Program-made: the position numbers and the translations under genes | Assembly: GCA_963802965.1 (NCBI GenBank) | Contig: CAWDKS010000008.1 | Location: forward strand, 71,790-135,789 | Reading direction: 5' to 3' | DNA: 64,000 nucleotides | Source of the DNA: an uncultured Verrucomicrobiae bacterium | GTDB taxonomy: Bacteria > Verrucomicrobiota > Verrucomicrobiia > Limisphaerales > UBA11358 | The notes under the pieces: model-generated | The model's database searches: none | Told to the model about the DNA's origin: nothing | What the model saw: the letters and a program-made list of their open reading frames with translations, nothing else | Part shown: one piece after another, positions 1 through 64,000 of the stretch | Layout of the letters: every line of letters begins with the position of its first letter | Numbering within the stretch: the first letter of the stretch is position 1

Positions 1-1
1 G

Positions 2-634
2 AAGATTCCCTGGGTGCGCATCACCGACCAGCAGGGCGTCGTCACGGTTTATCGCACGCCGAAATTCACCAATGACGTCTCCAAAATGGAAATCCGCAGG
101 ATGGACTGCATGGACTGCCACAATCGTCCTTCCCACCGCTACGTGCCGCCGGACCGCGCGGTGAATCTGGCGATGGAAGCCGGCCAGATTGACCGCACCA
201 TCCCGTGGATCAAGACCAACGCCGTCTATGTGCTCACCCGCAAATACAAGACTGACGACGAGGCGCGCGACGGCATCGCCACCCTGCTGGCGGCGAGTTA
301 TCCCGATGACCCGCGCATCCGCGGCGTGATTCCGGTGGTGCAAGGGATTTACAAAAACAATTTCTTCCCGCAGATGAAGGCCGACTGGAGCGTTTATCCC
401 GACAATGTCGGGCACATGCTCTGGCCCGGCTGTTTCCGCTGCCACGACGGCCAGCACAAGACCGGGGACGGCAAGCGGACCATCAAGGCCAACGACTGCA
501 ACGCCTGCCACACCATCCTCGCGCAGGGCAGCGGCGCGGAACTGGAACAATTGACGCCGGGGGGCCAGCCCTTCAAACATCCGGGCGGAGATTACGACCT
601 TTCCTGCTCCGATTGCCACACGGGCGGGCTGTAG
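2..634 (+). CDS. multiheme cytochrome c, C-terminal part (5' end runs off window)
   Basis: Frame is open from nt 2; four CxxCH heme motifs (CMDCH, CFRCH, CNACH, CSDCH) in listed ORF 14..634. Confidence 0.8.
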   Translation, partial: KIPWVRITDQQGVVTVYRTPKFTNDVSKMEIRRMDCMDCHNRPSHRYVPPDRAVNLAMEAGQIDRTIPWIKTNAVYVLTRKYKTDDEARDGIATLLAASYPDDPRIRGVIPVVQGIYKNNFFPQMKADWSVYPDNVGHMLWPGCFRCHDGQHKTGDGKRTIKANDCNACHTILAQGSGAELEQLTPGGQPFKHPGGDYDLSCSDCHTGGL

Positions 635-810
635 GTTGTTACTTCCCGGAAGAGACCGTCCGCTTTTTTATTACCGATGGGTGCAATCCATTGCACCTGC
701 CGCGCCCGGCCCACGCAGATATTTTGAATATAGGCAATATAGAGACACTATCTGGACAATTTATGGAAATTAGTTTTCAAAACCGTGCCCATGTGCGAGA
801 TTGAGGGGGT

Positions 811-1095
811 ATGGCAAAGGCAGGGCTTAATCCGGCATTGAAGGGACTGCGGGGGAAAGTGGGCGATCTGGTGTTCCGGCAGTTATACGGGAAGACGGTG
901 GTCAGCCGTGCCCCGGATTTTTCCCGGCGCAAATTAAGCGTGGCGCAACGGGCGCATTGCCGGCGGTTCGGGACAGCCGCGCAACAGGCCCGGCTCGCGT
1001 TGAAGGATCCCCGGCGCCGCGCCGGCTATGCCGCCAAGGCGAAGCGGCAAAACCGCCCATTGATCGCCGTGGCCATCAGCGATTGTTACCAGTAA
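811..1095 (+). CDS. hypothetical small basic protein
   Basis: 94-aa Arg/Lys-rich ORF with purine-rich GAGGGGG just upstream of ATG; no family recognised. Confidence 0.4.
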   Translation: MAKAGLNPALKGLRGKVGDLVFRQLYGKTVVSRAPDFSRRKLSVAQRAHCRRFGTAAQQARLALKDPRRRAGYAAKAKRQNRPLIAVAISDCYQ

Positions 1096-1210
1096 CCAAC
1101 CGCGGATAATACGGGGTTCACCCCGGTGTGCCGGTACAAACCTCACCCGCCGGCTAAACGATCACTGCAACTCGGATTTTAACCACGGATGAACACCGAT
1201 TAACACGGAT

Positions 1211-1858
1211 TCAAACCAGTGCCTGTTGAATCCGCCGCACGACTTTGTTCGGCCCGGCCTTTAGCCTTTGGCCTTTCTTGCCGCGCCGAAATCTAATGAA
1301 GGCGGGAGCCTTCAGCCTTGCCAAATCGCATTCCCAAATCCGAATCACGCGCCAGCCGCCCCGCCGCAAAGTGCGGTTCACAAGCCGGTCACGGGTTTTG
1401 TTGCCCGCCAATTTCTTTTTCCAGAAGGCATAATTGTTCCTCGGCTTGGTTGCGTGCCTGGGGCAGCCATGCCAGAAACAGCCGTCCACAAAGATTGCCG
1501 TGCGCGATTTGAGGAAAACAAAATCCGGTTTCACGCGAAAGGTAGGGCGCGTCACTTCCGCCGTCGCCTGGCTATGGCGGGACAGGCCGTGCGCGCCGCG
1601 TTTTGAGGTAGGGACATCGCGCTGCGATGTCCGCGACGCGTGCAGCGTCGCAACCGTTCCAGGCTTGTTCCGGCCCTGCACGGGCCGGTGACGCCGCAGC
1701 GCGGCATCCCTACCACGGATTTCGACATGTCGTCGCCAGCCTTTGATGCCGTGTCGCTTTAACAATTTTGCCAGCGCCAGTTCCGTGTCCTTGTTCCCGC
1801 GCCCGCGAATCCGTGACATGACTTCGGAACGTTTCCGTTTTGAAAAGACATCAGCCAT
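1211..1858 (-). CDS. Vsr-like very-short-patch-repair endonuclease paralog carrying a 59-aa internal insertion and a C-terminal extension
   Basis: N-terminus MADVFSKRKRSEVMSRIRG.. and core KPDFVF..AIFVDGCFWHGCPRHAT..FWKKKL..N..RD align residue-for-residue with the 139-aa Vsr at 3258..3677; extra segment lies between WRRH and KPDFVF. Confidence 0.75.
   Translation of the reverse strand: MADVFSKRKRSEVMSRIRGRGNKDTELALAKLLKRHGIKGWRRHVEIRGRDAALRRHRPVQGRNKPGTVATLHASRTSQRDVPTSKRGAHGLSRHSQATAEVTRPTFRVKPDFVFLKSRTAIFVDGCFWHGCPRHATKPRNNYAFWKKKLAGNKTRDRLVNRTLRRGGWRVIRIWECDLARLKAPAFIRFRRGKKGQRLKAGPNKVVRRIQQALV
1541..1717. repeat. repeat-derived in-frame insertion inside vsr paralog (GGTAGGG..CCCTACC hairpin-type sequences)
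   Basis: Segment absent from paralog 3258..3677; contains ggtagggacatcgcgctgcgatgtcc and gcggcatccctacc, related to ggtaggg-type hairpins at 48815-48866 and 59398-59440; boundaries approximate. Confidence 0.55.
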
Positions 1859-1963
1859 TCAGCCGGTTGAGGGTTGAGGGTTGAAGGTTGAGAGCCTCAG
1901 GCGCGACTTGCTGCGCCTCGGAAACATTGCCTCCTTTACGTCCGACGCAGAAGAGGTTACTTT

Positions 1964-2191
1964 ATGTCCGTTATGATCGTTCCACTCTCGAAAGTGCAGT
2001 TTCGTCGGGATGAAGACGGCGTGTGGATTGCCAAGTCCGCCCTGCTGCCCGGCTGCCACGCGCACGGGCGCGACCGGGGTGAAGCTGCGCTTAGATTCCA
2101 ACAGGCTGCCAAGGCACATCTGGAAGCATTGCTCGAAACCGGACGTCCCATTCCCGCCGCCTTCCGCGACAAATTCGTCCTCGCCGCCTGA
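1964..2191 (+). CDS. hicB: HicB-like antitoxin (UPF0150-type N-domain)
   Basis: DEDGVWIAKSALLPGCHAHGRDRGEAALRFQQAAKAHLEALLE matches the HicB pattern (..W.A..P.LPGC.A.G.T.EEA......A....LE). Confidence 0.65.
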   Translation: MSVMIVPLSKVQFRRDEDGVWIAKSALLPGCHAHGRDRGEAALRFQQAAKAHLEALLETGRPIPAAFRDKFVLAA

Positions 2192-2194
2192 CCT

Positions 2195-2350
2195 GTGGGC
2201 AAATATCCCTCTTGGAACTGCCGTCAGCTTGACCGTCGTCTGCGTGAGATTGGCTGCGAACTCCTTCGCACCACCGGGAGCCACCGGCGTTATCCAGTCC
2301 TACATCGACATCTATCTGGTCAAGTGGTAAAAACTTTGTCGCGTGGCTAA
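2195..2350 (+). CDS. hicA: short HicA-like toxin candidate (51 codons, GTG start; below ORF-track cutoff)
   Basis: My translation: VGKYPSWNCRQLDRRLREIGCELLRTTGSHRRYPVLHRHLSGQVVKTLSRG*; L..LG....R..GSH..Y core is HicA-like; starts 4 nt after hicB stop; shorter than typical HicA. Confidence 0.4.
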   Translation: MGKYPSWNCRQLDRRLREIGCELLRTTGSHRRYPVLHRHLSGQVVKTLSRG

Positions 2351-3236
2351 TGCAGTTTTTACAACGAAAGTAAATCCGGTCTACGATGATCTGCCGGAGA
2401 TTCGTTACCACTTTCCTTCGACATATCTTAATCAGGCCAAACAAGCAGTGGGGAATTTGATTGTATATTATGAACCACGGCGTGAAAGCTCGGATCTATC
2501 TGGCCGGGCGGGCCGCCAGTGCTATTTTGCAACTGCACGGGTCGTGAAAATCGAGCCGGACCGGGGAAGGCGCGATCATTACTATGCATACCTGACAGAT
2601 TACCTCGAATTTACAAAACCTGTCCCTTTCAAGGCAGGAAACAACTATCCTGAAGCTGGGCTGCGGAAGGCGGATGGGTCGACAAACAAAGGACGCTTTG
2701 GCCGGTCAATACGGATAATTTCGCCCCAGGAATTTCAAGCGATTTGCCGACTTGGATTTGCAGATGCGGCAAAACCTCCCGAAAAGGAGCAACCCGTTGA
2801 AGCGTTCGCGGAAGAACCGTTGGAATATGGAGGTCCTAGACAGATGCAAATTATGGAGAGACCTTTCCGGGACAGAGTGTTTACTCGTGTGATTCAAGAA
2901 GCATATGATAATACCTGTGCAATGACCGGCCTCAAACTCATCAACGGTGGAGGGCGTTGTGAGATTGAAGCTGCCCATATCAAGCCGGTGGCCGATGACG
3001 GTCCAGATTCACCGCGTAACGGTATCGCACTGTCGCGTACCATCCATTGGATGTTTGACAAACACTTCCTTTCAATTTCGGACTCAGGTAATATCTTAGT
3101 TGCCAAGAAATATGTTCCGGACCCGATTCGCCGTCTGTTAAATCAAGATGGTCAGGTTAAGTTTCCATCTTCCTCGGCATGGCAGCCGCATAAGGTCTTT
3201 TTGCATTACCATCAAAACCTTTTTAAAGGCGACTGA
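2343..3236 (+). CDS. HNH endonuclease with ~170-aa N-terminal domain (putative restriction endonuclease, possibly modification-dependent)
   Basis: C-terminal HNH motif EAAHIKPVADDGPDSPRNGIALSRTIHWMFDKHFLSI; N-terminal YHFPSTYL..VYYEPRR..YFATARV architecture recalled from COG3440-like putative restriction enzymes (from memory). Confidence 0.75.
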   Translation: MANAVFTTKVNPVYDDLPEIRYHFPSTYLNQAKQAVGNLIVYYEPRRESSDLSGRAGRQCYFATARVVKIEPDRGRRDHYYAYLTDYLEFTKPVPFKAGNNYPEAGLRKADGSTNKGRFGRSIRIISPQEFQAICRLGFADAAKPPEKEQPVEAFAEEPLEYGGPRQMQIMERPFRDRVFTRVIQEAYDNTCAMTGLKLINGGGRCEIEAAHIKPVADDGPDSPRNGIALSRTIHWMFDKHFLSISDSGNILVAKKYVPDPIRRLLNQDGQVKFPSSSAWQPHKVFLHYHQNLFKGD

Positions 3237-3257
3237 TTTGTTTTAGAAGCATTCCAT

Positions 3258-3677
3258 TCAGGCCGGCAAGTCGAGGTGGTGACAAATTCGTCGGAGCAAA
3301 CGGGCTTCATTTTTAAGAACCAGTTCATGTTGCCAAATCCTCAATATAGCCCACCCACGTTGTCGGAGCGTGCGGTTCACAATTCGGTCACGGTTCTTGT
3401 TGCGGGCGAGTTTCTTCCGCCAAAACGCTCTGTTGGTTGCTGGCTGTGTCGCGTGTCGAGGGCAACCATGCCAAAAGCAGCCATCCACAAAAATTGCAAG
3501 TTTGATTTTTGGAAAAACGAAATCGGGTTTGCCAAAGACCGATTGGTGACGCCTCCAGCCTGTAAGTTTGTGTCGTCGCAGGACGTTCAAAAGCGCAAGT
3601 TCGGTCCGTTCGTTTCCATGGCCACGCACGCGTGCCATGATGGCGGAACGTTTTGGTTTGGAGAAAACATCAGCCAT
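3258..3677 (-). CDS. vsr: very short patch repair endonuclease Vsr
   Basis: 139 aa; KPDFVFPK..AIFVDGCFWHGCPRHAT..FWRKKL.RN..RD..V...L...GW..LRIW; ATG abuts TAA of upstream exonuclease gene. Confidence 0.9.
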   Translation of the reverse strand: MADVFSKPKRSAIMARVRGHGNERTELALLNVLRRHKLTGWRRHQSVFGKPDFVFPKIKLAIFVDGCFWHGCPRHATQPATNRAFWRKKLARNKNRDRIVNRTLRQRGWAILRIWQHELVLKNEARLLRRICHHLDLPA

Positions 3678-4247
3678 TTATGACGGAAGAACCCCTGTAA
3701 AAACTGGGGTCGGAAGAGTGGTATAGTTTGGCACAAGCTGTTGCCACATTTTAACGACTGCTTCAGCGAGAAGGCCAACGTCTCCGCGAGCGTCATGTCG
3801 TCGGTACCCGGATGTACTCAGACGGAGGCGTTCCAAAACGGCATCCAGACCGTGCCGCCTAGATGATTGCCAGACCTGTTTTGAAAGATTAATCGAATCG
3901 ACATATCCGATCGAACGAGTCGGAAGTTTACTTTTCGAGCACGCTGCACGTATGAAAGGCATATCGAAACGGTGTCCGTTATGAGCAAGAAGGATATTGT
4001 TACCGACAAAATGGGAGAAATCAGCGAGCGCAAAGGATGCCGGCGGCGCATTACAAACATGTCGATCGGAGATGCCGGTGTAAGAAGTAATAAATGATGG
4101 GATTCGACAGCCTGGATTTACGAAGGTGGAGAACGCTTCAGTGTGTGAGATCGCTCCGGATTTCACGCGAACCGCTGCAATCTGAATTATGTCATTCGCG
4201 GTCGGCGAAAGTCCTGTCGTTTCAAGATCGAAGATCACCAAATCCAT
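3678..4247 (-). CDS. DnaQ-like DEDDh 3'-5' exonuclease
   Basis: ExoI FDLETTG, ExoII LLAHNGHRFDMPFI, ExoIII HDARGDV; starts 6 nt after helicase-nuclease stop. Confidence 0.85.
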   Translation of the reverse strand: MDLVIFDLETTGLSPTANDIIQIAAVRVKSGAISHTEAFSTFVNPGCRIPSFITSYTGISDRHVCNAPPASFALADFSHFVGNNILLAHNGHRFDMPFIRAACSKSKLPTRSIGYVDSINLSKQVWQSSRRHGLDAVLERLRLSTSGYRRHDARGDVGLLAEAVVKMWQQLVPNYTTLPTPVFTGVLPS

Positions 4248-4253
4248 ACACTA

Positions 4254-5336
4254 CTACGCTCCCGGCCTCGCCTTTTTGTGGGTGACCGCCTCTTTCTGAC
4301 CGCAGATTCCGACAAAATCACATCTAGGGCATCGATGTTTGCCTTCTGCGTTCGCCTTCGGCCCCACGTTGAATTTGCGGTCCCGGATTTCGGCGGCAGT
4401 CTTCGCAACACGACTTTGCGCAGCCTCAAGGTGAGATTTGTCCAACGGCACGCGAAGTTCTCGTTTCTCATCCTGCTTTGCGTCCAGGTATCGAACCAAC
4501 CCGGCTTCCGGTTCGTATTCCAATTCCTTCTTGGCGGCGAGCGCATAAATCGCCACCTGCAGCTTCATTTCCTCCTCATCCAGCTTCATGTGCTTATCGG
4601 ACTCCGGATCGCCTGACTTAAAATCAACGAGTGTCACCCGAGGAGGATCATCGCGCCGTACAATATCAATTGCGCCTGAAACTAGCGCACCCCCGTCCTT
4701 GTCCGGATACTCGACTAGCGTTTCAAATGATTTTTCTGGCTCGAATGTCAAATCCTTCAATTCTCCGGCGAAGCGTTCGACATAATCTGCAACGACTTGG
4801 ATTCCTTTTTTCCACATGTTTTTTGCCGGGTCACCAGTCGTGTAGCGCAAATAAAAAAGTCCGCGGTCGATCTGCTTTTGAATTTCCGCTTCAAGTATTT
4901 TCCGGTCGTTAGCCAACTCAGCCCAGCGCTGTGGGGCGGAATGAATCGCCCGCATCAAATTATGGATGCCGCGTCCGTAACCGAAAGCCTGGTCAATTGT
5001 CGGCGCGAAGCCCATGACTTTTCTGAGATAAAAATCGTGAGGGCAAGCCAGATAGTAACGGAGATCAGAAAACGAAGTAGCGAGCTGCACGTTTCGCATG
5101 TGTTCCTTGGGCGCGTATTTGAGTTCGCGTAACAGAGCCGCGGAATCATTTGTGACGCGACCACCGGACTCCCCAATTATTTGAGAAAGCCCTGGTATAG
5201 CTGGAGTCGTTCTGGTCTTTTTTACGCCTTGAATGAATCGCGAAACCTTGTTGCCCGAATAACTGACAAAGAGAAACCGTTCTGCGCGCGTAAGAGCAAC
5301 GTACATCAAGCGGCGCTCTCCATCGTGGTTCTCCGT
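4254..5336 (-). pseudogene. UvrD-family helicase-nuclease, C-terminal fragment (helicase motif VI plus Cas4/AddB-type PD-(D/E)XK Fe-S nuclease)
   Basis: GERRLMYVALTRAERFLFVSY (motif VI); nuclease: CPHDFY, GRGIH, AIDIV..LVDFKSG, QVAIYALA, CPRCDFVGIC (4 Cys). Confidence 0.85.
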
Positions 5337-6924
5337 TCGTTTACCCGAATCTCACCCCCCGATTGAACTTGGCGAGGCCGAAGCGGAATGGTGCAAAAAG
5401 GCCGAACTACTTACAGAAGTTGGTACTTCGGATGAAACGAAGGCGTTCGCCGTCTCCGCCGCCCGCTACTACGCGTATTTGCGCTGCCGCCGATTTCTGG
5501 ATTTTAGCACGTCACAGGGAGAGTTCATCCGCCGCCTGGAGGCCGACAAAGAAAAGCGGAAGGAATTGCAGAAATCAAATATTCATCTCGTTGTTGACGA
5601 AGTACAAGATATCAACCCGATTCAAATGCAACTCATCCGTCTTTTAACCGATGAATCAGGCAAGCTCACATCCGTCGGCGACCATCGGCAGTCAATTTAC
5701 GGCTTTCGCGGCGCCAAGGTGGAGTTGATCGCCGAACTGTGGGAAGAATTCAAAAAGGACAAGGACGCCGAAGTTGTTGATTTGCAGGAAAACTTCCGCT
5801 CCACGGGACGGGTCATTGATGTTGCGAACAAATGGGCGGAAACAATTGGAACGGTCGGGGCGATGGAAACGCTCGGGATGAAACATGGAAACAAACATCG
5901 GACGGATCACCACCCTTCGCATGTCGCGTTGATAGGTTTCGACGAACGCGTTGATGAAGCACGGTGGATTTCAGAAGCCATTCGCGAAATCGTCCCGACC
6001 GAGGCGCAAGGAGCGCTGCACGATAAGCGCGACGGTAAATATCGCGGCCTAACTCTTTCTGATGTCGCCATTTTGGTTCGTTCATCCACGGACGTTCGGA
6101 CATATATGCGAGTTCTGGAGGAAGCAGGCATCCCCTCAATTGTCCGGGCAGGCCCGGACCTTTTTTCACAGCCTGAAGTTCTGTTTTTCATCGGCGCAAT
6201 TGGCATCACTGCAGGCGTTGACGAATTTTGGGGCTCAAGCATTGGCAATAAAAGTCTACCAAAACGAATCGAAGCTGTTCTCGAATGTGCGCCCGCGCCA
6301 GAAACTGTTCTTCGCGCAGCGGCCAGACAACTGCGAAAATCCCAACTGTCAGTGAGTCGCGAGGTGGAAGATAGAACAGTTCTGGCCGCCTCGATGATTC
6401 GCGATCGAATCGGCGGTAAATCATTCCACCAAAGCCAAACCAAGATTTTGAGAACGGAAGGCCTGCGAGATTTTCTTGAACGGAAACCGGAACTGCGCCG
6501 GCTTTTTCCGCAGCAACTTTTTCATTGGTTGCTTTCGGAAGCGGAAGTGGAAAACTGGGACACGTGCGAAGGTCGCGGGCAGGCGGCAATGTTTCATCTT
6601 GGCGCTTTGAGTGGACTCATCACCGGAATCGAGACGCCCGGCTGGACAAATACGAAGTCCTACAAGTGGCAAGTCATCGGTCTTTGCCAGTATGGCGCAG
6701 AAGATGGCCGCGTGAAGGAGCAGCCGCTCATGGTGCAACCGGAGGCCGTCACCATCAGCACAATCCATGCGGTCAAGGGACTAGAGTTTCCGGCAGTGTT
6801 TCTGGCCGACGTGAAAGCATTACGATTTCCTAGCAGCATGGCCACTCGTGGAGTAAATCTTCCCCTTGGACTAAAGATTTCGAAAGAAATCAATATAGAT
6901 GGCCTTTCCGATAATGAGAAACGA
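5337..6924 (+). pseudogene. same helicase gene, central fragment (motifs II-V) in inverted orientation
   Basis: Read on the plus strand: LVVDEVQDINPIQ (II), GDHRQSIYGFRGA (III), ENFRSTGRVI (IV), TISTIHAVKGLEFPAVFLADV (V); bounded by TCGTTT 5337-5342 / AAACGA 6919-6924. Confidence 0.85.
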
Positions 6925-7457
6925 TTGTGTTCTTGAAGTTGATCGTAGGCTTGTGTGAACTGCTCAAAGGTCTCCCCCTGGCCAGCATCGGAACCGTTAT
7001 TGTGTTTCGGCAATGCGGCACGCAAAGCATTCAACGCCAGCAGCCCATTGAATCCTCGGAGTATCAACGCCGCCCGCGCGCCCTCGTCCAAAATGTCGTA
7101 GTTGTGATAATCGTCGGGCCAAAACTCCCTGATCTTGGCTAGACAGTAACCGTGGATCGTGCCGATATACATCCCACCGAGAGAAACATCTTCTCCTGCT
7201 GGAGTAACTTTACCGATCCAAGAGCGGATACGGAATTTCATTTCCTCCGCGGCACGTTCGGTGAACGTAAAGGCCACAATTTGGTCCTTTTCCACCTTCT
7301 CGACACCGACCCACCAAGCAATCCTGCGCGCCATTACTTCGGTTTTGCCAGATCCAGCGCCCGCAACCACTAATACGCGGCGTTTTGATGACTGAATAGC
7401 CAGTTTTTGATTCTTCGTCAGGTTATCATCAAGCAGTATTTCTTGAATCCTCGGCAT
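6925..7457 (-). pseudogene. same helicase gene, N-terminal fragment (motifs Q, I, Ia)
   Basis: MPRIQEILLDDNLTKNQKLAI.., VLVVAGAGSGKTEVM (I), AFTFTERAAEEM (Ia), GTIHGYC; AAGGA SD 13 nt after MTase stop. Confidence 0.85.
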
Positions 7458-7470
7458 ACAGTCCTTTCGA

Positions 7471-8490
7471 TTAACCCACGAATTTCCGAATCTGCCTAGC
7501 TTGTCTTCGGATGAACTCCGGCGGCAGCGCATTGCCTATCATTTGTGCGGTGGGAAACTTTCCGCGTGCGAGTGAGAAGAAATAATTTGGCGGAAAAGTC
7601 TGGAGTAGCGCTGCCTCGCGGAGCGTGATGGTGCGATTTTTTGTCGGATGTAAGAATCGGCCCTTTGACGGATTTACACAACCGCCCGTTATCGTCGGTG
7701 AAACGTCATCCCATGACATACGACCATAAACGTCTTTGAATCCGTCACATCTTCGGTGACAATCGAGCTGGTGCCTCGCACCCATATCAAGCCGACTGCC
7801 GCCGTTCTTTGGGATGCGCTGGATGAGTTGCTTCACTTTCTTACTCCGCGACTCCGGCAGATTGTGCAGCGGGTCGCGTCGCGAAAAACGCTTGGTCAGT
7901 TTGGCAAACGTTTCACGCACGGTTCGGACACGGCGAGCAGCAGTTCCGAAGGGGATTTCCGCGCCTTGACCCGCCAGGAGAATGAAACGGCGTCGGCGTT
8001 GTGGTACGCCATAGTGCCGGGCGTCTTTGACCGCAGCATTTACCGTGTAGCCAAGCTGCTTCAATGCAGCCTTAAATTTTGGCAAACGGGCGTTGTCCGC
8101 CAAACCTGGCACATTCTCCATCATAACTGCTTTGGGACGAAGGCCTCGAATCAGACGGAGAAAATCGAAAACCAAGTCGTTTTGCTCGTCCCGCACACGG
8201 CGTGCGCCGTTAAGTCGTCGCATAGCGCTGAACCCCTGACACGGCGGACAGCCAGCCAAGAGGTCGAGGTCTCCGCGATTGAAGCCAAGTGCCTTTAGAA
8301 TTTGGGGCGTTGTGAGTTTACGGATGTCTTGCCGCCAAAGATAAACCTCGGAATGATTTACGCTGTAGGTGTCCGCTGCCAGCGAATCAATTTCCACTGC
8401 ACCAACAACTTTAAATCCAGCGCGCTTGAGACCCAACGTCAGGCCGCCACAACCCGAAAACAAATCTATGGCTCTTGGTTTCTTCTTCAC
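7471..8490 (-). CDS. dcm: DNA (cytosine-5) methyltransferase
   Basis: Motif I DLFSGCGG, IV GCPPCQGFS, VI MENVPGL, VIII QRRRRFIL, X GNALPPEF; GTG start overlaps upstream stop (GTGA). Confidence 0.92.
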   Translation of the reverse strand: MKKKPRAIDLFSGCGGLTLGLKRAGFKVVGAVEIDSLAADTYSVNHSEVYLWRQDIRKLTTPQILKALGFNRGDLDLLAGCPPCQGFSAMRRLNGARRVRDEQNDLVFDFLRLIRGLRPKAVMMENVPGLADNARLPKFKAALKQLGYTVNAAVKDARHYGVPQRRRRFILLAGQGAEIPFGTAARRVRTVRETFAKLTKRFSRRDPLHNLPESRSKKVKQLIQRIPKNGGSRLDMGARHQLDCHRRCDGFKDVYGRMSWDDVSPTITGGCVNPSKGRFLHPTKNRTITLREAALLQTFPPNYFFSLARGKFPTAQMIGNALPPEFIRRQARQIRKFVG

Positions 8491-8714
8491 ACGTCCACTC
8501 TTTTGCAGAGTTCCGAGATGGAAATCTTGAGAGCCTTGGCAATACGGGCAACGTTTTTGATGCCGGGGTTACGTTTTCCGCATTCGATGCCGCTGATGTA
8601 GGTCTGGTCGAGGTCGGACTTTTCGGCGAGCAATTCCTGTGAAAAATCCAATTTTTCACGACGCCGACGAACGTTTCGCCCTAGAGCCATCAAAACAGGA
8701 TGTCGTTTTGGCAT
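8487..8714 (-). CDS. XRE-family HTH regulator (controller/C-protein-like)
   Basis: 75 aa; LGRNVRRRREKLDFSQELLAEKSDLDQTYISGIECGKRNPGIKNVARIAKAL; first gene of the MTase operon. Confidence 0.8.
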   Translation of the reverse strand: MPKRHPVLMALGRNVRRRREKLDFSQELLAEKSDLDQTYISGIECGKRNPGIKNVARIAKALKISISELCKRVDV

Positions 8715-8719
8715 GACTC

Positions 8720-8757
8720 ATAGTCTATAGGCGCGTCCAAAAATAATTATGGACTAT
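8720..8757 (-). promoter_or_regulatory. candidate operator (C-box-like nested inverted repeats) just upstream of the HTH gene
   Basis: ATAGTC (8720-8725)/GACTAT (8752-8757) and GTCCA (8735-8739)/TGGAC (8750-8754) in an AT-rich leader. Confidence 0.3.
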
Positions 8758-8801
8758 CAGTAATAATCGGCGGGCAAGCAAAGAGGCTTATGGAGTATCA
8801 G

Positions 8802-9035
8802 TCAGGTTGTTTCTGCACGCGGTTTTTTGCCCAAAGCATCGAGCCGTTGATACCGTTTTTCTTCCAGTTCCTTTTCCTCGCGGTTTAAATCCGCCATCCA
8901 TTCGGCGAACGGCTTGTCGCCGGGCTCGCGTTTGAACACGCCGCGAAACGAATGAATGAGCTTCCGCATTTCTTCCGTCTTCATCTGATTCCGACGCGAC
9001 GAGTCCGGCGACAGTTTCTTCTTCCGGCGAGGCAT
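8802..9035 (-). CDS. hypothetical protein (charged, helical)
   Basis: ORF 8802..9050, likely start MPRRKKK at 9035; no family recognised. Confidence 0.35.
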   Translation of the reverse strand: MPRRKKKLSPDSSRRNQMKTEEMRKLIHSFRGVFKREPGDKPFAEWMADLNREEKELEEKRYQRLDALGKKPRAETT

Positions 9036-9316
9036 GGCGCGATATTGCACCCGTCAAGAACGGGAGACCAGAGGATTTTGGACATGCCATTTTGCGCGCC
9101 CGGCGTCTGTGGACTATCGGCTACAATCTGAGCGAAGCGAAGACCAGCCTTCGCTCAGAGGCTTCGGCACGGCAGGTGGAAGATCGAGGATGGCGGATGG
9201 CCGCGCAGCAGCACGGCCCTACCACGCACAGAAGAAAATTTGCGGTCATCCATCCTTCGTTTAGAAACTATGGAGGACAGGTCGGCGTCATCTGCGGGGG
9301 AATGGCGGTCGAGGCT

Positions 9317-9469
9317 TCAGGGCTTTTCGGCAACGACTTTTCCGTTACGCCACAAGTAAATCGGCGTGCCGTGGAGGCGGGCGGTCTTGCGCGCCACCAA
9401 AGCGGCGCGGCGCAACGCGCGTCCGGCGCCGGTCAGAGAACTTTTGTATTTAACGCTTCTCGTCTTCAT
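9317..9469 (-). CDS. hypothetical small protein
   Basis: MKTRSVKYKSSLTGAGRALRRAALVARKTARLHGTPIYLWRNGKVVAEKP; internal ATG of ORF 9317..9574; no family recognised. Confidence 0.35.
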   Translation of the reverse strand: MKTRSVKYKSSLTGAGRALRRAALVARKTARLHGTPIYLWRNGKVVAEKP

Positions 9470-9592
9470 CTTTGGACTGCAATAGTCGCGGACTGTCCCC
9501 GGATGTGATTCTGCCCCCGGTGACCGGAGTTTCAAGGCGGAAACATCGAACATCGAACGCTCAACATCCAACATCCAATGAAGGCGGCCGAC

Positions 9593-11494
9593 TCAAACCG
9601 TTCCCGCGGGCTTCGCAACGCGGTAGCTGCGCCACAGTTTGACCGGCAGCAGGCCGAGGAGGATGAGGATGACCTGGCTGCCGATGAAGAGGCTCAACCA
9701 TTGGAATGCCGCGTCGGTGAATCCGTAGCTGTGCAGGCCGATGCCGAGCATGTTCACGCCGAACCAGGAGAAGCTGGTGACAATGTTGCCGAACACGGCC
9801 AGGTTCATCAGGCCGCGCTCGCGCACGAGGCCGCCCCAGCGCGCGTGCAGGATGGTCGCGTTCCACAACACGATGAGCAGCGCGCCGTTTTCCTTCGGGT
9901 CCCAGCCCCAGAACCGGCCCCACGACTGGTCGGCCCAGATGCCGCCAAGCACCGTGCCGACAAAGCTGAACAGCGTCGCGAAACAAACAATGCCATAAAC
10001 CATCCGCGCCAGTGATTTGGCGGTTTCCGCCGAAAGCGTGGTGGTGAACACGCCGCGCAGGATGTAAATGATGGCCAGAAACCCCGCCACAAAGGTCGAG
10101 GCGTAGCCGAGCGTGACGGTCACGACGTGGGTGGCCAGCCAGAAATTGGTGTCGAGCACGGCGCGCATCATTTCCATGGTGTCGCCGCCGAGCGCCAGGT
10201 TGTGCGCGATGATCAGTGTGACGAAACCGACAAACGCCGCGACGACGCAGCCGATGCCGTCGCGGTAAATTTTCTCGAGCACCATTCCAAGGATGACCGC
10301 CGCCCAGCCGATGAAAATGGCCGAGGAATAAAGGTTGGTCACCGGCGGCCGGCCTTCGAGATACATCCGGAACACGAGGCCGAACGTGTGAATGAGCCAC
10401 GCGAGAAAGATGAGATAAAACGCCGAACGCCGGAGCCAGTCCGAGGCATTGAATGCCGGCGCTTTGCGGGTGGCGGTGGCGCCACCGCCACCGAACCACG
10501 ACAGGAATGCGAGCACCAGGGCGAGCACGTAGATGACCATGGCCTTGTAGAACGGCTCCATCGTGCTGAAGAAACATTCCTCGTTCGCCTTGCGCACCTG
10601 CGGCGCGAAACGCTCGGCCAGCCACGCGTGGTATTGACCCACCAGGCGGTTGAAATCGTCCGGCAGCCCGGAACGATAGGCGGTCACCATTTCGGCATAA
10701 AATGTTGTCGCCGGGTTGAATTCGCCGGTGCGCGCGGTCTGCATGAGGTTGGTGCCGATGTTCTGCCAGTCGTCGCGCGGCAGGGCGGGGTCCATGGGCG
10801 GAATGGTCAGCGGCAGGGCGAAGCTGGCGACGGTGTTGTAATTGCCCATGAAACCCAGCAGGGTGTTGAAGGCGTCCTGGTCGAATTTTTTGCCGGCGTC
10901 ACGGGCGTCCACGGCGGCAATGCCCGGCGCGATGCTCTTCTGGTAGGCATCCAGTTCCGCCGCAAAATCGTCCGAAGCCGGCGGTTTGAGGCTGACTTCG
11001 AGCCGCTGATACAGGTCCATGGCCTCGTAGAGCTTCATCAACTGCGACTCGAAGACGGTGCGTTTGGAAGGATCAACCGGCCCGATGCGGCTGACCTGTT
11101 TTTCAATCTCGTCCATCTGCGGACGGATCTGGTTGAAGGAATAATATTTCTGGTTGTCGGGCAGCTTGAGCAGCTCGGTGACCTCGTTGTTGTCAATGCG
11201 GAAGACTTTCCGGTCGTCGGACGCCTCGGGTTTCATCATCGCTTCGAGCAGCCAGTCCATGGCGGACATCTCCCTGCTTTTGCCATTTTCCTCGGTGAGG
11301 ACGGTTTGTCTGGCGCGGATTTGGAGCAGGGAATTGCGGGCGACGGAATCGAACGGCTGGAAGCGGCCGTTCATGAGGACGGGCAGTTTGCCAAAAGCGC
11401 GGGTGTTGAAGCCGGTTTCCGGCGGCTGACGCAGGCCGGACAGCGCCCAGCCCGCCATCACCACAACCAGAATGAGGGGAATCCACTTTTTCAT
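9593..11494 (-). CDS. ccsA: cytochrome c biogenesis protein CcsA/ResC (System II) with long N-terminal periplasmic extension
   Basis: Trp-rich heme-handling motif WADQSWGRFWGWDPKENGALLIVLW; multiple TM segments; start MKKWIPLILVVV. Confidence 0.88.
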   Translation of the reverse strand: MKKWIPLILVVVMAGWALSGLRQPPETGFNTRAFGKLPVLMNGRFQPFDSVARNSLLQIRARQTVLTEENGKSREMSAMDWLLEAMMKPEASDDRKVFRIDNNEVTELLKLPDNQKYYSFNQIRPQMDEIEKQVSRIGPVDPSKRTVFESQLMKLYEAMDLYQRLEVSLKPPASDDFAAELDAYQKSIAPGIAAVDARDAGKKFDQDAFNTLLGFMGNYNTVASFALPLTIPPMDPALPRDDWQNIGTNLMQTARTGEFNPATTFYAEMVTAYRSGLPDDFNRLVGQYHAWLAERFAPQVRKANEECFFSTMEPFYKAMVIYVLALVLAFLSWFGGGGATATRKAPAFNASDWLRRSAFYLIFLAWLIHTFGLVFRMYLEGRPPVTNLYSSAIFIGWAAVILGMVLEKIYRDGIGCVVAAFVGFVTLIIAHNLALGGDTMEMMRAVLDTNFWLATHVVTVTLGYASTFVAGFLAIIYILRGVFTTTLSAETAKSLARMVYGIVCFATLFSFVGTVLGGIWADQSWGRFWGWDPKENGALLIVLWNATILHARWGGLVRERGLMNLAVFGNIVTSFSWFGVNMLGIGLHSYGFTDAAFQWLSLFIGSQVILILLGLLPVKLWRSYRVAKPAGTV

Positions 11495-11506
11495 AATTTC
11501 GTTCGG

Positions 11507-11583
11507 TCTGTAGCAGTCCCGCCGAGCGGGATCAGTCCGCTCCATTCTGGTGAAGTGTGAGCCGACTCACGTCGGCTGCTACG
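11507..11583. repeat. family-A palindromic element (GTAGCAG..CTGCTAC termini)
   Basis: tgtagcagtcccgccgagcggg...gagccgactcacgtcggctgctac; intergenic ccsA-resB. Confidence 0.7.
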
Positions 11584-11633
11584 ATGAAACAGTCCCCGGT
11601 TCAATCGCAAACCGCAAATCGCAAATCGTAAAT

Positions 11634-12776
11634 TCATCGAAGCCTCCGTTTCAAGAAGGGGAACAGGTGACTGAGAAACTGGATGAGCAGGCCCAACGCC
11701 ACCAGCACGCACGCAAAGTAGGGCGTCAGCCAGCTCGGATTATGCACCACCTGCAGCACGCTGCCGTGGTCGTCGGGGTCGAAGCTCGCCTGATAAAATG
11801 TTTCACCGGCGTAGCGCAACGGGTTGTTCATGAAAATCCGCACCTCGCGGTCCTCGCCGTTTTCCAGGTTTTGCAGCCGGACCCGGCTGGAGAAATTCTT
11901 GGGGATGTCGGTGCCCGGATATTTGTCATGCCGGAACTCGATGAGGTGGAGGCTGAACGGCAGGTAATAACGTTCCTGGCGCAACAACAATTGATAGGAA
12001 CGGCCGTTGTAGGTGAACGATTGCGGTTGGTCCAGCCACGCGGACACGAGGAACGTGCCCAGCGAACCCTGCGGAGTGACGATCTCAACGATGGCCGACG
12101 GCATGTCGAGCCGGTTCATCTCGGTTTCGCGCGGTTCTTCGCGCCACCAGATGCCGGCGCCGAGGCCGGCGGTGGTTTTGACCGGCTCATAACCCGGCTG
12201 GGATTGCTGCACAAGCGATGAATTGGCGTAAAAGGTCTTCGCGCGCACGGTGAACGGCATCTCCGGGTCGCTCACTTCACCCCGGCGCACCAGCACTGAA
12301 CAGGGGATGGCGACGACCTTGTCCGAGTCCGGGTCGGTGGTGTCCATGACCGCCAGTTCATCGGCGCGCTCGGCCTCGGAGTAATTTTTTGTTTCGCCGA
12401 TGCGCAGGTGCAGGGCGCTTTCCCGAGACAGGAAATCCGTGAGCATCTGACCGAGCAGCAACAGCACGACGCCGAGGTGGATCAGCATGATGCCGATTTT
12501 TCTTTTACCGGGCTGATAATAGCGGAAGTGCGCGACGAACAGGTTGATGAGCAGGATGGTCCCGATGAAGTAACCGCCGGGAAAGATGGGGATGTGGAAG
12601 CTGGAACCGGCCGGCGTCCAATAGACAAAAAAGCTGCGGAAAAATTCGTTCTGGGCCTTGAAAAGGCCGAGATGCACCTGGGCGATGGTGCCCCAGAACA
12701 CAATCACGCAACCGAACACCAGGCACGTGACGGTGAGCTTGAGCGAGGAAAAAAGTCGGTACAGGTTTGTGAGCAT
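11634..12776 (-). CDS. resB: cytochrome c biogenesis protein ResB/CcsB (System II)
   Basis: N-terminal LFSSLKLTVTCLVFGCVIVFWGTIAQ TM pattern, large periplasmic domain, C-terminal TM; directly upstream of ccsA. Confidence 0.8.
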   Translation of the reverse strand: MLTNLYRLFSSLKLTVTCLVFGCVIVFWGTIAQVHLGLFKAQNEFFRSFFVYWTPAGSSFHIPIFPGGYFIGTILLINLFVAHFRYYQPGKRKIGIMLIHLGVVLLLLGQMLTDFLSRESALHLRIGETKNYSEAERADELAVMDTTDPDSDKVVAIPCSVLVRRGEVSDPEMPFTVRAKTFYANSSLVQQSQPGYEPVKTTAGLGAGIWWREEPRETEMNRLDMPSAIVEIVTPQGSLGTFLVSAWLDQPQSFTYNGRSYQLLLRQERYYLPFSLHLIEFRHDKYPGTDIPKNFSSRVRLQNLENGEDREVRIFMNNPLRYAGETFYQASFDPDDHGSVLQVVHNPSWLTPYFACVLVALGLLIQFLSHLFPFLKRRLR

Positions 12777-12789
12777 TTCAGCTTGGATT

Positions 12790-12898
12790 TTCTCCCTCTC
12801 CTCCCCAAAGAGGAGAGGGGCGGGGTGAGGAGGCCGATTATTTCAGGATTAAAATCCCCTCTCCCCGGCCCTCTCCCCGCCTGGGCGGAGCGAGGGAG
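12790..12898. repeat. family-C ~110-bp element (CTCCCTCTCC...GGAGCGAGGGAG)
   Basis: Reverse complement matches 52345-52490 and 14251-14362 by eye. Confidence 0.7.
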
Positions 12899-12965
12899 TT
12901 TGTGGTGCTGTCAGATTGCGTTCATTCTCCTGTGTGCTTTGCGGTTTCGACTATTCATTTCGATT

Positions 12966-14171
12966 TCAGTATTTCACGCCTTGGACGAATTGAGTGAACG
13001 CGGCCTTCTGGCTTTCGACCACCTTCGCGTCGCCCATCAGCTTGTAAAACCAGGTCTGGCTGGATTGCGGGACCACGACGCCAACGAGCCGGGTCGGCTG
13101 GCCGGTCCGGACATCCGTGCCGCTTAGATCCACGAGCGATGCCGTGCCGCCCGCCACGTCAACTGCCGTCACCAGTTTGTTCACGTCGTTGTCGGACAAC
13201 GGGGCCAGGCCAAGCTGGCCGCGCCAGCGGTTGACGTTGCTGGTCAAACCGCCGCCTTCGCCGGCGGAACTGCTGACGTTGACGGCCGCCGTCGCGCCGC
13301 CTTCACCGGTGAGCATGAATTTGGCGACCAGAAATTGTCCGCCGGAAACCTCCTGCCAGCCGGTCGGCGCCTGCCAGTTCGGCTTGCCTTCGTTGGAAAC
13401 CGGGGCGGTGGCCGGAGACGCCCCCACGCCCATGTCACTGGCCGACAGGTTTGACGGCGGCAAGGGCGTCGGCTCCGGCGCGGCGGCGAAATTCAACGAT
13501 TTGAGGAAGGCGACAAAAGCCGGCTTTTGCTGTTCAACCAACGCGGCGTCACCGGTCATTTTGAAAAACCATGCCATGTCGTCACGATGCTGGATCACAC
13601 CCAGAATGCGTTGCGCGTCGCCGGCGATGTCGTAGAGCTGCGCCGGCTGGCCGGCGGCTTCGACATCTTCCGCGGATTTTTTCAATTCATCCGGCGACAC
13701 GGGTGACAATCCAACCTGGCCGCGCCAGCGGTTGACGTTGGCGTCGTCATTCCCGGCCAGGCCGGGCAGGGGAATGACACTGATGTCGGCCGATTTGCCG
13801 TCCGCGCCGGTCACCTTGAATGACGCCACGCGCATTTGACTGGGCGGGACCTCGGTCCAGCCGTCCGGTGTTTTCCAAGTCAACTGCGGCAGGGCGACTG
13901 CGGATGCCGCGGGCAACGCGGCCGCAGGTGCGGACGAGATGTCCGGATGTCCCGGCGGCAACGACGGGTTGGGCGAATCGGTGGGCAAAGCGGGCGCGGC
14001 TTGTTGTTGTGGCTGGTCCTGGTCCTTGGCCACGCGATAGACCTTCACTTCGTCGCGATGGCAGCCGGCCACGAGCAACAGCAACGGCGTCAAAACCGCC
14101 GGCAACCAGACACGTTTGGGAAAGCGGCGACGGGGGACGGACCCGCATTTTTCGATTGGATGACTTTTCAC
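12966..14171 (-). CDS. lipoprotein with two tandem ~150-aa homologous domains, unknown function
   Basis: Lipobox LLLVAGC; repeated W..P.GW.EV...F...G..G....V....G....NVNRWRGQ.GL.P blocks (NVNRWRGQVGLSP / NVNRWRGQLGLAP). Confidence 0.7.
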   Translation of the reverse strand: MKSHPIEKCGSVPRRRFPKRVWLPAVLTPLLLLVAGCHRDEVKVYRVAKDQDQPQQQAAPALPTDSPNPSLPPGHPDISSAPAAALPAASAVALPQLTWKTPDGWTEVPPSQMRVASFKVTGADGKSADISVIPLPGLAGNDDANVNRWRGQVGLSPVSPDELKKSAEDVEAAGQPAQLYDIAGDAQRILGVIQHRDDMAWFFKMTGDAALVEQQKPAFVAFLKSLNFAAAPEPTPLPPSNLSASDMGVGASPATAPVSNEGKPNWQAPTGWQEVSGGQFLVAKFMLTGEGGATAAVNVSSSAGEGGGLTSNVNRWRGQLGLAPLSDNDVNKLVTAVDVAGGTASLVDLSGTDVRTGQPTRLVGVVVPQSSQTWFYKLMGDAKVVESQKAAFTQFVQGVKY

Positions 14172-14250
14172 GGTAAGAAATTAGGTTAAGGATTGGTGAG
14201 AATTCAAGTTTATTCTGGCCGGACGGGGGCGCATCTTGACACTGCCCCGA

Positions 14251-14362
14251 CTCCCTCTCCCCGCCAGAGCGGGGAGGGGGCTGGGGCGAGGGGATTTGAT
14301 CTGGAAAAAACAACGAGCCTCCTCACCCCGGCCCTCTCCTCGTTTGGCGAGGAGAGGGAGAA
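14251..14362. repeat. family-C ~110-bp element
   Basis: ctccctctccccgccagagcggggaggggg...gagcctcctcaccccggccctctcct...ggagagggag. Confidence 0.65.
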
Positions 14363-14453
14363 AAGCCGGGTAGTGCGCGCATGCGCCGCGGGTCGCCGCG
14401 GGCGGAAGGGTTTGGGTCAAGGTTGCGAGATTCAAACAATGCCCTCATGCCGG

Positions 14454-16580
14454 TTAAAAACGGTATTGCAGGCTGGAGAAGATGACGTGGGCGTCGTAAT
14501 TGAAGTTGCCGCCGGACGCCGCATCTTCATAATGGGTGAAGGCGTATTTCAGGTTGAGGCGCAGATTTTTGGTGATGCGGCGGGAGAGCGTCGCGGTGAT
14601 GCTGTGCTCCTCGGTGTCGGTCCCGAGCGGCAGGCCGCCAACGATGTTGTTCTGGCCGTCGGCGGCGCGATAATAAAAATAACCCAGGTTCAAATCGGTC
14701 CTGTCATCCAGCACAAAATCGGAGTTGAAGTTGAGCGTCCAGTAGTTGTTTTGCGAGTTGAGGATGGCCTGGGTGTAATCGGAGGCCGGCGTTTTCGTCT
14801 CGCTGATGACGTAATTGAATCCCACCTGCAAACCGAGCCAGCTCAGTGGCGTCCAGCTCGCGTTCTGGCCGATGATGTGGGTGTGCATCCGCGAGGAATC
14901 CACCTCGCTCAAGCCGGAGGCGGGGTCGGGCCGCGTGCTGATGGTGGAGAGCTGATATTCGTAGCGGCTGACGAGCGTGACCTTGTTCCACGGGCGCAGC
15001 GTGAGGCGGAGGTTGCCATCCCACGTTTGAAATCCCTGATAGACGAGGAAGCCGGGATAAACTTCCCCGCCGCTGAAATTGTTTGTCGTGCTGTCCTCGG
15101 TGAAATTGTAATTGTAGCGGTTGATTTTGTAATAGCCGCCGAAGTCAATGCTCGTCCGGGCGGCCGGATACCAGCGGGCGCTGGCGGAATATTTTTGGAA
15201 GAGGCGCGAGTCATCGGTCGCGAATTCCACCGGCGCGGGTCCGAAACCGGAAACCTGGGTCAGCCCTCCGTGTTCGTTCAAATTCCCCCGGCCTTCGGTC
15301 CATTGGCCGCCGAGATTAAAAACCCAATTGGTTACACCGATGTAACGCAAGTCCAGGCGTTCGCTGACATCGAGCGAATCACGTCCGCTGTTGTCGGTGA
15401 ACGGTTCTTGCTCGCCGGTGTCCAGCGTGCCCATGCCGGCGGAATTGGCGTTCCAATCCTCCTTTTGTATCCGAAGCGAGGGTGTGACGGTCAAATTTTT
15501 GGTGAGCAGCGACATCAAGTTGACATTGGCGACATACTGGTGTTCGTGGGCGCTGCCATTGAGATTGTAGTAGCCGTAGTTGAGGGCCGGATAAGCCGGC
15601 GAATAAACCACGTCAAAATCATCCCCGTAAATCCGGCTGCCGGTGAAAGTGTCGTCCAGGTTGGCAAACATGAAACCGGCGGACAGGAACAGGTTTTTCT
15701 TGAGCCAGCTTTCGGCAAAGGCGTGGGTGCTCAACATGTCATAGGCGGTGCCCTGCTGGTCAGTGGCTTTTTCTTGGGCGGGTTCTCCTGGAAAGAAGGT
15801 GAGCAGGTGGGCGTCGTTCATTGTCCCCGTTTCATAGCTCACTCCCGCCCCGTAATTCACCGTTTTGTAATGATGGGTCAGATCCAATTGGAATGTGTCG
15901 GACTTTTCGTCAATGTCGAAAATGCCCGGATATGCACGATAGAGGCTTCCACTGTTGGGATCATGGACCGGTCCCCAGAGAGTCGAACTTTTCTCGCCGT
16001 CGCGGTAGCTGTGGCTGTATTTGAAGGTGATTTGCGGCAAATCCGGTTTGGCCAGCCCCATTTCGAAGGTAATCCGGCCGCGGTCCAGCGCCAGCGCATC
16101 GCCCGGCAGCGAATACGATTGCTGCGCGTCGGGCAGGTATCCTCCGGCGCCGGAATCCCAGGTGCGGAAATTCTCGAAATTGAAACGGACAAAACCAAGG
16201 TCATCGCGAACCAGGCCAAGCCCGACGCTGTAATCGTGATCATCAAAAATGGAATGTCCGTCCAGCGTGAAGGTGGTCTTTTTGGCCACCTGATCTTCGT
16301 AGTGCAGGTCGGTGATGCCGCCGAAGACGCCGGTATTGAGGCGCTCGCGTTGTTCCGCCCCGTTCGCGTAACCGTGGGTCAACAATGCGCCGGTGGAAAG
16401 CTCGATCCAGTTGCTGTAGGTGTTGGTGCCGCCCTCATACGATTGTGCCGGCGTGACCGCATCGCCCGCCTGCGCCTGCGCGCCCAGGACGAGGAGCGAC
16501 GCCCCGACGACATACCGGCCGAGACCGGTCTTTCGCGGCGCGGCGCGAAGCGGTTTGGATTTCCGGGATTTTGTTTTCAT
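14454..16580 (-). CDS. large outer-membrane beta-barrel protein (candidate MtrB/PioB-like porin)
   Basis: Signal peptide ..LLVLGAQAQA; alternating beta-strand-like pattern; C-terminal aromatic ..SSLQYRF; immediately downstream of a periplasmic multiheme cytochrome. Confidence 0.75.
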   Translation of the reverse strand: MKTKSRKSKPLRAAPRKTGLGRYVVGASLLVLGAQAQAGDAVTPAQSYEGGTNTYSNWIELSTGALLTHGYANGAEQRERLNTGVFGGITDLHYEDQVAKKTTFTLDGHSIFDDHDYSVGLGLVRDDLGFVRFNFENFRTWDSGAGGYLPDAQQSYSLPGDALALDRGRITFEMGLAKPDLPQITFKYSHSYRDGEKSSTLWGPVHDPNSGSLYRAYPGIFDIDEKSDTFQLDLTHHYKTVNYGAGVSYETGTMNDAHLLTFFPGEPAQEKATDQQGTAYDMLSTHAFAESWLKKNLFLSAGFMFANLDDTFTGSRIYGDDFDVVYSPAYPALNYGYYNLNGSAHEHQYVANVNLMSLLTKNLTVTPSLRIQKEDWNANSAGMGTLDTGEQEPFTDNSGRDSLDVSERLDLRYIGVTNWVFNLGGQWTEGRGNLNEHGGLTQVSGFGPAPVEFATDDSRLFQKYSASARWYPAARTSIDFGGYYKINRYNYNFTEDSTTNNFSGGEVYPGFLVYQGFQTWDGNLRLTLRPWNKVTLVSRYEYQLSTISTRPDPASGLSEVDSSRMHTHIIGQNASWTPLSWLGLQVGFNYVISETKTPASDYTQAILNSQNNYWTLNFNSDFVLDDRTDLNLGYFYYRAADGQNNIVGGLPLGTDTEEHSITATLSRRITKNLRLNLKYAFTHYEDAASGGNFNYDAHVIFSSLQYRF

Positions 16581-16598
16581 CGGGTTCCGTGGCGTTGG

Positions 16599-17459
16599 CT
16601 AAAATCTCAGGGACGGACTCACGCGCGAACCGTGGACTGCCTCATGACAACCGGCGCTCCAGCAGGCGCCCTGGCTCAATTTCGAGGTGTGGTCCACCCC
16701 GCCGATTAGAATTTGGCCTGGCTGGCTTTGCTGGAAATGGCATTTCAAACACAGGTTCGCGTTGCGTTCGGTGAGCAGTTTGGGGTTGACGCTGCCGTGC
16801 GGGGAATGGCAGGTGGTGCAACCTTCGCGCAAGGCTTCGTGCTCAAAGACAAAGGGGCCTTGCTGGGAAGGATGACATTGGACGCAGTTTTCCTCCTGCG
16901 AAAGCAACTGGGTGCTGCCCCCGGCAAAAGCAATGCCCTTGTGCGGGGGATGGCATAGGATGCAGGACATCCGTCCTTCAGGCACGGGATGGTGGCTGGG
17001 AAGATTGAACTGGCCGCGCACGTCCAGATGACATTGATAGCAAGTGTTCTCGACCGCGCGCGCTGGTTCGAGCGGGAAACGCCCGCTCAATGCTTCCGGT
17101 TGCGGCCGGCCGGCGGTGAAACTGTAGGGGGGTTTGACGTCGCCGCCCGAGTCCTCGTGCAAACTGCAGGGGCCGTGGCAGGATTCACAGCCGGCGTTGA
17201 GCCCGTTTTTGCCCAGGGCGATGAGCCGGGCGTGGTCGGCGGTCTTGAAGCTGCGGCAGATATCTTCGTGGCATTGTTCACAATCCGCGGAACCGACATA
17301 TTTCGCGCCCGGCACGTCCGGGAGCACCACCGCCTGATGGCTGAGCGTGCTGCAGGAAATCGCCGCCAGCAGCAAAACGGCCGCGCCGGCGGCTAGCGCC
17401 AGATTGCGACCACGGCGGCCACGCGGCAACAGCTGTTTAATGAATAAAAACTGTTTCAT
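16599..17459 (-). CDS. periplasmic multiheme cytochrome c (7 CxxCH plus one CxxxxCH), MtrA/DmsE/NrfB-like
   Basis: CEQCH, CESCH, CYQCH, CILCH, CVQCH, CTTCH, CLKCH, CWSAGCH; signal peptide. Confidence 0.88.
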   Translation of the reverse strand: MKQFLFIKQLLPRGRRGRNLALAAGAAVLLLAAISCSTLSHQAVVLPDVPGAKYVGSADCEQCHEDICRSFKTADHARLIALGKNGLNAGCESCHGPCSLHEDSGGDVKPPYSFTAGRPQPEALSGRFPLEPARAVENTCYQCHLDVRGQFNLPSHHPVPEGRMSCILCHPPHKGIAFAGGSTQLLSQEENCVQCHPSQQGPFVFEHEALREGCTTCHSPHGSVNPKLLTERNANLCLKCHFQQSQPGQILIGGVDHTSKLSQGACWSAGCHEAVHGSRVSPSLRF

Positions 17460-17525
17460 GCGGATTGTTTTTTGTCGTTCATTTCTCGCCTATTGGCAAA
17501 ATGCGCTGTAACCGTTGCCTGCTGT

Positions 17526-19256
17526 TCATGGGTATAATTCCTGGTAGATCATGTTTTCAGCCGCAGTCAGCAGGTTGAGGGCAAAAATCCAGTTGTGGGC
17601 GCCGAGGCTGCCGTCATTGACCACGAGGTATAAATTGAACCGGGCCTTCTTGATGTTGTCCGGGATCAAGTTTTGGCCGGCGGCGTCCGGCCCGCTGAAA
17701 TTTACCTGGTCCATCTGGATCCAACCGGTCGCGTACCCCAACGAGTTGGTTTGCAGGATCAATCCCCCGGGCGTCGTGTATTCCCAGGCCACCACACCGT
17801 TGGTCTGCAATGCCGCCCCCTTGGCCGCGGCCCAGTCATTCAACAGGACCATCACCGTGGTCACCTCATTGGAAATGCCCGGTCCCGAGGATCCGGGGTC
17901 ATCGAGATGACAGTTCAAACACACGTCGTGGGAACCGATCTCGAACGTGTGGCTGTGGGCGATGACCGGCGGGGCGTCGGGTTGCATGTGGCAGGACACA
18001 CATTGATTGGTCAGGTAAAACGTGCCGGAAAACGAGTTTTGAGCGGAACCGGGGAGACCTGCATGCGTGCCGGGATTGAAGGTGGCCGGGCTGTCCGTCA
18101 CGCCGTTCCACAATTGACCGACTGAGCCGAGCAGGAAATTGTATTGCAGTGAATGGTGCGGCGCGCGGGAAGTGTCCGTCCACGCGGCCCCGCGTTCGTT
18201 GTGGCACTGGGCGCAGAGATTGATGTTGGTGTTCGCGTTGTATTTGTTCGTGAACACGTCCGAGGTGGCGAGGGAAAAATAGTTGGTCGAAAAGACGGGG
18301 TTGCGAAGCTGTGCCGGGTTGGCATTGGTCTGGTGCGGATCGTGGCAAACAGCGCAGGTAATGGCGACGTCCAGGTCATTCGTGAGCGCGAGGGGATTCT
18401 GTCCGTCGATCAGCGCATCCCGGACGGAGCCGGAATGGCAGCGGCCGCAACTGCTGATGTTGTTGGCGGACGAACTCATGGCCGACAGCGCGTCCGGCAC
18501 CACGGCGGCATGATCGCTGGACGACCATTCCTCAAACGTCGGCGCATTGGTGTAGCTGGTGTGGCTTGCGCTATGGCAGCCGCCGCAGACGGTGGCAGCG
18601 AGTTCCACGCGCGGGACCGCCGTGGGGTCATCGGTGGCGGCCGCGTGATTGGCCGCCGGACCGTGGCAGTTTTCGCACTGCACGCCGGCCAGATTGGTGG
18701 TGTAGGAAAACACTCCGTTCTGGTTGGTGAAGCTGAACCCGGTCGGCAAACCATAGCCGACGGTGTGGCATGGCAGACACGAACTATTGGTCTGGCCACC
18801 GGCGGCCATGAATGCCGCGCTGCTGAAGGCGCTGGCGTGGGGCGTGTTCGTCACATACTGGCAGATGCTCAAATGACACGTCAGGCAGACCTTCAAGCCG
18901 GCATATTTTGGCGCCGGGCCGGAGACGCGGAAGAAGGCATTGCTGTAAAGCGTCGTGATGACGGCGTTGCGGACGAGATTGGTGGCCTTGCCCAGCGCCA
19001 CCCACGGGGCGGTCAGGCTGTTGCTTTTCTGATAGAGCTGATAATAACCGGAGGGCCCGTCCCAGGTGACCTGCACGCCGTTGGTCAACCGTTCAATACC
19101 GCCCATGACCGGCAATCCTGGCATCCCTCCGGGCTGGGTGGCGCCCAGGTGTTGGACCGGTTGCGCCATCAGGGACGATGCAGTGAAAAGAATGCCCGCC
19201 GTCAGAATCAACCATGGCATCTGATTGGACGACGAAGCCCTGGCGCGGTTCGTCAT
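17526..19256 (-). CDS. nonaheme cytochrome c with N-terminal non-heme beta-domain
   Basis: CLTCH, CLPCH, CENCH, CGGCH, CGRCH, CAVCH, CAQCH, CVSCH, CLNCH; start MTNRARASS.. then TM/signal. Confidence 0.85.
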   Translation of the reverse strand: MTNRARASSSNQMPWLILTAGILFTASSLMAQPVQHLGATQPGGMPGLPVMGGIERLTNGVQVTWDGPSGYYQLYQKSNSLTAPWVALGKATNLVRNAVITTLYSNAFFRVSGPAPKYAGLKVCLTCHLSICQYVTNTPHASAFSSAAFMAAGGQTNSSCLPCHTVGYGLPTGFSFTNQNGVFSYTTNLAGVQCENCHGPAANHAAATDDPTAVPRVELAATVCGGCHSASHTSYTNAPTFEEWSSSDHAAVVPDALSAMSSSANNISSCGRCHSGSVRDALIDGQNPLALTNDLDVAITCAVCHDPHQTNANPAQLRNPVFSTNYFSLATSDVFTNKYNANTNINLCAQCHNERGAAWTDTSRAPHHSLQYNFLLGSVGQLWNGVTDSPATFNPGTHAGLPGSAQNSFSGTFYLTNQCVSCHMQPDAPPVIAHSHTFEIGSHDVCLNCHLDDPGSSGPGISNEVTTVMVLLNDWAAAKGAALQTNGVVAWEYTTPGGLILQTNSLGYATGWIQMDQVNFSGPDAAGQNLIPDNIKKARFNLYLVVNDGSLGAHNWIFALNLLTAAENMIYQELYP

Positions 19257-19559
19257 ATCGCGGTTGGGCCGTCTCCCATTCTTTGCCGGGCAGCGCGGCG
19301 CGCGTCGAACCATTGGATGCATGTTGGCAACGCCAGAACAAAGAACAACAAATGGAACTTTGTTCAACATATTCTTCGCTCGAAGGATACTCCCGCCCGG
19401 CGCGCGAACTAACCCTCAATTGCTTCATACTCGTCAAATATTGCCCAATCTGGCCGGTAGTGTCACCATCGGACACCGCCCGTCTGTCCGCCCCGGAATT
19501 TTCTAAAATTGACAGGCTGGAGAAATGCCCGAAGAATGTGGCAAAAAGGACAGCGCTGA

Positions 19560-20483
19560 ATGAAACCATCCTCCACCAACGTATCCGGAGACCCCGGACC
19601 AGGCGTCCGGGCGTCCGGGCGCAGCACAGCAGTTCTGCTGCTGGTCGTTTTCCTGTTGGGAGTCATCCTGGCCGGCGTCTGGTTCAAATACGGCAAGCCC
19701 AAAGCGGGTTCCTTTTGGCCGGGACGGAGCGGCCCCGAACTTTCCGACAACACTTGGGAGCAGTTGCGTCATTTGAATTCGCCCGTGGAGATCCGGTTCT
19801 ATTCGGTGCTCCCGCCGGGCAGCGCCCCGGAACCGCTTCAGGATTTTTCCGGGCGGGTGGAGCATTTGCTGTCCAAATTTCAAGACGCCAATCAGAGCCA
19901 GATTCATGTGACCCGGAACATCTCGACATCGGGAGCCAACGCGGACGCTGCCGCCGGTGACGGCATCCGTCCTTTCAACCTGGACAAGGGCGACGCTTGT
20001 TTTTTGGGTATTACCGTCGTCAGCGGGGAGCGAAAGGAATCGCTGGCGCAGATCCAGCCCGAATGGGAACCGGCACTGCCGTTTGACCTGGCCCGCGCCA
20101 TTCTCCAGGTGGCCGCCGCGCCGTCATCGTCCGCCGTCAAGGCCAGCCCACCGGTCTCCCCCGAAACCACCAATGAAATCCTGCGCCTGATTCCCAATGT
20201 CAATGGCACGTCGTTGGAAGACGGAATCGGAATTTTACGCCAGGCCGCCGTGGACAAATTCAGCGAAGCCGGCGCCGAGATGCAGAAGCAGATTCAGGTC
20301 GCGCAACAACAAGTCGCCGATGCGCAAAACGGCCGGTCCGAGGCGGAACAACAGGTCGCGATGAAACACCTCCAGCAGGTCCAGTTGGACCAGGCGGAAA
20401 AAGTCAAGGCCATCGCCACGCAGTTGCAGGCCCAGATTTCCGCATTCGAGCAGATGAAGGCTGCGCCTCCCGCCACGAAATAA
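19560..20483 (+). CDS. membrane-anchored protein, GldG/ABC_transp_aux-like N-domain plus C-terminal coiled coil
   Basis: TM AVLLLVVFLLGVILAGVWF; L..L..PV.I.FY pattern; Q/A/E-rich heptad tail; family call tentative. Confidence 0.5.
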   Translation: MKPSSTNVSGDPGPGVRASGRSTAVLLLVVFLLGVILAGVWFKYGKPKAGSFWPGRSGPELSDNTWEQLRHLNSPVEIRFYSVLPPGSAPEPLQDFSGRVEHLLSKFQDANQSQIHVTRNISTSGANADAAAGDGIRPFNLDKGDACFLGITVVSGERKESLAQIQPEWEPALPFDLARAILQVAAAPSSSAVKASPPVSPETTNEILRLIPNVNGTSLEDGIGILRQAAVDKFSEAGAEMQKQIQVAQQQVADAQNGRSEAEQQVAMKHLQQVQLDQAEKVKAIATQLQAQISAFEQMKAAPPATK

Positions 20484-20548
20484 TTTCCTGCCTTCCGGCA
20501 CGGAACTTCGCTCGGATCGTTGAGAATCTCCCGCCTTTATCGGCAAAC

Positions 20549-20578
20549 AAAAAACCCCTTCCCGTTGCCGGGAAGGGG
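20549..20578 (-). terminator. rho-independent terminator
   Basis: Perfect 10-bp stem ccccttcccg/cgggaagggg, 4-nt loop, followed on the minus strand by TTTTTT; ~20 nt after stop at 20602. Confidence 0.7.
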
Positions 20579-20601
20579 TGCGTTCAAATGATTTTACCCG
20601 A

Positions 20602-21372
20602 TTACGGCGTATGCACCACGCGGAAGAACATTTGCGCATTGTTCCGCGTCGGGGTTACGTAACTGATGGAACCGCCCGTGCCGGGGATGTTGGTGCTGAT
20701 GTTCTGCCAACTGCCGGTGAGGGCGGAGATGCCCTGAATCTGGTAGCTGGTGCCGATCTGCGTGTTGAAGGCGATTTCCGCCGCCGTGTAGATGGCTATG
20801 GTGTTGGCGGCGCCGTTGACGATGTTGTTGCCGTTGAAAAAGACCACGCCGCTGCCCGCCGCCACCGGCGTCGAACGCGGGTCAAGACCCAGGGCATACA
20901 TCATCCAGTTCGGAAAGCCAGCGGCGTTGTTGATGGCGTCGGGACCGGCAGCCGGATTCGTGACAAAATTTGAGCCGAAGTAATGGATCTCCCACGCATC
21001 CGGCAGGCCGCCGGTGGTGGAAATACCCGTCAGATCGGCGATGGAAGCCTTGAGCAGGCCGATCGCGAACTTCGCGTTATGAACACCCAAGCTGGCGTCA
21101 TAGTAGACAAAGTCCCAGTTGTAATAAGCGTTCAAGAACCTGGTTGGCATGTTGGTATAATTCGCCATATTTCTGTCGGAAGCCTTGACCAAGCCATCCG
21201 CGACGTAGTTGGAGGGATTTGCCTGATAGACTCTTGGGGGCATGAGCATGGACAATTGGTTGAGCAGGATCTGGACCTGGGTCTGGATGCCCTGGCTGTA
21301 GCCGTAACCGACATAATCGGGGGCCGGTATATCAAAATTGGTGACGGCTGCCGTGGCACTGGGTACAGACAT
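20602..21372 (-). CDS. non-heme domain protein, probably the frameshifted C-terminal part of cytochrome 21332..23041
   Basis: Homologous to the C-terminus of the 17526..19256 cytochrome (FLNAYYNWDFVYYDASLGVHNAKFAIGLLKAS vs ARFNLYLVVNDGSLGAHNWIFALNLLTAA); overlaps the upstream ORF by 41 nt in another frame. Confidence 0.6.
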   Translation of the reverse strand: MSVPSATAAVTNFDIPAPDYVGYGYSQGIQTQVQILLNQLSMLMPPRVYQANPSNYVADGLVKASDRNMANYTNMPTRFLNAYYNWDFVYYDASLGVHNAKFAIGLLKASIADLTGISTTGGLPDAWEIHYFGSNFVTNPAAGPDAINNAAGFPNWMMYALGLDPRSTPVAAGSGVVFFNGNNIVNGAANTIAIYTAAEIAFNTQIGTSYQIQGISALTGSWQNISTNIPGTGGSISYVTPTRNNAQMFFRVVHTP

Positions 21373-23041
21373 AGGTCACCGGAATCTTGACGCCCAGGTT
21401 GTTGGTGTAACTCATCTTGGTGGTATGGCCGCCGGCCAGGCTGAAAGCCGGAGTGTTCGTGGTCGGCTGCATGTGGCAACCGACGCAGGTGTCGGGGACC
21501 ACATTGGCGTGCGGAGCGCTGGGAATCACCTGCCCGTAGGTCACGGCGTTCACGCCCTCAAGCATGTCAGCCTGCGGACTGTCATGCGTGCCAAAGCTGA
21601 CGCCGCCAGCCCAGTTGGGCTGATTCAAAGGATATTTCGCCAACATGTTGGTGGCGGAACCGTTGCGGTTGTTATGGCATTCCATGCAGAAACCACCGCT
21701 GCCGGCATTCGTGACCACTGTGCCATCGGAGAGCGTAACATTATAGCCCATGCGTAATTCGTGCGGGTTGGAAGCATCATGCGGGTTGTGGCAAGCCTGA
21801 CAGGTGATCGCTTCGTAGGTCGTGTTGGGGGCGGTGGTTAAAATATTGGTGGAATACGCATTCGCAGAAATAACATTGGTGGGATACAAATTCTGCGCGC
21901 TCATACCGCCAGCCGTGGCCCAACCAACGAAGCCAGGCGCCGTATGGCAACGGACGCAGGCGGCACCAGTCTGTCTGGCGGAAGAAGCATGGACTGAATT
22001 GTTCCATTCCGCGCTTTGGTATTCGGCGGTCAGGCTGTCATGGCATTGCGAGCAGACACCCGCGCTGTAGCTGACAGAGATAAAATTGGTATTCCCTACT
22101 ATGCCATTCGCAACCGGATGCTGACTGCCGGGGCCGTGACAATTCTCGCATTGGATGTTGGCCAGGTTCTGCAATGCCGCCGGCATTGCGGCCCAGTTGC
22201 TGGGGTTGTTGGTCAGCACGGCCGGGAAAGTCCAGCCGTACAACGTCGCGAGGTCGTCAAAGCCGCCGTTGACGGCGAACGAGTTGGTATCATAGCCGAG
22301 AGTATGGCACTGAATGCAATTCTTGCTGTAGTGGCTGTTGACCAGGCCATCAATGGCCCGGGTGAAGAACGAGGCATGGGGCGTATTCGTGTAAGTGGGG
22401 TAAACGCTGGGCGCATTCAGGACGCCGCCACTATGGCAGGCCTCGCAAGTTTGCAAGCCATAATAAGTGGATGCCGTGATGGTGTTGGTGATGTTCACCA
22501 TGGTCGGAGAGATATTCGTCCCGTTGACGGTGCCTGTCGTCATTATCGTGGCCACAACGGTGTATTGTCCGACGACATCCGGGCGGAAAAAGGTACGGCC
22601 AGTCGGGCCCGCCAGTTGCAGGTACGGTGTGGGGACAGCATTATTGGCTCCACCCGTGACCCGATCCCCCGTCTTGAAGAGCGGCACGTTGGTGCCCAAC
22701 GGACTGGCGAGCAACACCGCCTTCGAACCCAACGGGATGTTGCTGGTGGGCATCGCCCAGTTAACGCCAAGGATGTTCGAAGATGGAATGGAAGCGCTCA
22801 CCATGGCGTCCAGATAAACCGGTTCGCCCAGGGCGACGGTGCTGATGCCGGCGGAGAACTGGGCATTGCTCAGCGAATACCCATAAGTTGATGAGATTTC
22901 GCCTGGTGTGAGGGGACGTTGGGTAACCTGGCCATTCAACGCGATTGACGCCGCGTTAACGGTGGCCACGGATCCGACAAACGCCAATGTCGCCGCCGCA
23001 AGGCCGGCAGACATCTTCGATAGGGAATGGTGTGTTTTCAT
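21332..23041 (-). CDS. nonaheme cytochrome c
   Basis: CEACH, CIQCH, CENCH, CSQCH, CVRCH, CQACH, CMECH, CVGCH, CTQCH; signal peptide after MKTHHSLSKMSAGLAAATLAF. Confidence 0.85.
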   Translation of the reverse strand: MKTHHSLSKMSAGLAAATLAFVGSVATVNAASIALNGQVTQRPLTPGEISSTYGYSLSNAQFSAGISTVALGEPVYLDAMVSASIPSSNILGVNWAMPTSNIPLGSKAVLLASPLGTNVPLFKTGDRVTGGANNAVPTPYLQLAGPTGRTFFRPDVVGQYTVVATIMTTGTVNGTNISPTMVNITNTITASTYYGLQTCEACHSGGVLNAPSVYPTYTNTPHASFFTRAIDGLVNSHYSKNCIQCHTLGYDTNSFAVNGGFDDLATLYGWTFPAVLTNNPSNWAAMPAALQNLANIQCENCHGPGSQHPVANGIVGNTNFISVSYSAGVCSQCHDSLTAEYQSAEWNNSVHASSARQTGAACVRCHTAPGFVGWATAGGMSAQNLYPTNVISANAYSTNILTTAPNTTYEAITCQACHNPHDASNPHELRMGYNVTLSDGTVVTNAGSGGFCMECHNNRNGSATNMLAKYPLNQPNWAGGVSFGTHDSPQADMLEGVNAVTYGQVIPSAPHANVVPDTCVGCHMQPTTNTPAFSLAGGHTTKMSYTNNLGVKIPVTYVCTQCHGSRHQF

Positions 23042-23113
23042 AAGTTGGTGATTTTGTCTGGATTTACGATTGTCGGTGTAATCTTTTGTTTTTGTTCGCA
23101 ATTGTGGTTTCGT

Positions 23114-24190
23114 TCAAATCGCGGCCTCGCACAGGATCCAGCCCGGCACCAATTCCACCGTCGAGGTCGGCCGGTTGACGGGTGGCGGATTCAATTTCAG
23201 CATCAACGCCCCCGCGCGCCGCGCGACGATGTCGTTGCACTTGGAAAGTTCCTGTTCCCGCATCCGGGAATTCTCGCGGACAATCGCTTCCAGGTGGTCA
23301 ATGTTGTAGAGATAAACGTTTTCCAGTTCCTCCACGTCCGGGGCAATGTCCCGCGGCACGGCGATGTCCACCAAGACCAGCGGCCGGTTCGACCGGGCCG
23401 CCAGAACGCCGGCGATCTCGTGCTTGTGAAGAACGGTCGTGGGGCTGCCCGTGGAACTCACCACAATGTCCGCCGCGGCCAGCGCCTGCAGGCGCTCGTC
23501 AAATGGCAGGGCGCGTCCGCCGAGTTCCGCGGCCAGCGCCTGGGCGCGTTCGAGGGAGCGGTTGGCCACCAGCACCGAGCGGGCGCCGCGTTTGGCCAGA
23601 TGACGGACACAGGCCTCGCCCATCTTGCCCGCCCCCAGGATCATCACCGTCTTGTCCGACAAATCGCCGGCAAAAATTTTTTCCGCCAGTTCCACCGCCA
23701 CGCTGCCCACGGAGGTGGTGCCGCGTCCGATGCCCGTGTGCGTGCGGACTTCCTTGGCCACCTGCAGCGCGGTCTGAAACCACCGGTTCAACGTCCGGCC
23801 AGTCAACCCGGCCTGCTGCGCCGCCTGATAGGCGTTCTTGACCTGACCGGTGATTTCCGTTTCACCGATCACCATGGAATCCAGGCCGCTGGCGACCGAG
23901 AACAAATGTTCCACCGCGGCCGCGCCTTCCTTGACGTAAACATAAGGCGTCACATCCAAGCCCGGACAAAGCTGTTGGAAAATGCGAAACACCTTGCCCT
24001 GGACCCACGAGGAGGTGGCGCCATAGACCTCGACGCGATTGCAGGTGGAAAGCAGCACGACTTCATCCAGACCGGCGCCGAGCTTGAGCCGGCAACCGTG
24101 GCACGGCAAACGTGAAGGTCGTACCGCCAGCCGTTCGCGCACCTCCACCGGCGCGGTTTTGTAACTCAAACCTGCGACAAACACCTTCAT
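23114..24190 (-). CDS. hemA: glutamyl-tRNA reductase
   Basis: MKVFVAGLSYKTAPVEVRERLAV.., LSTCNRVE, NAD-binding MILGAGKMGE. Confidence 0.9.
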   Translation of the reverse strand: MKVFVAGLSYKTAPVEVRERLAVRPSRLPCHGCRLKLGAGLDEVVLLSTCNRVEVYGATSSWVQGKVFRIFQQLCPGLDVTPYVYVKEGAAAVEHLFSVASGLDSMVIGETEITGQVKNAYQAAQQAGLTGRTLNRWFQTALQVAKEVRTHTGIGRGTTSVGSVAVELAEKIFAGDLSDKTVMILGAGKMGEACVRHLAKRGARSVLVANRSLERAQALAAELGGRALPFDERLQALAAADIVVSSTGSPTTVLHKHEIAGVLAARSNRPLVLVDIAVPRDIAPDVEELENVYLYNIDHLEAIVRENSRMREQELSKCNDIVARRAGALMLKLNPPPVNRPTSTVELVPGWILCEAAI

Positions 24191-24465
24191 GCCCCCGCCC
24201 TCCCCGCGGTTTCGGCCCCGCTGCAGACCGGCGCGATGGAAATGAACCATCGGAGGCGCAGCTCGCGCCTCCCGCCGATGCCGCCAGACCGGTCAGGGCA
24301 CCATTGAAGCCCGCATTCTTGATTCACGGGGTAACTCTAGGCCGCAGGACAGAAGTTGCTGCCCATCCCTTGGCAACCGCTTTGCATATATTGTCATTAG
24401 CATAACATATTCATATTACGTCCACGTTTACAAATAAGCTTATATTAATTTATGATTTAGCCGGC

Positions 24466-25200
24466 TTGAGCCGTGGAAAAAGTGTTTGTCCCCTGCGGTG
24501 GGATTGCCCACGCTGTTGCCAGATCCGTGTGAACGACAATCCCACACCGTCCCTGGCGCCCGGCTGCCGGCCCGCAATCAAGCGGGTCTTGCTCGAAGCC
24601 GTGTTCGTGGCGGTCATCGGCGCGCTGTTCGCGCTTGCCGCCAACCAGATTTCACCGCGGGGCCTGGCGCTCACGCGGAACTATTTCCCGGAAGGGACCG
24701 GCAGGCTCGTGTCGGCCGCCCCGCCCGCCGCCCTGCCGAACAATGCCAACGGCACCAATTCCATGCCGGTTGACCCCACTCAATTGCTCGCCGCGGAATT
24801 GAAGGAAAAAGGTCTGCAACTGGTTGATGGCAGCGAGGCGGCGCGGCTCTTTCACGACCCGCGCTGCCGGCGGAACATCGTGGTGTTTATTGATGCCCGG
24901 AACGAAGAACGCTACCAGGCAGGGCACATTCCCGGCGCTTACGAATTCGACCCCTACCTTCCGGAAGAATATTTTACCGCCGTGTTACCGGTCTGCAAGG
25001 CGGCCGAACAAATCGTTGTTTACTGCCACGGCGGCGATTGCGATGACAGCGAGACCGCCGCCCTTTTGCTGCGGAACGTCGGGATTGCGAACCAGAAGCT
25101 CTTTGTCTATGCCGGCGGAATCACGGAATGGACCACCAACGGCCTGCCGGTCGAGATGGGCGGGCGGAACAGCGGGACGCTGCGAAACACCAGCAAATGA
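24466..25200 (+). CDS. membrane-anchored rhodanese-domain protein
   Basis: IDARNEERYQAGHIPGAYEF .. VVYCHGGDCDDSE; N-terminal TM; true start uncertain. Confidence 0.7.
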   Translation: MSRGKSVCPLRWDCPRCCQIRVNDNPTPSLAPGCRPAIKRVLLEAVFVAVIGALFALAANQISPRGLALTRNYFPEGTGRLVSAAPPAALPNNANGTNSMPVDPTQLLAAELKEKGLQLVDGSEAARLFHDPRCRRNIVVFIDARNEERYQAGHIPGAYEFDPYLPEEYFTAVLPVCKAAEQIVVYCHGGDCDDSETAALLLRNVGIANQKLFVYAGGITEWTTNGLPVEMGGRNSGTLRNTSK

Positions 25201-25718
25201 ATATCGGCCAACCTAACCGGAATCGCATCGCTTTGAACCTGTCCACCGTGCTGGTGCGCTGGTTGTTGGGCGCGGTTTTTCTTTACACCGGCTTGAGCAA
25301 GGCGCTGCATCCCGTGGATTTTCTGAAGCTGGTGCGGCAATACGACCTCGTGCAGAGCTTCTGGCTTTTGAATTCGATTGCGGCGGCCCTGCCCTGGTTT
25401 GAAATCTTTTGCGGATTGCTGCTGCTGGTCGGGGTCGCGGTGCGCGGGACGGCTTTGACGCTGATGTTGATGCTGGTGCCGTTCACGGCGCTGGTGTTCC
25501 ATCGCGCCCTGGCCATTCAGTCGGCGCTGGCCATCCCGTTCTGCATGGTGAAGTTCGATTGCGGTTGCGACACCGGTGAAGTCTTCATCTGCCACAAGCT
25601 GCTGGAAAATTTTCTCCTGATCCTGTTGTCGGGCTGGCTGCTGGCGGGACGTGGCCGGCAATTCAGCCTGCGCTTCGATTTGATAAACCCTTTGCCAGGT
25701 CGTAGTTCGCAGTGCTGA
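25197..25718 (+). CDS. MauE/DoxX-family membrane protein
   Basis: VLVRWLLGAVFLYTGLSKALHPVDFLKLVRQYDLV; ATGA overlap with rhodanese stop. Confidence 0.7.
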   Translation: MNIGQPNRNRIALNLSTVLVRWLLGAVFLYTGLSKALHPVDFLKLVRQYDLVQSFWLLNSIAAALPWFEIFCGLLLLVGVAVRGTALTLMLMLVPFTALVFHRALAIQSALAIPFCMVKFDCGCDTGEVFICHKLLENFLLILLSGWLLAGRGRQFSLRFDLINPLPGRSSQC

Positions 25719-25798
25719 TCCCTGGCACACGAAGCCCGCCTTCGCTTTCAGCTCCGGCGCGGCAGTCTTCGTTCTCCGCTGGCGCTGCGAACGAAAAC

Positions 25799-25875
25799 TG
25801 GCGGGAGCGGCGGGGCTCGAACCCGTAACCTCTGCCGTGACAGGGCAGCGCTCTAACCAATTGAGCTACGCCCCC
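25799..25875 (-). tRNA. tRNA-Asp (anticodon GTC), CCA encoded
   Basis: Hand-folded: GGGGGCG-TA-GCTC..GAGC-G-CTGCC-CTGTCAC-GGCAG-..-TTCGAGC-..-CGCTCCC-G-CCA; one G.U in the acceptor stem. Confidence 0.9.
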
Positions 25876-26123
25876 GCAATGGGGCTTGTGAAACTAAAAG
25901 ATGCACCGGGGAGCGTCAAGGAGCTTTGCGGAAAAACAAATTCGGGCAGCAGACGCCAAGGAGGTGGGGGTGGGGAACCCCGCTGAAGAAACGTACTGCC
26001 ACCCGAATGCCTTATTGTTGCTTTTTTTGGGCCTTTTGTCAATAAGTTATCGTGCAGCTTTACATGCATTTGGCTTTGCATCTCTTGGCTTTACGACGGC
26101 AAGTTTTTTCGTAATGTGCGCCT

Positions 26124-26260
26124 GTGGCCGCCCTCGAATCCATCGCCCTGCTTCAAAAACTCAGTCCCGACGAGTTGCAGGCGCTGCGTGCCATCACCCG
26201 GGAACGGCACTTCGCCGCCGGCACCGCGATTTTTTCCTTCGCGCTGCCGTTGGCGAAGTG
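26124..26260 (+). pseudogene. truncated N-terminal fragment of a cyclic-nucleotide-binding (Crp-like) domain protein
   Basis: My translation VAALESIALLQKLSPDELQALRAITRERHFAAGTAIFSFALPLAK*; breaks off where a GTGAAGCGTGAAACG-type repeat begins. Confidence 0.35.
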
Positions 26261-26337
26261 AAGCGTGAAACGAAAGCTCCCGTTTCGTTGAGCGCGTGCT
26301 TTACAAATCACGCTTCACGTTTCACGCTTTACTCCGC

Positions 26338-28389
26338 ATGAATCGCATCCGTTTGCTGCCCGAACAGGTCGCCAATCAAATCGCCGCCGGCGAGGTGATT
26401 GAGCGCCCCGCGAGCGTCGTGAAGGAACTCGTTGAGAACGCCCTGGACGCCGGCGCGAGCAAGGTTTCCGCCGAAATCCAGGCCGGCGGACGCAGCCTCA
26501 TCCGCGTGACCGATGACGGCACCGGCATGAGCCGCGACGACGCGCTGCTTTGTCTCGAACGCCACGCGACGAGCAAGATTCAAAATGCCGGGGATCTGGC
26601 GGCCATTGCCACGATGGGTTTTCGCGGCGAGGCGCTGCCGAGCATCGCCAGCGTCAGCCGCTTCACGCTGACCACGCGCGAACGCGACGGCGGTTCGCCC
26701 GAAGGCACGCAAATCGTCGTCAACGGCGGAAAAATTGCCGAAGTCAAGGCCGCTGGCAGCGCGCCCGGCACGAGCGTCGAGGTGCGGCAGCTTTTTTTCA
26801 ACCTGCCCGCGCGCCGGAAATTTCTGCGCGCCGAGGAGACGGAGGCCGCGCACATCCAGCATTATCTCACGCTCGCCGCGCTGGCGTTTCCCGAAGTCGC
26901 GGTCACGTTTCAAAAGGACGGGCGCGTCGTCTGGCAATTGCCGGCGCAAAAATCCGGCGCGGCCGTTTCGAGCCGCCTCGAGGCGTTGCGCGAGCGCCTC
27001 CGCGCCCTGCTCGGCGACGAAAAACTCCTGCCCGTGAACTTCTCGGCCGCCCTCGACGACTCCGTCCAGCCGGCGGAAGCCGATATCTTCGAGACCGCGT
27101 CGCCGGAAAACTCCGCGCTCCGAACTCCCGCCTCCGCCTTCGGCTCCGGCGCGGCAAGCCGCATTTCAGGCCGCGTCGAAGTGGAACGAAGACGGGCAAA
27201 CTCCGAGCTCCGAATCTGGGGTTTCATCGGCGCGCCGGGCGTGTCGCGCGCGACGCGCGAGAGCCAGCACTTGTTTGTCAACCGGCGCCCGGTGGAAAAC
27301 CGCGGGCTTAATTACGCCCTGCTCGAAGGTTACCACACGTCGCTGATGAAGGGCCGTTATCCGGTCTGCTGCCTGTTCCTGGAAATTGATCCGGCGGCGG
27401 TGGACGTGAACGTCCATCCGGCCAAGCGCGAGGTGAAATTTCACCGCGAATCTGAAATCCGCAAATTCGTGGCGCAGGCCGTCCGGGAATCATTGCTGGC
27501 GTTCCATTCAACGGAGTCCAAAGTTTCAGGCCCCAGGTCCAAAGTCGAAACCGTCAGACAAACGGAACTCAAGCCGGCGCCGGCCTTGCCGAATTTTCCG
27601 GAATTACTGAAACCTGCGGCAACGATCGAATCGCCGAAGCCGTCGGTTCAACCAAAGCCTTTGAAGACCGGTTTTGCTCCGTCAAAACCAGCGACATCCG
27701 AACCGCATACTCCATCTTCCACCCTCCATCCTCCGTCCCCGCCGGAGCCCGGCCCCCCATCGGCCGTCCCCCAACTCCCGTCTTCCAGCGGCCTGCCGCT
27801 GTTGAGCGTCCCCCTGCGCCTCGTGGGCGTCATCGGCAAACTTTACGTCGTGCTGGAATCCGACCGCGGGCTGGTCCTGCTCGACCAGCACGCCGCGCAC
27901 GAGCGGATTTTGTTCGAGCAAATGTTGAACCGGATTGAGCAGAGCGGTTCCGCGCCGTCGCAAAAGCTGCTGTTGCCGGAGACCATCGAGCTGCCGGCAC
28001 GGGACGCGAATTTTTTGCGCGAGCAGCTGCCCGCGCTCACGCGGCTCGGCGTCGGGTTGAGCGAATTCGGCGAGCGGACGTTTTTGCTGGACACCCTGCC
28101 GCCGTTCGTCAAGGCCGCCGACCCGCGCCGTTTCGTGCTCGATCTCGTGGATGAGTTGAAGGCGGCCGGGCGCGAGGTGAATCTGGCGCGGCTGGGCGAG
28201 CACACGATTGCCAAGACCGTCTGCCGTCACGCCGTGAAGGCCAACGACCCGCTTGGCGGCCGGGAGCTGGAAAAGCTGGTCGAAGATTTGCGCCGCTGTG
28301 CGATGCCTTACACCTGTCCGCACGGCCGGCCGACGTTGATTGAAATGAACTACCGGGAACTGGAGAAAAAATTCGGAAGGACGCAGTAA
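26338..28389 (+). CDS. mutL: DNA mismatch repair protein MutL
   Basis: MNRIRLLPEQVANQIAAGEVIERPASVVKELVENALDAG..; C-terminal dimerisation domain ..CPHGRPT. Confidence 0.92.
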   Translation: MNRIRLLPEQVANQIAAGEVIERPASVVKELVENALDAGASKVSAEIQAGGRSLIRVTDDGTGMSRDDALLCLERHATSKIQNAGDLAAIATMGFRGEALPSIASVSRFTLTTRERDGGSPEGTQIVVNGGKIAEVKAAGSAPGTSVEVRQLFFNLPARRKFLRAEETEAAHIQHYLTLAALAFPEVAVTFQKDGRVVWQLPAQKSGAAVSSRLEALRERLRALLGDEKLLPVNFSAALDDSVQPAEADIFETASPENSALRTPASAFGSGAASRISGRVEVERRRANSELRIWGFIGAPGVSRATRESQHLFVNRRPVENRGLNYALLEGYHTSLMKGRYPVCCLFLEIDPAAVDVNVHPAKREVKFHRESEIRKFVAQAVRESLLAFHSTESKVSGPRSKVETVRQTELKPAPALPNFPELLKPAATIESPKPSVQPKPLKTGFAPSKPATSEPHTPSSTLHPPSPPEPGPPSAVPQLPSSSGLPLLSVPLRLVGVIGKLYVVLESDRGLVLLDQHAAHERILFEQMLNRIEQSGSAPSQKLLLPETIELPARDANFLREQLPALTRLGVGLSEFGERTFLLDTLPPFVKAADPRRFVLDLVDELKAAGREVNLARLGEHTIAKTVCRHAVKANDPLGGRELEKLVEDLRRCAMPYTCPHGRPTLIEMNYRELEKKFGRTQ

Positions 28390-28517
28390 GGTCGGAACGC
28401 CCATGCACGTCACGCTTTGCTAGCTGGGTTTTGTGGCAAAACAGCTTTTGCCGTGGGAAGATTGAGCGGTTTTCCCCATCCGACCGGGATCAAACGACCG
28501 CCGGAACGAATTGCGCA

Positions 28518-29138
28518 TCAAGTATTAGCCGGGCGCTTGACAGCTTCCAATTCCCAGACCAAATGATGCACACCGCCTTTCAGAAGCCGCCGATGCCAGT
28601 CTCTGAACCATTGCCGGAATCGTGGCGGGCGCGGCGTCGTTTGAACGTTTGACAGGGCGGTGAATTTGACCATTTTGGCCCGAAATTCCCCGATGAATCC
28701 ATAATCCCGCGCCGCCGGATTTTGGCCGCAAAAATACATATGCGAGTGCTTCGTGATGATATTGACATGCGTTGGATCCACAAATGCGGAGGTTGTGGGA
28801 AAAGCCGGCGTTACCGCCAGAAAAATCCCCCCGGGCGCAAGTACCCGCCAAACTTCGCTCATCAGATTGACAAACGGATAAAAAACCCGGCCGGAACTTT
28901 CGCGATACAATTGTCGCGGGATATGCTCCAAAAAATCGAAAGCGGAAACAGAGGCAAAGGAATTGTCCGGAAAGGGGATTGTTTCCACCGCGACATTCCG
29001 CTCCACGATGGTGCAACCGGCCACTGCTGGGGCAACATCCGACCTGACGTCAATGCCGAACAGGTTTTGCCTTCGGAACGGGTTGCGCGGCCTCAATCCA
29101 CAACCCAAATCCAGATGGTTGTCCGGTGAATTCTGCAT
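28518..29138 (-). CDS. class I SAM-dependent methyltransferase
   Basis: LDLGCGLRP .. VSAFDFLEHIP .. VLAPGGIFLAVTP. Confidence 0.7.
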   Translation of the reverse strand: MQNSPDNHLDLGCGLRPRNPFRRQNLFGIDVRSDVAPAVAGCTIVERNVAVETIPFPDNSFASVSAFDFLEHIPRQLYRESSGRVFYPFVNLMSEVWRVLAPGGIFLAVTPAFPTTSAFVDPTHVNIITKHSHMYFCGQNPAARDYGFIGEFRAKMVKFTALSNVQTTPRPPRFRQWFRDWHRRLLKGGVHHLVWELEAVKRPANT

Positions 29139-29403
29139 TTTTCACTGACGATAAGTCACCGCTTTCAATCAAGGCAATTACAAAACCCCTTGTCCGAATG
29201 AGAGTAATGCGTTCAAACTTGTCACCGTTGTTCAGATACATAGACTGCCATGCCAGACACAACATGGATGTAACCATTGCTATCAGGGTTTTTGATCAGT
29301 TGGACGACATGCGGCGATGCTCGGGGAGCCTTTGCACAACCGGCCGCCCACATGGTCACGGGCAGATGCATCCATTAATGGCAATGCCGTCCGCGGACAA
29401 GGC

Positions 29404-30279
29404 ATGAACATCAGCGGCTTCACTTTTTTGCGCAATGGCCAGAAGCTCGGGTATCCGTTTGTCGCGTCCATCCGCTCCATCCTGCCGATTGTGGACGAAT
29501 TCGTCGTCGCGCTCGGACCGTGCGAGGACGACACGGAAAAAATGCTGCGTGAAATCGGCGATCCGAAAATCCGCATCCTTTCGACCCAATGGAATGAACA
29601 CATCCGGCCGGATTACAGCGTCAGAGGCTTTGTTTATGGCCAACAGAAATCCATCGCCCTTTTCAACTGCACCGGCGACTGGGCGTTTTATCTGGAAGCC
29701 GACGAGGTGGTTCACGAAAACGACCTGCCGAAAATCCGCGCGGCGATGGAAAAACATCTGAACGACGAACGCGTTGAGGCGTTGGCGTTCGATTACCTGC
29801 ATTTCTACGGCAACGCCAATACCTGTGTCTGGTCGCCGGGCTGGTATCGTTCCGAAGTCCGTATCATCCGCAATACGATTCCGGCTTGGTCGTCCGAAGC
29901 GCTGTTTTTCAACGTGGTTGCCAGCCACAAAAAATCGCGCTATCCGCACGCCGCGCACACGGGCGCGACGATTTATCATTACGGCTGGGTGCGGAACGAG
30001 GAGCAAATGAACCTCAAAACCGCCGCCGTGCAAAAGTATTGGCAGAACCGGGTTTCCACCGCCGCGGATTACACACAAATTGACCCCGCCACGCTGAATT
30101 TGTTCACCGGTACGCATCCCAGGGTGGTGTGGGGTTGGCTGCCGAAGGCCGACGGAATCTTCCGGGCCGATCCGAACCACAAATTGAGCGCGCGCGAAAA
30201 AAAACACCGCCTGATGCTGAAGCTGGAGAAGTGGCTCGGCGTAAAGTTCAACAAAAAACATTACCGGCTTGTTCGCTGA
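29404..30279 (+). CDS. glycosyltransferase (GT2-like)
   Basis: MNISGFTFLRNGQKLGYPFVASIRSILPIVDEFVVALGPCEDDT..YLEADEV; recalled from LPS loci. Confidence 0.65.
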   Translation: MNISGFTFLRNGQKLGYPFVASIRSILPIVDEFVVALGPCEDDTEKMLREIGDPKIRILSTQWNEHIRPDYSVRGFVYGQQKSIALFNCTGDWAFYLEADEVVHENDLPKIRAAMEKHLNDERVEALAFDYLHFYGNANTCVWSPGWYRSEVRIIRNTIPAWSSEALFFNVVASHKKSRYPHAAHTGATIYHYGWVRNEEQMNLKTAAVQKYWQNRVSTAADYTQIDPATLNLFTGTHPRVVWGWLPKADGIFRADPNHKLSAREKKHRLMLKLEKWLGVKFNKKHYRLVR

Positions 30280-31249
30280 AAGCCCGCCCGGACGCCTCAA
30301 TGACAGCGGCGGTTTCAATCACCGCAACGGGTTTGCCCGGCGGCGGTGTGACCGCCCAATCCAGATGACCAAAGGGATGCGTCCGGCCCAGCGCGTTCGA
30401 ACCCATGATCATCACCACGCGTTTGCCCAGGGCCACCGCCAGGTGCAACAGGCCCGTGTCACACCCGGCGACCAACGTGGAAAGCTTTATCATGCCCGCT
30501 GTGACGAGCAGCGGCGCGCCGGCGGAAACGGGAAATCCCGCGGCTCGCGCCGGTTCGAGCGCCGCGCGGTCGGACGGCCCGCCGCCGAACACGACCTGCC
30601 AGCCGCGTGCCCGCCAAAACTGCGCCAGTGCCAGAAATTTCCCCAATGGCCAGTTTTTCTGCGGCGAACTCGTGAGCGGCTGGATGAACAAGGTCCGTCT
30701 GGTGGCATCGAGATTACACGTGGCGAAAACAGTTTGCGCCTCGTCGAGCGCATCGGCAGGCAGGACAAACGCGTTGCGCGTTTCGCTGATGCGCAGACCG
30801 CACTGTTGAAGCAGGGAAAGATTCCAATCCGCCGCGTGGATTTTGTCATTCCGACGGACCCTGCAGGTGTAAAGCCAGCCGCGCGACCGGTTATAGACGC
30901 ATCCCCAGCGCGCGGGCGCACCGCTCCACCACGATAACAGCTCCGTCTCGCCGTAGCCTTGAAAATCAATGACGTGGGAGAATCCCGGCGCGCGCAGCCG
31001 GCGCAGCAATTCAAACGTGCTGCCGCAAATGGTCTTCGGGTTTTTCGAGAAATAAACCGCACGGTCGAGCGGAATGACGGCGTCAATTTCTGAAAAGCCG
31101 CGCAGGAGCGGCGCATTTTCCCGCGAGACAAGAAAATGCAGCCGCGCCTGGGGAAAATTTTTGTGGACGGCGTGGACGGCCGGCAATGTGAACAAGACAT
31201 CGCCGATGGATTTGAGCCGGATGAGCAGGATGTTTTCGGGCGGGTTCAT
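30248..31249 (-). CDS. glycosyltransferase family 9 (heptosyltransferase-like)
   Basis: ILLIRLKSIGDVLFTLPAVHAV .. GCDTGLLHLAVALGKRVVMI. Confidence 0.8.
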   Translation of the reverse strand: MNPPENILLIRLKSIGDVLFTLPAVHAVHKNFPQARLHFLVSRENAPLLRGFSEIDAVIPLDRAVYFSKNPKTICGSTFELLRRLRAPGFSHVIDFQGYGETELLSWWSGAPARWGCVYNRSRGWLYTCRVRRNDKIHAADWNLSLLQQCGLRISETRNAFVLPADALDEAQTVFATCNLDATRRTLFIQPLTSSPQKNWPLGKFLALAQFWRARGWQVVFGGGPSDRAALEPARAAGFPVSAGAPLLVTAGMIKLSTLVAGCDTGLLHLAVALGKRVVMIMGSNALGRTHPFGHLDWAVTPPPGKPVAVIETAAVIEASGRAFSEQAGNVFC

Positions 31250-32442
31250 GCCGGATTCGTCACGCCGGTGCCGAATGCATTCAGCAAAGCGAGACGGTAG
31301 GCAGCGCGGGAATAACGCCGGGCATAAGCGCCGGACGCGGCGGAAAATTTGGCGATCTCATCCGATGACCACCGGCTGGCCTTTTGAATGCACTCACGCA
31401 GCGCTTCGACATCGCCGGCAGGAAACAGCAATCCCAACCCTTGTTCGCGGGTAAGCCGGCCCAGCAACTGTTCGTCGGACGCGATGACCGGCTTGCCGGC
31501 GGCCATGGCCTGTGACAGCACAGCGCTGGTCCCAAAATGATTCATATAAGGCAGCAAGACGACATCACTGGCGGCAAAACAGGCCCTTTCTTCCTCTGCG
31601 GAAACGTAACGGTTGATGAGGCGCGCCTGATTCCGGCGGGCAAGTTCCTCCAGACCTCGCGCGGTTTCACCGGTCGGATTCTGCTGCCCGGCGCACAGCA
31701 GGAACCCCGGGAAATCCGCGGGCAATCCGGCCATGGCGCTCACGGCCAGATGCAGTCCCTTGCGCCGGTAGCCACCGCCATAGAACAGAAAAATCCGCTT
31801 GTCCTCCGGCACCTGCAATTGCCGGCGGGCCGCAGGCATATCGCCGCCAAAGCCGGTCAGACACGGGGTTGGCAGAAAAAAAATCGGCGCCGTGGGAAAC
31901 AAGGCCTGCAAATCGCGCGCTAGATATTCATCCACGAACAAAAGTTGCCGCAGCCACCTTTGCCGCAGCAATCGGCGGAATCCGATTTGCTTGAACCAGC
32001 GGTTCGGCGACCACCACGGAGCGATGAAAAAGCGCGGACGATGGTAGATGCCGCCCATTCGTCCCCGCAGTTCCGCCGGCGGAAGGATGCCGAAGGTTGC
32101 GCGCCGCCAAACAACCGATGCGATTTCATCCAGCGCGCATAAAAATACGTGGTCGGCGCCGCTTTGACGCAGGCAAGCCATGACCGAGCCGGCTTTGCCG
32201 TCACCGTGGCGGCGGCCGCGATCGTCATAAGCCGGAAGCAGTTTTACGTGAGACAACAGACCTGACAGGTGGTCTTCAATTTTGCCTTTCGTCTCCGGCC
32301 GGAGGTCCACAGCCAGGGACAGGCGGACGTTCACCGAAAGCAGATCTTCCGTGATAAACCGCAGCCAGCCGAGGTGATGTCCCTCGGTGCGCGGCTCGTA
32401 GAGCAGAAGATGCCCACGGCGACCAGTGGAAGTTTGGATCAT
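31246..32442 (-). CDS. glycosyltransferase family 4/GT-B
   Basis: C-terminal ..FLFYGGGYRRKGLHLAV..LLPYMNHFGTSAVLSQAMAAGKPVIASD; ATGA overlap with upstream gene supports start at 32442. Confidence 0.72.
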   Translation of the reverse strand: MIQTSTGRRGHLLLYEPRTEGHHLGWLRFITEDLLSVNVRLSLAVDLRPETKGKIEDHLSGLLSHVKLLPAYDDRGRRHGDGKAGSVMACLRQSGADHVFLCALDEIASVVWRRATFGILPPAELRGRMGGIYHRPRFFIAPWWSPNRWFKQIGFRRLLRQRWLRQLLFVDEYLARDLQALFPTAPIFFLPTPCLTGFGGDMPAARRQLQVPEDKRIFLFYGGGYRRKGLHLAVSAMAGLPADFPGFLLCAGQQNPTGETARGLEELARRNQARLINRYVSAEEERACFAASDVVLLPYMNHFGTSAVLSQAMAAGKPVIASDEQLLGRLTREQGLGLLFPAGDVEALRECIQKASRWSSDEIAKFSAASGAYARRYSRAAYRLALLNAFGTGVTNPA

Positions 32443-33227
32443 TGGGGGACGGACTTCTGCATCTGCGCTTCGCGCACCCGGGCGTAGCGCAAAAAGGTGT
32501 AAAATGCCGTCATCCAGGCAATGGCATAGCCTTGCCAGCCGTCCAGAAAACCAAGCTTCAAAAAATAAGCCCGGACGAAACGCCACCAGGGTCGAATGGC
32601 CAGATCAATCATACTGACGCCCCTCCCTCGTTTTTCATATTCCTGCACGAAGTGGTCGGCGCTCGAGAGCGTCTTCCGGGTCTGATGCGCCAGCGATTCC
32701 ATGCTGTAATGCAGCAAGTCATTCCGCAGCCGGCCGACCTGGCCTTCGACCAGCAACGTTTCATGCAATTGCGTATTGCTCCAACTTCCATGCCCGCGCC
32801 GCCAGAGCCGCACCTTGCGGTCGGGATACCAGTCGCCGTGCCGGATCCACCGCCCGCAGTAAAACGTGCAACGCGGAAAGCTGAACGCCGTGCAATCCGC
32901 GGTTTTTTCCAAAGCGAAAACCCGGCTGATTTCATCGCGCAATTCCGGCGACACGACTTCATCGGCATCTAGTCCCAGCAACCACGGCTGGGTGGCCTTA
33001 TCCACCGCTGAATTTTTCTGCGGCCCATAACCTTTCCACGGTTCGCGAAACACTTTCGCCCCGAACGATTCGGCAATCTTGTCGGTGCCGTCGTCCACGT
33101 CTTGGTTGAGAACAACGATGATTTCGCTGGTCCAGCCCGCGACGCTGTCGAGTGCGCGGCGGATGCGATGCGCCTCGTTGCCGGCAATCATGCAAACGGA
33201 AATCGGCAGCGGTTGAATTTTGGTCAT
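32439..33227 (-). CDS. glycosyltransferase family 2 (LPS-core KdtX/WaaE-like)
   Basis: ISVCMIAGNEAHRIRRALDSVAGWTSEIIVV..D.GTD.IAE..GAKV....W.GYG.QKN......WLLGLDADE. Confidence 0.82.
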   Translation of the reverse strand: MTKIQPLPISVCMIAGNEAHRIRRALDSVAGWTSEIIVVLNQDVDDGTDKIAESFGAKVFREPWKGYGPQKNSAVDKATQPWLLGLDADEVVSPELRDEISRVFALEKTADCTAFSFPRCTFYCGRWIRHGDWYPDRKVRLWRRGHGSWSNTQLHETLLVEGQVGRLRNDLLHYSMESLAHQTRKTLSSADHFVQEYEKRGRGVSMIDLAIRPWWRFVRAYFLKLGFLDGWQGYAIAWMTAFYTFLRYARVREAQMQKSVPQ

Positions 33228-33280
33228 CAGTCGCTCAATGGTTGTTTTTCAGATTGCTGATGATAATCTCGGCGGGGTTT

Positions 33281-34213
33281 ATGTCCAGAAATGATAGTTC
33301 CACTGCGGAAAATCGCCCACGTTTTTCGTTCATCATTGTTTCGTATAACACATTGCCTTTGACGCGAGCCGCCGTTGCTTCGATTGCAAAATACACATCG
33401 CAATTTCGGCATGAAGTCATTTTAGTGGACAATCATTCAACCGACGGCAGCGTGGCGGCGTTGCGGCGGGAATTCGCGGATTTGAAACTTATTGCGCTGG
33501 AGGAAAATCGCGGTTTTGCCACCGCCAACAACGCCGGCGCAAAAGTTGCCGAAGGCGACTGGCTCATCTTGATGAACTCTGACGCGGAATTGCTCGCCAG
33601 CACGATGCCGGCGGTTGACGATTTGCTCCGGCGGCACCCGCGGTTGGACGTGTTGGGTGGACAATTATTGAATCCCGACGGCTCACGGCAAACGTCGGTG
33701 CTTTCGAATTATCACCGGGTTCGCGATGAACTGCGGGAGCTGGTCGAAGTTTCCGGGATTGTCGGCGCGTTCATGGTCGTGCGCCGTGAGCTGTGGCAAA
33801 AATTGAACGGCATGGACGAAGGGTTATTTTTCTACGGCGAAGACGCGGATTTTTGCGATCGCGCCATTAATACGGGCGCAGTGCTGCGATGGAGCCCGCG
33901 TTTCCGCGTTGTGCATCACCGCAGCAGTAGCAGCAGAAAAGTCAACCTCCGCGCGACGGTGGAATCTTGGGAAGGCCACTACTATTTATGGCGCAAAAAA
34001 ATGTCGGAACAGGAATATCGTTCCAACCTCCGGCGATGCGGCTTCCGTTTCTTTTTCCGGGTCGTCTGGTATTTTTCGCTCTCGCTGTTGACACTTTTTT
34101 TGCTTCGGGCATTTACCGGCCGGTTGGGCACAAATTTTTACCTGCTGAAATGGCATTTGCGCGGGTGTCCCGCCGGTTGGGGACTTAGACCCGTGGAACA
34201 TAAACGATTTTGA
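33281..34213 (+). CDS. glycosyltransferase family 2 (rhamnosyltransferase-like)
   Basis: FSFIIVSYNTLPLT..VILVDNHSTDGS..NRGFATANNAG..LNSDAEL..YGEDADFC. Confidence 0.8.
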   Translation: MSRNDSSTAENRPRFSFIIVSYNTLPLTRAAVASIAKYTSQFRHEVILVDNHSTDGSVAALRREFADLKLIALEENRGFATANNAGAKVAEGDWLILMNSDAELLASTMPAVDDLLRRHPRLDVLGGQLLNPDGSRQTSVLSNYHRVRDELRELVEVSGIVGAFMVVRRELWQKLNGMDEGLFFYGEDADFCDRAINTGAVLRWSPRFRVVHHRSSSSRKVNLRATVESWEGHYYLWRKKMSEQEYRSNLRRCGFRFFFRVVWYFSLSLLTLFLLRAFTGRLGTNFYLLKWHLRGCPAGWGLRPVEHKRF

Positions 34214-34257
34214 AATTTTTGCAGGCAACGGCCATCGTTTTGGAACACGTAAACAAT

Positions 34258-34551
34258 CTCGTCGCGCAATTCCGGCGACACGACTTCGTCGGCATCCAGT
34301 CCCAGCAGCCACGGCTGGGTGACCTTTGGGAAGGCACAATTCCGATCCGCAGCATGGCCCTTCCACAGTTTGCAGAAAACTTTCGCACAGCAGGACACGG
34401 CGATTCTTCCCGTGCCGTCGGTCACTTTGTCGTCGGTGACGACGATTTCGCTGCTCCAGCCGGTAACGCTTTCGAGGGCGCGGCGGATGCGCTACGCCTC
34501 GTTGTCGGCGATGATACAGACGGATATCGGCAGTCGTTGTCCGGTCGCCAT
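34258..34551 (-). pseudogene. degenerate N-terminal fragment of a GT2 paralog of 32439..33227 (internal TAG, truncated)
   Basis: My translation MATGQRLPISVCIIADNEA*RIRRALESVTGWSSEIVV..KVTQPWLLGLDADEVVSPELRDEI; near-identical DNA stretch to 32940-33000; similarity stops at ~34258. Confidence 0.7.
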
Positions 34552-34569
34552 GTTGTCAGGCACGCGGTT

Positions 34570-35400
34570 TCAGTAATAATGCCATTTCCCGCCAATCCTC
34601 TTTTCGTGCAAGGAATAACCGTAACACAATCGTTCAGTCGTCCTCCACCATTTGGCGTTCACTGCGGTTTTCAACTGCGCCCATTTTCGCTTGGGCCAGG
34701 TTTGGCCGGTCTTTTTTCGGTAGTAAGCCCGGTCGCCCAGCATCACGTTTGGCTGGTTGCGGCTGGCAGCGATGCTTTTTTGCGTCACCGAGCCGAAGTG
34801 ATGGAGAAAGGCTCGACCGGTTATCGCCATGCGGAAACCGGCCCGGCGAACGCGCCGGAAAAACTCATCGTCTTCGTAGCCGCCCAGTTTGGGGTCGTCA
34901 TCAAAATATCCAATGGCATCAAAAACCCGCCCATGAACCATGAAACAAACGGCAAAGGCGATGTCTCGACGGCAGGCTGGAGACATGACCTGGACAAACT
35001 CTTTGGCGTGGGACAGGAAATCGTAATCCAACTCAAGTTCGCACATCGCGGGGCTGACGATCTCGAAGGCTCCTTCCGTGGCGAACCGGACGAGTTCTTG
35101 CATGGTGTTCGGCGCAATCAGCACGTCGTTATTCAAGACGACCGTCCAGGGGGACGCCGCAGTTTTGGCTCCTTGATTCCAAGCGTAACCGCAACCGCGA
35201 TTCATCGAATTGTGAATGGCGCGGATTTCCGGCCGTCCGGCCAGAAATTCAGCGGTTCCGTCCGTCGAAGCGTTGTTCACGATCACAATTTGCGAATCCC
35301 GAATACCGTCGCAGTTGAGACTTTCCACGCAGTTGACGGTATAGGACAACTGGTTGAAAACTGGAATGACGACGCGAATGTCTGCGGTCAAAGGTTCCAT
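34570..35400 (-). CDS. glycosyltransferase family 2
   Basis: MEPLTADIRVVIPVFNQLSYTVNCVESL..VIVNNASTDGT..NRGCGYAWNQG. Confidence 0.75.
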   Translation of the reverse strand: MEPLTADIRVVIPVFNQLSYTVNCVESLNCDGIRDSQIVIVNNASTDGTAEFLAGRPEIRAIHNSMNRGCGYAWNQGAKTAASPWTVVLNNDVLIAPNTMQELVRFATEGAFEIVSPAMCELELDYDFLSHAKEFVQVMSPACRRDIAFAVCFMVHGRVFDAIGYFDDDPKLGGYEDDEFFRRVRRAGFRMAITGRAFLHHFGSVTQKSIAASRNQPNVMLGDRAYYRKKTGQTWPKRKWAQLKTAVNAKWWRTTERLCYGYSLHEKRIGGKWHYY

Positions 35401-35655
35401 GCTGGTGAGGGCATAATCACTCGGCTCGCCCGTTGCAATTGTCAATATCCATAGGTTTAATTGAAAGGCAAAAGTTGTTTCCGTGTCTTTTTCCCGTTTT
35501 TTTTGCCTGCGCCCAGCTGGTTGGCTTTCGCAGGCTGGATTCAACCAAACGCACCCGTCAGTGAATAGCACAAACTCAAACAGCACGTAAATAAGGCCGT
35601 GGTCCTCCCTCACTTCCTGCCGCCAACCCGCTACCCCTGTTGCAGAGCGAAGATT

Positions 35656-36657
35656 TTACGGTATCCCGGTTAGATCGGGGATGCCAAACCTTTCGCGTTC
35701 GACTCGGGTTTCGCGGTCGCGGATGAGAAACAGCGGTTTGTTGCCGTAGAAAGACGCCCACACCGAAAAACTGCTCACCGGCCCCAGGACATAATCGCAT
35801 TTGGCCAACGCGCACATATCACCCACGGCCGAGCCGGCGCCAATGCCCACCCGCAACCCCGGGAATTCCTGCTCGCTCCGGTGTTCGTCACTGCACACAA
35901 AAAAAGCCACCCGGTGGCCCGGAAACTGTTCCGCCAATTCCCGCATCCAGGCGGCATATTGCGCGACCGGGTAGAAATATGCCCCCTCCCTGAAAGTGCG
36001 ATAGTCGCCCCGACGGATATGGACACCGATGACCACGTCGGCCTGTTGTCGCAGCCGCTTGATCGCCTCACGGCTGGCCTGTTCAATCTCTGCAATTGGC
36101 CGGAAATAGGATTTTATTTTCTCCGCGTGCCGCTCCACGAGGCCGGGCGCTCGAAAGGCCCAACCATTCACCAGGACAATCCTTGCATCGCGGATTTTGG
36201 ATTGAACCTCCGGACCGTCGAGCGCGGTGATTTTCTCCGTCGGGCACTGGCGCAAGGTGAAGATTCTTTTGCCGAAAATCGGATGACGCTCATTCAGCAA
36301 ACCAGCCACGCGAGCCGCATGAAAGAAGATCCGCGTGCCGCGAATGGCGCCGCCGACGCCGGGAACGATGTCCAGCCAGCTTCTTCGCGTTGCGGGGGGA
36401 TACTGGCAGTAGATGTCGTTTCGCGTCGCCTCGAAAAATCGGGCATAGGAATGGAACGTGGGATTGGCCACGCGATGACCCTGCTCCTCCGCCAGGGCGA
36501 TGAAATTGGCGAACAGGATGATGCGATTCGCCATGCGGCCGCACCGGCCCGAGATGACGAACAGCTTGCCCTTCCCCGGTCGCCCCGGCATCGGGCGTTG
36601 GTCGTCTTTCGCCAGGCGGGGTTCCTCCCCGGAAACGGGCTGGTTCGCGGTTCTCAT
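35656..36657 (-). CDS. putative fucosyltransferase-like glycosyltransferase
   Basis: HIRRGDY motif (VIGVHIRRGDYRTF), typical of GT11-type alpha-1,2-fucosyltransferases; start uncertain. Confidence 0.5.
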   Translation of the reverse strand: MRTANQPVSGEEPRLAKDDQRPMPGRPGKGKLFVISGRCGRMANRIILFANFIALAEEQGHRVANPTFHSYARFFEATRNDIYCQYPPATRRSWLDIVPGVGGAIRGTRIFFHAARVAGLLNERHPIFGKRIFTLRQCPTEKITALDGPEVQSKIRDARIVLVNGWAFRAPGLVERHAEKIKSYFRPIAEIEQASREAIKRLRQQADVVIGVHIRRGDYRTFREGAYFYPVAQYAAWMRELAEQFPGHRVAFFVCSDEHRSEQEFPGLRVGIGAGSAVGDMCALAKCDYVLGPVSSFSVWASFYGNKPLFLIRDRETRVERERFGIPDLTGIP

Positions 36658-36830
36658 CGTGGATTGGCTTGGCTGCTCCAAGAGCGAACCAATAAATGGC
36701 CCACTGATTTGTGTAAAGGCCAATTGCTTTGGGAGCGTGTCTGAAAATGTAGCGGCGGCCATCTTGGCTGCCAGTTCCCGCAGAAAAATTCTCGCTTTCT
36801 TTCGCCGGCTGCCAACAATACCGGCGTCGA

Positions 36831-38654
36831 ATGATAAAGTTCCTGCTCAAAGTCTGGGGTCTGGCCAAACCCTATCGCACGCGGCTCTTTCTCGGTGTCG
36901 TCACGGGCATCTTGACCGGTTTGGTATCGGGGCCGCTTCTGATTGGGACGATCATGTTCGTCTATAGCGCCGTTTTCCCGTCGCCGGATCAGGCGGGCGC
37001 GGTGCAGTTGCCCATGCACAAACTGCCCGCGTTCGTGCAGGATTGGTTTCGCGTCGCGCGCACCGCGCTGGAAAGTGGCGTGCAAACGCATCCGTGGGTG
37101 GTGACGGCGTTGGTCGCGGCCATTCCGCTCATCATGTTTTTGCGTGGGTTCTTCGGCTACCTGAACTTCTATTTCCTGCAATGGGTGGCCAGCCGCGCCA
37201 TCGCCGACCTGCGCGTCCGGCTGTTCGGGCATTTGCTGGATTTGTCGGCCGATTTCCACGGCGAAAACGCCTCCGGCCAGCTCATCTCCCGCGTGATCAA
37301 CGACACCGGCGCGTTGCAAAACGTTTTGACCGGCGCGACTTCGGTGATCGTCCGCGACCCCGTTTCGCTGATCAGCACGCTGGCTTTTTTGTTGTGGGAG
37401 CAACCGCGGCTGACGCTAATCACGATGGTCGCGCTGCCGGCAGGCATGATTCCCATTGTCATCTTCAATCGGAAAATCCGGCGCTCCAGCCGCGAGCTCC
37501 AGAAGCAGTTCGCCGAACTGACCCAAACCATGACCGAAGCCTTTACCGGCCATCGTATCGTCAAGGCGTACAACCTCGAAGGCATCGTCACGGCGGAGTT
37601 TCAAAACATCGCCCGCCGGTTCGTCAGCCATTACATGCGCATCGTGCGCGCCACCGGCATTCCCGGACCGCTCATTGAATTCTTCGGCTCCTGCGGTGTG
37701 GCGCTGCTGCTGACGTATCTGATTTGCCGGCCGCAAGGCCATCCCAACCCGGCCGATTTTCTGCAATTGGTCGGCGGCATTTTCGTGATGTATCAGCCGA
37801 TGAAAAATTTGATCGCGTTGCAAAATCAACTCGTGCAAGCCCGCGCCGCCAGTGAACGCGTTTTTGAGATCCTCACCACAAAAAACTCCGTACCCGAACC
37901 GGCTGCGCCCAAGATGCTCCGCGCCGACAAGGCTGACATCGTTTTTGAGAATGTTGCTTTCGATTACGGCGAAAAACCGGTGCTGCGCGACATTGACCTG
38001 CGGATTCATTCCGGCCAGATCATTGCGGTCGTCGGCTCCAGCGGTGCCGGCAAAACCACGCTGGCCAGCCTCCTGCTGCGGTTCTACGACCCGACCCGCG
38101 GCGCCATCCGCATCGGCGGCGTGGACATCCGCGAAGTCGCCACGCGCGACCTCCGCAACCAAATCGCCGTCGTCACCCAGGAAACCATTTTGTTCAACGA
38201 CACCATCCGCCGGAACATCGAGCTGGGCCGCCCCGGCGCAACGAACGAAGAAATCGTCACCGCCGCCCGCCATGCCCATGCTTATGACTTCATCATGGAG
38301 AAAACACAGGGCTTCGACACGGTTATTGGCGAAAAAGGCGTGATGCTTTCCGGCGGCCAGCGTCAGCGCCTCGCCATCGCCCGCGCCGTTTTGAAAAATG
38401 CGCCCATTCTGGTCCTCGACGAAGCCACCAGCGCGCTGGATACGGAATCCGAACGCGCGGTGCAGGCCGCGCTGGACGAATTGATGAGGGGCCGCACGAC
38501 GCTGTGCATCGCGCACCGGCTGTCCACCATTTTCCGCGCGGACCTGATTGTCGTGCTCGACCAGGGCCGCATTGTCGAGACTGGCCGGCACGCGGAGCTG
38601 GTCAAGCGCGGCGGCGTTTATCAAAAACTTTACGAGCTCCAGTTCCAGTCGTGA
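36831..38654 (+). CDS. msbA: lipid A export ABC transporter permease/ATPase MsbA
   Basis: Six-TM N-domain; Walker A GSSGAGKTT, signature LSGGQRQR, Walker B ILVLDEATS. Confidence 0.9.
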   Translation: MIKFLLKVWGLAKPYRTRLFLGVVTGILTGLVSGPLLIGTIMFVYSAVFPSPDQAGAVQLPMHKLPAFVQDWFRVARTALESGVQTHPWVVTALVAAIPLIMFLRGFFGYLNFYFLQWVASRAIADLRVRLFGHLLDLSADFHGENASGQLISRVINDTGALQNVLTGATSVIVRDPVSLISTLAFLLWEQPRLTLITMVALPAGMIPIVIFNRKIRRSSRELQKQFAELTQTMTEAFTGHRIVKAYNLEGIVTAEFQNIARRFVSHYMRIVRATGIPGPLIEFFGSCGVALLLTYLICRPQGHPNPADFLQLVGGIFVMYQPMKNLIALQNQLVQARAASERVFEILTTKNSVPEPAAPKMLRADKADIVFENVAFDYGEKPVLRDIDLRIHSGQIIAVVGSSGAGKTTLASLLLRFYDPTRGAIRIGGVDIREVATRDLRNQIAVVTQETILFNDTIRRNIELGRPGATNEEIVTAARHAHAYDFIMEKTQGFDTVIGEKGVMLSGGQRQRLAIARAVLKNAPILVLDEATSALDTESERAVQAALDELMRGRTTLCIAHRLSTIFRADLIVVLDQGRIVETGRHAELVKRGGVYQKLYELQFQS

Positions 38655-38744
38655 GTAGTGGCACAGGCGTCTCGCCTGTGTGTTGAATTTCATGTTATGT
38701 GACAAAAATGGTGGCATCGAACAGGCAAGATGCCTGTGCCACTT

Positions 38745-39746
38745 ATGAAAATCCTCGCCATTCAGTTTAAATATTTCGGCGACACCGTGCTGATGACCCC
38801 GGCGTTGCGGGCGCTCCGCGGGCATTTTCCGCAATGCGAATTGCATGTGCTCGTGCCGGAGGAAGTTGCCCCGCTCCTCCGGCATCTGCCGTGGTTGAAC
38901 CGTGTGTGGCCGATGCCGCGCCGGCGCGACCGCATGAGCCTGGCTCAAACCTGGCCGGTCATCCGCGCGTTGCGCCGCGAACGTTTTGACCGCTCGGTGG
39001 ATTTTGGCGGCAACGACCGCGGCGCGATTTCGAGCCTTTTCATCGGGGCGCATCTGCGGCTGGGGCCGGACGACCGCGGTGGTTTTCTGGGACGGCGCAT
39101 TTGTTACCATCAGCGCGTGCCGGCTGCGCCAGCCACACAACACGAATCCGCGCGTCTGGCGCACCTGCTTTCCGGCTGGGGCATCGTGCCATCTTCACTT
39201 GAACCCGAAATCTGCGCCGATCCGGCCCTGAACGCCTTCGCGGAAAAGTTGCTGCCGGCGGGCACGGTCGTTTGCCACATTGCTTCCAGCCAGCCGAAAA
39301 AGGAGTGGCCCGTCGCCCACTGGGCGGCGTTTTATCAGTTGGCCGCCAACGCCGGCCGCCGGCTGGCCTTCACCACCGCCAGGGGCGCCCGCGAACAATC
39401 GCTGATGGTTGAATTGAAGAAGGTTGCCCCGTCTGCGCCGATTTTGCCCGTCATCACCGATCTGGCCCTGTTCCTCGCGGTGTTGAAACGGGCGGAGTGC
39501 TTCATTTCCGGCGACACCGGGCCGTTGCATTTTGCCGCCGCCCTGGGTGTGCCGACGATTGCGCTGTTCGGTCCCAGCGCCCCTGCGCAATGGGCGCCGC
39601 TCGGCAAACACCACCAGGCTTTGACCGGCAGCCCATGCAATTGCGGTGGCGATACACAGGTCTGTTACAGCGCAAACCATTGCCTGGTGGCACTTGCACC
39701 CGGCCAGGTGTTTGCCGCGCTGCGAAATTTTTTGAAGCCGGGGTAA
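38745..39746 (+). CDS. glycosyltransferase family 9 (heptosyltransferase-like)
   Basis: MKILAIQFKYFGDTVLMTPALRAL .. ISGDTGPLHFAAALGVPTIALFGPS. Confidence 0.8.
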   Translation: MKILAIQFKYFGDTVLMTPALRALRGHFPQCELHVLVPEEVAPLLRHLPWLNRVWPMPRRRDRMSLAQTWPVIRALRRERFDRSVDFGGNDRGAISSLFIGAHLRLGPDDRGGFLGRRICYHQRVPAAPATQHESARLAHLLSGWGIVPSSLEPEICADPALNAFAEKLLPAGTVVCHIASSQPKKEWPVAHWAAFYQLAANAGRRLAFTTARGAREQSLMVELKKVAPSAPILPVITDLALFLAVLKRAECFISGDTGPLHFAAALGVPTIALFGPSAPAQWAPLGKHHQALTGSPCNCGGDTQVCYSANHCLVALAPGQVFAALRNFLKPG

Positions 39747-39814
39747 AGCCAGCCGCCACTGTGCGCGTTTGCGACTGTTCAAAGTCGTGCGAGTGGGCTA
39801 CTTTCTCCGGCGAC

Positions 39815-40930
39815 ATGGCTGACCCGATTCCCTATCTTGATCTGCCGGCGCAATTGCGCGGCATCCGCAAGGATCTTGACGCCGCCATCGCGCGCACCCT
39901 TGACAACTGCTCGTTCATCCTTGGAGCCGACGTGGCGCAATTTGAAAAAGACTTTGCCCGATTTGCCGGCGCGGACCACTGCGCCGGCTTCAACAGCGGC
40001 ACCTCGGCGCTGCATGTCGCCATGCTGTTGCTCGGCGTCGGCCCCGGCGACGGGGTCATCACCACGCCGTTCACGTTTGTGGCGACGAGTTGGGCGATTT
40101 CCTATGTCGGCGCCAGGCCGGTTTATGTGGACATTGACGACGCCACGTTCAATCTCGACCCCAAGCTCATCGAACGCGCCATCACGCCGCGCACCAAAGC
40201 CGTCATGCCCGTGCATCTCTACGGCCATCCATTTGACGTGGACGCGATTTTGGCCATCTGCCGCAAACACAAGTTGCCGCTCGTCGAAGACGCGGCCCAG
40301 GCACACGGCGCAAAATACAAGGGCAAAGCCGTCGGCACGTTTGGCCAAATTTCCTGCTTCAGCTTTTATCCCGGCAAAAATCTCGGCGCCTGCGGTGAAG
40401 GCGGCGCGCTCCTGACCAACAATTCTGTTTTTGACCGGCGCGCCCGCAGTTTGCGCGAACACGGCTCCACCATGCGCTATTACCACGACGAAGTCGGATA
40501 CAATTACCGCATGGAAGGCATTCAAGGCGCGACGCTCGGCGTGAAGCTGAAACACCTGGCGAAATGGACGAAAGAACGCCGTTGCGTCGCGCATCGCTAC
40601 CACGAACTTCTGGCCGGCACGCCGCTGCAGTTGCCGACCGAAGCGGATTACGCGCAGAGCGCGTGGCATCTTTATGTCGTGCGCCATCCGCGCCGCGATG
40701 ATTTGAAAAAGCATCTCGAAGCCAATGGCGTTGGCTGCGCGCTGCATTATCCGCTGCCGTTGCACTTGCAGAAGTGTTATGCGAATCTCGGCCACAAGCC
40801 CGGCGATTTTCCCGTCGCCGAAAAGGCCGCGCGCGAATGCTTGAGCCTGCCGATTTATCCCGAATTGACCGACAAACAAATCCAGCGCGTGGCGGATGTG
40901 ATCAAGGATTTCTTCAAAAAGAATAAATGA
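39815..40930 (+). CDS. DegT/DnrJ/EryC1/StrS-family sugar aminotransferase
   Basis: IPYLDL......I...L......F.LG..V..FE..FA.F....H..G.NSGT.AL; SFYPGKNLGA (PLP Lys region). Confidence 0.9.
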   Translation: MADPIPYLDLPAQLRGIRKDLDAAIARTLDNCSFILGADVAQFEKDFARFAGADHCAGFNSGTSALHVAMLLLGVGPGDGVITTPFTFVATSWAISYVGARPVYVDIDDATFNLDPKLIERAITPRTKAVMPVHLYGHPFDVDAILAICRKHKLPLVEDAAQAHGAKYKGKAVGTFGQISCFSFYPGKNLGACGEGGALLTNNSVFDRRARSLREHGSTMRYYHDEVGYNYRMEGIQGATLGVKLKHLAKWTKERRCVAHRYHELLAGTPLQLPTEADYAQSAWHLYVVRHPRRDDLKKHLEANGVGCALHYPLPLHLQKCYANLGHKPGDFPVAEKAARECLSLPIYPELTDKQIQRVADVIKDFFKKNK

Positions 40931-41114
40931 GCAAGCCAAGGCACCGAACGGCAATGTCCTGATTTGAGTTTGGAGTTCCGCGTTTACGCGGTCTTCTGGT
41001 CGCCTGAAGGCGGAACTACAAACGATTCGCATCGCGAGTTTTTTTGCTGTCCAATTGCTTGGAATTCTGCCAAAAATGTCCCTTTCCCGGCTCGTCCCGG
41101 AAGATCAGAAATTT

Positions 41115-42119
41115 ATGAAAGCTACAAAAGCCAAAGACACCGCCACCAGCCGCTGGCTCTCGTTCCGGCCGGAAATCAAGGTCCTCGACTGCACCATCCG
41201 CGACGGCGGCCTCATGAACAATCACCACTTCGACGACAAGATTGTGAAGGTGGTGTACGACACCTGTGTCGCCGCGGGCATTGATTACATGGAGCTGGGT
41301 TACAAAGCCTCGCGCAAAGGTATCAAGGCCGGCGAACACGGCTGCTGGAAATACTGCCTCGAAGACGACCTGCGCCGCATCGTCGGCGACAACCCGACCG
41401 GCCTGAAGCTCACCGTCATGGCCGACGCCGAGCGTTGCGATTACCACGAAGACATCCTGCCAAAGAAGGACAGCGTCCTGGACATGATCCGCGTGGCGAC
41501 TTACATCAGCCAGATTCCGACCGCGCTCGACATGGTCAAGGACGCGCATGACAAGGGCTACGAAACGACCGTCAATCTCATGGCCGTTTCCACCGTGCCG
41601 GAAAGCGAGCTGGACGAGGGGCTGGAAATGCTGGCTGCGTCCGAGGCGGAGGCGATTTACGTTGTGGACAGTTTCGGCGCGCTTTACAGCGAGCGGATTC
41701 ACGAGCTGGTGAAGAAATACCAGCATCATTGCAAGGCGTCCGGCAAGGAAGTGGGCGTGCACATGCACAACAACATGCAACTCGCCTACGCCAACACCAT
41801 CGAAGGCATCATCGAAGGCGCCAACTTTCTCGACGCCACGATGGCCGGTTTGGGCCGCGGGGCGGGCAATTGCCAGATGGAACTGCTCCTCGCCTTCCTG
41901 CACAACCCGAAATACAAAATCCGCCCCGTGCTCGATTGCGTGCAAAACCACATCGAGCCGATGCGCGCCAAACTGTTGTGGGGTTACGACCTGCCGTATT
42001 TGCTCACCGGCATGTTGAACCAGCATCCGCGCACCGCCATCAAGTTCAAGGAAGCCGAACTGAAGGGCGAGAAGGGCGACATCCTCAAGTTCCACGACTC
42101 CGTCACGGATCAGGAGTGA
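41115..42119 (+). CDS. HMGL-like (DRE-TIM) aldolase-family protein
   Basis: VLDCTIRDGGLMNNHHFDD..GIDYMELGY; HMHNN; exact function unknown. Confidence 0.7.
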   Translation: MKATKAKDTATSRWLSFRPEIKVLDCTIRDGGLMNNHHFDDKIVKVVYDTCVAAGIDYMELGYKASRKGIKAGEHGCWKYCLEDDLRRIVGDNPTGLKLTVMADAERCDYHEDILPKKDSVLDMIRVATYISQIPTALDMVKDAHDKGYETTVNLMAVSTVPESELDEGLEMLAASEAEAIYVVDSFGALYSERIHELVKKYQHHCKASGKEVGVHMHNNMQLAYANTIEGIIEGANFLDATMAGLGRGAGNCQMELLLAFLHNPKYKIRPVLDCVQNHIEPMRAKLLWGYDLPYLLTGMLNQHPRTAIKFKEAELKGEKGDILKFHDSVTDQE

Positions 42120-42313
42120 AACAATTTCCACACCGGCTTGCATTTACCCGCAAAACGGCTTGGTTGAACAAACCCGGAGGCCACATTGCCACGAACCGCC
42201 TCGCAATTCCGTGATGGGACACGAGTTTCACGAAACAACGCGAAATGGATGCGCCTGATTTGAATTCATGAAAATTAGTGTAATTCGTGTCAGCTTCCGC
42301 TATTTTTCGCGCC

Positions 42314-43460
42314 ATGTTCGAAACGGTTAAAACGGAAATTACGACGGCATCGGAGAAACTTGCGCACCTGCGGAGGTTTCTTTGACGTGCCCGCCGCGCA
42401 GCAGCGCCTCGGCGAACTCAATTCGCTCATGGCCGCCGACCATTTCTGGGACAACCGCGAAAAGGCGCAGACGCTGATTGACGAGGCCAATTCCCTCCGC
42501 AACAAAATCGAGCCGCTGCTCCAGGCGGAAAAACACCTGGACGATTTCCGCGTGATGCTCGAACTCGGCGAGGCCGAACCCGCCGACGCGCAGCCGAAGG
42601 TCCAGCAGGAACTGGAGCGCGACGTCGCGAAATTTTTCAAGGACCTCGACGCGCTGGAACTGAAGGTTTTTCTCAGCGGCCCGCACGACCGGAAGAATTG
42701 CATCCTGGGCATCAACGCCGGCGCCGGCGGCACCGAGGCGCAGGACTGGGCGGAAATGCTGTCGCGCATGTATCAGCGCTGGGCCGAATCGCGCGGCTGG
42801 GAGGTCGAAGTCACCGACGCGCTGCCCGGCGAAGGCGCGGGCCTCAAGAGCGTCACGATGCTGCTTCAGGGTGAAAACGCCTACGGCTTCGCCAAGGCCG
42901 AACGCGGCGTCCACCGGCTCGTGCGCATCTCGCCATTCGACTCGAACAAGCGGCGTCACACCAGCTTTGCCAGCGTGGATGTGATTGCGGAAATTGAAGA
43001 AAATGATTCCGATCTCGTCATCCCGCCGAATGAGTTTCAAATTGACACATTTCGTTCCGGTGGCAAGGGCGGCCAGAACGTGAACAAGGTCGAGACCGCC
43101 GTCCGCATCACTCACATCCCTACCGGCCTTGTCGTCGCGTCGCAAACCCAGCGGTCGCAGCACCAAAACCGCGCCACGGCGATGAAACTGTTGCTCTCGC
43201 GGATTTACGCGCAGCGGCAGGACGCGGCGAAGGCGGAGATGGAACGGTTTTACGGCGAGAAGGGCAGCATTTCGTGGGGCAACCAGATTCGCAGCTACGT
43301 GTTCCAGCCGTATCGCATGGTGAAGGATTTGCGCACCGGCATCGAAACGAGCAATGTGCAGGCCGTGATGGACGGCGATTTGGATCAATTCGTGAACGGC
43401 TGGCTCCGCGCCGGCTGCCCGACGAAACGTATGCAGGGTGTGAAAGATGACGAGGAATAA
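42314..43460 (+). CDS. prfB: peptide chain release factor 2; join(42314..42382,42384..43460) via programmed +1 frameshift
   Basis: Frame 0 MFETVKTEITTASEKLAHLRRFL then TGA; +1 frame continues DVPAAQQRLGELN..; SPF and GGQ motifs (RISPFDS, RSGGKGGQNVNKVETAVRITHIPTG). Confidence 0.92.
42372..42386 (+). promoter_or_regulatory. RF2 autoregulatory +1 frameshift site
   Basis: GGAGG ttt CTT TGA C: SD-like element 3 nt upstream of the CUU UGA C slippery/stop context. Confidence 0.85.
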
Positions 43461-43463
43461 ATT

Positions 43464-43532
43464 TGGGAGGGACGGCGTGCCGCCGTCCCTGTTATAAAGG
43501 AAAAATGGGACGGCAACATGCCGTCCCTCCCA
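43464..43532. repeat. family-B element (paired GGGACGGC..GCCGTCCC hairpins)
   Basis: tgggagggacggcgtgccgccgtccct..gggacggcaacatgccgtccctccca; near-identical to 51294-51352. Confidence 0.75.
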
Positions 43533-43534
43533 GC

Positions 43535-44413
43535 ATGGCAAATATTCTCGACAAAATTGTTGAGCAGAAGAAACGCGAAGTCGCGAAGCTGCCCGCGCGG
43601 CTCATCGCCGCTGGCGATTTGCGCGACGCGCTGCTCGAACGCGGTGAACAACGCGATTTTCTGGCGGCGCTTCGTCGCGCCAGATCTGGTAGGAGCCGAG
43701 GTGACGAGGCTCAAACAAAAAAGAACATTCAATTAGAGCCTCCTCACGTCGGCTCCCACAATTTAATTGCGTTGATTGCCGAGGTCAAAAAAGCGTCGCC
43801 ATCGGCGGGCGTGATTTGCAAGGACTTCGACCCGGTCCGCATTGCGAAAGCTTACGAAGCGGCGGGTGCAAGCTGCCTGTCGGTCCTGACCGATGGAAAA
43901 TTCTTTCAAGGTTCGCTCGATCATCTCCGGCAAATCCGCGCCGCGGTGGAATTGCCGTTGTTGCGCAAGGACTTCATCATTGACGAGCGGCAGATCCTCG
44001 AAGCCATCGAATGGGGCGCGGACGCCATCCTGCTCATCGTCGCCATCTTGAGCGACGGCCAGTTGAGAAAATTCCATTCGCTGGCCACCGAAGCCGGATT
44101 GTCCGTGCTGGTTGAAGTCCACGATGAAGCGGAATTGGAACGCGCGCGGAAAATTGGCGCAACCCTCATCGGCGTCAACAACCGCGATTTGAAGACGTTC
44201 AAAGTTGACCTGGCCACGACGGAAAAACTGGCGGCGAAGCTTTTTCCGTCACCCGCCACTCGTCACTCGTCACTCCTTGTGGCCGAGAGCGGCATCCTCA
44301 CGCGCGCGGATGCGGAGCGGTTGAAGCAATGCGGCGCCAACGCCATTTTGGTCGGCGAATCCTTGCTGCGCGGTGGTGATATTCAATCTAAAATCCGCGA
44401 ACTGATCGGGTAG
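43535..44413 (+). CDS. trpC: indole-3-glycerol phosphate synthase, with a repeat-encoded 24-27-aa insertion
   Basis: MANILDKIVEQKKREV.., IALIAEVKKASPSAGVI, SVLTDGKFFQGS, LLRKDFIIDERQILEA, GADAILLI, ESGI. Confidence 0.88.
   Translation: MANILDKIVEQKKREVAKLPARLIAAGDLRDALLERGEQRDFLAALRRARSGRSRGDEAQTKKNIQLEPPHVGSHNLIALIAEVKKASPSAGVICKDFDPVRIAKAYEAAGASCLSVLTDGKFFQGSLDHLRQIRAAVELPLLRKDFIIDERQILEAIEWGADAILLIVAILSDGQLRKFHSLATEAGLSVLVEVHDEAELERARKIGATLIGVNNRDLKTFKVDLATTEKLAAKLFPSPATRHSSLLVAESGILTRADAERLKQCGANAILVGESLLRGGDIQSKIRELIG
43688..43759. repeat. family-A variant element (72 bp) inserted in-frame in trpC
   Basis: ggtaggagccgaggtgacgaggctc...gagcctcctcacgtcggctcccac; encodes ..GRSRGDEAQTKKNIQLEPPHVGSH.. 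Confidence 0.75.
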
Positions 44414-44506
44414 CACCCGCCTCCGGCGGGTTCAATTCGGCGTCCCGCCGAATTACCACGGCAAGCGGAGAATTACCGACAACCGGGCAAGTGCCGGCAA
44501 ATTGTG

Positions 44507-45562
44507 TCAGCCGTCCGTTTCGGGCGTGACGCCCGAAACGACCCGCGGGACGCGGGTGCTACCACAAAAACACGCACGACTTTGCGCCAGTTGCTTCGCC
44601 AGCCGGATGGCGGCAATCATGCTCGAGGGATTGGCGGTTCCTTTTCCGGCAATGTCGTAGGCCGTGCCGTGATCCGGCGAGGTGCGGATGAACGGCAGAC
44701 CCAGCGTCCAGTTCACGCCGGTGTCAAACGCGACGGCTTTCAGCGGCGCGAGTCCCTGGTCATGATACATCGCCACGACCGCGTCAAAATCGCCGCACAA
44801 GGCGTAATGAAAAACCGTGTCGCCGCTCAACGGGCCGACGACATCCAGTCCCCGTTTTTTCGCGGCCAGAACCGCTGGCGCGATGGTTTTGATTTCCTCG
44901 TCGCCGAATTCGCCGCCTTCGCCCGCGTGCGGATTCAAACCGCAAACGGCGACACGCGCGCGGGGCAATTGCAAGTCGCGGCAGGCTTGCGCGGCCAGTT
45001 CGATCGCCAGCGCGATTTTTTCCGCCGTCAGTTTTTCTGGGATTGATTTGATGGAAATGTGGATGGTGGCCAGGGCGACGCGGAGCCAGCGGTCCTTGTC
45101 ATCATGGCCGAGCAGCATCATCGCCGTTCGTTTGGTGCCGGCGAGTCCGGACAGAAATTCCGTCTGGCCGATGAATATGTATCCGGCGCGGATGATGGCT
45201 TCCTTGTTGACGGGCGCGGTGACAAGCGCGTCCAGTTCGCGCCGGAGACAGCGTTCCGCGCCGTCCCGCAAAGACGTGACGGCGGCGTTCGCGGCCGCGG
45301 GCGAACCCGCGGGCTGATTTTCCGGCAACGGTTCGACCAATGGATTTGTGACGAAGAACCGGCCGGAGTCGCCATGGCCGGAGAATTTTTTCAGCGGCAG
45401 ATTCAAGCCCAGTTTCCGGTTGAGCCGTTCCGTCCCGCCCCAATCGCCGATGAGCAGATATTTCGTGTTGTCTTCCGGCGCCCCGGCGGCGATGGCCTTA
45501 AGGGTGACTTCGGGGCCGATGCCGGTCACGTCACCGAGCGAGATGCCGATCCAGTTTTTCAT
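44507..45562 (-). CDS. pdxA: 4-hydroxythreonine-4-phosphate dehydrogenase, with ~25-aa repeat-encoded C-terminal tail
   Basis: MKNWIGISLGDVTGIGPEV.., GLNPHAGEGG, HGTAYDIAGKG. Confidence 0.88.
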   Translation of the reverse strand: MKNWIGISLGDVTGIGPEVTLKAIAAGAPEDNTKYLLIGDWGGTERLNRKLGLNLPLKKFSGHGDSGRFFVTNPLVEPLPENQPAGSPAAANAAVTSLRDGAERCLRRELDALVTAPVNKEAIIRAGYIFIGQTEFLSGLAGTKRTAMMLLGHDDKDRWLRVALATIHISIKSIPEKLTAEKIALAIELAAQACRDLQLPRARVAVCGLNPHAGEGGEFGDEEIKTIAPAVLAAKKRGLDVVGPLSGDTVFHYALCGDFDAVVAMYHDQGLAPLKAVAFDTGVNWTLGLPFIRTSPDHGTAYDIAGKGTANPSSMIAAIRLAKQLAQSRACFCGSTRVPRVVSGVTPETDG

Positions 45563-45617
45563 GCGGCAGGTGAAACGTGAGACGTGAAACGTGAATTCAC
45601 GCCTCATGTTTTACGTC

Positions 45618-46574
45618 TCAGAAATAGCGGATGAACGTTTTTTTCTTCATCGAGTCAATCCACTGTTTTTGGATCCGGGCCTGTTCCTGGGTGCGGAGGG
45701 TTTTCTCAATGTCATCGCGGATTTCGCCGAGTGGCCGGACATGGGCGGGGCGAGTTTGTTCGACGAGCATGAGGTAGCAGGCTTCCGGCGTTTCGACCAC
45801 GTCGCTGACCTGGCCGGGCTTGAGCGTGAAGGCGACCTCGGCGAGTTCCTTGCGGAGCACGGAGCGCTCGACCCAGCCCCAGTCGCCGCCCTGCTTTTGT
45901 TGCGAACCTTGGGAATAAACGGAGGCCATCTCCTGAAAACTCGCGCCGCCCTTGATTTGGGACAGGATTTCGCGGGCCAGAGCTGGAGCGTTGGTGTCGT
46001 CACCGGAGGTTTTGTTGAGCACGATCATGCGTAGTTTGATTTCGTCCTCAACCTTGAAATCGTCCTGGTGGGCCAGGTAGTAGGTTTCCACCTTGTAGGG
46101 CGAGATGACGATTTCGCGCGAAACGTTTTGGTTGCGCAACGCCGACTCGATGTATTGGTCGCGGATGTCCTCGCGGAATTGTTCGAACGTCATGCCCTGC
46201 GCCTGCAATGATTTCATCGCCGTGACGCGGTCGCCGAACTGCTCGCGGATCCGGTCCTGCACCAGTTCGTCCACAACGCTGTCCGGCAGCTTGGTGTATT
46301 TGGCCTCGAATTCGTGCAGGATCAACTGGCGCTCCACCAATATCTCCAGGCTGTTGTCGAGCGCCTCGGCGAGTCTTTGTTGAAAGACCTCCGGCTGTTC
46401 GGCGTATTGCCGGCGCAAGGCCTCCATCGCCGGCGCGGTGAAGTCCTCGACCTGCGCGTAGGTGATGACCGTGTTGTTCACAATGGCCTTGACGCCGTCG
46501 GCCAGTTCCGCGCGCGCGGGCAGGCCCAGGCACATTGCCGCCGCGCAAATTGGGATCAATCGGGACCAATTCAT
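45618..46574 (-). CDS. SurA-like periplasmic chaperone / parvulin-type peptidyl-prolyl isomerase
   Basis: Signal peptide MNWSRLIPICAAAMCLGLPARA; parvulin domain ..GGDWGWVERSVLRKELAEVAFTLKPGQVSDVVET. Confidence 0.75.
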   Translation of the reverse strand: MNWSRLIPICAAAMCLGLPARAELADGVKAIVNNTVITYAQVEDFTAPAMEALRRQYAEQPEVFQQRLAEALDNSLEILVERQLILHEFEAKYTKLPDSVVDELVQDRIREQFGDRVTAMKSLQAQGMTFEQFREDIRDQYIESALRNQNVSREIVISPYKVETYYLAHQDDFKVEDEIKLRMIVLNKTSGDDTNAPALAREILSQIKGGASFQEMASVYSQGSQQKQGGDWGWVERSVLRKELAEVAFTLKPGQVSDVVETPEACYLMLVEQTRPAHVRPLGEIRDDIEKTLRTQEQARIQKQWIDSMKKKTFIRYF

Positions 46575-46630
46575 CGAATTCAATGCGAATACTAGCAACT
46601 GGCCCCGGCGGGTCAAGCGCCGCCACCGCA

Positions 46631-46810
46631 TCAAAACGGCCGCGCGCGGTTGAACAAATACATGATCAACGCCATGAGCGCGGAGAAAACCAGGCACGCC
46701 ACGATTGACCATTTCAAAAACCGCTTTTGCTTGCGGCGCGCCGCCGGACCACCCTGGCCGGGCAGCAGGTAATAACGTTCGCGCTCTTTATTGCCATTGA
46801 AAAAAAACAT
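46631..46810 (-). CDS. small single-TM protein (59 aa), hypothetical
   Basis: MFFFNGNKERERYYLLPGQGGPAARRKQKRFLKWSIVACLVFSALMALIMYLFNRARPF; not overlapped by the plus-strand gene. Confidence 0.35.
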   Translation of the reverse strand: MFFFNGNKERERYYLLPGQGGPAARRKQKRFLKWSIVACLVFSALMALIMYLFNRARPF

Positions 46811-46864
46811 ACGCTTCCGACTACGCCGGTTTTTTAGCATACCATCCGCCGTCACACAAGTCCG

Positions 46865-47725
46865 TTGCTTGCGGTGGCGGGACTTGCCCCTTATCGTTCC
46901 GGCGTGAAGCTCGAAGACCATCCTGGCGACATCATCCGGAAGGCCCGCGCGATGGGCGGCGTTTCGACGGCCGCCGCGGCCGCGGCCGCGGGAATTTCCG
47001 AAGCCGAACTTTCCGCGCTCGAAGAAGGCGGACAGACCGGCAAACGACCCGACCTGGCCGCGCTCGCCCGGCTGACCGGCTTGCATCCGGCCAGACTCGA
47101 AGGCATTGCCAATGGCTGGCTGCCGGCGGAAAAGGATTTGAGCGGGTGGCGCGAATTGCGCGTGTTCACCACCGCCGGCGACGGCATGACCGTGAATTGC
47201 TATCTGGTCTGGGAGGAAGTCACGCGCGACGCGGCGCTCTTCGACACCGGCTTCGACGCGAAACCAGTTCTGGATTGCATCGCCGAAAACCAGCTCCAGC
47301 TCCGGCACGTTTTCATCACGCACTCGCACTATGATCACGTCGAGGCGCTGCCAAAAATCCGCGAAGCCTTTCCGAAAGCGCGGTTGCACAGCGGTTCCAA
47401 AAACGCGCCGGTGGACCAGCGCAACAAGCCAAGCGAAATCGTCCATCTCGGCGGGCTGCGCATCACGCATCGCGAGACGCCCGGCCACGCGGAGGACGGC
47501 GTGACCTACATCGTTGGCAACTGGCAGGACGACGCGCCGCACGTGGCCATCGTGGGCGACGCGATTTTTGCCGGGTCCATCGGGCGCGGCAACCCGTCGT
47601 GGGATTTGGCGCGGCAAAAAGTGCGCGAACAGATTTTATCGCTGCCGCCGGAGACGTTGATTTGCCCCGGCCACGGCCCGCTGACGACGGTGGCGGAGGA
47701 AAAGGAACACAACCCGTTCTTTTGA
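46865..47725 (+). CDS. MBL-fold metallo-hydrolase with N-terminal XRE-like HTH segment
   Basis: THSHYDHVEALP, TPGHAEDGVTY, CPGHGP; N-terminus IIRKARAMGGVSTAAAAAAAGISEAELSALEEGG; start codon uncertain. Confidence 0.78.
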   Translation: MLAVAGLAPYRSGVKLEDHPGDIIRKARAMGGVSTAAAAAAAGISEAELSALEEGGQTGKRPDLAALARLTGLHPARLEGIANGWLPAEKDLSGWRELRVFTTAGDGMTVNCYLVWEEVTRDAALFDTGFDAKPVLDCIAENQLQLRHVFITHSHYDHVEALPKIREAFPKARLHSGSKNAPVDQRNKPSEIVHLGGLRITHRETPGHAEDGVTYIVGNWQDDAPHVAIVGDAIFAGSIGRGNPSWDLARQKVREQILSLPPETLICPGHGPLTTVAEEKEHNPFF

Positions 47726-47937
47726 TTTGCAGATGATTCGATTGGAAAAGTAAGAATTGGACAGGCCATGTAACCATCGGGACAGATTTCGCGACCTTCG
47801 GCATGCAATTCAAATCGAAGCGCAATTTTTCCCCGGTCACACCCCCGGATTTGCTGGTTGATGTGGAAGTGAGAATCTCCTCACGAGTGGCACAAGCAAT
47901 GCGTATTGTAAAAATTCCGGGCGCAAGCCTATGATGC

Positions 47938-48216
47938 ATGAGATTCACACTGGAGATTGGCAGCACGGACAAACACCTCGTCGAATTCAACTTCAACCAG
48001 CTCTACGGCACCCTGGTCATCCGCCTGGACGACCGGCCGATATTCCAATCCCGGCGCGTTTTCAACGAACCGGTCCGCGAGGTTTACCACTTCGTGATTG
48101 ATGGCGCGGAGAAATCGGATGTACGGATTGAGAAACGGCGCAAACCGCTGTTTGGCCATCACAACACGATTTTTGTGAACGAACGCCTGACCCGGGTGGT
48201 GGACGGGTATTTTTGA
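47938..48216 (+). CDS. hypothetical protein
   Basis: 92-aa ORF, beta-rich composition, no family recognised. Confidence 0.45.
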   Translation: MRFTLEIGSTDKHLVEFNFNQLYGTLVIRLDDRPIFQSRRVFNEPVREVYHFVIDGAEKSDVRIEKRRKPLFGHHNTIFVNERLTRVVDGYF

Positions 48217-48311
48217 CCGGTTTCCCTCAAAAGAAACCATTACTTGGTTGATTTGCGATTTGACCCCATTCGTTCGGGTTGTTAGTCTTTCCCTCCGTTC
48301 CAACGGAAATT

Positions 48312-48785
48312 ATGCGACATACCATTTCAGTTTTGGTGGAGAACAAGTTCGGCGTGCTCACGCGCGTGGCGGGCCTGTTCAGCGGACGCGGCTACAACAT
48401 TGACACGCTCAACGTCGGCCCGACCCAGGACCCGGCGACTTCGCGCATGACCATCGTCACCCACGGCGACGAGGCCACGCTGGAGCAAATCGTCAAGCAG
48501 CTCAACAAGCTGCCCAACGTCATCAAGGTGCAGGATTTCCGCGAGGGCGAATACGTGGACCGCGAGCTGGTGCTCGTCAAGGTGGCGGTGGATTCCAAAT
48601 CGCGCGCCGAGGTGATGCAGATCACGGACATTTTCCGCGCCAAAATCGTGGACGTGCAGCCCAGGAGCCTCGCCATCGAAATCACCGGCGCCGAAAGCAA
48701 GGTGGAAAAATTTGTTGAACTGATGAATTCATTTGGCGTGTCCGAAATCACGCGCACAGGCAAGGTCGCCCTGCCCCGCAAGTAA
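48312..48785 (+). CDS. ilvN: acetolactate synthase small (regulatory) subunit
   Basis: MRHTISVLVENKFGVLTRVAGLFSGRGYNIDTLNVGPT (ACT domain). Confidence 0.9.
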   Translation: MRHTISVLVENKFGVLTRVAGLFSGRGYNIDTLNVGPTQDPATSRMTIVTHGDEATLEQIVKQLNKLPNVIKVQDFREGEYVDRELVLVKVAVDSKSRAEVMQITDIFRAKIVDVQPRSLAIEITGAESKVEKFVELMNSFGVSEITRTGKVALPRK

Positions 48786-48987
48786 TCACGCTGACTCTTT
48801 TTCCGGCTTCATGGTAGGGCCGGCGCTGCCGCGCGGCCTCGGACGACCAGCAGGTCGTCCCTACCAACCAAAATAGCTCGCTATCTGATTACGTTTGCAT
48901 TTGACGGATGAGCGTTGATGTTTAGAATTAAAAGCTCGTTTGAACGAGTTAAAGACATTGAAACACACTGACGAGAAAGATTGAGTT

Positions 48988-50229
48988 ATGGCAACGATTG
49001 ATTTTGGCGGAACAAAGGAAAAAGTCATCACGCGGAAGGAATTCCCGATGGCCCGGGCGCGCAAGGTGCTCAAAAACGAGACCATCGCCATCATCGGCTA
49101 CGGCGTGCAAGGCCCGGCGCAGGGACTGAACCTGCGCGACAACGGCTTCAAAGTCATCGTCGGCCAGGCCAAATCGTTCAAGCGCGACTGGGACCGCGCC
49201 GTGAAGGACGGCTGGAAGCCCGGCAAGACGCTGTTCGACATCGAGGAAGCCGTGCAAAAGGGCACCATCATCCAGATGCTCGTTTCCGACGCCGCCCAGC
49301 GCGCCATCTGGCCGATGGTGAAGAAAAATCTCAAGCCCGGCGCCGCGCTGTATTTCTCGCACGGCTTTTCCATCGCCTACAAGAAACAGACCGGCGTCAT
49401 CCCGCCGAAGAACGTGGACGTGATCATGGTCGCGCCGAAGGGTTCCGGCCTGAACGTGCGCCGCAATTTTCTCACCGGCGCGGGCATCAATTCCAGCTTC
49501 GCCGTCGAGCAGGACGCCACCGGCCACGCGGAAGAGCGTTGCCTGGCCGTCGGCATCGGCATCGGCTCGGGTTACCTGTTCCCGACCACGTTCCAGCATG
49601 AGGTGTTCAGCGACCTCACCGGCGAACGCGGCGTGTTGATGGGCGCCCTGGCCGGCATCATGGAGGCGCAATACGACGTGCTCCGCGCCCACGGCCATTC
49701 GCCGAGCGAAGCGTTCAACGAAACCGTCGAGGAACTGACGCAGAGCCTCATCCGGCTCGTGGATGAAAACGGCATGGACTGGATGTATTCCAATTGTTCC
49801 GCCACCGCCCAGCGCGGCGCGCTGGATTGGAAACCCAAGTTCAAGGCGGCCACCCTGCCGGTGTTCAAGAAACTTTATCAGCGCGTCAAATCGGGCAAGG
49901 AATGCGCCCGCGTGCTTTCCGCCTGCGGCGCGCGCAACTACCAGGCGCAGTTGGCGAAGGAGTTGGGCCAGATCCACAATTCCGAAATGTGGCGCGCCGG
50001 CGCAGCTTCCCGCGAGTTGCGTCCAAAGCAATCGGCCAAGCTAATCGCCAAAGGCACCAAGGGCGTTTCGCGGACGCACGGCAAATTAAAGTCCGCGCAA
50101 AGAATTAAAAGCCGCTGGAGCAATCCGGCGGCTTTTGTTCGTTTCAATTTCGGAGGGGCGAGTTCCATAAGCCCCAAATTTCTCGCGCTTTTCAGTCAGG
50201 GACTCGCAGAGCTCGTCCCTCCGAAATAA
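48988..50229 (+). CDS. ilvC: ketol-acid reductoisomerase (class I) with ~70-aa C-terminal extension
   Basis: IAIIGYGVQGPAQGLNLRDNG.., SHGF, GERGVLMG; ORF continues past the usual end (~..EMWRAGAASRELRP). Confidence 0.88.
   Translation: MATIDFGGTKEKVITRKEFPMARARKVLKNETIAIIGYGVQGPAQGLNLRDNGFKVIVGQAKSFKRDWDRAVKDGWKPGKTLFDIEEAVQKGTIIQMLVSDAAQRAIWPMVKKNLKPGAALYFSHGFSIAYKKQTGVIPPKNVDVIMVAPKGSGLNVRRNFLTGAGINSSFAVEQDATGHAEERCLAVGIGIGSGYLFPTTFQHEVFSDLTGERGVLMGALAGIMEAQYDVLRAHGHSPSEAFNETVEELTQSLIRLVDENGMDWMYSNCSATAQRGALDWKPKFKAATLPVFKKLYQRVKSGKECARVLSACGARNYQAQLAKELGQIHNSEMWRAGAASRELRPKQSAKLIAKGTKGVSRTHGKLKSAQRIKSRWSNPAAFVRFNFGGASSISPKFLALFSQGLAELVPPK
50107..50136. terminator. hairpin with flanking A/T runs (possible bidirectional terminator) lying inside the ilvC ORF tail
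   Basis: aaaagccgc-tggagcaatccg-gcggctttt: perfect 9-bp stem, 12-nt loop. Confidence 0.4.
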
Positions 50230-50730
50230 TTCAACCGCCCAGCGAACCCGGATTCCCCACGTCGCCCTTGTTGAAATCCACATATTCCTCCGTCAAATCG
50301 GCGGCGTAAATTACTGCGCCGGCTTTGCCGAGGTTCAGGCGGATGTGCAAATCAAATTCCTTCGGCGCCACAGCGATACAAAGCTGTTTGAACGTCGCCT
50401 GGGTCGGCTGGCCGCGCTTGAGGCTCCAGAGAATTTTTTTACCGCCAGCTACGCTGTAGCCGATGTCCACCTTTTCTTCGACAATTTTTGCCGGTGAATA
50501 GCCGAGCGCGTCAATGATGCGGCCCCAGTTCGGGTCGCCGCCGTGCCAACTCGTTTTCACGAGCGGACTGTTCGCCACCGCCCGCGCCGCGGCATCGGCA
50601 TCGGCAACAGATTTCGCACCGTTCACGCGCACCGTCACGACGCGATGAACCCCTTCGCCGTCGCGCACGATCATTTTCGCCAGCTCCAGGCAGACGTGAT
50701 TCAAAGCCGTTTGAAAAACTCCAAGGTCTT

Positions 50731-50797
50731 GTAGGAGCCGACGTGAGGAGGCTCTAACTTTTTTTGAAGAAGTGAGACTCGTTACCTCGTCTCCTAC
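50731..50797. repeat. family-A variant element inside argJ
   Basis: gtaggagccgacgtgaggaggctc...gagactcgttacctcgtctcctac; same family as 63591-63672 and 43688-43759. Confidence 0.75.
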
Positions 50798-50972
50798 CAT
50801 TGGCGGGTTTCCCGCCAGCCCGTTCGCCAGGACCAGCACCGTGTCGTTCGTGCTCATGTCGCCGTCCACGGTAATGCGATTGAAACTCTGCGCGACGGCT
50901 TCCTGCAAAGCGGCCTGCAAAGTTTTTGCCTCAATCGCCGCATCGGTGGTGATGAAACACAAGCATGGTTGC

Positions 50973-51035
50973 GTGAAGCGTTGAAGCGTTGAAGCGTTGA
51001 AGCGGCAGCGCCGCCGGTCGTGCGCCGGTGGCGGA
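50973..51035. repeat. 63-bp insertion inside argJ containing an 8-bp tandem repeat (TGAAGCGT x3)
   Basis: gtgaagcgttgaagcgttgaagcgttgaagcggcagcgccgccggtcgtgcgccggtggcgga; encodes SATGARPAALPLQRFNASTLH just before the ATML motif. Confidence 0.6.
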
Positions 51036-51293
51036 CATTCCCGGCTGAATCATGCCCGCGCCCTTGCAAATGCCGCCGATGCGGACGGTTTTGCCGCCCA
51101 GCTTGAATTCGATGCTGATTTGTTTGGGCCGCGTGTCGCTCGTCATGATGGCTTCGACGGCGTGGGCTGCGTGACGCGATGAATTTCCAAGCACCTTTGC
51201 CGCCTCCAAAATTCCACGTTTGACGTTTCCCATCGGCAGGGTGACGCCGATGCGCCCGGTCGAGCCGACCAGGACATGTTCCGCGGGAATTTT

Positions 51294-51352
51294 TGGGAGG
51301 GACAGCGTGCCGCTGTCCCTGATTTTTGGGACGGCAACATGCCGTCCCTCCC
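51294..51352. repeat. family-B element inside argJ
   Basis: tgggagggacagcgtgccgctgtccct..gggacggcaacatgccgtccctccc; encodes REGRHVAVPKIRDSGTLSLPKIP on the minus strand. Confidence 0.75.
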
Positions 51353-51837
51353 GGGAAATTGCCTTGGCGGCAATTTCTGTCATTTCGCGCGCGTCCTGCA
51401 ATCCTTGTTTGCCGGTGCAGGCGTTGGCATTGCCGGAATTAACGACGATGGCCTGTGCGATTCCCTTTTTCACGCGTTCGACGCAAACCTTCACCGGTGC
51501 GGCACAGACCTGATTGGTCGTGAACATGCCGGCGACGGTTGCGGGCACTTCGGAAACAATCAGCGCGAGGTCGCGCTTCCGGCCCTTGTCCGAGCCTTTG
51601 CCCGTGCCGAGCCGTTTGATGTCGCAAAAAACGCCGCTGGCCAGAAAACCTTTTGGCGCGACGATGGAACCGGGAATTTCTTTGAACAATTTCATTTTCA
51701 GAAATTGATTGAACCACGAAACACACGCAATGACACGAAAATCAGACACAGATTCCATGGATTTTCGCCGATTGAATCCCTGTTAATCCGTGAAATTCGT
51801 GTCAAAAGGTTTTTTGTGTGGTTCGTATATTTCGTGA

Positions 51838-52821
51838 TTAGATTTTTACTGCGTCAATTTCCAGCCGCACCATGCGGACGTGGACGCGCCCATCCGCGTC
51901 CGGTGGATGTTTGACGAGGTAGCGGTCCGTGACGGCAGCGATGAAATCCCCGCGCAAATTTTCCGGCACGCGCTGGACGTAGGGCAGCCACGTCGTGCGC
52001 AACCAGGCTGTAAAGCCCTGGCGCCCGTCGTAGCTGGCATCTTTCGGCGACAGCCGCACACCCAGTGATTTGAACCCAAACCGCGGCAGCCATTTTTCAT
52101 AGCTGTCCGGGCTGTGGAAAAAATACGGCTTTTCCAGCTTCCGGAAAAATTCGCGCCAGCGTTTGAGCCGCATCTCCGGGCGCAACGCAACGAACACGTC
52201 GTGCGCGTTGCCCCTGCCGCCGCATGAAACCACCAGCCGTCCGCCGGAACGCAGGCACGCCGCCGCGCCGCGCAAAAACGCCCGGTGATCGTCCACCCAA
52301 TGCAGGGCGGAATTTGAAAAAATAATATCGAAAGGCATGAACTTGACTCCCTCGCCCCGCCTGAACGGGGAGAGGGTTGCCCGTCCTCCGTAGCAGTACT
52401 GCGGAGGGTGGAGGGCGAGGGGTTTTGAATTTGAAGCAATCGGCCTCCTCACCCCGGCCCTCTCCTCCTTTTGGGGAGGAGAGGGAGAAGACAAGGCGGC
52501 AAGACTGATTTCCCGCGCATCGCAGATTTTAAACTCCAGATTCGGATGTTTGCGTGAGGGAAAAGTCTTCCGAGCGAACGCAATCATTTGCGGCGAGGCG
52601 TCAACGCCCACCACGGAACCGCGCGGCACGGCCTGGGCGATTTCGGCGCTGACCTTGCCATCACCGCAGCCGACATCTAGGACGTGCTCATCGCCGCGCA
52701 GATGGAGCTGCGCGATAAGTTCGCGCGCCCAGGCTTGCTGCACGCTGGAATTCGCGGCGTAATCAGAGGCATTCCACCTGGCTGCCCTTTTCTTTGTGGG
52801 AGACGAGGTCACGAGACTCAT
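51838..52821 (-). CDS. Tam-like class I SAM-dependent methyltransferase with ~55-aa repeat-encoded insertion
   Basis: VLDVGCGDGKVSAEIA (motif I), ..FDIIFSNSALHWV, GGRLVV; insertion lies between ICDAREIS and MPFDIIFSN. Confidence 0.75.
   Translation of the reverse strand: MSLVTSSPTKKRAARWNASDYAANSSVQQAWARELIAQLHLRGDEHVLDVGCGDGKVSAEIAQAVPRGSVVGVDASPQMIAFARKTFPSRKHPNLEFKICDAREISLAALSSPSPPQKEERAGVRRPIASNSKPLALHPPQYCYGGRATLSPFRRGEGVKFMPFDIIFSNSALHWVDDHRAFLRGAAACLRSGGRLVVSCGGRGNAHDVFVALRPEMRLKRWREFFRKLEKPYFFHSPDSYEKWLPRFGFKSLGVRLSPKDASYDGRQGFTAWLRTTWLPYVQRVPENLRGDFIAAVTDRYLVKHPPDADGRVHVRMVRLEIDAVKI
52345..52490. repeat. family-C element with a nested 31-bp mini-element, in-frame inside the methyltransferase gene
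   Basis: Matches the reverse complement of 12790-12898; nested ccgtcctccgtagcagtactgcggagggtgg at 52381-52411 also occurs at 62056-62086. Confidence 0.72.
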
Positions 52822-52956
52822 TTCAAATGCAGAAGGCGAAATGAAGAATGATGAAGCTGTTCCGGGACCGCTTCACTTCAAAGAGCTGTTTCTTCATTCA
52901 GCATTCTTCCTTCATCCTTCAGTTTGAGCCTCCTTACGTCGGCTGCTACGGCCGAT

Positions 52957-54018
52957 TTACATCAACCCCGCCGTCTCCGGCCAGCCACACAAAATATTCA
53001 TGCTTTGCACGGCCTGGCCGCTCGCGCCTTTCACGAGATTGTCCTCGGCGCTCATGACGATAAGCCGGCCCGTCCGCGGATCGAGCCGCCACGCGATTTC
53101 GATGACGTTCGTGCCGTTGACATTTTTCGTGTCAGGCAGATTTTTGCCGTCGAGCAGGCGGACGAACGGTTCATTGCCATAAGCTTTCTGGTAGCACGCA
53201 AAGATTTTCCCGCCCAGTGATTCCATTTCCGCCGCGTTGGAAAAGTGTTTCCCGGGCGCGAGATAGAGCGTGGTTAAAATGCCGCGATTCACCGGAATCA
53301 GATGCGGTGTGAACTGGATGGTGACGGGTTCTTTCGCCGCCAGCGAAAGCTGTTCCTCAATTTCCGACAAATGCCGGTGCTTGGGCACGCCGTAAGGCCG
53401 GACACTTTCGTTGCATTCGCAAAAAAGATGGTCCGCCTCGGCCTTGCGGCCCGCGCCGCTCACCCCGCTCAACGAATCGGCGATGATGCCGACCGGTTTG
53501 ATCAACCCCGCCTTCAGCAGCGGCACCACCGGCAGCAAAATGCTGGTCGGGTAACAGCCGGGTGACGCGACGAGCAATGCCTTTTTGATTTCAGCACGAT
53601 AAATTTCCGGCAAACCATAGACGGATTTTTTCAACAAATCCGGCGCGGGATGGTCGTGCGCGTAAAATTCCCGGTAGATGTCCGCGCTCTTGAGCCGGAA
53701 ATCCGCGCTGAGGTCAATCACGAGGCAGCCGGCGTCCAGCAGCGGCGCGGCGTATTCGGCGGCGACGCCGTGCGGCAACGCCAGAAACACCACGTCCGCC
53801 TGCTTCGCCAGCAGTCCGGCCTTTGGCTCGGTGAAGCGCAGGGTTTTTGACTGGTGATGGCTGGCAAATTTCGGAAAGACCTGCGCGAGCGTCTGCCCGG
53901 CATTCTGGCGCGAGGTCACGGCCGCCAGCTCCGCGTGGGGATGGTTCAACAACAACCGGACGAGTTCCTCGCCGGAGTAACCGGATGCGCCGATGATGGC
54001 GATTTTCTTTGTTTTCAT
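52957..54018 (-). CDS. argC: N-acetyl-gamma-glutamyl-phosphate reductase
   Basis: MKTKKIAIIGASGYSGEELVRLL.., SPGCYPTS active-site Cys region. Confidence 0.92.
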   Translation of the reverse strand: MKTKKIAIIGASGYSGEELVRLLLNHPHAELAAVTSRQNAGQTLAQVFPKFASHHQSKTLRFTEPKAGLLAKQADVVFLALPHGVAAEYAAPLLDAGCLVIDLSADFRLKSADIYREFYAHDHPAPDLLKKSVYGLPEIYRAEIKKALLVASPGCYPTSILLPVVPLLKAGLIKPVGIIADSLSGVSGAGRKAEADHLFCECNESVRPYGVPKHRHLSEIEEQLSLAAKEPVTIQFTPHLIPVNRGILTTLYLAPGKHFSNAAEMESLGGKIFACYQKAYGNEPFVRLLDGKNLPDTKNVNGTNVIEIAWRLDPRTGRLIVMSAEDNLVKGASGQAVQSMNILCGWPETAGLM

Positions 54019-54150
54019 TTTTCAAATCTTACCGGGAGGGTCGCCGTGTCGGCGACCCAAATTTTCTTTCGGGGACGGCGGCACGCCATCCCTCCCAAAA
54101 CAAAAAAGCCCCGCCGGTTTTGCCAGCGGGGCCTGGAAATTTTCACGCGA

Positions 54151-54552
54151 TCAACGTTTCGAGTATTGGAACCGCTTGCGCGCGCCCGGCTGGCCGTATT
54201 TCTTGCGCTCTTTCATGCGCGAATCGCGCGTGAGCAGGCCCTCGGCCTTGAGCGCGCCACGCAACGTGGCGTCCGCCCGGATCAACGCCCGGGCAATCCC
54301 ATGCCGCACCGCGCCGGCCTGCCCGTTCGGGCCACCGCCGGTGACATTGATGCGCACATCGAATTTTTCCGTGTTGCCGGTGACGGTCAACGGTTGCGAC
54401 ACCGTCGAGCGCAGGGTTTCGAGCGGAAAATAATTTTCAAACGCCCGGCCGTTCACGATGATTTTGCCGTTGCCGGACGCGAGCCGGACGCGGGCGACGG
54501 CGGTCTTGCGCCGTCCGGTGCCGAGAAATTCGATTTTGGTTTCCGCTGCCAT
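54151..54552 (-). CDS. rpsI: 30S ribosomal protein S9
   Basis: [12 protein letters not shown] .. GGG..GQAGA.RHGI.RAL .. LTRD.R..ERKK.G...ARK..Q.SKR. Confidence 0.95.
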
Positions 54553-54591
54553 CTGTCAGTTGAGGGTTGAAGGTTGGTGGTCGGGGAAAAA

Positions 54592-55026
54592 TCAGGCCGC
54601 CGCCTTGAGCGGTTCCGGCTTTTGCGCGGCGTGCGGATGTTTCGGACCTTTGAACACCTTCAGCTTGGTCAACAACTGGTCGCCCAGCCGGTTCTTCGGA
54701 ATCATGCCCTTCACGGCGTGCATGACGAGTTTTTCAGGATGCTGCGCGCGCACTTGTTCAACGGTCCGGTATTTCTCGCCGCCTTTCCAGCCGGAATAGG
54801 TCATGAACTCCTTGGCCGTTTCCTTCTTGCCGGTGAGCCGGACCTTTTCGGCGTTGACGACGACGACAAAGTCGCCGGCGTCGAGGTGGGGCGTGAAGAC
54901 GGGCTTGTTTTTGCCGCGCAAGATGTCGGCAACCTGCACGGCCAGCCGTCCAAGCACGGCGCCGTCGGCGTCAATCACGTGCCATTTCCGCTGGTCCAAA
55001 TTCACTTTGGGCAAATGCGTTTTCAT
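54592..55026 (-). CDS. rplM: 50S ribosomal protein L13
   Basis: RKWHVIDADGAVLGRLA..VA..LRGK.KP.FTPH.D.GD.VVV.NAEK. Confidence 0.95.
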   Translation of the reverse strand: MKTHLPKVNLDQRKWHVIDADGAVLGRLAVQVADILRGKNKPVFTPHLDAGDFVVVVNAEKVRLTGKKETAKEFMTYSGWKGGEKYRTVEQVRAQHPEKLVMHAVKGMIPKNRLGDQLLTKLKVFKGPKHPHAAQKPEPLKAAA

Positions 55027-55204
55027 TCAAACCGAAAAAAGGACGCAAAATTTACCAGACCCGCAAACGAAGTCAACAGGGCATTTTGGCCGTTCCCAAG
55101 CCTTGGGATGGCAATGGCGGACGGAGGTTGTGTCCTGATTCGGCGGCGGCAGCCGTGCCAGCGCGTGACAATTTCAACAATTCTGTTATCCTGTTTGCCA
55201 ACGC

Positions 55205-55882
55205 ATGAAAAAGAGCAAACACGGCAATGTGAAGATTGAAGTCACCAGGGACGGCCCCTATCTCGTAAGCGGAGACCTGCCTCTGAGCGAGCAGTGGATT
55301 GTCACCAATGCCGAAGGGGATTCACTGGATTACCGGGAAGGAAAAAAGTATCCGGCACAGGCGCAATATTCGCTTTGCCGCTGCGGCCAGTCGGCCAACA
55401 AACCCTTCTGCGACGGCACGCACGCGAAGGCCCGGTTTGACGGCACGGAGACCGCCAGCCATCAGCCTTACCTCGAGCAGGCCGGAACCATTGAAGGCCC
55501 CACGATGCGGCTCACCGACCAGGAAAACCTGTGCGCGTTCGCCCGTTTCTGCGATCCGAAAGGCAGGGTTTGGAACCTGGTCAGGCAAACGGACAACCCC
55601 GAAGCCCGGGAACTGGTCAAACACGAGGCGGGCCATTGCCCCGCCGGACGGCTCGTAGCCTGGGATCGGAAGACCGGCAAACCCATCGAGCCGGAGTTTG
55701 AGCCGTCGCTCGGACTGATTGAAGACACCGGGAAGCAGGTCAGCGGCCCGATTTGGGTGCGCGGGGGCATTCCGGTCGTTTCCGCCGACGGGAAGACCTA
55801 TGAGATTCGGAACCGGATGACCTTGTGCCGCTGCGGCCGGTCGGACAACAAGCCGTTCTGCAACGGGTCGCACGCAGCCTGA
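55205..55882 (+). CDS. CDGSH iron-sulfur domain protein (two CDGSH motifs)
   Basis: CRCGQSANKPFCDGTH and CRCGRSDNKPFCNGSH. Confidence 0.85.
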   Translation: MKKSKHGNVKIEVTRDGPYLVSGDLPLSEQWIVTNAEGDSLDYREGKKYPAQAQYSLCRCGQSANKPFCDGTHAKARFDGTETASHQPYLEQAGTIEGPTMRLTDQENLCAFARFCDPKGRVWNLVRQTDNPEARELVKHEAGHCPAGRLVAWDRKTGKPIEPEFEPSLGLIEDTGKQVSGPIWVRGGIPVVSADGKTYEIRNRMTLCRCGRSDNKPFCNGSHAA

Positions 55883-56024
55883 ACCTGAAGCAGCCACGAA
55901 TCTTAAAAGACCCACAGAAGCAAACGAAGGAGACGAACGGTGCGGGTGGTTTCCAGCCTTTGTTGCCTTCGTATTCTTCTGTGGAAACGATCTGCGCTGT
56001 GCCTTTGCCTCTCGACGCGCAGCG

Positions 56025-56474
56025 TCAGACCCGGGCGGAAACAAAATGACTTTCCGTCCACTTCCGTGCGAGAGTCCCCAGCGTGTCCGGTTGCAGTGTT
56101 TTCTCCAGCATCGGGAATACGTTCTTTTCCTCGCGCCGGAAATGTTCGCGCGTGGCCGCCAGCGCCTTTTTGAGCAGGCGCTGCGCCTCCGCCGCATCGG
56201 CCGTGCGGTGGATGCGCTTGAACTGGTCGTCAATTTCGTGATGATCCTGATACAGGCGGTCCAGCGCCCCCCGGTCGGCGAGGGCGTGGTCCAGGGCCGG
56301 ATAGGCCAGATTCGTTTCCGTTTCGGCATGGTCGCGCAACAAACCCTCCACCACGGACGCCAGCAATTTTACTTCCGGCGCGGATATGGAACCGGCCAGG
56401 ACCCGCTCGATTTGATCAAACACTTCGCAGAAAACCGCGTGTTCCATGATGAGAACTTTGGTGATGGATTCCAT
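56025..56474 (-). CDS. hemerythrin-like (HHE cation-binding) domain protein
   Basis: MESITKVLIMEHAVFCEVFDQI.., ..DHAETE.., LYQDHHEID.., REHFRREE: repeated H/E pairs. Confidence 0.65.
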   Translation of the reverse strand: MESITKVLIMEHAVFCEVFDQIERVLAGSISAPEVKLLASVVEGLLRDHAETETNLAYPALDHALADRGALDRLYQDHHEIDDQFKRIHRTADAAEAQRLLKKALAATREHFRREEKNVFPMLEKTLQPDTLGTLARKWTESHFVSARV

Positions 56475-56751
56475 GTCTCTAAGAATGGCACATCCGGGCG
56501 CGGTGTTCAAGTTTGGGCCGGTGAATTTTCCCGCCGGTGTCCGGCAAAATCCGTCCACGGCAGACACCTTGGCGTCTGACCGGAAGGTCTGGCCGCGTGC
56601 CCAACCTCTCGCCTGTTTGACAACGGCATGGGATTATTCGATTATTTGCGGGGAGGATTGCCGCGCCTGCGGCTGGACACGCCGTTGGGCGGATCCGGGT
56701 TTATTCCATTTGGACACCGGCAAGCAAACTGCTTTTACCGAAGCGAGTGAG

Positions 56752-58329
56752 ATGAGCACCGACACGACGATTCAAAATCTCAAAGAGGCCGAGATCAGAT
56801 ACCGTGGAATGTTCGAGAATGCCGTTGAAGGCATTTATCAGAGCACGCCCGACGGTCGTTATCTGGTGGTCAATGCCGCCCTGGCCAGGATGTATGGCTA
56901 TGAGCATCCCGGTGAATTATTGAATCAGGTGTCCGACATCCAAAACCAGATTTATGTGGATTCCACCCTCCGGGAACAGTTCAAGCGGCAAATTGAACTG
57001 ACGGGTCTTGTCCACGGGCTGGAATATCAGGTGCGGCGGCGCGATGGCAGCATCATCTGGATTTCGGAAAGCGCGCGCGCCGTCCGGGACGCCGCCGGCG
57101 CGGTTCATCACTACGAGGGATTCATTGACGATATCACCAGCCGCAAGGAAGCCGAAGCGGAACAGGCCAAACTCGAAAAGCAAATGCTGCACTCTCAAAA
57201 AATGGATGCCATCGGCACCCTCGCCAGCGGCATGGCCCACGATTTCAACAACATCCTCTGCGCCATCCTCGGCTACACGGACCTGGCCTTGGTGGATCCG
57301 CAAATCAAAGGCAAGACCCGCGACAACCTGCAAATCGTCCACAAATCCGCCTGTCGCGCACGTGACCTCATCAGCCGGATTCTCACCTTCAGCCGGCGGG
57401 CCGACGCCGAGCGTCATCCGCTCAAACTGGGCGCCATTCTCGCGGAAGGCGTGAAAACCCTCAACGCCACCATGCCTTCGTCCATCGCCATCCATGTGGA
57501 CATCCGAACCGATGAGGACGTGGTGGTGGCGGATGCCACGGAAATGCATCAGGTCATCATGAATCTCGGCACCAACGCCGGACACGCCATGAAATCGAAA
57601 GGCGGACGGCTGGATTACGGATTGGAGATCCTCGACCTCGAACCCGGCCCGGCGGCCGCCCTGTCCATCCCCGCCGGCCGGTATGTCCACCTGATTGTCA
57701 GCGACACCGGCCGGGGCATGAGCCCTGAAGTCGTAGAAAAAATTTTCGAACCTTTCTTCACCACCAAAGGCCCTGGCAAGGGCACGGGTTTGGGCCTGAC
57801 CCTGGTCCAAAAAATTGTCAGCCGCAGCCGCGGACACATCAAGGTGAGCAGCCAGGAAGGCCAGGGCACCACCTTCCACCTTTATTTCCCCCAATCCCAT
57901 GAACCGCCGGCCCCGGCCCCGGCGGATAAAAACCAGCTCCTGCGCGGACACCGCGAACAAATCCTCGTGGTGGACGATGAAATCCACATCCTCGACATGA
58001 TGCAGCAACACCTGCGCAAAATGGGCTACCGCGTCACCACCCGGGCCGACAGCCTGGAAGCCATGAACACGTTCCGCGCCGACCCGGACCATTTCGATCT
58101 GGTCATCACCGACCACACCATGCCGGGTTTGCAGGGCGCCGACCTCGCCGAGGAATTGGGCGCCATCCGCCCCGATTTGCCCGTCATCCTGATGACCGGT
58201 CTCAATCCGCCGCCGGACCTGGTGGCCTCCCGACATGCACCCTTGCGTCGGGTTTTCCAAAAACCCATCAATTTTGTCGAGCTGTCCCATTGCCTGCGCA
58301 AATTCCTCGGCCACCCGGATGGTCATTGA
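56752..58329 (+). CDS. hybrid sensor histidine kinase (PAS-HisKA-HATPase-REC)
   Basis: PAS YRGMFENAVEGIYQSTPDGRY; H-box MAHDFNNIL; G-box GTGLGLTLV; receiver ILVVDDE..DLVITDHTMPG. Confidence 0.88.
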   Translation: MSTDTTIQNLKEAEIRYRGMFENAVEGIYQSTPDGRYLVVNAALARMYGYEHPGELLNQVSDIQNQIYVDSTLREQFKRQIELTGLVHGLEYQVRRRDGSIIWISESARAVRDAAGAVHHYEGFIDDITSRKEAEAEQAKLEKQMLHSQKMDAIGTLASGMAHDFNNILCAILGYTDLALVDPQIKGKTRDNLQIVHKSACRARDLISRILTFSRRADAERHPLKLGAILAEGVKTLNATMPSSIAIHVDIRTDEDVVVADATEMHQVIMNLGTNAGHAMKSKGGRLDYGLEILDLEPGPAAALSIPAGRYVHLIVSDTGRGMSPEVVEKIFEPFFTTKGPGKGTGLGLTLVQKIVSRSRGHIKVSSQEGQGTTFHLYFPQSHEPPAPAPADKNQLLRGHREQILVVDDEIHILDMMQQHLRKMGYRVTTRADSLEAMNTFRADPDHFDLVITDHTMPGLQGADLAEELGAIRPDLPVILMTGLNPPPDLVASRHAPLRRVFQKPINFVELSHCLRKFLGHPDGH

Positions 58330-58359
58330 CCGCCAGGACACCAGGCCGCGGAGAAACAT

Positions 58360-58476
58360 AAATCACGGCAGACGCGACTGTTTATCCGCGAATTGCGCCA
58401 ATTATCGCTAATTTCGGAGCGCGGACAGCTTGTCCGCGTTTATCTTTCAACTCGCGGGCTCGCAGCCCGCGCTCCT
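58360..58476. repeat. family-E ~115-bp element, copy 1
   Basis: aaatcacggcagacgcgactgtttatccgcgaattgcgccaattatcgctaatttcggagcgcggacagcttgtccgcg...; ~90% identical by eye to 60299-60446. Confidence 0.75.
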
Positions 58477-58653
58477 GCGGCAATCGCCGTTCGCCACGCC
58501 CGGCGTGAATGAGCAATCCCAAGTCGCGCAATTAGCGTTGTATTCGGGTGTAACGGAATCGTAACAAATCCATTCTTGTCCAATCGGTTTCACCTTTGCG
58601 AAGTTTCCGGCGATGAGTGGGCGCGAATTTCATTTGGTTGCGCTGCTCGCCGT

Positions 58654-59283
58654 ATGAAACACTATTTATCCCTGGCCCTTGCATTGGCATGCATCTCGTT
58701 GGTCATAGCTCTTGTCGAGATGAAACGGGGTGATGATGCGCAGCAGGAAAATGATGCCGGCGCGATTGCTGATTATTCAAACCGGTTGGACACGGCGCAA
58801 ATCCAAATCGCCTTTTGCAAGGGAACGATGCTCACCTTGTCCAACCGCCTCGATGAAAGCCGGTCCGCGTCATTGACGTTTTCAAACCAACTGACGGATG
58901 CCGAATCCGCCATTGCTCTCGGCACGGAACAAATCACCAACCTGAACCGGCAGGTCGCGGAGGTGAAATCGGAAAATCAAACCTTGGACCAACGCGACAT
59001 GGATTTGACCAACCAGGTGGCCGGCCTCACGAGGCAAATCGCCCTGACCGGGACCAATCTGGCTCAGGCAAACAAAGACTATGCGCTCCTGGAAAATCGG
59101 TTGCGCCGGGACGTGGCCGAGCGGGTGGTGGCGGACCGACGATTTAACAATCTTACGGAACTGCGGGGTCAAGAATGGTATTTGGAGCAGAACCCGACCG
59201 CGGCGATTTCCGCCGAGAGCATCTATGCGGGCCTGGACGTGGAGGTCAAATCGAACACGTTCCATGTCATTGCCCCGAACTGA
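58654..59283 (+). CDS. membrane-anchored coiled-coil protein, hypothetical
   Basis: MKHYLSLALALACISLVIALV then heptad-rich N/Q/L sequence. Confidence 0.5.
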   Translation: MKHYLSLALALACISLVIALVEMKRGDDAQQENDAGAIADYSNRLDTAQIQIAFCKGTMLTLSNRLDESRSASLTFSNQLTDAESAIALGTEQITNLNRQVAEVKSENQTLDQRDMDLTNQVAGLTRQIALTGTNLAQANKDYALLENRLRRDVAERVVADRRFNNLTELRGQEWYLEQNPTAAISAESIYAGLDVEVKSNTFHVIAPN

Positions 59284-59459
59284 TTGGCTCCCCTGCCTCC
59301 GTCACAAAGTGGTTGATGGTTGAGCCGTCTTCGCTGCGCTTCGTCGCGCCAAGGAGTTGAGGGTCACGGCAATCGCCATTCGCTCGATGTGACTTTAACG
59401 GTAGGGCAGAGCTGCCGCTCTGCTGGGAATGGCGGCGCAGCGGAGACTGTCTCAAAACT

Positions 59460-59535
59460 GTAGCAGCGGACGTGAGTCCGCTCTAATCTTAAACGAAATT
59501 CCAAGAACAGTGAGCCGACTCACGTCGGCTGCTAC
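59460..59535. repeat. family-A element
   Basis: gtagcagcggacgtgagtccgctc...gagccgactcacgtcggctgctac. Confidence 0.75.
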
Positions 59536-59668
59536 CAAAAAATGGCGTATGGAGACAATCTCAACGGCACCGTCCTGCCACAACCCACTTTACCACAATC
59601 ACCATTCGCCACGACCAATGTGCAGCCATAATCCCGCATCGCGCAGCACCTGCAATTGCCGGCGGATT

Positions 59669-60097
59669 TCAGCGGATGTTCTCCTTGAAAATCAACAGCA
59701 GCCGTCGGCACGCGGGGATGTCCTTCGCCAGCAATTCCCCGTTCAGCGGTGTGTTCAAAAACTCGCTGTAACCGGGCAGGCGCCGCAGCTCCGGCGAGTC
59801 CAAATCCCGGAAGGCCATGGCCGAATTGGGAAAATTCCGCTCCTTAATCGGCCCCTGGATCAGGCGGATGAGATTATCATGACGTGGGTCGTGGCTTATT
59901 TTTTCAAAAAGCTCGATGAGCGCCGCCTTCTTGCCCTCCAGCGCCTGTATGAACGCGCCGCTCTGGTAGAGCAGCAAACCCGTGATGCCTGCCCGGGTAT
60001 TCCTCCGGACGCTGCCCTTGAGCAATTCCATCAACTCGGCCTTGCCGAGAGGCTCCGTGGCCGTGCTCGTATAAACAATCTGGTATAACGACTCCAT
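59669..60097 (-). CDS. BLUF-domain blue-light FAD photoreceptor (short, stand-alone)
   Basis: LYQIVYTSTATEPLGKAELMELLKGSVRRNTRAGITGLLLYQSGAFIQALEG.....LF.KI..D.RH. Confidence 0.85.
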   Translation of the reverse strand: MESLYQIVYTSTATEPLGKAELMELLKGSVRRNTRAGITGLLLYQSGAFIQALEGKKAALIELFEKISHDPRHDNLIRLIQGPIKERNFPNSAMAFRDLDSPELRRLPGYSEFLNTPLNGELLAKDIPACRRLLLIFKENIR

Positions 60098-60298
60098 AAC
60101 CCGTCAGACTTAGCTTCGTCCCTGTCTCTAATAAGGCAAATGAAATCTTCTGACAACTTTTTAGCGTAAAGCCCCGGAGGAAAAACGATGATAACACCGC
60201 GCGCGACGCGCAGCAACCGACCAACAGAAGCCAACAAAGGAAACGAAGAAGCGAAGGTGGTCCCGGCCTTTGTTCCCTTGGTTTCCTTCTGCAAAACC

Positions 60299-60446
60299 AA
60301 ATCACGGCAGACGCGACTGTTCATCCGCGAATTACGCCAAATATCGCGAATTTCGGAGCGCGGACAGCTTGTCCGCGTTTTGCTTCAACTCGCGGGTTGG
60401 TCCACCCTCCACCGTAACGCTACGGCGGACGGGCAGCCCGCGCTCC
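60299..60446. repeat. family-E element, copy 2 (with ~35-bp internal insertion)
   Basis: aaatcacggcagacgcgactgttcatccgcgaattacgccaaatatcgcgaatttcggagcgcggacagcttgtccgcg... Confidence 0.75.
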
Positions 60447-60484
60447 CACGGCAGACGTCCGAGGCCGGGCCTTGTCGCGCCAGC

Positions 60485-60643
60485 CTATGGGTTTCTCGTG
60501 CGGAATCCGCCCAGGAAATAGACGACAAGGCATATCAACAGTAGCAGGCCAAGCCCGCTGCCGCCGATGACGGGACCACCAAAGTAAAACCCGCCGCCGC
60601 CGAACAAGAGAAGCAGAACCACCATGAGTAATAATATATTCAT
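60485..60643 (-). CDS. small Gly-rich two-TM membrane protein (DUF3309-like)
   Basis: MNILLLMVVLLLLFGGGGFYFGGPVIGGSGLGLLLLICLVVYFLGGFRTRNP. Confidence 0.45.
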   Translation of the reverse strand: MNILLLMVVLLLLFGGGGFYFGGPVIGGSGLGLLLLICLVVYFLGGFRTRNP

Positions 60644-60768
60644 GCCGGCAAGATAACACGCCGCTGCCTGGTTGCCATGGGGTCTTTCCCCCAGAGGCGG
60701 AAGCAAAAATCATTTCACGCCGATGACCGCCCCGCAGAAATCATTCCGGCCCCGGCCCTGAATCATCA

Positions 60769-61848
60769 TCACCTCACCCACAGAAGAATCAGCAAATCGA
60801 TGGCAAAGAAAATCACGATGATGATTTCCAGCCATAACATCCGTTGCTCGTTCAGTTCGGCGTGGACGACGCTGTAAAGCTTGTCGAGCTGGGCGAGGCG
60901 TTGCTCGACGCTGGCACGCCATTGGTCGAGATAAAAACGGTCGCGCGCGCCGAGATAAACGCGGGCGAGATGCCAGTCGCCAAAAAATTTCGTGATGTGC
61001 GTGACCTCGTCGGTGAGTTTCGCCACGTCCACGCGGAACCGGCGCAAATGGCGCAACACCTTGTTCGCCCGGCCGAACAAGGGCACGTGCTGCCGTTCCA
61101 CGTCCTCATAAGCCCGGTCGAGATAAGTGTCGAGCCGGCGATCCATCACGCGGAATTCCTCCAGTTGCAGGTTCGCCAGTTCCAGGGCATACAACACATC
61201 GTCCACGTAGCCTGTCAAATCCACCACCAACGCCGCGTCCCAGTCAATCACCACCAGGTCCGTGTTTTCGAACGAGCGCTGGATGCGCAGCACCTCGGTC
61301 ACCTGCGCCTCGCTCAACTGCTCCGCCGCCGTCTCCGTGAGCAGCCCCGCCACCGCGCGCCGTTGACCCTCGAGCCAGCGGTTCACATCCTTCACCACCG
61401 CCAGATCGGTCAGGCAAAACACCGTGTAAGCCTCCGGCGGCGGCGGAAACTCCGTGCGCGCCACCAGCAAATCCCGGAGACTCTCGCAGACATCCGCGCA
61501 AAGCTTCACCGCCACCGCATCCAGCGTCTCACCGGTTTCCAGCTTCGGATTGTGAAACGGCATCAGGTCCGCCAGCGCGTCGGTGTCAAACGCCGCCCGC
61601 ATCATCACCGTCACCACCCCCACGTCGTAAACGCGAATCAGCAGGCGCACGGGTGCGCCGTGCAACCGGCCGGGTAACGGATGCGGCTCGATGGCCAGCG
61701 GCTTGTAAAGCGGCATGTCCTTCGGCAACGTCCGGTCCATCCGGATTTCGAACGGGAACGGTTTTTCCGACAGGATTTCCTGCACGCGCGACGTGATGAT
61801 TTCGTTGGCCACATCAAACGCGTAAAGATAGACGACTTCACCTTTCAT
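60769..61848 (-). CDS. RMD1/DUF155 (YagE-like) family protein with C-terminal TM helix
   Basis: MKGEVVYLYAFDVANEI.. start, long helical region, C-terminal WLEIIIVIFFAIDLLILLW; family call from memory. Confidence 0.6.
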   Translation of the reverse strand: MKGEVVYLYAFDVANEIITSRVQEILSEKPFPFEIRMDRTLPKDMPLYKPLAIEPHPLPGRLHGAPVRLLIRVYDVGVVTVMMRAAFDTDALADLMPFHNPKLETGETLDAVAVKLCADVCESLRDLLVARTEFPPPPEAYTVFCLTDLAVVKDVNRWLEGQRRAVAGLLTETAAEQLSEAQVTEVLRIQRSFENTDLVVIDWDAALVVDLTGYVDDVLYALELANLQLEEFRVMDRRLDTYLDRAYEDVERQHVPLFGRANKVLRHLRRFRVDVAKLTDEVTHITKFFGDWHLARVYLGARDRFYLDQWRASVEQRLAQLDKLYSVVHAELNEQRMLWLEIIIVIFFAIDLLILLWVR

Positions 61849-62043
61849 CCGCTTAAAGCTACTCTCCGAAGACGAATTGTCGAGACCACCGGTCAATTCA
61901 AGCGAACTACGCGGAAGGAAAATCAAGGCAGCCGCCAGAAGCCGCAAAGCGGTTGAGGGTTGAGAGTTGAGCGTCACGACAATCGCCATTCGCCGCGCTC
62001 AAAAGCATAAACATCGGCGGTCGTGAATTCGTTTGTAGCAGCC

Positions 62044-62138
62044 GACCCGTCCTCCGTAGCAGTACTGCGGAGGGTGGACGTGAGTCGGCTCTGACTTTTA
62101 AGAATGAGCGAACTCACGTTCGCAGCTACGGTCGCGCT
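62044..62138. repeat. family-A element carrying the nested 31-bp mini-element
   Basis: gtagcagccgac[ccgtcctccgtagcagtactgcggagggtgg]acgtgagtcggctc...gagcgaactcacgttcgcagctac. Confidence 0.72.
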
Positions 62139-62375
62139 CCCCAGCACGATATTCAACACATCCAGCGTCCAGCCGCGCCGGCTGCCGGGGACGAGAACGA
62201 TTACCCGAAACGGACAATTTTTGGTGTGTTTTTGGCAAAAAGTCAGTGGCGTCCGCATCCTTTCATGAAACATTCAAGGTAGAAGCAGTCTTTGTCTGGG
62301 GATACAACCGTATCGCTTGACCGTGGCTGCCGGCCTATGGGGAAGCCCAAGGCAAAAATTAATTGATATTTCAAT

Positions 62376-62783
62376 ATGATACCATGGAGTGAGCAGTTTG
62401 CAACGGGTTCCAGCGAGCTTGACCACCAACACCGGATGTTGATCAACAACATCAATCATCTGGAAGGAATGCTGGCCGTCTCCAATCCGACCCGGGAGGA
62501 ATGTGAATTTGTGATCCAACTGGTGGATTTTCTGGACAGTTACGCCAACACGCATTTCGAGCTTGAGGAGCAATGCATGCAGCGTCACCGGTGTCCGGCC
62601 CATGAAGAAAACAAACTGGGTCACGAACAGTTCCGGGCCTTTTTCCAAACCTTCAAGAAGCGCTACAAGGCGGAAGGCTTCCGCCGGGAAGTCATTTTGA
62701 GCCTGCATCAAACGGCCAGCCGTTGGATTGAGGAGCACATTCTAAGGGTGGATACCCAACTCAGGCCATGCATCAAACCTTGA
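62376..62783 (+). CDS. bacteriohemerythrin
   Basis: MIPWSEQFATGSSELDHQHRMLINNINHL.., ..THFELEE.., ..H...H..F, WIEEHILRVD. Confidence 0.85.
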   Translation: MIPWSEQFATGSSELDHQHRMLINNINHLEGMLAVSNPTREECEFVIQLVDFLDSYANTHFELEEQCMQRHRCPAHEENKLGHEQFRAFFQTFKKRYKAEGFRREVILSLHQTASRWIEEHILRVDTQLRPCIKP

Positions 62784-62904
62784 CTTCAAAGCAGCGCGAA
62801 GACGGAGGGCGCCGGATGATTTGCGACGGTCACAGACCGCCGCTACAACGTTCAGAACCCGCCTTCCCCAAAAATCAAAAGGAGCCGGATTCTTCCCCTT
62901 GTTT

Positions 62905-63462
62905 ATGAAAACCATTGCGCCCGCCGAACTCCAAAAATTACTGGTCGTTCAACCCAACCTGCCCGTGCTGGATGTCCGCACGCCGGCGGAATACGCCGAG
63001 GCGCATGTGCCGCAAGCCCGCAACGAACCGCTTGACAAACTTCAGTCCAAGGCGCTCTACGCGGCGGGCGGCCTGCCCAAGGATGGTCCCGTTTACATTC
63101 TCTGCCGTTCGGGCGGACGCGCCACCAAGGCGGCGGAACTGTTCGCACGGGAAGGATTCGATCAAGCCGTGGTTGTGGAAGGCGGCACGCAGGCGTGGTG
63201 CGTTGCCGGCCTGCCCGTGAGCCGCGGCAGCGTCAAAGTCATCAGCCTCGAACGACAGGTGCGGATTGCCGCCGGTTCAATCGTGCTGATTGGAATCCTG
63301 CTCGCATGGCTCATCCATCCGGGCTTCGTTGGAATCTCGGCGTTTGTCGGGGTTGGGCTGGTTTTTGCCGGCATCACGGATTGGTGCGGCATGGGAATGT
63401 TGCTGGCAAAGATGCCGTGGAATCAATCCGCCGGTTGTGCCACGGCTTGCAAACCGACGTGA
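62905..63462 (+). CDS. rhodanese domain fused to DUF2892-like membrane tail (YgaP-like)
   Basis: VLDVRTPAEYAEAHVPQARN.., ILCRSGGRATKAAE; C-terminal two TM with ITDWCGMGMLL. Confidence 0.85.
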   Translation: MKTIAPAELQKLLVVQPNLPVLDVRTPAEYAEAHVPQARNEPLDKLQSKALYAAGGLPKDGPVYILCRSGGRATKAAELFAREGFDQAVVVEGGTQAWCVAGLPVSRGSVKVISLERQVRIAAGSIVLIGILLAWLIHPGFVGISAFVGVGLVFAGITDWCGMGMLLAKMPWNQSAGCATACKPT

Positions 63463-63590
63463 CTTGAAATTTCACGGCAGACGCCAGAGGCCGCAAAGCG
63501 ATTGAGGGTTGAAGGTTGAAGGTTGAGGGTCACGGCGATCGCCATTCGCCGCGCTCAAGAGCATAAACCTCGGCGGTGGTGAATTCTCCA

Positions 63591-63672
63591 GTAGGAGCCG
63601 ACGTGAGGAGGCTCAGACTTTCCGGCTGGCCAGGAGGTTTTTCAGATGGAGTCTCGTTACCTCGTCTCCTAC
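63591..63672. repeat. family-A variant element
   Basis: gtaggagccgacgtgaggaggctc...gagtctcgttacctcgtctcctac. Confidence 0.75.
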
Positions 63673-63764
63673 TTTCCACAAGCCGTCGCACCGCCTTCAG
63701 CACGTCCAACGTCCAGCCGCACTTTCTCCCTTGAATTCAATCCCGCACGCCCTACGCTTCCGTC

Positions 63765-64000
63765 GTGAAGTTCACCCACTATTTCCTGGCCATGCGGCAA
63801 CGACCAGACCGCGCCGTGATCCAGATGGAGTGGATTCAACGGGTGATTGAACATCCCGAAAAAGAAGTTGTGCAACAGGACGGTCGCATCCGTCGCTGGG
63901 TGCGCATCAACGAGATGGACGGACGCGCGCTTCGTGTTATATTGCTGCCCGACGGCGAGACCGTTCACAACGCGTTTTTCGACCGGACATTTAAGCCATG
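63765..64000 (+). CDS. small DUF4258-like protein, 3' end at or over the window edge
   Basis: My translation VKFTHYFLAMRQRPDRAVIQMEWIQRVIEHPEKEVVQQDGRIRRWVRINEMDGRALRVILLPDGETVHNAFFDRTFKP..; not in ORF track (no in-window stop). Confidence 0.4.
   Translation, partial: MKFTHYFLAMRQRPDRAVIQMEWIQRVIEHPEKEVVQQDGRIRRWVRINEMDGRALRVILLPDGETVHNAFFDRTFKP

Follow-up and report, generated by a model that had tools for sequence, protein, structure and literature searches.

Several conserved genes of this locus hold short palindromic repeats that leave the reading frame intact, which raises the question of what these repeats are and how they came to lie there. The DNA comes from a soil or peat Verrucomicrobium that carries dozens of small hairpin-forming mobile repeat families. 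The preliminary description had grouped the repeats into five families, A to E, inserted in frame into conserved genes and into each other in the manner of the Rickettsia palindromic elements (RPE). All the copies listed there were found at the positions given in the window, by which we mean the whole stretch of 64,000 nt that was analysed (Table 1), and their frequency is far above chance, the arm pattern of family A having six matches in the window and none in 100 shuffles. Comparison of the window with its own 3.3-Mb genome (blastn) gave 2 to 61 additional copies for each of about 35 intervals, and the hairpins fold as single strands with z-scores of -3.1 to -7.4, so that families A, B and C and a 31-nt mini-hairpin are true dispersed repeats.

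Table 1. Repeats and related features of the window (z, single-strand fold z-score)
Position	Element	Context and remarks
1608-1714	Family 8 (defined de novo), GGTAGGG...CCCTACC double-hairpin REPIN	in frame in vsr (1211-1858, minus strand); z = -4.7
1861-1900	four tandem 7-nt units, GGTTGAG/GGTTGAA	junction of vsr and next ORF
11507-11583	Family A REPIN, additional small hairpin in left arm	5' edge of cytochrome c assembly gene (9593-11545, minus strand); overlaps only its predicted start, candidate coding status
12790-12898	Family C, about 110 bp, CTCCCTCTCC...GGAGAGGGAG	intergenic
14251-14362	Family C	intergenic; fold -37.4 kcal/mol, z = -5.6
43464-43532	Family B REPIN, two hairpins, GGGAGGGACGGC...	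spacer before trpC, noncoding
43688-43759	Family A REPIN, 72 nt (24 codons)	in frame in trpC, after the N-terminal helices and before strand beta1; z = -7.4
44408-44568	Family 17, 161 bp, non-autonomous, GTAGCACCCGCG... ends	tail of pdxA (44507-45607, minus strand)
48815-48866	Family 2 REP doublet, GGTAGGGCC...GTCCCTACC	intergenic; 72 copies
50146-50234	Family 5 REPIN, CGGAGGGGCGAG...CTCGTCCCTCCG	between convergent ends of ilvC and argJ
50731-50797	Family A REPIN, A2/A3 arms	in frame in argJ
50972-51009	8-nt array, three tandem units CTTCAACG (coding strand)	in frame in argJ; 24 nt = 8 codons
51294-51352	Family B REPIN	in frame in argJ; z = -6.8
52345-52490	Family C with nested mini-REP	in frame in class I SAM methyltransferase (51838-52821, minus strand)
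52381-52411	Family 14 mini-REP, 31 nt, single, GTAG-containing, hairpin fold	nested in preceding family C copy
52922-52953	Family A half copy, single arm	intergenic, methyltransferase/argC gap
54040-54095	Family B REPIN, variant left hairpin	intergenic; family 3, 34-44 hits
58360-58476	'Family E', empty-site copy	about 3 genome copies
59460-59535	Family A REPIN, A1 arms, near-perfect	intergenic; fold -23.5 kcal/mol, z = -7.4
60299-60446	'Family E', filled-site copy	about 35-nt GTAG mini-REP variant in hairpin loop (about 60381-60415)
61951-62040	'Family D' unit	three 7-nt units (GGTTGAG) and about 60-nt unit
62044-62138	Family A REPIN	family 14 mini-REP in left-hairpin loop (62056-62086)
63501-63590	Second D unit	four 7-nt units and 60-nt unit, then family A REPIN
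63591-63672	Family A REPIN, A2/A3 arms	intergenic

Recurrence elsewhere in the genome was also seen in a genome-wide census, which counted 35 palindromic families with 756 copies, 26% of them within genes as predicted by a crude home-made finder that itself missed vsr; a stricter read-through test failed to catch three of the six verified inserts of the window. The same elements are more frequent in intergenic DNA than in genes, and many copies directly follow stop codons or fill operon spacers. Family A comprises 318 REP units (123 inverted doublets and 72 singletons) with conserved arms and spacers of 32% G+C; GTAG is present in 91% of its copies and occurs in nine other families as well. 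The repeats have the build of REPs and REPINs, i.e. short G+C-rich hairpins with a GTAG (or GGAG) foot, mostly in inverted doublets around an A+T-rich spacer, and family C has the same architecture. We consider it highly probable that families A, B, 8 and 17 and the mini-hairpin are repeats of this type, moved by REP-associated tyrosine transposases (RAYTs), and that the in-frame copies are survivors of selection.

Some of the original grouping had to be revised. The copy at 48815-48866, assigned to family B, belongs to a different GGTAGGG family, and that at 54040-54095 was correctly placed. Neither family D nor family E consists of elements of the REP/REPIN kind. Alignment of the 61951-62040 region with 63470-63690 and 59290-59570 reduced family D to a low-copy duplication, a heptamer array with a unit of about 60 nt that corresponds to the upstream region and first 13 or so codons of a minus-strand gene (60769-61989) and whose unique part has only about two other genome copies; the second unit looks like a gene-start relic. 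Family E has about three copies in the genome, and the two in the window are 94% identical apart from the nested insert.

The proposed nesting of the mini-hairpin, which has 15 free copies in the genome, in a family C and a family A copy was borne out by comparison of filled and empty sites, the latter case being read against uninterrupted family A arms. Two of three nested insertions are located in hairpin loops. Terminal inverted repeats, small size and high copy number would also suit ordinary MITEs, that is, deletion derivatives of DDE-type IS moved by cut-and-paste with target-site duplications, but filled and empty copies at all three nested sites show no target duplication, the GTAG foot and the arms that fold on themselves are traits of REPs, and the only genes found flanked by element ends encode HUH/Y1 RAYTs, which leaves this origin a most improbable one.

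One RAYT gene (G000:C1:171468-172094) has family A REPs on both flanks and encodes the HUH motif DHIHL and the motif FYILANPVRAGL; it scores 42 bits on NF047646, under the NCBIfam cut-off of 80, and a relative in genome G028, 57% identical, likewise lies between A-like REPs. A second (C7:512422-512901; 81.9 bits) has an entire B REPIN just upstream and half of one past its stop, and a third (C1:173765-174226; 90.1 bits) is flanked by the vsr family, which has 21 copies. Outside the window, thrS and priA contain complete RAYT cassettes in frame, whose ends are common to the pdxA element; the terminal 25 nt of the latter match the priA cassette ends at 25 and 24 positions. At least eight RAYT-like loci with distinct flanking families are present in the genome; the search turned up no transposase that goes with family C or with the 7/8-nt arrays. 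The elements are probably mobilised as single-stranded hairpins by family-specific RAYTs, whose genes would be those lying elsewhere in the genome between their own REPs, and insertion would take place anywhere, including the loops of other hairpins. Only four pairs of family A doublets reach an identity of 95% or more from end to end, which speaks against much recent movement in the source population.

Insertion within genes is seen most clearly against orthologues, in which the segments are absent or the same loops hold different elements; empty sites also occur in environmental contigs. The 24 residues added to TrpC are missing from about 20 same-genus orthologues and present in G002 and G003, with another A subfamily at the site in G014, and TrpC residues 49-74 stand opposite three residues of PDB 3tsm. 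The family B copy that had likewise been read as part of trpC occupies the gap from the upstream stop codon (43460) to the trpC ATG (43535), and orthologue N-termini start MNILD or VNILD, which places it outside the coding sequence. The vsr element breaks the Pfam Vsr match into two stretches and adds about 58 residues ahead of 'KPDFVF' in the alignment to E. coli Vsr (1cw0). In the methyltransferase the family C copy interrupts the Pfam domain and accounts for about 50 residues more than in L002 and L009, L008 having a related insert at the same place. The repeat-like segment noted in pdxA is also real: its last 20 or so codons and stop derive from the element, and the resulting tail 'CGSTRVPRVVSGVTPETDG' is absent in most orthologues. 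The mutL linker, suspected of carrying one too, gave no dispersed copies by blastn against its own genome, just a weak 9-nt array (3.3 copies, 27230-27259). Other hosts, with inserts within or between Pfam domains, include ClpB, PheS, CysS, Dus and alcohol dehydrogenase. No second gene copy of trpC, argJ, pdxA, thrS or priA was found.

The three in-frame inserts claimed for argJ were recovered by orthologue comparison. The A insert is at the same site in L003, L004, L031 and L008, and L001, L002, L007 and L009 have no insert or other inserts there. The B site is empty in L007, L008, L009, L001 and a related environmental contig, and L003, L031 and L002 each hold a different insert. The array, whose units are members of an inverted 8-mer-array family (family 4), lies three residues ahead of the ATML self-cleavage motif, and relatives lack exactly those 24 nt. 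At least two indels of one base occur in the assembly: an extra base at 50959-50960 splits argJ into two ORFs by a +1 frameshift that has no connection to the elements, and another near 50070 makes the 413-aa ilvC ORF extend to the family 5 REPIN, which is also found in L031. Such errors might suggest that faulty assembly or binning of a metagenome-assembled genome produced the in-gene repeats; however, the same inserts occur in the same codons in independently assembled genomes of other studies, and errors would be expected to disrupt frames, which the inserts keep, so we give this reading a negligible probability.

Frame usage is consistent with selection acting after insertion. Among 31 intragenic family A doublets, 14 are in phase 0, 17 in phase 1 and none in the TAG phase. 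Their GTAG-to-CTAC spans leave remainders 0, 1 and 2 in 10, 13 and 8 cases, with no enrichment for multiples of three; thus the inserted unit is not simply this span, or indels came after insertion. Gene-breaking insertions would be purged, and the coding survivors would be those that contain no stop, avoid the G|TAG frame altogether and lie in tolerant loops or at termini. They would be translated as extra, mostly unstructured segments, probably neutral for the host protein and forming additional surface loops of ordinary enzymes; RNA runs yielded conserved parts only, from relatives. Inserts at loops and termini, some of them kept across species, could alternatively be adaptive modules that the host has recruited as linkers or as loops for interaction or regulation, but one DNA family read in two phases gives unrelated peptides, it is the DNA palindrome and not the codon pattern that tracks conservation, orthologues work without the inserts and the elements are more abundant between genes, all of which makes recruitment very unlikely.

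The conservation itself was measured in argJ, where the A arms are 98.3% identical among five species and the spacer 78%, with 93% for host codon positions 1 and 2 and 67.7% for position 3. That the arms exceed the non-synonymous positions of the enzyme might mean that the hairpins are kept for a role in host DNA or RNA (as gyrase or IHF sites, stabilisers of mRNA, or signals for pausing or termination), a view put forward for classical REPs and compatible with a RAYT origin. Intragenic A copies are not more degenerate (2.97 mismatches per doublet, against 3.46 in intergenic ones), and the positions behind stop codons and in operon spacers would fit as well. However, presence differs widely between congeneric orthologues, the copy number of the family A REP ranges from 0 to 164 in 41 related genomes, of which 32 have it, the same loop holds different families in different species, and element-level selection or gene conversion in a multi-copy family equally predicts conserved arms; a host role is therefore possible but rather unlikely. 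The repeats persist over speciation-scale times, with arms held constant at the DNA and not the protein level.

In regards to known systems, the RPE-like behaviour was confirmed, but the lineage is not a first, because intragenic GTAG REPs have already been published, Opitutus terrae (Verrucomicrobia) being the richest, and RPE-4 and RPE-6 were placed among the CGTC-tagged REPs (Di Nocera, De Gregorio & Rocco 2013, BMC Genomics 14:522, PMC3733652). RPE (Ogata et al. 2000, 2002) resemble the present elements, by description, as palindromic repeats that keep the frame of conserved genes, are compatible with protein function and occur in coding and non-coding DNA; they are A+T-rich, about 100-150 bp, restricted to Rickettsia and without a dedicated transposase, whereas ours are G+C-rich, mostly 60-110 bp and RAYT-associated. 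With the REPIN-RAYT systems of Pseudomonas and Enterobacteria (Nunvar 2010; Bertels & Rainey 2011, PMC3116915; Ton-Hoang 2012) they have in common inverted, GTAG-footed doublets with a spacer, a RAYT gene between its own REPs and vertical inheritance with copy numbers swinging between relatives. Classical REPINs, however, lie outside genes almost by definition and come with one to few RAYTs per genome, whereas about a quarter of the copies here are coding, RAYT-like loci are more numerous and two of them lie in frame in host genes.

The closest likeness is to the GTAG REPs of PMC3733652: GTAG-footed hairpins, single or dimeric, in multiple families per genome, family-specific RAYT genes ('REPtrons'), and inserts that add some 8-30 residues to helicases, repair enzymes and tRNA synthetases. 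For families A, B and C this likeness is one of features and not of aligned consensus sequences. The host belongs to another class of the phylum than O. terrae (Limisphaerales), element density is higher, and biosynthetic enzymes (TrpC, ArgJ, PdxA) are struck. The comparison of arm with codon conservation and the repeated use of the same loop by different families add to that account. Family 10 of the present genome encodes peptides that are a close match to GTGVPPV and HGRHARAT of O. terrae GTAG-19.

The shuffles, the blastn copies and the folds agree that the dispersed repeats recognised by eye in the preliminary description are real. The arm pattern of family A occurs six times in the window and not once in 100 shuffles, and about 35 intervals of the window recur in its own genome with 2-61 further copies each (blastn). 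The single-strand folds of representative window copies (the arms belong to A, B, family 8 and the 31-nt mini-hairpin family 14; lettered families are those first described, numbered ones de novo clusters) have z values of -3.1 to -7.4. The window occupies C8:71790-135789 of an assembly of 3.30 Mb in 12 contigs with 58% G+C. Over the whole assembly, self-comparison gave short repeats at 1,079 intervals that total 108 kb. Many of the families follow one plan, in which two G+C-rich hairpins in inverted orientation flank an A+T-rich spacer, and in a second class the arms are made of tandem 7- or 8-nt units. The Rfam search had a tRNA as its sole match and returned none for the repeats. As for the setting of the genome, the IlvC of the window is nearest to metagenome-assembled Verrucomicrobiota/Limisphaerales of bog, peat and soil, and the sequence-bearing runs are soil, peat and wetland metagenomes.

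The repeats had been likened to the Rickettsia palindromic elements (RPE). The analogy is right in behaviour, since palindromic repeats lie in frame in conserved ORFs and are absent in orthologues, but the host phylum and base composition are unlike Rickettsia, and the correct family for these elements is REP/REPIN-RAYT, that is, single or doublet hairpin repeats with a REP-associated tyrosine transposase (HUH/Y1 type). Family A starts with GTAG and finishes with CTAC, and its 318 arms in the genome, of three subfamilies, form 123 inverted doublets (median 72 nt, spacers 32% G+C) and 72 singletons. The GTAG foot marks ten families, with a frequency of 91% among the copies of family A and of 70% or more in each of nine others; in family B it is replaced by GGAG, a second-position variant. 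GTAG-footed doublets are therefore REP/REPIN by definition, and the palindromic stem-loop, the foot and the inverted doublets were all found, as was the decisive feature, RAYTs bordered by REPs of their own family.

The transposases themselves were only partly visible to Pfam. A search of the genome with Y1_Tnp (PF01797) gave six loci, two of them in-frame domains in ThrRS and PriA, and used alone it missed the RAYTs beside families A, B, 8 and 110, which were recovered with the RAYT of a relative and a local HMM. The local HMM gave nine RAYT-like loci, eight of which have flanking repeat families. A RAYT of a same-order genome is bordered by A-like REPs, and its 57%-identical relative here has family A on both sides, in copies which themselves contain nested mini-hairpins. 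All the proteins scored with NF047646 (those of A, B, 8, thrS and 110/111) have the HUH and Y..NP motifs, the ends of the pdxA element match the priA cassette 25/25, and in these searches RAYT is the only type of gene found between the repeat ends. In the local HMM list for the genome, neither family C nor the 7/8-nt arrays had a transposase. The RAYT-like ORF beside family 1 appears to hold a REPIN of that family within its own coding region.

Features of the window (window positions) and RAYT-like loci elsewhere in the source genome G000 (contig:positions); scores are for NF047646, the NCBIfam REP-associated tyrosine transposase model, cut-off 80 bits
Feature	Position	Element or flanking repeats	Observation	Score (bits)
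trpC insert	43688-43759	family A	+24 residues	
argJ insert	50731-50797	family A	in frame	
argJ insert	50972-51009	three 8-nt units	exactly 8 extra codons, just before ATML self-cleavage motif	
argJ insert	51294-51352	family B	in frame	
methyltransferase insert	52345-52490	family C with nested 31-nt hairpin	adds ~50 residues	
vsr insert	inside gene	107-nt GGTAGGG element	Pfam match split in two	
pdxA tail	gene ends within element	161-bp element	last ~20 codons supplied by element	
RAYT in thrS	C2:11040-13577 (thrS)	family 17/24 (pdxA element)	in frame, only gene copy	83
RAYT in priA	C12:54648-57575 (priA)	family 17/24 (pdxA element)	in frame, only gene copy; Pfam Y1_Tnp match only	
RAYT-like locus	C1:171468-172094	family A		42.3
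RAYT-like locus	C7:512422-512901	family B	REPIN directly upstream, half a copy past the stop	81.9
RAYT-like locus	C1:173765-174226	family 8 (vsr element)		90.1
RAYT-like locus	C1:122231-122938	family 12		
RAYT-like locus	C3:950304-951257	family 1		
RAYT-like locus	C2:28807-29298	family 110/111		68.6

In regard to the mode of movement, filled and empty sites of the mini-hairpin in A, C and E were compared and showed no target-site duplication, and two of the three nested copies sit in hairpin loops. Unlike MITEs, the nested inserts thus carry no such duplication, and the two observations together fit single-strand HUH transposition rather than DDE MITEs. Family E, which contributes one empty and one filled site, is indeed a repeated unit, but one with only about three copies. 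That the elements move, that their inserts are translated and that they are neutral for the host is what we infer.

The reported in-frame copies in vsr, trpC, argJ (three) and a methyltransferase were borne out by alignments to orthologues and structures, seven window copies being confirmed in frame against orthologues, with insert positions taken from alignments to solved IGPS and Vsr structures. In about 20 same-genus orthologues trpC reads '...AALRKPRHGDIALIAEVKK' without the A insert, and the peptide across the insert junction is '...RRARSGRSRGDEAQTK...'; the extra TrpC residues fall between the N-terminal helices and strand beta1 (alignment to Brucella IGPS, 3tsm). The insert is common to the source genome and two relatives (G002 and G003), and the same site has a different A subfamily in G014 and other inserts in G020 and G017. 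This variation in arm subfamily between species suggests a turnover of elements at the trpC site. Each of the three argJ sites is empty or differently filled in seven related genomes, the methyltransferase insert is absent in the relatives L002 and L009, and Vsr has about 58 extra residues (alignment to E. coli Vsr). PdxA orthologues mostly end at '...AKNKS'. Together with thrS and priA, the genes trpC, argJ and pdxA have one copy each in the genome.

The census covers 756 copies, which belong to the 35 palindromic families with five or more members. It was redone on palindromic families only, because an initial read-through count of 243 had ordinary paralogous protein repeats among it. By the crude and approximate calls of a self-trained codon-usage gene finder, which missed vsr, 378 copies (50%) are intergenic against 11% for random 80-bp placement, 184 (24%) overlap a gene end against 16%, and 194 (26%) lie inside predicted genes against 73%. 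These last copies depart from the extragenic location of REPs, to which intragenic GTAG REPs are published exceptions (PMC3733652). Some families are mostly intragenic, such as family 10 (17/20 copies) and family 9 (14/21), and others never occur within genes. The sampled intragenic hosts include ClpB, PheS, CysS, Dus and an alcohol dehydrogenase, with inserts inside or between Pfam domains. Of the intragenic A doublets, 14 are read in one phase and 17 in another, and none in the phase that would give TAG, so that identical DNA gives different peptides. A simple insertion model, with GTAG-to-CTAC lengths in multiples of 3, was dropped since the remainders 0, 1 and 2 were found in 10, 13 and 8 of these doublets.

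The A element in argJ is common to five species, and its mean pairwise identities there are 98.3% over the 48 arm positions, 78% in the spacer, and 93% and 67.7% at host codon positions 1+2 and position 3, respectively. The arms are thus constrained as DNA or homogenised, rather than conserved as protein. The A REP is present in 32 of 41 related genomes, with 0 to 164 copies per genome. Near-identity along the whole length is seen in few A doublets, so that very recent bursts are not demonstrated; just 5% of the sampled words were present in RNA runs, and the read data were thin.

The RAYT domains in thrS and priA are complete, with intact HUH and Tyr motifs and GTAGCACCCGCG-type hairpins as flanks. 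In relatives, the same RAYT lineage lies in frame in priA, at several different sites in alaS, and in genes for a DinG-like helicase and a DNA methylase, within open frames of 700-1,480 residues, and our literature search found no published account of such in-frame cassettes. One tentative reading, which we consider rather improbable as it stands, is that the REP-RAYT systems of Limisphaerales are coding-DNA specialists, with REPINs and whole cassettes as translated, non-splicing passengers. Under such a scheme the elements would reside in permissive loops of single-copy essential genes, where imprecise deletion would be lethal and would therefore protect them. The cassettes, which bring neither a start nor a stop, would depend on host signals for expression, selection at the level of the element, or conversion, would preserve the arms (98% against 68% synonymous in argJ), and different families would recolonise the same loops in different species. 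If confirmed, RAYT cassettes within essential genes would be a new niche for a transposase.

The GTAG and CGTC superfamilies of REPs, their family-specific REPtrons and the occurrence of REPs in genes were described by Di Nocera et al. 2013 (PMC3733652), who classed the Rickettsia RPE-4 and RPE-6 as CGTC-type intragenic REPs; Opitutus terrae has the top GTAG count there, with 70 supplementary entries, and its GTAG-19 peptides GTGVPPV and HGRHARAT closely match the family 10 peptides found here. Since intragenic GTAG REPs were already known from that work, the phenomenon is a published one, and the present case is a new and rich example of it. It shows the extent to which a free-living bacterium tolerates selfish hairpin DNA in its core enzymes, with a density comparable to that in Rickettsia. 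Loops that are empty or filled by different families among sister species are natural experiments, with which one could ask which protein sites take 8-60 extra residues and whether the upkeep of REP arms is due to the element or to the host. In the annotation of Verrucomicrobiota genomes, the inserts inflate ORFs, pass for N- or C-terminal extensions and confuse domain calls.

Some parts of the preliminary description had to be revised. The B copy at 43464-43532 is not trpC coding sequence; it exactly fills the spacer from an upstream stop to the trpC ATG (43535), the sequence at 48815-48866 belongs to a family other than B, and the supposed repeat in the mutL linker has no blastn copies and only a weak 9-nt array. 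Family D is not a palindromic family; it consists of a heptamer array and a low-copy unit which covers the start of the gene 60769-61989, namely its upstream region and its first ~13 codons, and because the unit includes a gene start, the copy at 63501-63590 looks like a gene-start relic.

As assembled, argJ falls into two parts at a single extra base (50959-50960) just after the ATML motif, and another near 50070 abolishes the natural stop of ilvC, whose ORF continues through the terminator to 50229. The resulting 413-aa ilvC was considered as an element-encoded C-terminal extension and rejected, since the alignment places the extra base before the natural stop; the long ORF is thus a frameshift or an assembly error. 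The two bases are extra relative to six or seven related genomes. Indel errors may therefore be present in the assembly, and the two are either such errors or real frameshifts. The argJ base is missing from a relative's contig, and the best DNA run covers the locus in patches only. A hairpin after ilvC, AAAGCCGCTGGAGCAATCCGGCGGCTTTT (50090-50135), is conserved in every aligned relative and resembles an intrinsic terminator of that gene.

Between 58300 and 63700, the repeat units are interspersed with small genes that belong to no known family; the succession is E, gene, partial D + A, gene, E, gene, D + A, genes, D + A. Short tandem 7- or 8-nt arrays occur at 50972-51009, 1861-1900 and 9539-9582, and in other parts of the genome arrays of this sort (families 4, 6, 7, 15 and 22) form long hairpins by pairing. 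Positions 1-9000, which hold vsr, may be acquired DNA, judging from their lower G+C (52-55%), atypical codon usage and the failure of the gene finder there. Finally, the tRNA gene at 25802-25875 (minus strand) lies inside a 138-bp interval with about six other copies in the genome.

Follow-up and report, generated by a model that had tools for sequence, protein, structure and literature searches.

A Predicted UvrD-Cas4 Helicase-Nuclease in the Restriction Enzyme Position of a Dcm-Vsr Operon from an Uncultured Verrucomicrobiae Bacterium

Introduction

Can a large helicase-nuclease take the part of the restriction endonuclease in an m5C restriction-modification locus? The question is raised by a minus-strand set of five genes of an uncultured Verrucomicrobiae bacterium (contig CAWDKS010000008.1; the whole 64-kb stretch that was analysed is called the window), which encodes an HTH controller, a Dcm methylase, a UvrD-type helicase/Cas4-like Fe-S nuclease, a DEDDh exonuclease and Vsr. 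An earlier, sequence-only reading did not recognise this combination as a known system. That opinion holds in one respect, since the PADLOC model search returned no named system for the five-gene set. The gene neighbourhood itself, however, is not new: the UvrD-Cas4 fusion was described together with Dcm (and Vsr), and a defence role was predicted for it, in 2017 (Hudaiberdiev et al. 2017, PMC5704561, Fig. 6). That study treats the fusion as ancillary, without a name, mechanism, census or experiment. The controller, the DEDDh exonuclease, the equivalence to the restriction enzyme slot and a natural inactivating inversion go beyond it.

Results

The five open reading frames of the first reading are all present on the minus strand, and the Pfam and NCBIfam assignments agree with it. 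The controller gene (8487-8714, minus strand) encodes a 75-aa HTH_3 protein (Pfam, E=2.6e-15) for which the PADLOC Control_protein model gives a match as well (E=3.4e-19). A palindrome read directly from the sequence, GACTCATAGTC (GACT-N3-AGTC; 8715-8725, no strand assigned), touches the controller ATG. It occurs once in the window against 0.30 times expected by chance, and by the C-box consensus it is a candidate operator. In classical type II restriction-modification systems the controller has such an operator upstream of its own gene, a part that the palindrome may play here. The next gene (7471-8490, minus strand) encodes an intact Dcm-type C5-cytosine DNA methyltransferase of 339 aa, which covers positions 2-323 of the 324 in PF00145 (DNA_methylase, E=2.6e-60) and scores 165.6 bits against TIGR00675; an identical protein is found on a public contig of 234,662 nt. 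Downstream of the helicase region lie the genes for a 189-aa DEDDh (DnaQ/RNase T-like) 3'-5' exonuclease (3678-4247, minus strand; PF00929, RNase_T, E=1.7e-30; PADLOC DEDDh model, E=1.7e-33) and for a canonical 139-aa Vsr T:G mismatch endonuclease (3258-3677, minus strand; TIGR00632, 115.1 bits, cutoff 97.85). The latter aligns with E. coli Vsr (1cw0) across residues 2-119, has the PDF...GCFWH motif and matches only the 'Vsr' model in PADLOC.

The tight coupling of these genes was also as first described, each of the four junctions being read directly from the sequence. The controller stop overlaps the methylase GTG start as GTGA. The methylase TAA is followed by TCGAAAGGACTGT (13 nt, with AAGGA inside) and the helicase ATG at 7457, the helicase TAG by 6 nt and the exonuclease ATG at 4247, and the exonuclease TAA stands directly against the Vsr ATG (3678/3677). 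The five-gene locus is horizontally acquired; the GC content of the island is 0.48-0.55 against 0.58-0.62 in its flanks, and a cytochrome gene cluster surrounds it in the window.

The helicase-nuclease region (4254-7457, minus strand) carries UvrD-helicase, UvrD_C and PDDEXK_1/Cas4 pieces (Pfam/NCBIfam), and its gene is split by an inversion. The first reading had seen the break, and alignment to intact homologues refined its breakpoints to 5334-6915 (1,582 nt). The junction sequences show an inverted microhomology of 5 nt, with TTCTC as the left arm (5329-5333) and GAGAA as the right arm (6916-6920), neither with a strand assigned. The N-terminal fragment (6916-7457, minus strand; residues 1-180) holds the Walker A motif GAGSGKT and UvrD domain 1A and matches positions 1-116 of PF00580 (E=1.3e-26). 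The inverted middle segment (5334-6915, now on the plus strand) holds motif II (DEVQD), domains 1B/2A/2B and most of UvrD_C; its plus-strand ORF matches PF00580 positions 183-270, plus UvrD_C. The C-terminal fragment (4254-5333, minus strand) contains helicase motif VI and a Cas4/RecB-like PD-(D/E)XK nuclease with four conserved cysteines (PDDEXK_1, E=3.8e-27; Cas_Cas4, E=1.6e-5), and this nuclease domain matched Cas4 models alone in PADLOC.

In-silico re-inversion restored an unbroken ORF of 1,067 aa, colinear with homologues of that length; its product aligns gap-free with the intact protein P0001 at 94.1% identity. The repaired ORF matches PF00580, PF13361 and PF12705, and so does each of the 120 best homologues. 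Residues C805, C1043, C1046, C1052, D931, D945, K947, Q967 and Y971 do not vary among 20 homologues and are all kept in the window ORF, which has the D...D/ExK...QxxxY nuclease motif as well as the four cysteines of a predicted Fe-S cluster. The protein agrees with the published UvrD-Cas4 family (PMC5704561) in its N-terminal SF1 UvrD helicase fused to a C-terminal pfam12705 Cas4-like nuclease, in its cysteines and nuclease motif, and in its Dcm/Vsr neighbours. Every component of the operon retains its predicted catalytic motifs. Pfam and PADLOC profile searches detected no reader domain for methylation state in the helicase.

The inversion may be asked to prove itself real. We consider it very unlikely that the break arose in assembly and that the operon of the organism is intact and ordinary. 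A single long contig carries the inverted allele, and neither the exact broken ORF fragments nor the repaired protein is found in a collection of 15 billion proteins; both observations favour an artefact. Against it, two independent short-read contigs of run ERR11718638 (L100 and L101) match the window at 100% identity and end exactly at 5333 and 6916, the last bases common to the inverted and uninverted arrangements. A branch in the assembly graph at each breakpoint is the expected product of two co-existing arrangements. In addition, the inverted segment has clean ends, keeps the reading frame and lies between microhomologies, as is typical of real illegitimate recombination. The exact coincidence of contig ends with breakpoints suggests that intact and inverted helicase alleles probably coexist in the natural population. 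In the window the effector gene is inactivated by the inversion, and the methylase, exonuclease and Vsr genes are left intact. The proposal of the sequence-only reading that the toxic half of the system had been silenced is plausible, but the inversion looks polymorphic and not fixed. Among related loci, a broken helicase was seen only in L089, L078 and the window; inactivation is not recurrent.

What normally stands in the helicase position was indicated by two related loci, L102 and L103, in which the order is controller, Dcm, MvaI/BcnI restriction enzyme (PF15515, E=8e-43), DEDDh exonuclease and Vsr. Their controller, exonuclease and Vsr are 57%, 66% and 59% identical to those of the window, but their Dcm, which belongs to another lineage, is only 30% identical. 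A frame so conserved around so different a methylase implies that M and R were exchanged jointly, as a single unit. The predicted methylase/helicase pair fills the M-R position of the controller-M-R-exonuclease-Vsr frame, and the presence of an MvaI/BcnI enzyme in the helicase position supports the view that restriction falls to the helicase-nuclease. This comparison bears out the earlier view of an m5C restriction-modification frame with a helicase-nuclease in the endonuclease slot. The two slot occupants differ greatly, one being a compact, ATP-independent, sequence-specific endonuclease and the other a 1,067-aa protein predicted to be ATP-dependent. The exonuclease goes with the operon frame and Vsr, and not with the helicase.

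A classical type II system was rejected, since no sequence-specific ATP-independent restriction enzyme family was matched in the operon. The first reading had said that the locus lacks a conventional restriction endonuclease; this is correct for the operon, but an intact nuclease gene, which that reading did not include, adjoins it. The gene (2343-3236, plus strand) is convergent with the operon, with 21 nt between it and the stop codon of Vsr, and encodes a PUA-superfamily reader joined to an HNH nuclease (297 aa; PF13391, E=1.9e-11). Its sequence matches VcaM4I (6yex), and its AF2 model (pLDDT 73.5) gave VcaM4I, TagI, the EVE protein PH1033, the McrB N-domain and YTH as top Foldseek matches. 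Homologues also adjoin Vsr, with or without Dcm, in the absence of the helicase. From the model, the PUA-HNH protein is probably modification-dependent (type IV-like) and separate from the operon. Also missing from the earlier account is a second Vsr-like gene (1211-1858, minus strand; 215 aa with an internal insertion; Pfam and NCBIfam Vsr matches), which is preceded by a 141-aa ORF of no known family (1859-2284, minus strand). Its product is 48% identical to those of Vsr genes divergent from HNH homologues in L097 and L099, and the two genes are likely a partner module of the PUA-HNH gene.

The census of the cassette used non-redundant related loci in which each flank extended for 2.5 kb or more, 34 in all. 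Dcm lies beside the helicase in all 34 and Vsr in 31, with Dcm-helicase-Vsr as the dominant order. The refuting case named in the first reading, a helicase-nuclease occurring mostly without MTase/Vsr neighbours as a housekeeping repair module, does not agree with these counts. The three remaining loci have Dcm and helicase but not Vsr, and a helicase-Vsr locus devoid of Dcm was never seen; as all the partner-deficient loci retain Dcm and miss Vsr, Dcm-helicase is the core pair. The predicted methylase and helicase-nuclease form a near-obligate gene pair across phyla. The first reading had regarded the five genes as the unit, which was not sustained: the controller (6/96 loci) and the DEDDh exonuclease (homologues at 7/75 non-redundant helicase loci) are minority accessories, and by gene content the widespread core of the cassette is the three genes Dcm-helicase-Vsr. 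Horizontal transfer is indicated by helicases of 65-68% identity in Verrucomicrobiota, Bradyrhizobium, NC10, Cellulomonas, Sedimentisphaerales and one archaeon. The cassette is located in predicted defence islands, its neighbours including BREX BrxL/PglZ, Z1, MORC-like HATPase, NOV_C and KaiC-like genes. The Bradyrhizobium copy lies between FAD-oxidase genes, with a BrnA antitoxin gene adjoining. Median pairwise identity across related loci is 66% for the helicase, 56% for Dcm and 45% for Vsr; Dcm and helicase identities co-vary modestly (Mantel r=0.35), and the target-recognition region is the most conserved part of the methylase.

The frequent company of Vsr raises the possibility, the main rival but one that we regard as unlikely, that the cassette is a self-contained very-short-patch repair kit, i.e., an orphan methylase with its own damage control and the helicase as a repair accessory. 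In such a kit Dcm methylates, Vsr nicks 5' of the T in a T:G mismatch, the UvrD-type helicase loads at the nick, and the Cas4-like 5'-3' nuclease, with the DEDDh enzyme where encoded, excises the T-containing strand. Vsr is canonical and directly downstream of the helicase at most loci, UvrD is established to load at nicks, E. coli Vsr and MutL interact functionally, and the Dcm target-recognition region is conserved and non-diversifying, all of which suits repair. The exonuclease stop set against the Vsr start, in the window and in L102 alike, links these two genes and speaks in the same direction. However, it is Vsr and never Dcm that is dispensed with, in 3 of the 34 complete loci, and a true restriction enzyme takes the helicase position in the homologous frame of L102. 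The commonest neighbours of the UvrD-Cas4 fusion family are type III Mod/Res genes, where there is no 5mC deamination (PMC5704561). A controller, a defence-island context and transfer across phyla are not expected of a repair accessory. Finally, by established enzymology, DEDDh enzymes work 3'-5' and the T lies 3' of the Vsr nick, so it would not be removed.

The HNH homologues bear on another alternative, to which we give a still smaller chance: that the helicase-nuclease senses no methylation, makes no first cut and, like RecBCD/AddAB, generically processes ends or nicks made by Vsr or the PUA-HNH enzyme here and by type III Res elsewhere, boosting restriction or feeding recombination. Such homologues stand alongside the helicase in various arrangements at L011/L012/L018, at L023/L024 and on the P0001 contig. 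The nearest structural and sequence analogues, AddA, RecB, AdnB and UvrD, fit this role, and the first three align across both the helicase and the C-terminal nuclease. Yet most cassettes, e.g., those of Bradyrhizobium, NC10 and Cellulomonas, have no nuclease besides Vsr, three loci lack even Vsr, and a strict tie to one Dcm family (34/34) is unexpected for a generic end-processor.

Discussion

On position and context, the helicase-nuclease is, by a modest preference, the putative restriction component of an ATP-dependent m5C restriction-modification-like system carried as a horizontally acquired defence cassette. In the mechanism that we propose, the controller would bind the palindrome beside the ATG of its own gene and set the timing of operon expression, and Dcm would mark one conserved target sequence of host DNA by methylation. 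The helicase-nuclease would be the ATP-dependent effector, unwinding and degrading DNA that does not carry the mark. No sequence-reading domain is evident in the helicase, and its sequence has diverged less than that of the methylase. Specificity therefore probably comes from the methylase, in the way that Res depends on Mod in type III systems. The DEDDh exonuclease, where encoded, would strip 3'-ended strands, and Vsr would mend the T:G mismatches that arise from 5mC deamination. Several points weigh on the other side of the restriction reading, among them the lack of a match to a reader domain in the helicase, the modest co-variation of Dcm and helicase, and helicase inactivation that does not recur. 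On mechanistic grounds a UvrD-type helicase beside Vsr suits nick-directed excision repair equally well. Many restriction-modification families diversify their specificities, whereas the target recognition of Dcm is conserved, and plasmid and viral collections contain almost no members of the helicase family (0 plasmid matches and 2 viral contigs).

More tentatively, and with less than even confidence, we suggest that Dcm and UvrD-Cas4 could represent an uncharacterised class of ATP-dependent restriction-modification, widespread, with the methylase as specificity subunit, and toggled off by rearrangements. If so, a type III-like logic would have been built from unrelated parts in bacterial phyla and some archaea, and in natural populations the system would be switched off through rearrangements of the kind seen in the 1.6-kb inversion, with both alleles coexisting.

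The likeness to type III systems lies in one methylase and one large motor with a C-terminal PD-(D/E)XK nuclease, the motor having no specificity domain of its own and being better conserved than the methylase. In type III systems Mod is an N6A/N4C methylase and Res an SF2 helicase. Identity with them was ruled out, the methylase here being a C5-cytosine enzyme (PF00145) and the motor UvrD/SF1; the operon also differs in its Cas4-like nuclease with a predicted Fe-S cluster and in the attached Vsr gene. The protein is neither AddA (186.1 bits against an equivalog cutoff of 707.65) nor RecB (110.4 against 696.05), and no gene for an AddB, RecC/RecD or AdnA partner was found in any annotated neighbourhood. 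AddAB, RecBCD and AdnAB are housekeeping systems, whereas the present family is always methylase-linked and horizontally mobile.

Gabija resembles the operon in a helicase-bearing defence protein, GajB being UvrD-like; its GajA is an OLD-family ATPase-TOPRIM. The GajB matches (1.6e-51) reflect generic UvrD similarity, and no GajA-like gene occurs in the island or in related loci. The sequence-only reading pointed to a likeness to Hhe, which Gao and colleagues reportedly described in 2020 as a helicase and a Vsr-like nuclease in one protein. That likeness was not upheld: the best 25 of 59 PADLOC helicase matches were all GajB or RTasHel, no Hhe model appeared among the matches shown for the nuclease domain and Vsr, and Vsr of the window is a separate, canonical gene. 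CglI and NgoAVII are systems in which an m5C methylase is accompanied by an ATP-hydrolysing helicase-like protein required for cleavage. Their endonuclease is a separate PLD-family protein and their ATPase belongs to SF2; the operon has instead an SF1 helicase fused to a PD-(D/E)XK nuclease.

Organization of the operon

Five ORFs are read in one direction on the minus strand of the window between positions 3258 and 8714. The first one is an HTH_3 controller of 75 amino acids (8487-8714), which matched Pfam HTH_3 and the R-M 'Control_protein' models of PADLOC (E=3.4e-19). It is followed by a complete C5-cytosine methyltransferase (Dcm; 7471-8490; PF00145, E=2.6e-60), a helicase-nuclease gene with UvrD and pfam12705 matches that is interrupted by an inversion (4254-7457), a DEDDh/RNase_T exonuclease of 189 amino acids (3678-4247; E=1.7e-30), and a canonical Vsr (3258-3677) that scored above the TIGR00632 cutoff and aligns to E. 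coli Vsr 1cw0. The gene junctions described in the sequence-only reading were all found: the GTGA overlap between controller and Dcm, TAA plus 13 nt (including AAGGA) plus ATG before the helicase, TAG plus 6 nt plus ATG before the exonuclease, and TAA abutting ATG at the start of Vsr. The palindrome GACT-N3-AGTC, which we take to be a candidate C-box type element, directly adjoins the controller ATG and is the sole copy within the 64 kb, versus 0.3 expected by chance.

The window includes a low-GC islet of about 8 kb (within 1-9600), with a GC content of 0.48-0.55 versus 0.58-0.62 in the flanks, which code for multiheme cytochromes and cytochrome c assembly/maturation proteins. No integrase, tRNA or repeat boundary of this defense islet was identified; the sole tRNA of the window is a tRNA-Asp located at 25799-25875.

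The helicase-nuclease family

Profile searches identified the interrupted gene product as a fusion of a UvrD-type SF1 helicase with a pfam12705 Cas4-like nuclease, and detected no reader domain in it. Its nearest analogues in sequence and fold are UvrD, AddA, RecB and AdnB. Walker A, DEVQD, motif VI, the D/D-x-K/QxxxY residues of the nuclease and four cysteines are invariant in 20 homologues. Every score fell far beneath the NCBIfam equivalog cutoffs, and PADLOC matched the protein only to the generic GajB/UvrD and Cas4 models, with no named system. An AlphaFold model based on a 20-sequence alignment was poor (pLDDT 64, pTM 0.40), and a Foldseek search with it confirmed the AddA/UvrD/RecB architecture and nothing more. 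Helicases from Verrucomicrobiota, Bradyrhizobium, NC10, Cellulomonas, Sedimentisphaerales and a Methanomethyliaceae archaeon are 65-68% identical. Identity this high across these taxa indicates that the family has spread by horizontal transfer.

Inversion within the helicase gene

The reading direction of the helicase gene is minus for residues 1-180, then changes to the plus strand and returns to minus. Alignment to five intact homologues located the inverted segment at 5334-6915 (1,582 nt), with a 5-nt inverted microhomology, TTCTC/GAGAA, at its edges. Re-inversion of this segment produced a 1,067-amino-acid ORF that shares 94.1% identity, without gaps, with the intact homologue P0001. Alternative bounds at 5337-6924, defined by the 6-nt TCGTTT/AAACGA, also left a 1,067-amino-acid ORF open but shifted four codons between the junctions with respect to the five homologues, and were rejected.

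A broken helicase gene could also be produced by an artefact of the assembly. This explanation was weakened by two short-read contigs from the run ERR11718638, L100 and L101, which are 100% identical to the window and stop at 5333 and 6916, respectively, exactly the final bases common to the inverted and the uninverted arrangements. The branches of a de Bruijn graph give such contig ends where both arrangements are present. Because the contigs end exactly at both breakpoints, as a graph branch would produce, the inversion is inferred to be polymorphic, apparently within one soil population. Exact-sequence look-ups gave no direct sighting of the uninverted allele: no match was returned for either repaired version of the helicase, for the three broken ORFs, or for six guessed peptides of a contig containing only the middle segment. 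At their other ends, the two contigs stop at window positions 8607 (L101), inside the controller gene, and 2177 (L100), inside a 141-amino-acid ORF, which may reflect additional strain variation in this sample.

A recombinase or invertase gene was sought in the island and in ten flanking ORFs, but none was detected; therefore, programmed phase variation is not proposed. The arms are so short that an illegitimate recombination event is a more likely origin of the inversion than a programmed switch. The inversion constitutes a natural loss-of-function allele, which could reveal the fitness cost of the effector. Recurrent inactivation was not seen among the helicase loci compared, where only two others look disrupted: the gene in L089 (6001-9128) is frameshifted near residue 251, and the gene in L078 (3262-7260) has an insertion of about 0.85 kb. 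Both could be real inactivations or assembly errors. Exact matches of 13 and 11 nt (5480-5492 and 5521-5531 versus 7519-7531 and 7508-7518) join the 3′ end of the methylase gene with the start of the inverted segment. They are colinear, with a 28-nt insert between them, and the reading frame differs between the two copies; this match is absent from 52 homologous loci and was left out of the argument.

Gene neighborhoods of the helicase homologues

Helicase homologues of 51-88% identity were collected from 96 loci, which were scored by tblastn and ORF clustering. In 34 non-redundant loci, both flanks extend for 2.5 kb or more; within 3.5 kb, Dcm was found in 34/34 of these and Vsr in 31/34, and the three loci without Vsr all retain Dcm. 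The commonest arrangement is Dcm-helicase-Vsr on one strand, referred to here as the cassette, and in the loci checked its adjoining genes often overlap or abut. Of the 96 loci, only 6 encode the controller protein. An exonuclease of the window type was found in 7 of 75 non-redundant loci, where its gene either separates those of the helicase and Vsr or immediately precedes that of the helicase. The helicase-nuclease may instead be a generic RecBCD-like enzyme that processes the cuts of others, a role weakened by the lack of any other nuclease in most cassettes.

In about ten loci (L034, L035, L041, L042, L055, L056, L066, L067, L079 and L084), the BREX genes PglZ and then BrxL, a Lon-like protease, end directly upstream of Dcm and share its strand. 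Nine other loci include a Z1-domain protein and a conserved 160-amino-acid partner in this position, seven include a MORC-like HATPase, and NOV_C, KaiC-like and ORC/Cdc6-kinase proteins were also found. These neighbors are typical of defense islands, and the cassette may have been added repeatedly to larger defense systems. The Bradyrhizobium three-gene cassette is located between FAD-oxidase-type genes, next to a BrnA antitoxin. A protein search of 72,556 plasmids (E<=1e-30) returned no match and a scan of viral contigs returned only 2 loci; therefore, the cassette is not evidently plasmid- or phage-borne.

A conventional restriction endonuclease in the same frame

The idea, raised from the window alone, that the helicase-nuclease fills the slot of a restriction endonuclease (REase) was supported most strongly by two loci, L102 (4314-7999) and L103 (327-4012), in which the operon is controller-Dcm-MvaI/BcnI REase-DEDDh exonuclease-Vsr, with the REase at the helicase position. 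This enzyme belongs to the MvaI/BcnI family (PF15515, E=8e-43) and has 435 amino acids, including an N-terminal extension of about 175. The identities to the window operon are 57% for the controller, 66% for the exonuclease and 59% for Vsr, and only 30% for Dcm (382 amino acids). As in the window, the stop of the exonuclease directly adjoins the start of Vsr. The common frame with a divergent Dcm indicates that methylase and nuclease were swapped as one block, and that the helicase-nuclease and its Dcm occupy the place of an ordinary M-R pair. The L102 operon represents a natural control, having a conventional REase within this frame. The comparison also shows that the exonuclease is part of the operon frame and not specific to the helicase, and it probably goes with Vsr; DEDDh exonucleases within conventional type II operons were not found in a literature search.

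A second, distantly related RNase_T family (273 amino acids) is found after Vsr in L005, L014, L020 and L072, loci without the window-type exonuclease. An exonuclease beside Vsr thus appears to have been gained more than once. More distant homologues of the window exonuclease (58% identity) are stand-alone genes in unrelated contexts, and no description of a recurrent DEDDh-Vsr pair in two different R-M frames was found in the literature searched.

No support was obtained for Dcm and Vsr as a specificity pair of their own: the Mantel r between them was 0.14, versus 0.35 and 0.30 with the helicase. A hypervariable target-recognition region in Dcm was also considered, and the opposite was seen. 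Conservation in the protein is highest at residues 241-300, with a column identity of 0.82-0.87 among 51 cassette methylases. The high conservation of the target-recognition region suggests one recognition sequence common to the whole methylase family, and a single shared motif is predicted.

Predicted activity of the cassette

These comparisons established the Dcm-helicase pairing, its position in an R-M frame, the intact catalytic motifs, and the defense-island context and mobility. In the proposed mechanism, Dcm would mark self DNA, the helicase-nuclease would degrade unmarked DNA using ATP, the exonuclease would trim 3′ strands, and Vsr would limit the mutational cost of 5mC. The median pairwise identity is 66% for the helicase, 56% for Dcm and 45% for Vsr. 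A helicase that is more conserved than Dcm and Vsr and that has no detected reader domain favors a logic like that of type III systems; by this analogy, which is speculative, the methylase would act as the specificity subunit. Vsr may have a role beyond repair, since a 2026 study of Caulobacter showed that a Vsr-like protein is able to damage DNA lacking the cognate cytosine methylation (PMC12907096).

The same genes could form a kit for VSP repair, with the helicase loading at the nick made by Vsr. Although mechanistically attractive, this possibility is weakened by the existence of loci with Dcm and helicase but without Vsr, by the equivalence with the REase slot, the controller protein and the defense context, and by the type III context reported for the same fusion family (PMC5704561). 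In the study of Hudaiberdiev et al. (2017), the UvrD-Cas4 fusion formed the largest branch of pfam12705, was found in the context of type III Mod/Res and of Dcm with Vsr, and was predicted to have a role in defense (PMC5704561). While the R-M-like logic of the sequence-only reading was largely supported, the novelty it assigned to the gene combination is reduced because the neighborhood had been published. No later name or experiment for UvrD-Cas4/Dcm was found in the searchable literature. As judged from its genes, the window operon would be a version of this predicted R-M-like kind with a controller, an exonuclease and a natural off-allele.

If Dcm and UvrD-Cas4 do restrict, they would represent a new R-M architecture that combines an m5C methylase with a fusion of SF1 helicase and Cas4-like nuclease, and a function would be available for thousands of genes annotated as 'ATP-dependent DNA helicase' and for many Dcm/Vsr pairs that seem to be orphans. 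The family is directly testable because it is compact (three genes), highly conserved, and found in cultivable hosts such as Bradyrhizobium.

The adjacent PUA-HNH module

An intact HNH nuclease gene beside the operon had been overlooked when the R-M-like reading was first made. This HNH_2 gene (2343-3236, 297 amino acids) is convergent on the operon, its stop is 21 nt from the Vsr stop codon, and the protein is 90% identical to its homologue P0121. The C-terminus aligns to VcaM4I, and a model of the protein (pLDDT 73.5) matches VcaM4I, TagI, the EVE protein PH1033, the McrB N-domain and YTH domains. These matches make it look like a PUA-superfamily reader fused to HNH, which is the architecture of modification-dependent type IV enzymes (PMC6765204). 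The modeled protein thus looks type IV-like, unlike a classical partner REase.

A second Vsr-like gene (1211-1858, 215 amino acids), preceded by the unknown 141-amino-acid ORF, has an insertion of about 45-60 amino acids compared with canonical Vsr. HNH homologues adjoin a long Vsr, with or without Dcm, at loci where there is no helicase (L097, 5072-6894; L099, 5346-8228). The PUA-HNH gene and the long Vsr-like gene are repeatedly paired divergently, and L099 adds a convergent Dcm of 442 amino acids. The second Vsr-like gene of the window probably goes with the PUA-HNH gene. The pairing of a modification-dependent nuclease with Vsr is odd, and no description of it was found. The PUA-HNH gene was treated as a separate neighboring module; it co-travels with the controller/exonuclease sub-clade of the helicase loci.

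Follow-up and report, generated by a model that had tools for sequence, protein, structure and literature searches.

Why does the middle of a helicase gene lie on the opposite strand from its own two ends? In the 64,000-nucleotide stretch of DNA analyzed here (the window), ORF listing and direct translation place the ~1.59-kb center of a UvrD-Cas4-type helicase-nuclease gene on the plus strand, with both termini on the minus strand. The initial annotation offered an inactivating inversion, an ON/OFF switch, or a misassembly as possible explanations. Translation of both strands bore out its claim that the center is inverted relative to the gene's own ends, and the coordinates of all seven quoted superfamily 1 (SF1) helicase motifs, split between strands as described, were verified (Table 1). 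Read on the minus strand from 7457 to 4254, the gene as assembled contains 10 internal stops (11 with the terminal stop), and its N-terminal piece runs into antisense sequence with a stop at 6660-6662. Because motifs I and Ia, motifs II to V, and motif VI with the nuclease alternate between strands, no functional helicase-nuclease can be made, in agreement with the earlier description of a gene in three pieces. Only when 5329..6920 is restored do motifs I to VI become collinear in one polypeptide, encoded by 1,067 codons on the minus strand (7457->4254). The restored protein matches Pfam UvrD-helicase (4.4e-51), UvrD_C (2e-31), and PDDEXK_1 (2.2e-26), shows weak matches to Cas_Cas4 and TIGR00372, and carries a four-Cys cluster in its nuclease (the Cys in YYLACPHDF plus CPRCDFVGIC). 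The sense strand of the helicase coding sequence also contains a strong hairpin and, right after it, a run of T, resembling a terminator (GTCCGGGCAGGCCCGGAC CTTTTTT; window 6142-6169, plus strand); a promoter and terminator scan showed no enrichment over shuffles.

Table 1. Coordinates of the disrupted helicase-nuclease gene, its junctions, and the neighboring genes (window positions)
Feature	Position	Strand	Evidence or remark
SF1 motif I	7370-7341	-	coordinates verified
SF1 motif Ia	7271-7248	-	coordinates verified
SF1 motif II	5590-5610	+	coordinates verified
SF1 motif III	5677-5715	+	coordinates verified
SF1 motif IV	5791-5802	+	coordinates verified
SF1 motif V	6760-6801	+	coordinates verified
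SF1 motif VI	5303-5259	-	coordinates verified; Cys-rich PD-(D/E)XK nuclease on same strand
N-terminal piece, residues 1-181, motifs I and Ia	6916..7457	-	L002 100% identical over 6916..8607
Inverted central segment, 1,582 bp between arms, residues ~182-708, motifs II, III, IV, V	5334..6915	+	L044 6244-7844 aligns to window 5327->6925, sense opposite to both flanks
C-terminal piece, residues 709-1067, motif VI and Cas4-like PD-(D/E)XK nuclease, C...CxxCxxxxxC	4254..5333	-	L001 positions 1-1077 translate to these residues, 100% identity
Left arm TTCTC, codons F180-S181 of restored gene	5329-5333	.	protein and DNA alignment; L001 ends exactly at 5333
Right arm GAGAA, codons E709-N710 of restored gene	6916-6920	.	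protein and DNA alignment; L002 ends exactly at 6916
TCGTTT of initial annotation	5337-5342	.	chance repeat, no breakpoint
AAACGA of initial annotation	6919-6924	.	chance repeat, no breakpoint; 2-bp overlap with true arm
Inverted left junction sequence			AGCGGCGCTCTCCATCGTGGTTCTCCGTTCGTTTACCCGAATCTC
Inverted right junction sequence			TAGATGGCCTTTCCGATAATGAGAAACGATTGTGTTCTTGAAGTT
Collinear left junction sequence			AGCGGCGCTCTCCATCGTGGTTCTCATTATCGGAAAGGCCATCTA
Collinear right junction sequence			GAGATTCGGGTAAACGAACGGAGAAACGATTGTGTTCTTGAAGTT
HTH controller (C-protein-like); stop overlaps Dcm start	8487..8714	-	Pfam HTH_3; PADLOC Control_protein E 3.4e-19
Dcm-type C-5 cytosine DNA methyltransferase, intact, directly upstream in operon	7471..8490	-	Pfam PF00145 E 2.6e-60; PADLOC MTase_II
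DEDDh (DnaQ-like) 3'-5' exonuclease, intact, directly downstream	3678..4247	-	Pfam RNase_T E 1.7e-30; PADLOC DEDDh
Vsr very-short-patch repair endonuclease, intact, last cassette gene	3258..3677	-	Pfam Vsr E 1.1e-17; position conserved in relatives
HNH_2 endonuclease, C-terminal half resembling phosphorothioate-DNA restriction enzymes, island	2343-3236
Vsr-like gene with N-terminal extension, island	1211-1858

The inverted segment had been assigned breakpoints at a 6-bp inverted repeat, TCGTTT/AAACGA. Both hexamers are present in the sequence; alignment to 20 collinear homologues instead puts the exchange at TTCTC/GAGAA, whose arms lie 8 bp further left and, on the right, 4 bp further in. Flipping 5337..6924 does yield the predicted single 3,204-nt ORF of 1,067 codons, but the product is gapped against the homologues at both junctions, and we rejected these breakpoints. 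Compared with the 20 homologues, it shows a 4-residue deletion at junction A, where the homologues read QEHN-RFSV-RLPES and RFSV is missing, and a 4-residue insertion at junction B, where three residues are extra and a fourth is substituted (DNEKRTENHDG versus DNENHDG). At the latter junction, homologues read GLSDN-ENHDG and the flipped sequence reads GLSDNEKRTENHDG; the predicted junction peptides are thus out of line with collinear homologues on both sides. Nor is the hexamer codon-aligned in all three pieces, as had been stated, since an N codon spans 6924-6926. A continuous ORF fails as proof of position: 967 of 6,400 nearby breakpoint pairs also produce one, and therefore the ORF criterion alone cannot locate the breakpoints. 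Within ±35-bp windows around the junctions, one 6-bp inverted pair was seen and about 1.2 are expected by chance.

Flipping 5329..6920 gives the junction peptides ..QEHNRFSVRLPES.. and ..GLSDNENHDGERR.. and a product that aligns without gaps to its closest relative, P0001 (94.1% identical over 1,067 aa), and is gap-free at both junctions against 19 further collinear homologues. At the DNA level, blastn against the collinear relative L044 (90.7% protein identity) returns three blocks with switch points at 5327-5333 and 6918-6925. The plus strand from 5329 reads F-S-V-R-L-P-E-S and the minus strand from 5333 downward reads E-N-H-D-G; the two readings share TTCTC, with the mirror case at GAGAA, and this overlap accounts for the residues missing from and added to the product of the earlier flip. 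The 5-bp repeat exists only because Phe-Ser (TTC TCC) and Glu-Asn (GAG AAC) codons happen to be reverse complements. Protein alignment, DNA alignment, and the ends of independently assembled contigs (below) all place this short inverted microhomology at both breakpoints, and microhomology of at least 5 bp would arise at random breakpoints with a probability of about 0.005. The inversion is conservative, with 0 bases lost or gained. Similarity stops at the edges of the 5-bp arms, the junctions lack any long inverted repeat, and the 25 longest inverted pairs within 4000-8600 all lie elsewhere. Junction B lies between motifs V and VI, off any domain boundary.

The disrupted gene has both the architecture of the UvrD-Cas4-like fusions (PF00580, PF13361, and PF12705) and their Dcm/HTH/Vsr neighborhood. 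Fusions of UvrD with a Cas4-like domain (PF12705) in this context have a predicted defense role (Hudaiberdiev et al. 2017, PMC5704561). The window gene shares with those described the order of SF1 UvrD helicase followed by Cas4-like PD-(D/E)XK nuclease, as well as the neighbors Dcm, HTH protein, and Vsr. It differs from them (PMC5704561) in being broken by an internal inversion and in belonging to a sub-branch (window, L012, and L044) that adds a DEDDh exonuclease between the helicase-nuclease and Vsr. The restored protein is far from canonical UvrD, PcrA, Rep, AddA, and RecB (best NCBIfam score, 202 bits against a cut-off of 965; 17/17 matches far below cut-offs); PADLOC returned only generic GajB/UvrD-type matches, and a plasmid search with the protein gave no match. 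The core of Dcm, helicase-nuclease, and Vsr is shared by 14 of the 21 long related loci, which come from Verrucomicrobiota, NC10, Actinomycetota, and other groups. A role for the family in defense or ancillary repair is predicted, and processing of Vsr nicks is a possible alternative. In the window, the cassette sits within a defense/repair island (~1200-9100) between cytochrome c genes (14-634; 9593 onward). When L044:4525-10828 is compared with window 2338-8642, nucleotide identity is mosaic: it reaches 87% in the central helicase segment but only 78% toward the nuclease and exonuclease and 71.5% toward the N-terminus and Dcm. Uneven constraint or past recombination between cassettes could be the cause.

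We next examined relatives for the same disruption. Thousands of relatives matched the flipped protein; among the best 120 listed, nearly all are full-length (956-1,088 aa), and the closest, P0001, is 93-94% identical, collinear, and exactly 1,067 aa long. Across 42 related loci (L044, 7 from genomes, and 34 from metagenomes), not one has its central piece on the other strand. The inverted state is likewise absent from 116 short proteins, and a search with the as-assembled chimeric N-terminal ORF yielded no protein with the same antisense tail. One long alignment extending into the antisense tail (P0254) was spurious. At the same site in relatives, the arms match over 5 bp in L010 (TTTTC/GAAAA) and L011, over 4 bp in L012, and over at most 3 bp in L003, L013, and L044. 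The 5-bp repeat thus derives from conserved codons, shifts with wobble bases, and is unconserved as DNA.

The broken gene shows no sign of decay. None of its three pieces contains a stop or frameshift, and relative-rate counts with nine outgroups gave 18-28 window-specific substitutions versus 17-26 specific to P0001. At otherwise invariant columns the window has 4 private changes, a count exceeded by all but one of ten intact relatives. This absence of decay means that the inversion is either very recent or reversible.

In relatives, many short N-terminal fragments stop around residues 175-200, as though at a hot spot; this pattern was rejected as evidence of inversion, the fragments being products of same-strand frameshifts in long-read assemblies. 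L045:1690-1830 carries a same-strand frameshift at residue ~190-195; in L046:6001-9189 the gene is shattered into at least five same-strand ORFs, and a neighboring gene is split too. Fragmentation of this type looks like the indel noise of long-read assemblies and not recurrent inversion. In the window, a run of six C (5355-5360) lies in the conserved Pro-Pro region where the relatives' fragments end. One metagenome contig from JGI (L036:1420-1501), whose lineage is 76% identical, also stops at the position of junction A, on the codon for Phe-180. The fetched loci have 16 contig ends within the gene, so that a single coincidence of this kind has a probability of about 0.09, and it is probably due to chance.

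Does the inverted form stand alone in the sequenced community? Exact-sequence look-up of the neighboring exonuclease and methyltransferase proteins retrieved two Logan contigs from run ERR11718638, which may hold the same reads as the source assembly and, if so, represents a second assembler rather than a second sample. Both are 100% identical to the window: L001 corresponds to 2177..5333 and L002 to 6916..8607. Their ends at 5333 and 6916 are the inner edges of the two arms, facing the invertible segment. Two unrelated random breaks on exactly these two bases would have a probability on the order of 1e-6 or less. A contig of a k=31 de Bruijn assembly ends where two continuations lie beyond or where junction k-mers fall under the abundance threshold; under either cause, the junctions are supported less uniformly than the flanks. 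We infer from this indirect evidence, assuming a second continuation, that a second arrangement is present in the ERR11718638 reads, most simply the collinear one. The inverted allele thus appears to coexist in the sequenced community with another arrangement, most simply the ancestral collinear form, and such coexistence would make the inverted variant a young polymorphism.

Against this reading, a collinear allele with 100% identity is missing from the record; the nearest are P0001, at 94%, and P0247, at 96% over the C-terminal 400 aa. Exact look-up of seven possible partial products of a central-segment contig of ERR11718638 gave no match, a result that is uninformative because the known products of L001 and L002 are equally unindexed. 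Neighboring window proteins looked up to size the Logan contigs were not on record, and a literature search on the run accession ERR11718638 found no paper. The outer ends of L001 and L002 (window 2177 and 8607) lie upstream of the HNH_2 gene and inside the HTH gene, respectively, and could reflect coverage drop-outs or further strain variation.

The rest of the window is ordinary chromosome, with cytochrome c genes, hemA, mutL, LPS glycosyltransferases, trpC, pdxA, ilvC, argJ, and argC. Of these, argJ (50231-51758, minus strand) is broken in two: its ORFs overlap on the same strand, one matching Pfam ArgJ positions 10-167 and the other 170-372. At the split, GCA ACC ATG CTT G TGT TTC ATC ACC ACC GAT, a single surplus base interrupts the ATML/CFITTDA autocleavage motif, and three tandem copies of the 8-bp repeat CTTCAACG directly precede it. 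The surplus base may be a sequencing indel, or the gene a true pseudogene.

Taken together, these observations are best explained by a real, recent, conservative microhomology-mediated inversion that is still polymorphic and inactivates the helicase-nuclease in a Dcm-Vsr cassette, a reading to which we assign a probability of roughly 0.68. Of the three explanations in the initial annotation, the inactivating microhomology-mediated inversion is thus the best supported, although the microhomology named for it was the wrong one. Mechanistically, this would be a one-off 1.59-kb inversion with the exchange inside TTCTC (5329-5333)/GAGAA (6916-6920), arising when replication switched template twice at the repeat or when an illegitimate, reciprocal exchange occurred there; the conservative outcome would fit both. 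Illegitimate inversions between short inverted repeats, through template switching or RecA-independent exchange, are known from studies of the E. coli lac region. The event described here is like them in its short inverted microhomology at both junctions and in being conservative, sporadic, and gene-inactivating; it differs in that its arms are at the short end of the range described and in that it comes from an uncultured natural population, apparently still beside its parent allele.

A programmed reversible ON/OFF switch, in which a recombinase encoded outside the window toggles the helicase-nuclease as a premature-stop intragenic inverton, would likewise be expected to leave intact pieces without decay and two coexisting arrangements, and the flip is perfectly conservative. 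The host cassette is also methyltransferase-linked and of defense type, and such cassettes are known for phase variation. Intragenic invertons have been documented with an inverted-repeat finder, the validated thiC example having 11-bp arms (Chanin et al., 10.1101/2023.03.11.532203). Like the premature-stop members of that set (10.1101/2023.03.11.532203), the segment studied here is wholly intra-CDS, has inverted-repeat flanks, yields a truncated product, and, to judge indirectly from the contig ends, apparently occurs in both orientations. Its arms, however, are 5 bp without flanking similarity, as opposed to 11 bp in thiC and the length of about 10 bp or more that recombinase sites would need; they come from conserved codons, vary with wobble bases among relatives, and are unaccompanied by any recurrence of the inverted state in the 42 loci or the 116 short proteins. 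The 1.6-kb segment also cuts through the helicase domain, with junctions in domain 2A, and with junction B between motifs V and VI neither orientation gives a sensible alternative protein. A Pfam scan of about 46 ORFs across the 64-kb window found no recombinase domain; a recombinase elsewhere in the genome is possible. In Type I hsdS shufflons, specificity domains are shuffled between duplicated hsdS copies via long repeats by an adjacent dedicated tyrosine recombinase. There, as here, DNA inversion alters the output of a methyltransferase-linked system, but the duplicated copies, the long repeats, and the adjacent recombinase are all absent from our locus. Apart from the indirect sign of two coexisting arrangements, no tested feature of a switch was found, and we consider this part of the earlier proposal unlikely. 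Reversible switching with 5-bp arms, whether by an unknown recombinase that needs only a minimal core site or by a flip that is unusually efficient without any recombinase, is quite unlikely; if it took place, cells could turn off a risky nuclease and keep the methyltransferase.

Two further readings deny that the inverted form is both real and recent. Amplification chimeras are typically inverted and joined at short microhomologies, and chimeric molecules of this sort (e.g., from strand switching during whole-genome amplification) or an assembler error could have produced the inverted path from a genome that is in fact collinear. The uneven junction k-mer support suggested by the Logan contig breaks would be compatible with such an artifact, and the argJ frameshift marks at least one probable indel error in an assembly that is not flawless. 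However, an in-place inversion requires two reciprocal junctions at one repeat pair, whereas a single chimera supplies one; assemblers work with k-mers or overlaps far longer than 5 bp, and a repeat of that size cannot cause mis-orientation; the inverted path was chosen through both junctions of the 234,662-bp source contig, implying read support at both; and the second assembly breaks at exactly these junctions. Misassembly, which the initial annotation had listed, is for these reasons improbable. An old, fixed pseudogene, left by an ancient inversion in a lineage where the gene is dead, is the least credible of the readings. The gene is indeed disrupted, and family relatives are often fragmented in assemblies, but that fragmentation is same-strand frameshifting in long-read assemblies, no piece of the window gene has a stop, a frameshift, or excess substitution, and the Logan breaks at both junctions argue against a fixed inverted form.

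The locus does not represent a new kind of system, as the gene family and its Dcm/Vsr context have been described; it is a new instance of a known event type in a known but uncharacterized gene family. For annotation, the three fragments in the source record should be treated as one disrupted gene. Locating the breakpoints of such an event requires alignment to homologues, as flipping the segment in place is insufficient by itself, and the contig ends of an independent de Bruijn assembly can expose structural heterogeneity even without reads. For the organism, the helicase-nuclease is the one component that the inversion takes out of the cassette; upstream, the methyltransferase is left intact, as are the exonuclease and Vsr on the downstream side. 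The inverted variant may be favored because a costly or self-damaging defense or repair component is thereby lost. The window thus offers a clean natural case, resolved to the base, in which a defense-type gene has been disabled by conservative inversion between 5-bp stretches of microhomology, apparently at a stage when two arrangements, presumably those of the parent and the derived allele, are both still present.

Follow-up and report, generated by a model that had tools for sequence, protein, structure and literature searches.

A probable electron conduit of porin and cytochromes, with neighbouring genes for heme synthesis and attachment, in a peat and soil Verrucomicrobium

Electron conduits in which the gene of a periplasmic multiheme wire is followed by that of a large barrel are typified by MtrCAB of Shewanella (PDB: 6R2Q), MtoAB, PioAB and DmsEF. 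MtrA-family conduits are reversible in principle, MtoAB and PioAB being the oxidising versions. In the Geobacter Pcc system (OmbB-OmaB-OmcB), roughly 20 strands are predicted for OmbB, and the lipoprotein OmcB has 12 hemes. For Verrucomicrobia, He et al. (2017; mSphere, PMC5615132) described, in metagenome-assembled genomes (MAGs) from humic bogs, a new porin of 20 or more strands next to a periplasmic cytochrome in which eight heme sites are conserved, an extracellular multiheme cytochrome being present in some cases. They noted homologues in Opitutus terrae PB90-1 and proposed this architecture as a conduit for extracellular electron transfer (EET). A recent preprint (Fiorito et al. 2026; bioRxiv 10.64898/2026.05.27.727921) reports, as EET4 of the Limisphaerales, a nonaheme cytochrome of 583 aa resembling OcwA, an MtrA-like octaheme one of 286 aa with 7 CXXCH and 1 CX4CH motifs and a TIGR03508 match, and an MtrB-like porin; this cluster is transcribed in anoxic peat and has EET3 of Palsa-1439 as its sister. 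Limisphaera isolates were also found to respire ferrihydrite, i.e. to reduce Fe(III) (2026; PMC13608581). The three-gene core had therefore been described before, first from the 2017 genomes and then at length in the 2026 preprint, and the locus analysed here is a confirmation and not a discovery, contrary to the initial annotation, which held that such conduits were not characterised in this kind of organism.

The locus lies in a 64,000-nucleotide stretch of DNA (the window). All minus-strand ORFs listed by the initial annotation, namely hemA, the cytochromes, the barrel, the lipoprotein, resB and ccsA, were recovered, at the positions it gave, in an ORF check of the window (Table 1); its statement that every gene is on the minus strand fails, as a plus-strand gene sits between the two large cytochromes. 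We consider it likely that the locus encodes a porin-cytochrome conduit by which electrons leave the cell for Fe(III) or humic matter, and that the cluster is probably a heme-protein wire carrying respiratory electrons across the outer membrane of a peat and soil Verrucomicrobium. The conduit originally proposed beside heme-synthesis and heme-attachment genes is supported by MtrA homology, a predicted MtrB-like barrel and the constant pairing of the two.

Table 1. Features of the conduit locus, with positions in the window.
Feature	Position	Strand	Evidence
ImcH-like inner-membrane cytochrome gene, 3' part	1..634	+	PF03264 E 1.8e-10; NrfH E 2.5e-13
ccsA	9593..11545	-	PF01578 E 4e-24; TIGR03144 E 1e-37
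resB/ccsB	11634..12776	-	PF05140 E 1.3e-15
Lipoprotein, 401 aa	12966..14171	-	lipobox LVAGC
Outer-membrane barrel (predicted), 708 aa	14454..16580	-	AF2 26 strands; Foldseek MtrB 6r2q_B
Octaheme MtrA-homologous cytochrome, 286 aa	16599..17459	-	7 CXXCH + CX4CH; TIGR03508
Cytochrome B, 576 aa nonaheme	17526..19256	-	9 CXXCH; OmhA/OcwA matches (upper coordinate also 19370)
DUF7088 gene	19560..20483	+	PF23357, 35.9 bits
Intrinsic terminator	20554..20579	-	11-bp stem, T-run
Cytochrome A, C-terminal non-heme part	20602..21372	-	one frame with heme part in 45/45 relatives
Frameshift site	21346..21349	-	AGCC (coding strand) vs one codon in relatives
Cytochrome A, heme part	21332..23041	-	9 CXXCH; PF22113 (upper coordinate also 23101)
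hemA	23114..24250	-	TIGR01035, 361 bits

The small cytochrome, initially read as a periplasmic protein of about eight hemes, has exactly eight heme motifs, and the 7+1 set is kept in 73/73 full-length orthologues. Searches with it recovered MtrA from the MtrCAB structure (6R2Q chain A, E 6e-22) and the DmsE/MtrA family TIGR03508 (E 1.9e-45; score 155, below the cut-off of 192), the top NCBIfam match being the uncharacterised GSU2203 family (172 bits, cut-off 325). Judged by these matches it is a true homologue of Shewanella MtrA, whereas He et al. (PMC5615132) called their system non-homologous to Mtr and Pcc; the octaheme protein here is clearly of the MtrA/DmsE kind. It further carries a lipobox (..LLLAAISC), which the first reading had not given, and a lipobox-like motif recurs in 72 of 74 orthologues and also in distant ones.

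The barrel gene starts 18 nt past the stop codon of the octaheme cytochrome, and its product has a Sec signal peptide (..AQAQA/GD), a C-terminal ..LQYRF with the terminal Phe, and no Cys or heme motif anywhere in its length. An AlphaFold2 (AF2) model (pLDDT 73) predicts a plug-less fold of 26 strands, in keeping with the outer-membrane beta-barrel first proposed. The best PDB match of this model in Foldseek is MtrB (E 3e-13, TM 0.47/0.51), at a TM of about 0.5 and by a small margin over 22-strand TonB-dependent receptors (E 5e-12); MtrB itself is a 26-strand barrel (Fiorito et al. 2026). In profile searches the barrel matched nothing in Pfam, PF11854 included, nor TIGR03509, and gave only a weak match to NF041027; against PDB sequences nothing was found even at E 10. 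It forms its own sequence family, of 927 representative clusters, yet with a predicted MtrB architecture. The MtrB/PioB affinity on which the initial annotation relied accordingly fails at the level of the sequence family and survives at that of the predicted architecture; the possibility it had raised of an unrelated porin is countered by the MtrB-like fold of the model.

Compared with MtrCAB, the locus shares the order of wire and barrel genes, a wire homologous to MtrA, the predicted strand number and an extra outer cytochrome gene placed upstream, as mtrC is. It differs in that: 1) the wire has 8 hemes instead of 10; 2) the wire has a lipobox, while MtrA is soluble; 3) the barrel lacks the PF11854 match and an N-terminal CXXC; and 4) the outer cytochromes are nonaheme, OcwA/OmhA-like and free of a lipobox, while MtrC is a decaheme lipoprotein. 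With Pcc, compared by description, it has in common the octaheme periplasmic cytochrome, the porin and the outer cytochrome. EET4 is closest: both have the same gene order, an octaheme cytochrome of exactly 286 aa with the same 7+1 motifs and the TIGR03508 match, and a porin of roughly 700 aa whose model best matches MtrB 6r2q_B, and they agree in bacterial order and in habitat (peat; MAGs of SPRUCE and Stordalen), with nonaheme proteins of 583 aa there and 576 aa here. The representative EET4 porin differs in having 736 aa and a TIGR03016 match, against 708 aa and the weak NF041027 match here. As NF041027 is the family reported there for the EET3 porin, we assign the locus to EET4 rather than EET3 by taxonomy and size alone, the two clusters being set apart by their descriptions.

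In cytochrome B a core of 9 hemes lies between an N-terminal beta-sandwich and a helical domain at the C-terminus. The protein has 9 CXXCH in 62 of 65 orthologues; its AF2 model is poor (pLDDT 46.6). Its sequence matches in the PDB are OmhA (6qvm, E 1.5e-11) and OcwA (6i5b, E 1.4e-8), which are surface terminal reductases of Gram-positive metal reducers, and we regard it as a putative secreted surface terminal reductase. Cytochrome A, a paralogue at about 28-30% identity, begins with a signal peptide and a non-heme region of about 150 aa and contains an MtrC/MtrF domain II/IV (PF22113, 49.7 bits, cut-off 30). The ORF that overlaps the downstream end of its heme part lacks heme motifs and contains a helical domain and a beta-sandwich ending in MFFRVVHTP. 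Since both parts form a single frame of about 700-830 aa in all 45 relatives, across the junction ..CTQCHG[A/S/T]VTNFD.., they are by sequence one gene, split here by a +1 frameshift where four bases replace the A/S/T codon of the relatives; the suspected C-terminal domain is thereby upheld, and the shift may be an assembly error rather than a mutation. The nonaheme count given at first for both cytochromes is correct. Both also possess the FFRV non-heme beta-domain attributed to them, though not always at the C-terminus: in cytochrome B the stretch (..NAFFRVSGP) precedes the first heme. Neither protein carries a lipobox or has an established export pathway, so that we can only infer their surface exposure.

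The heme-related genes flank this core on both sides, and their profile matches (Table 1) bear out the identities first given to them. The co-oriented hemA, encoding glutamyl-tRNA reductase, lies 72 nt upstream of cytochrome A and is paired with it in more than 30 relatives; the genome has just one further hemA (C3:444466-445514), disrupted across three reading frames. The terminator noticed downstream of cytochrome A is real (20579-20554): its stem contains 8 G-C pairs and is followed by TTTTTTGTTTG, closing the hemA-cytochrome A unit. At the other end, resB and ccsA (the heme lyase/heme channel subunit, extended by a long stretch at its N-terminus) encode System II cytochrome c biogenesis, each in one copy genome-wide. 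The lipoprotein, which has two internal repeats, travels with resB-ccsA and not with the barrel: its gene is directly upstream of resB even where resB is 4-5 kb from the barrel (L012, L054, L057, L060), and the order is kept in G189 and G048, two distant genomes. For EET4, the available text of Fiorito et al. (2026) mentions neither the lipobox nor the link to hemA nor the neighbouring System II genes; its authors searched ccm genes only and concluded that 'uncharacterized components' may serve in maturation.

We compared 80 related loci, all from Verrucomicrobiota/Limisphaerales MAGs of peat, soil and boreal lakes. Cytochrome B, the octaheme cytochrome and the barrel are contiguous in every locus with enough flank, and the latter two remain neighbours in distant genomes at barrel identities of 29-34%; G189 has an ImcH-like gene, the octaheme cytochrome (50% identity) and the barrel (29%). 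The whole ImcH-like gene here (C8:70948-72420) encodes 490 aa with N-terminal TM helices, a NapC/NirT-like domain and 6 CXXCH plus 1 CX3CH motifs. In relatives it adjoins ccsA or the conduit; 0.2 kb separate it from ccsA in L002, against a restriction-modification-like island of about 9 kb here. In 28 of the 80 loci an ImcH-like, CbcL-like or 4-heme cytochrome gene lies no more than 10 kb away from the conduit, one of the first two kinds in 25 of these. Across 401 genomes of the phylum, ImcH-like genes are present in 24/30 barrel-positive and 11/371 other genomes (Fisher p 9e-25, ignoring kinship), mostly at most 10 kb from the barrel where both exist. ImcH-like, CbcL-like and 4-heme/NrfC/NrfD proteins are candidate inner-membrane quinol oxidases linked to the conduit phylum-wide. 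As in Geobacter, the genome encodes both a 7-heme NapC/NirT-type ImcH-like protein and a CbcL-like one (multiheme c fused to FdnI-type cytochrome b), often conduit-linked. Homologues of ImcH and CbcL also accompany Fe(II)-oxidising Mto systems.

In the outward path that we favor, ImcH-like and/or CbcL-like cytochromes, and possibly the 4-heme/NrfC/NrfD module, would oxidise menaquinol at the inner membrane and pass electrons to the lipid-anchored octaheme cytochrome, which would be threaded through the barrel. Outside, one or both of the secreted nonaheme cytochromes would take them over and reduce acceptors that are insoluble or macromolecular, for instance Fe(III) minerals, humic substances or particulate organic matter of peat. 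The three conduit cytochromes would obtain their 26 hemes, and have them attached, through hemA and the lipoprotein-resB-ccsA genes. The same conduit could instead work inward under micro-oxic conditions, like MtoAB/PioAB, taking electrons from extracellular Fe(II) or reduced humics to the quinone pool or an oxidase. The reversibility of this family, an Alternative Complex III (ACIII) ActA-like pentaheme cytochrome encoded in the genome and the ImcH/CbcL homologues ImoA and MtoC of Mto clusters (PMC6295460), by which such homologues do not fix the direction of flow, all speak for it. We nevertheless regard inward flow as unlikely, given that MtoAB and PioAB lack extracellular multiheme cytochromes, for which the cluster has two candidates, both OcwA/OmhA-like, that its carriers are heterotrophs of anoxic peat and bog hypolimnia with the cluster transcribed at depth, and that Limisphaera isolates reduce Fe(III) (PMC13608581).

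It appears very unlikely that there is no conduit at all, the cytochromes serving in the periplasm for electron transfer to, or reduction of, a soluble substrate and the barrel being an unrelated substrate porin of the same operon. Relatives of OcwA resemble NrfA/OTR-type enzymes in structure and act on oxyanions as reductases (Fiorito et al. 2026), and this would fit such a system, as would the position of the barrel outside the MtrB/PioB sequence family and the nearly equal scores of TonB-dependent receptors. The modelled barrel, however, has no plug and 26 strands instead of 22, it is always directly downstream of the MtrA homologue, from close relatives down to 29% barrel identity, and each large cytochrome has nine motifs that are all CXXCH, none of them of the catalytic CXXCK type. 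Near the cluster there is no catalytic partner of the molybdo- or siroheme kind, and among the only 8 ORFs of the genome with at least three CXXCH none is an NrfA-, OTR- or HAO-type reductase, which argues against the NrfB-type role that the initial annotation had considered for the small cytochrome. We give scarcely any credence to a module in decay and only partly functional, with cytochrome A a pseudogene and the ImcH-like gene cut off by the mobile island: the frameshift against 45 intact relatives, the broken second hemA and the displaced ImcH-like gene would agree with it, but long intact ORFs are present for the three core genes, resB, ccsA, hemA and the ImcH-like gene, the truncated cytochrome A retains its signal peptide and nine heme motifs, and the frameshift may stem from assembly.

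The favored conduit locus also includes the plus-strand gene, whose product combines an N-terminal TM segment, the DUF7088 domain and a Q-rich coiled coil. Most of the 80 loci have this gene at the same position and pointing the same way, and divergent promoter-like sites are present at 19437-19537.

All open reading frames that the initial annotation had ascribed to a porin-cytochrome electron conduit and its flanks were recovered on the minus strand with the same coordinates (see table). Its view that every gene of the interval is on this strand had to be abandoned: a plus-strand gene for a DUF7088 protein lies between the genes for the two large nonaheme cytochromes, A and B, a position it keeps in most relatives, always in the opposite orientation. 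Thus, the locus comprises two minus-strand units, one from hemA to cytochrome A and the other from cytochrome B through ccsA. Promoter-like sites between them point in both directions, and the terminator proposed after cytochrome A was recovered as an 11-bp stem followed by a T-run.

Features of the conduit locus and associated genes (window coordinates, or those of contigs C3, C4 and C8 of the same genome)
Feature	Coordinates	Strand	Remarks
ImcH-like cytochrome, 3' end	1-634		490 aa in full
Restriction-modification-like island	635-9592		
Vsr	1211-1858		island member
m5C methylase	7471-8490		island member
ccsA	9593-11545	-	PF01578, TIGR03144
resB	11634-12776	-	PF05140
401-aa lipoprotein	12966-14171	-	internally duplicated, Cys only in lipobox
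Barrel, 708 aa	14454-16580	-	Sec-type signal peptide, C-terminal ..LQYRF
Octaheme cytochrome, 286 aa	16599-17459	-	
Cytochrome B	17526-19370	-	nine CXXCH; probable start 19256
Promoter-like sites	19437-19537		both directions
DUF7088 gene	19560-20483	+	DUF7088 above Pfam cut-off; N-terminal TM anchor, Gln-rich coiled-coil tail
Terminator after 20602	20579-20554		
Cytochrome A, C-terminal part	20602-21372	-	zero CXXCH
Frameshift in cytochrome A	21346-21349		
Cytochrome A, heme part	21332-23101	-	nine CXXCH
hemA	23114-24250	-	TIGR01035, 361 bits
Rhodanese-domain protein	24466-25200		divergent from hemA
MauE/DoxX-family membrane protein	25128-25718		divergent from hemA
Second hemA copy	C3:444466-445514		two frameshifts, three reading frames
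Tandem CbcL-like pair	C4:405258-409320		
4-heme cytochrome, NrfC-like, NrfD-like	C8:66598-69120		8620-11121 of locus L082

The 286-aa cytochrome of the second unit contains seven CXXCH motifs and one CX4CH motif (CWSAGCH), i.e. eight heme motifs. It had been taken for a small periplasmic relative of MtrA, and this affinity was borne out by its match to chain A of the Shewanella baltica MtrCAB complex (6r2q_A, E 6e-22). Against the DmsE/MtrA family model TIGR03508 it scored 155.4 bits (E 1.9e-45), under the cut-off of 192.2, and with eight motifs in place of ten CXXCH it is homologous to this family without being a member as defined. Seven CXXCH and one CX3-4CH are kept in all 73 full-length orthologues from related loci. 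Further, ahead of the first heme 72 of 74 orthologues have a run of hydrophobic residues and then [AGS]-C (as ..AISC or ..VISC in most cases), and the same lipobox-like motif is seen in the octaheme cytochromes of three distant genomes. This conserved motif predicts that the octaheme wire, unlike MtrA, is a lipoprotein, and its lipidation may represent a mechanistic difference from MtrA.

The barrel gene starts 18 nt past the stop codon of the octaheme cytochrome gene. This arrangement, with the cytochrome gene immediately before the barrel gene as in Mtr-type conduits, is shared by every related locus with flank and by distant genomes. At E<=0.01 the barrel matched neither the Pfam and NCBIfam MtrB/PioB models (PF11854 and TIGR03509) nor TIGR03016 (PEP-CTERM-associated outer membrane proteins), and it had no Pfam match of any kind; a six-frame PF11854 search of the genome likewise did not touch it. 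A search of PDB sequences with its profile came up empty at E<=1; relaxing the threshold to E<=10 added just one irrelevant entry, a colicin-M immunity protein (E 1.1), and MtrB was still not recovered. The only NCBIfam match was a weak one to NF041027 (E 1.5e-4). An AF2 model computed with 29 homologues (pLDDT 73, pTM 0.67) predicts 26 strands and no plug, and a Foldseek search of the PDB with this model returned MtrB (6r2q_B) first, at E 3e-13 and TM 0.47/0.51, with a narrow lead over 22-strand TonB-dependent receptors. The MtrA homologue, the MtrB-like 26-strand model and the conserved adjacency together support the interpretation of the locus as a porin-cytochrome electron conduit.

The nine hemes counted in each of the large cytochromes were reproduced. 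The frame overlapping the end of cytochrome A, proposed to be its C-terminal domain, does belong to the same protein but is not a separate gene: the two parts run on as one frame of about 700-830 aa in 45 of 45 relatives (junction ..CTQCHG[A/S/T]VTNFD..), which is split here by a frameshift, four bases standing in this assembly in place of one expected codon. The position of the FFRV beta-domain of cytochrome B was also revised, as this domain is N-terminal. Cytochromes A and B are paralogues with about 28-30% identity, and cytochrome B recovered OmhA (6qvm, E 1.5e-11) and OcwA (6i5b, E 1.4e-8), which are surface cytochromes of Gram-positive metal reducers. The Pfam model for MtrC/MtrF domain II/IV (PF22113) was matched by cytochrome A above threshold (49.7 bits) and by cytochrome B with 29.9 bits. 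The resemblance to MtrC/OmcA is confined to this domain-level match: neither protein is a TIGR03507-type decaheme lipoprotein of four-domain fold, and both possess ordinary AXA-type signal peptides without a lipobox. The AF2 model of cytochrome B (30-sequence alignment, pLDDT 46.6) is confident only in the N-terminal beta-sandwich and the C-terminal helices. In-frame stops are found in cytochrome A of three related loci (L004, L022 and L038); selenocysteine recoding was considered here and rejected. In two of these loci the stop precedes the true start codon, and in the third it is a TAA close to the N-terminus.

Scanning a single genome for each species recovered 163 relatives of the barrel, of which the best 80 loci were examined. 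By title, most of these belong to MAGs of Verrucomicrobiota, Verrucomicrobiia or Limisphaerales, a minority bearing other, probably mislabelled, titles, and they derive from peat (SPRUCE, palsa), MFD/Danish soils and Umea boreal lakes. Every one of the best 80 loci with enough flank shows cytochrome B, octaheme cytochrome and barrel as immediate neighbours in this order, and hemA-cytochrome A lies upstream of this triad in more than 30 of them.

The gene within which the window begins encodes a protein that combines N-terminal TM helices with a NapC/NirT domain, six CXXCH and one CX3CH, the architecture of ImcH. This gene is convergent with ccsA and separated from it by the 9-kb island; given that only about 0.2 kb lies between the two genes in locus L002, the island is best seen as an insertion into an electron-transfer supercluster. 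The genome also encodes a tandem pair of proteins in which 11 and 9 c-type heme motifs, respectively, are fused to an FdnI/Ni_hydr_CYTB-type cytochrome b domain, i.e. the CbcL architecture. Some 3-5 kb upstream of the window, a 4-heme cytochrome with a membrane anchor is encoded together with an NrfC-like 4Fe-4S protein and a membrane protein resembling NrfD, possibly a third quinol-to-periplasm module. In 28 of the best 80 loci, at least one of these inner-membrane genes (ImcH-like, CbcL-like or 4-heme) lies no more than 10 kb from the conduit. The 4-heme gene is near the conduit in L003, L032, L036, L052, L059, L069 and L076, and the tandem CbcL-like pair is beside the conduit or upstream of hemA in L006, L019, L048, L056 and L076, with CbcL-CbcL-ImcH directly following ccsA in L006. 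Of 401 genomes sampled across the phylum, 30, belonging to 21 genera, contain the barrel. An ImcH-like protein is encoded by 24 of these 30 as against 11 of the remaining 371 (Fisher p 9e-25, without correction for phylogeny), and in most genomes having both, its gene lies within 10 kb of the barrel. In one distant genome (G048), which lacks the island, the stretch between the ImcH-like gene and the octaheme cytochrome, ccsA included, is ordered as in the window, and another, assembled as a single contig (G189), combines ImcH-like, octaheme (50% identity) and barrel (29% identity) genes with a divergent lipoprotein-resB-ccsA beside them.

Based on these observations we propose that the conduit probably functions in outward extracellular electron transfer. 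Quinol would be oxidised by the ImcH-like and/or CbcL-like cytochromes, and electrons would pass to the lipid-anchored octaheme wire within the 26-strand barrel, on to the nonaheme outer cytochromes and finally to Fe(III) minerals or humic or particulate organic matter, the hemes being made and attached via hemA and System II. We infer complex formation, surface exposure, flow direction and acceptors in this scheme. Inward electron uptake, as in MtoAB/PioAB, is unlikely; ImcH and CbcL homologues accompany Mto systems too, and hence do not fix the direction. Still less probable is a periplasmic reductase system next to an unrelated porin. In this regard, the initial annotation had raised the counter-case that the 286-aa cytochrome is an NrfB-type partner of a nitrite or other soluble-substrate reductase. 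The genome (3.3 Mb in 12 contigs) contains only eight ORFs with at least three CXXCH, three of them the conduit cytochromes and one an ACIII ActA-like pentaheme cytochrome; the other four are the CbcL-like pair, the 4-heme cytochrome and the ImcH-like protein. None of the eight is an NrfA-, OTR- or HAO-type enzyme, and no catalytic subunit was found for the NrfC/NrfD-like genes upstream of the window. The NrfB-type role was accordingly rejected, which removes the main challenge to the conduit reading. That the module has partly decayed in this genome, with its split cytochrome A frame, appears least probable of all.

The proximity of the conduit to heme-maturation genes was corroborated: resB and ccsA, whose joint presence defines System II, adjoin it and are single-copy in the genome. 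System II is the maturation system of these bacteria. The gene for the 401-aa lipoprotein invariably sits immediately upstream of resB-ccsA, even in L012, L054, L057 and L060, where resB-ccsA lies 4-5 kb off the barrel, and likewise in the distant genomes G189 and G048. As it tracks resB-ccsA even away from the barrel, the lipoprotein belongs to the System II module; its consideration as a conduit component was dropped on account of this synteny, and it may act as a lineage-specific accessory factor in the maturation of c-type cytochromes by System II. The hemA gene beside cytochrome A is the sole intact copy in the genome, since the second, outside the window, is broken, being either a pseudogene or part of a poorly assembled stretch.

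He et al. 2017 (PMC5615132) described in bog Verrucomicrobia and O. terrae a novel porin of at least 20 strands beside a periplasmic cytochrome carrying eight heme sites, joined in some cases by an extracellular multiheme cytochrome, and proposed humic substances as the acceptor. They called the system non-homologous, whereas the octaheme cytochrome studied here is a real MtrA homologue. In Fiorito et al. 2026 (bioRxiv 10.64898/2026.05.27.727921), the Limisphaerales conduit cluster EET4, found in SPRUCE and Stordalen MAGs and transcribed through deep peat, comprises a 583-aa nonaheme OcwA-like cytochrome matching NF041198, a 286-aa octaheme MtrA-like cytochrome (7 CXXCH and 1 CX4CH, TIGR03508) and a porin whose model best matches MtrB. 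Almost all of these descriptors were reproduced independently here. The part list and order of both studies recur in our locus, as likened by description, and their hosts and habitats (Limisphaerales/Verrucomicrobiota; humic, peat and stratified-lake settings) recur among the related loci. The one mismatch is the porin family: the EET4 representative matches TIGR03016, whereas the barrel here instead matches NF041027 weakly, like the porin of EET3, the cluster of Palsa-1439, so that the present locus, as compared by description, may belong to EET3 or to EET4. The features shared with Geobacter Pcc (OmbB-OmaB-OmcB) are the octaheme count and the ImcH/CbcL-like partners. Limisphaera isolates, too, were reported in 2026 to carry out dissimilatory reduction of Fe(III), and multiheme cytochromes associated with porins were noted (PMC13608581). 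Hence, the system was already known at the genomic level, and the suggestion that such conduits are new to this kind of organism does not hold; the initial annotation is confirmed with corrections in its observations and supported in its interpretation, but not in its claim of novelty.

If the conduits operate in this way, the abundant Verrucomicrobiota of peat and soil are able to use humic matter or Fe(III) for respiration, and carbon would be diverted from methanogenesis in peatlands, as already argued by He et al. 2017/2019 and Fiorito et al. 2026 (10.64898/2026.05.27.727921). The latter searched only ccm genes and ascribed maturation to possible 'uncharacterized components', and its main text does not use the names ImcH and CbcL. 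Added here are the genuine homology of the wire to MtrA with its conserved predicted lipobox, the phylum-wide linkage of the conduit to ImcH-like and CbcL-like inner-membrane cytochromes, the identification of the 'missing' maturation system as System II directly beside it, and the sole intact hemA next to cytochrome A. More tentatively, the verrucomicrobial conduit could be one end of a full quinol-to-surface pathway, hard-wired in the genome and previously undescribed as such, in which the 401-aa lipoprotein would be a novel part of System II. Such a pathway may combine ImcH-like and tandem CbcL-like quinol oxidases and the 4-heme/NrfC/NrfD module, a lipid-anchored 8-heme MtrA descendant, a barrel diverged from MtrB past sequence recognition, OcwA-type outer reductases, its own hemA with the other copy decaying, and System II with its lineage-specific accessory. 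The cultured organism of G189, probably Opitutus terrae, has the ImcH-like, octaheme and barrel core and could be used for genetics.

The barrel family as a whole comprises 927 clusters (50% identity, E<=1e-3). Partial, weaker matches to the barrel profile (E 1e-20 to 1e-37) were additionally observed in ORFs of 720-870 aa located a few kb from ImcH-like genes (e.g. G237:C1:3330243-3332435 and G045:C19:434407-436596), which suggests that the phylum has another barrel subfamily of greater divergence.
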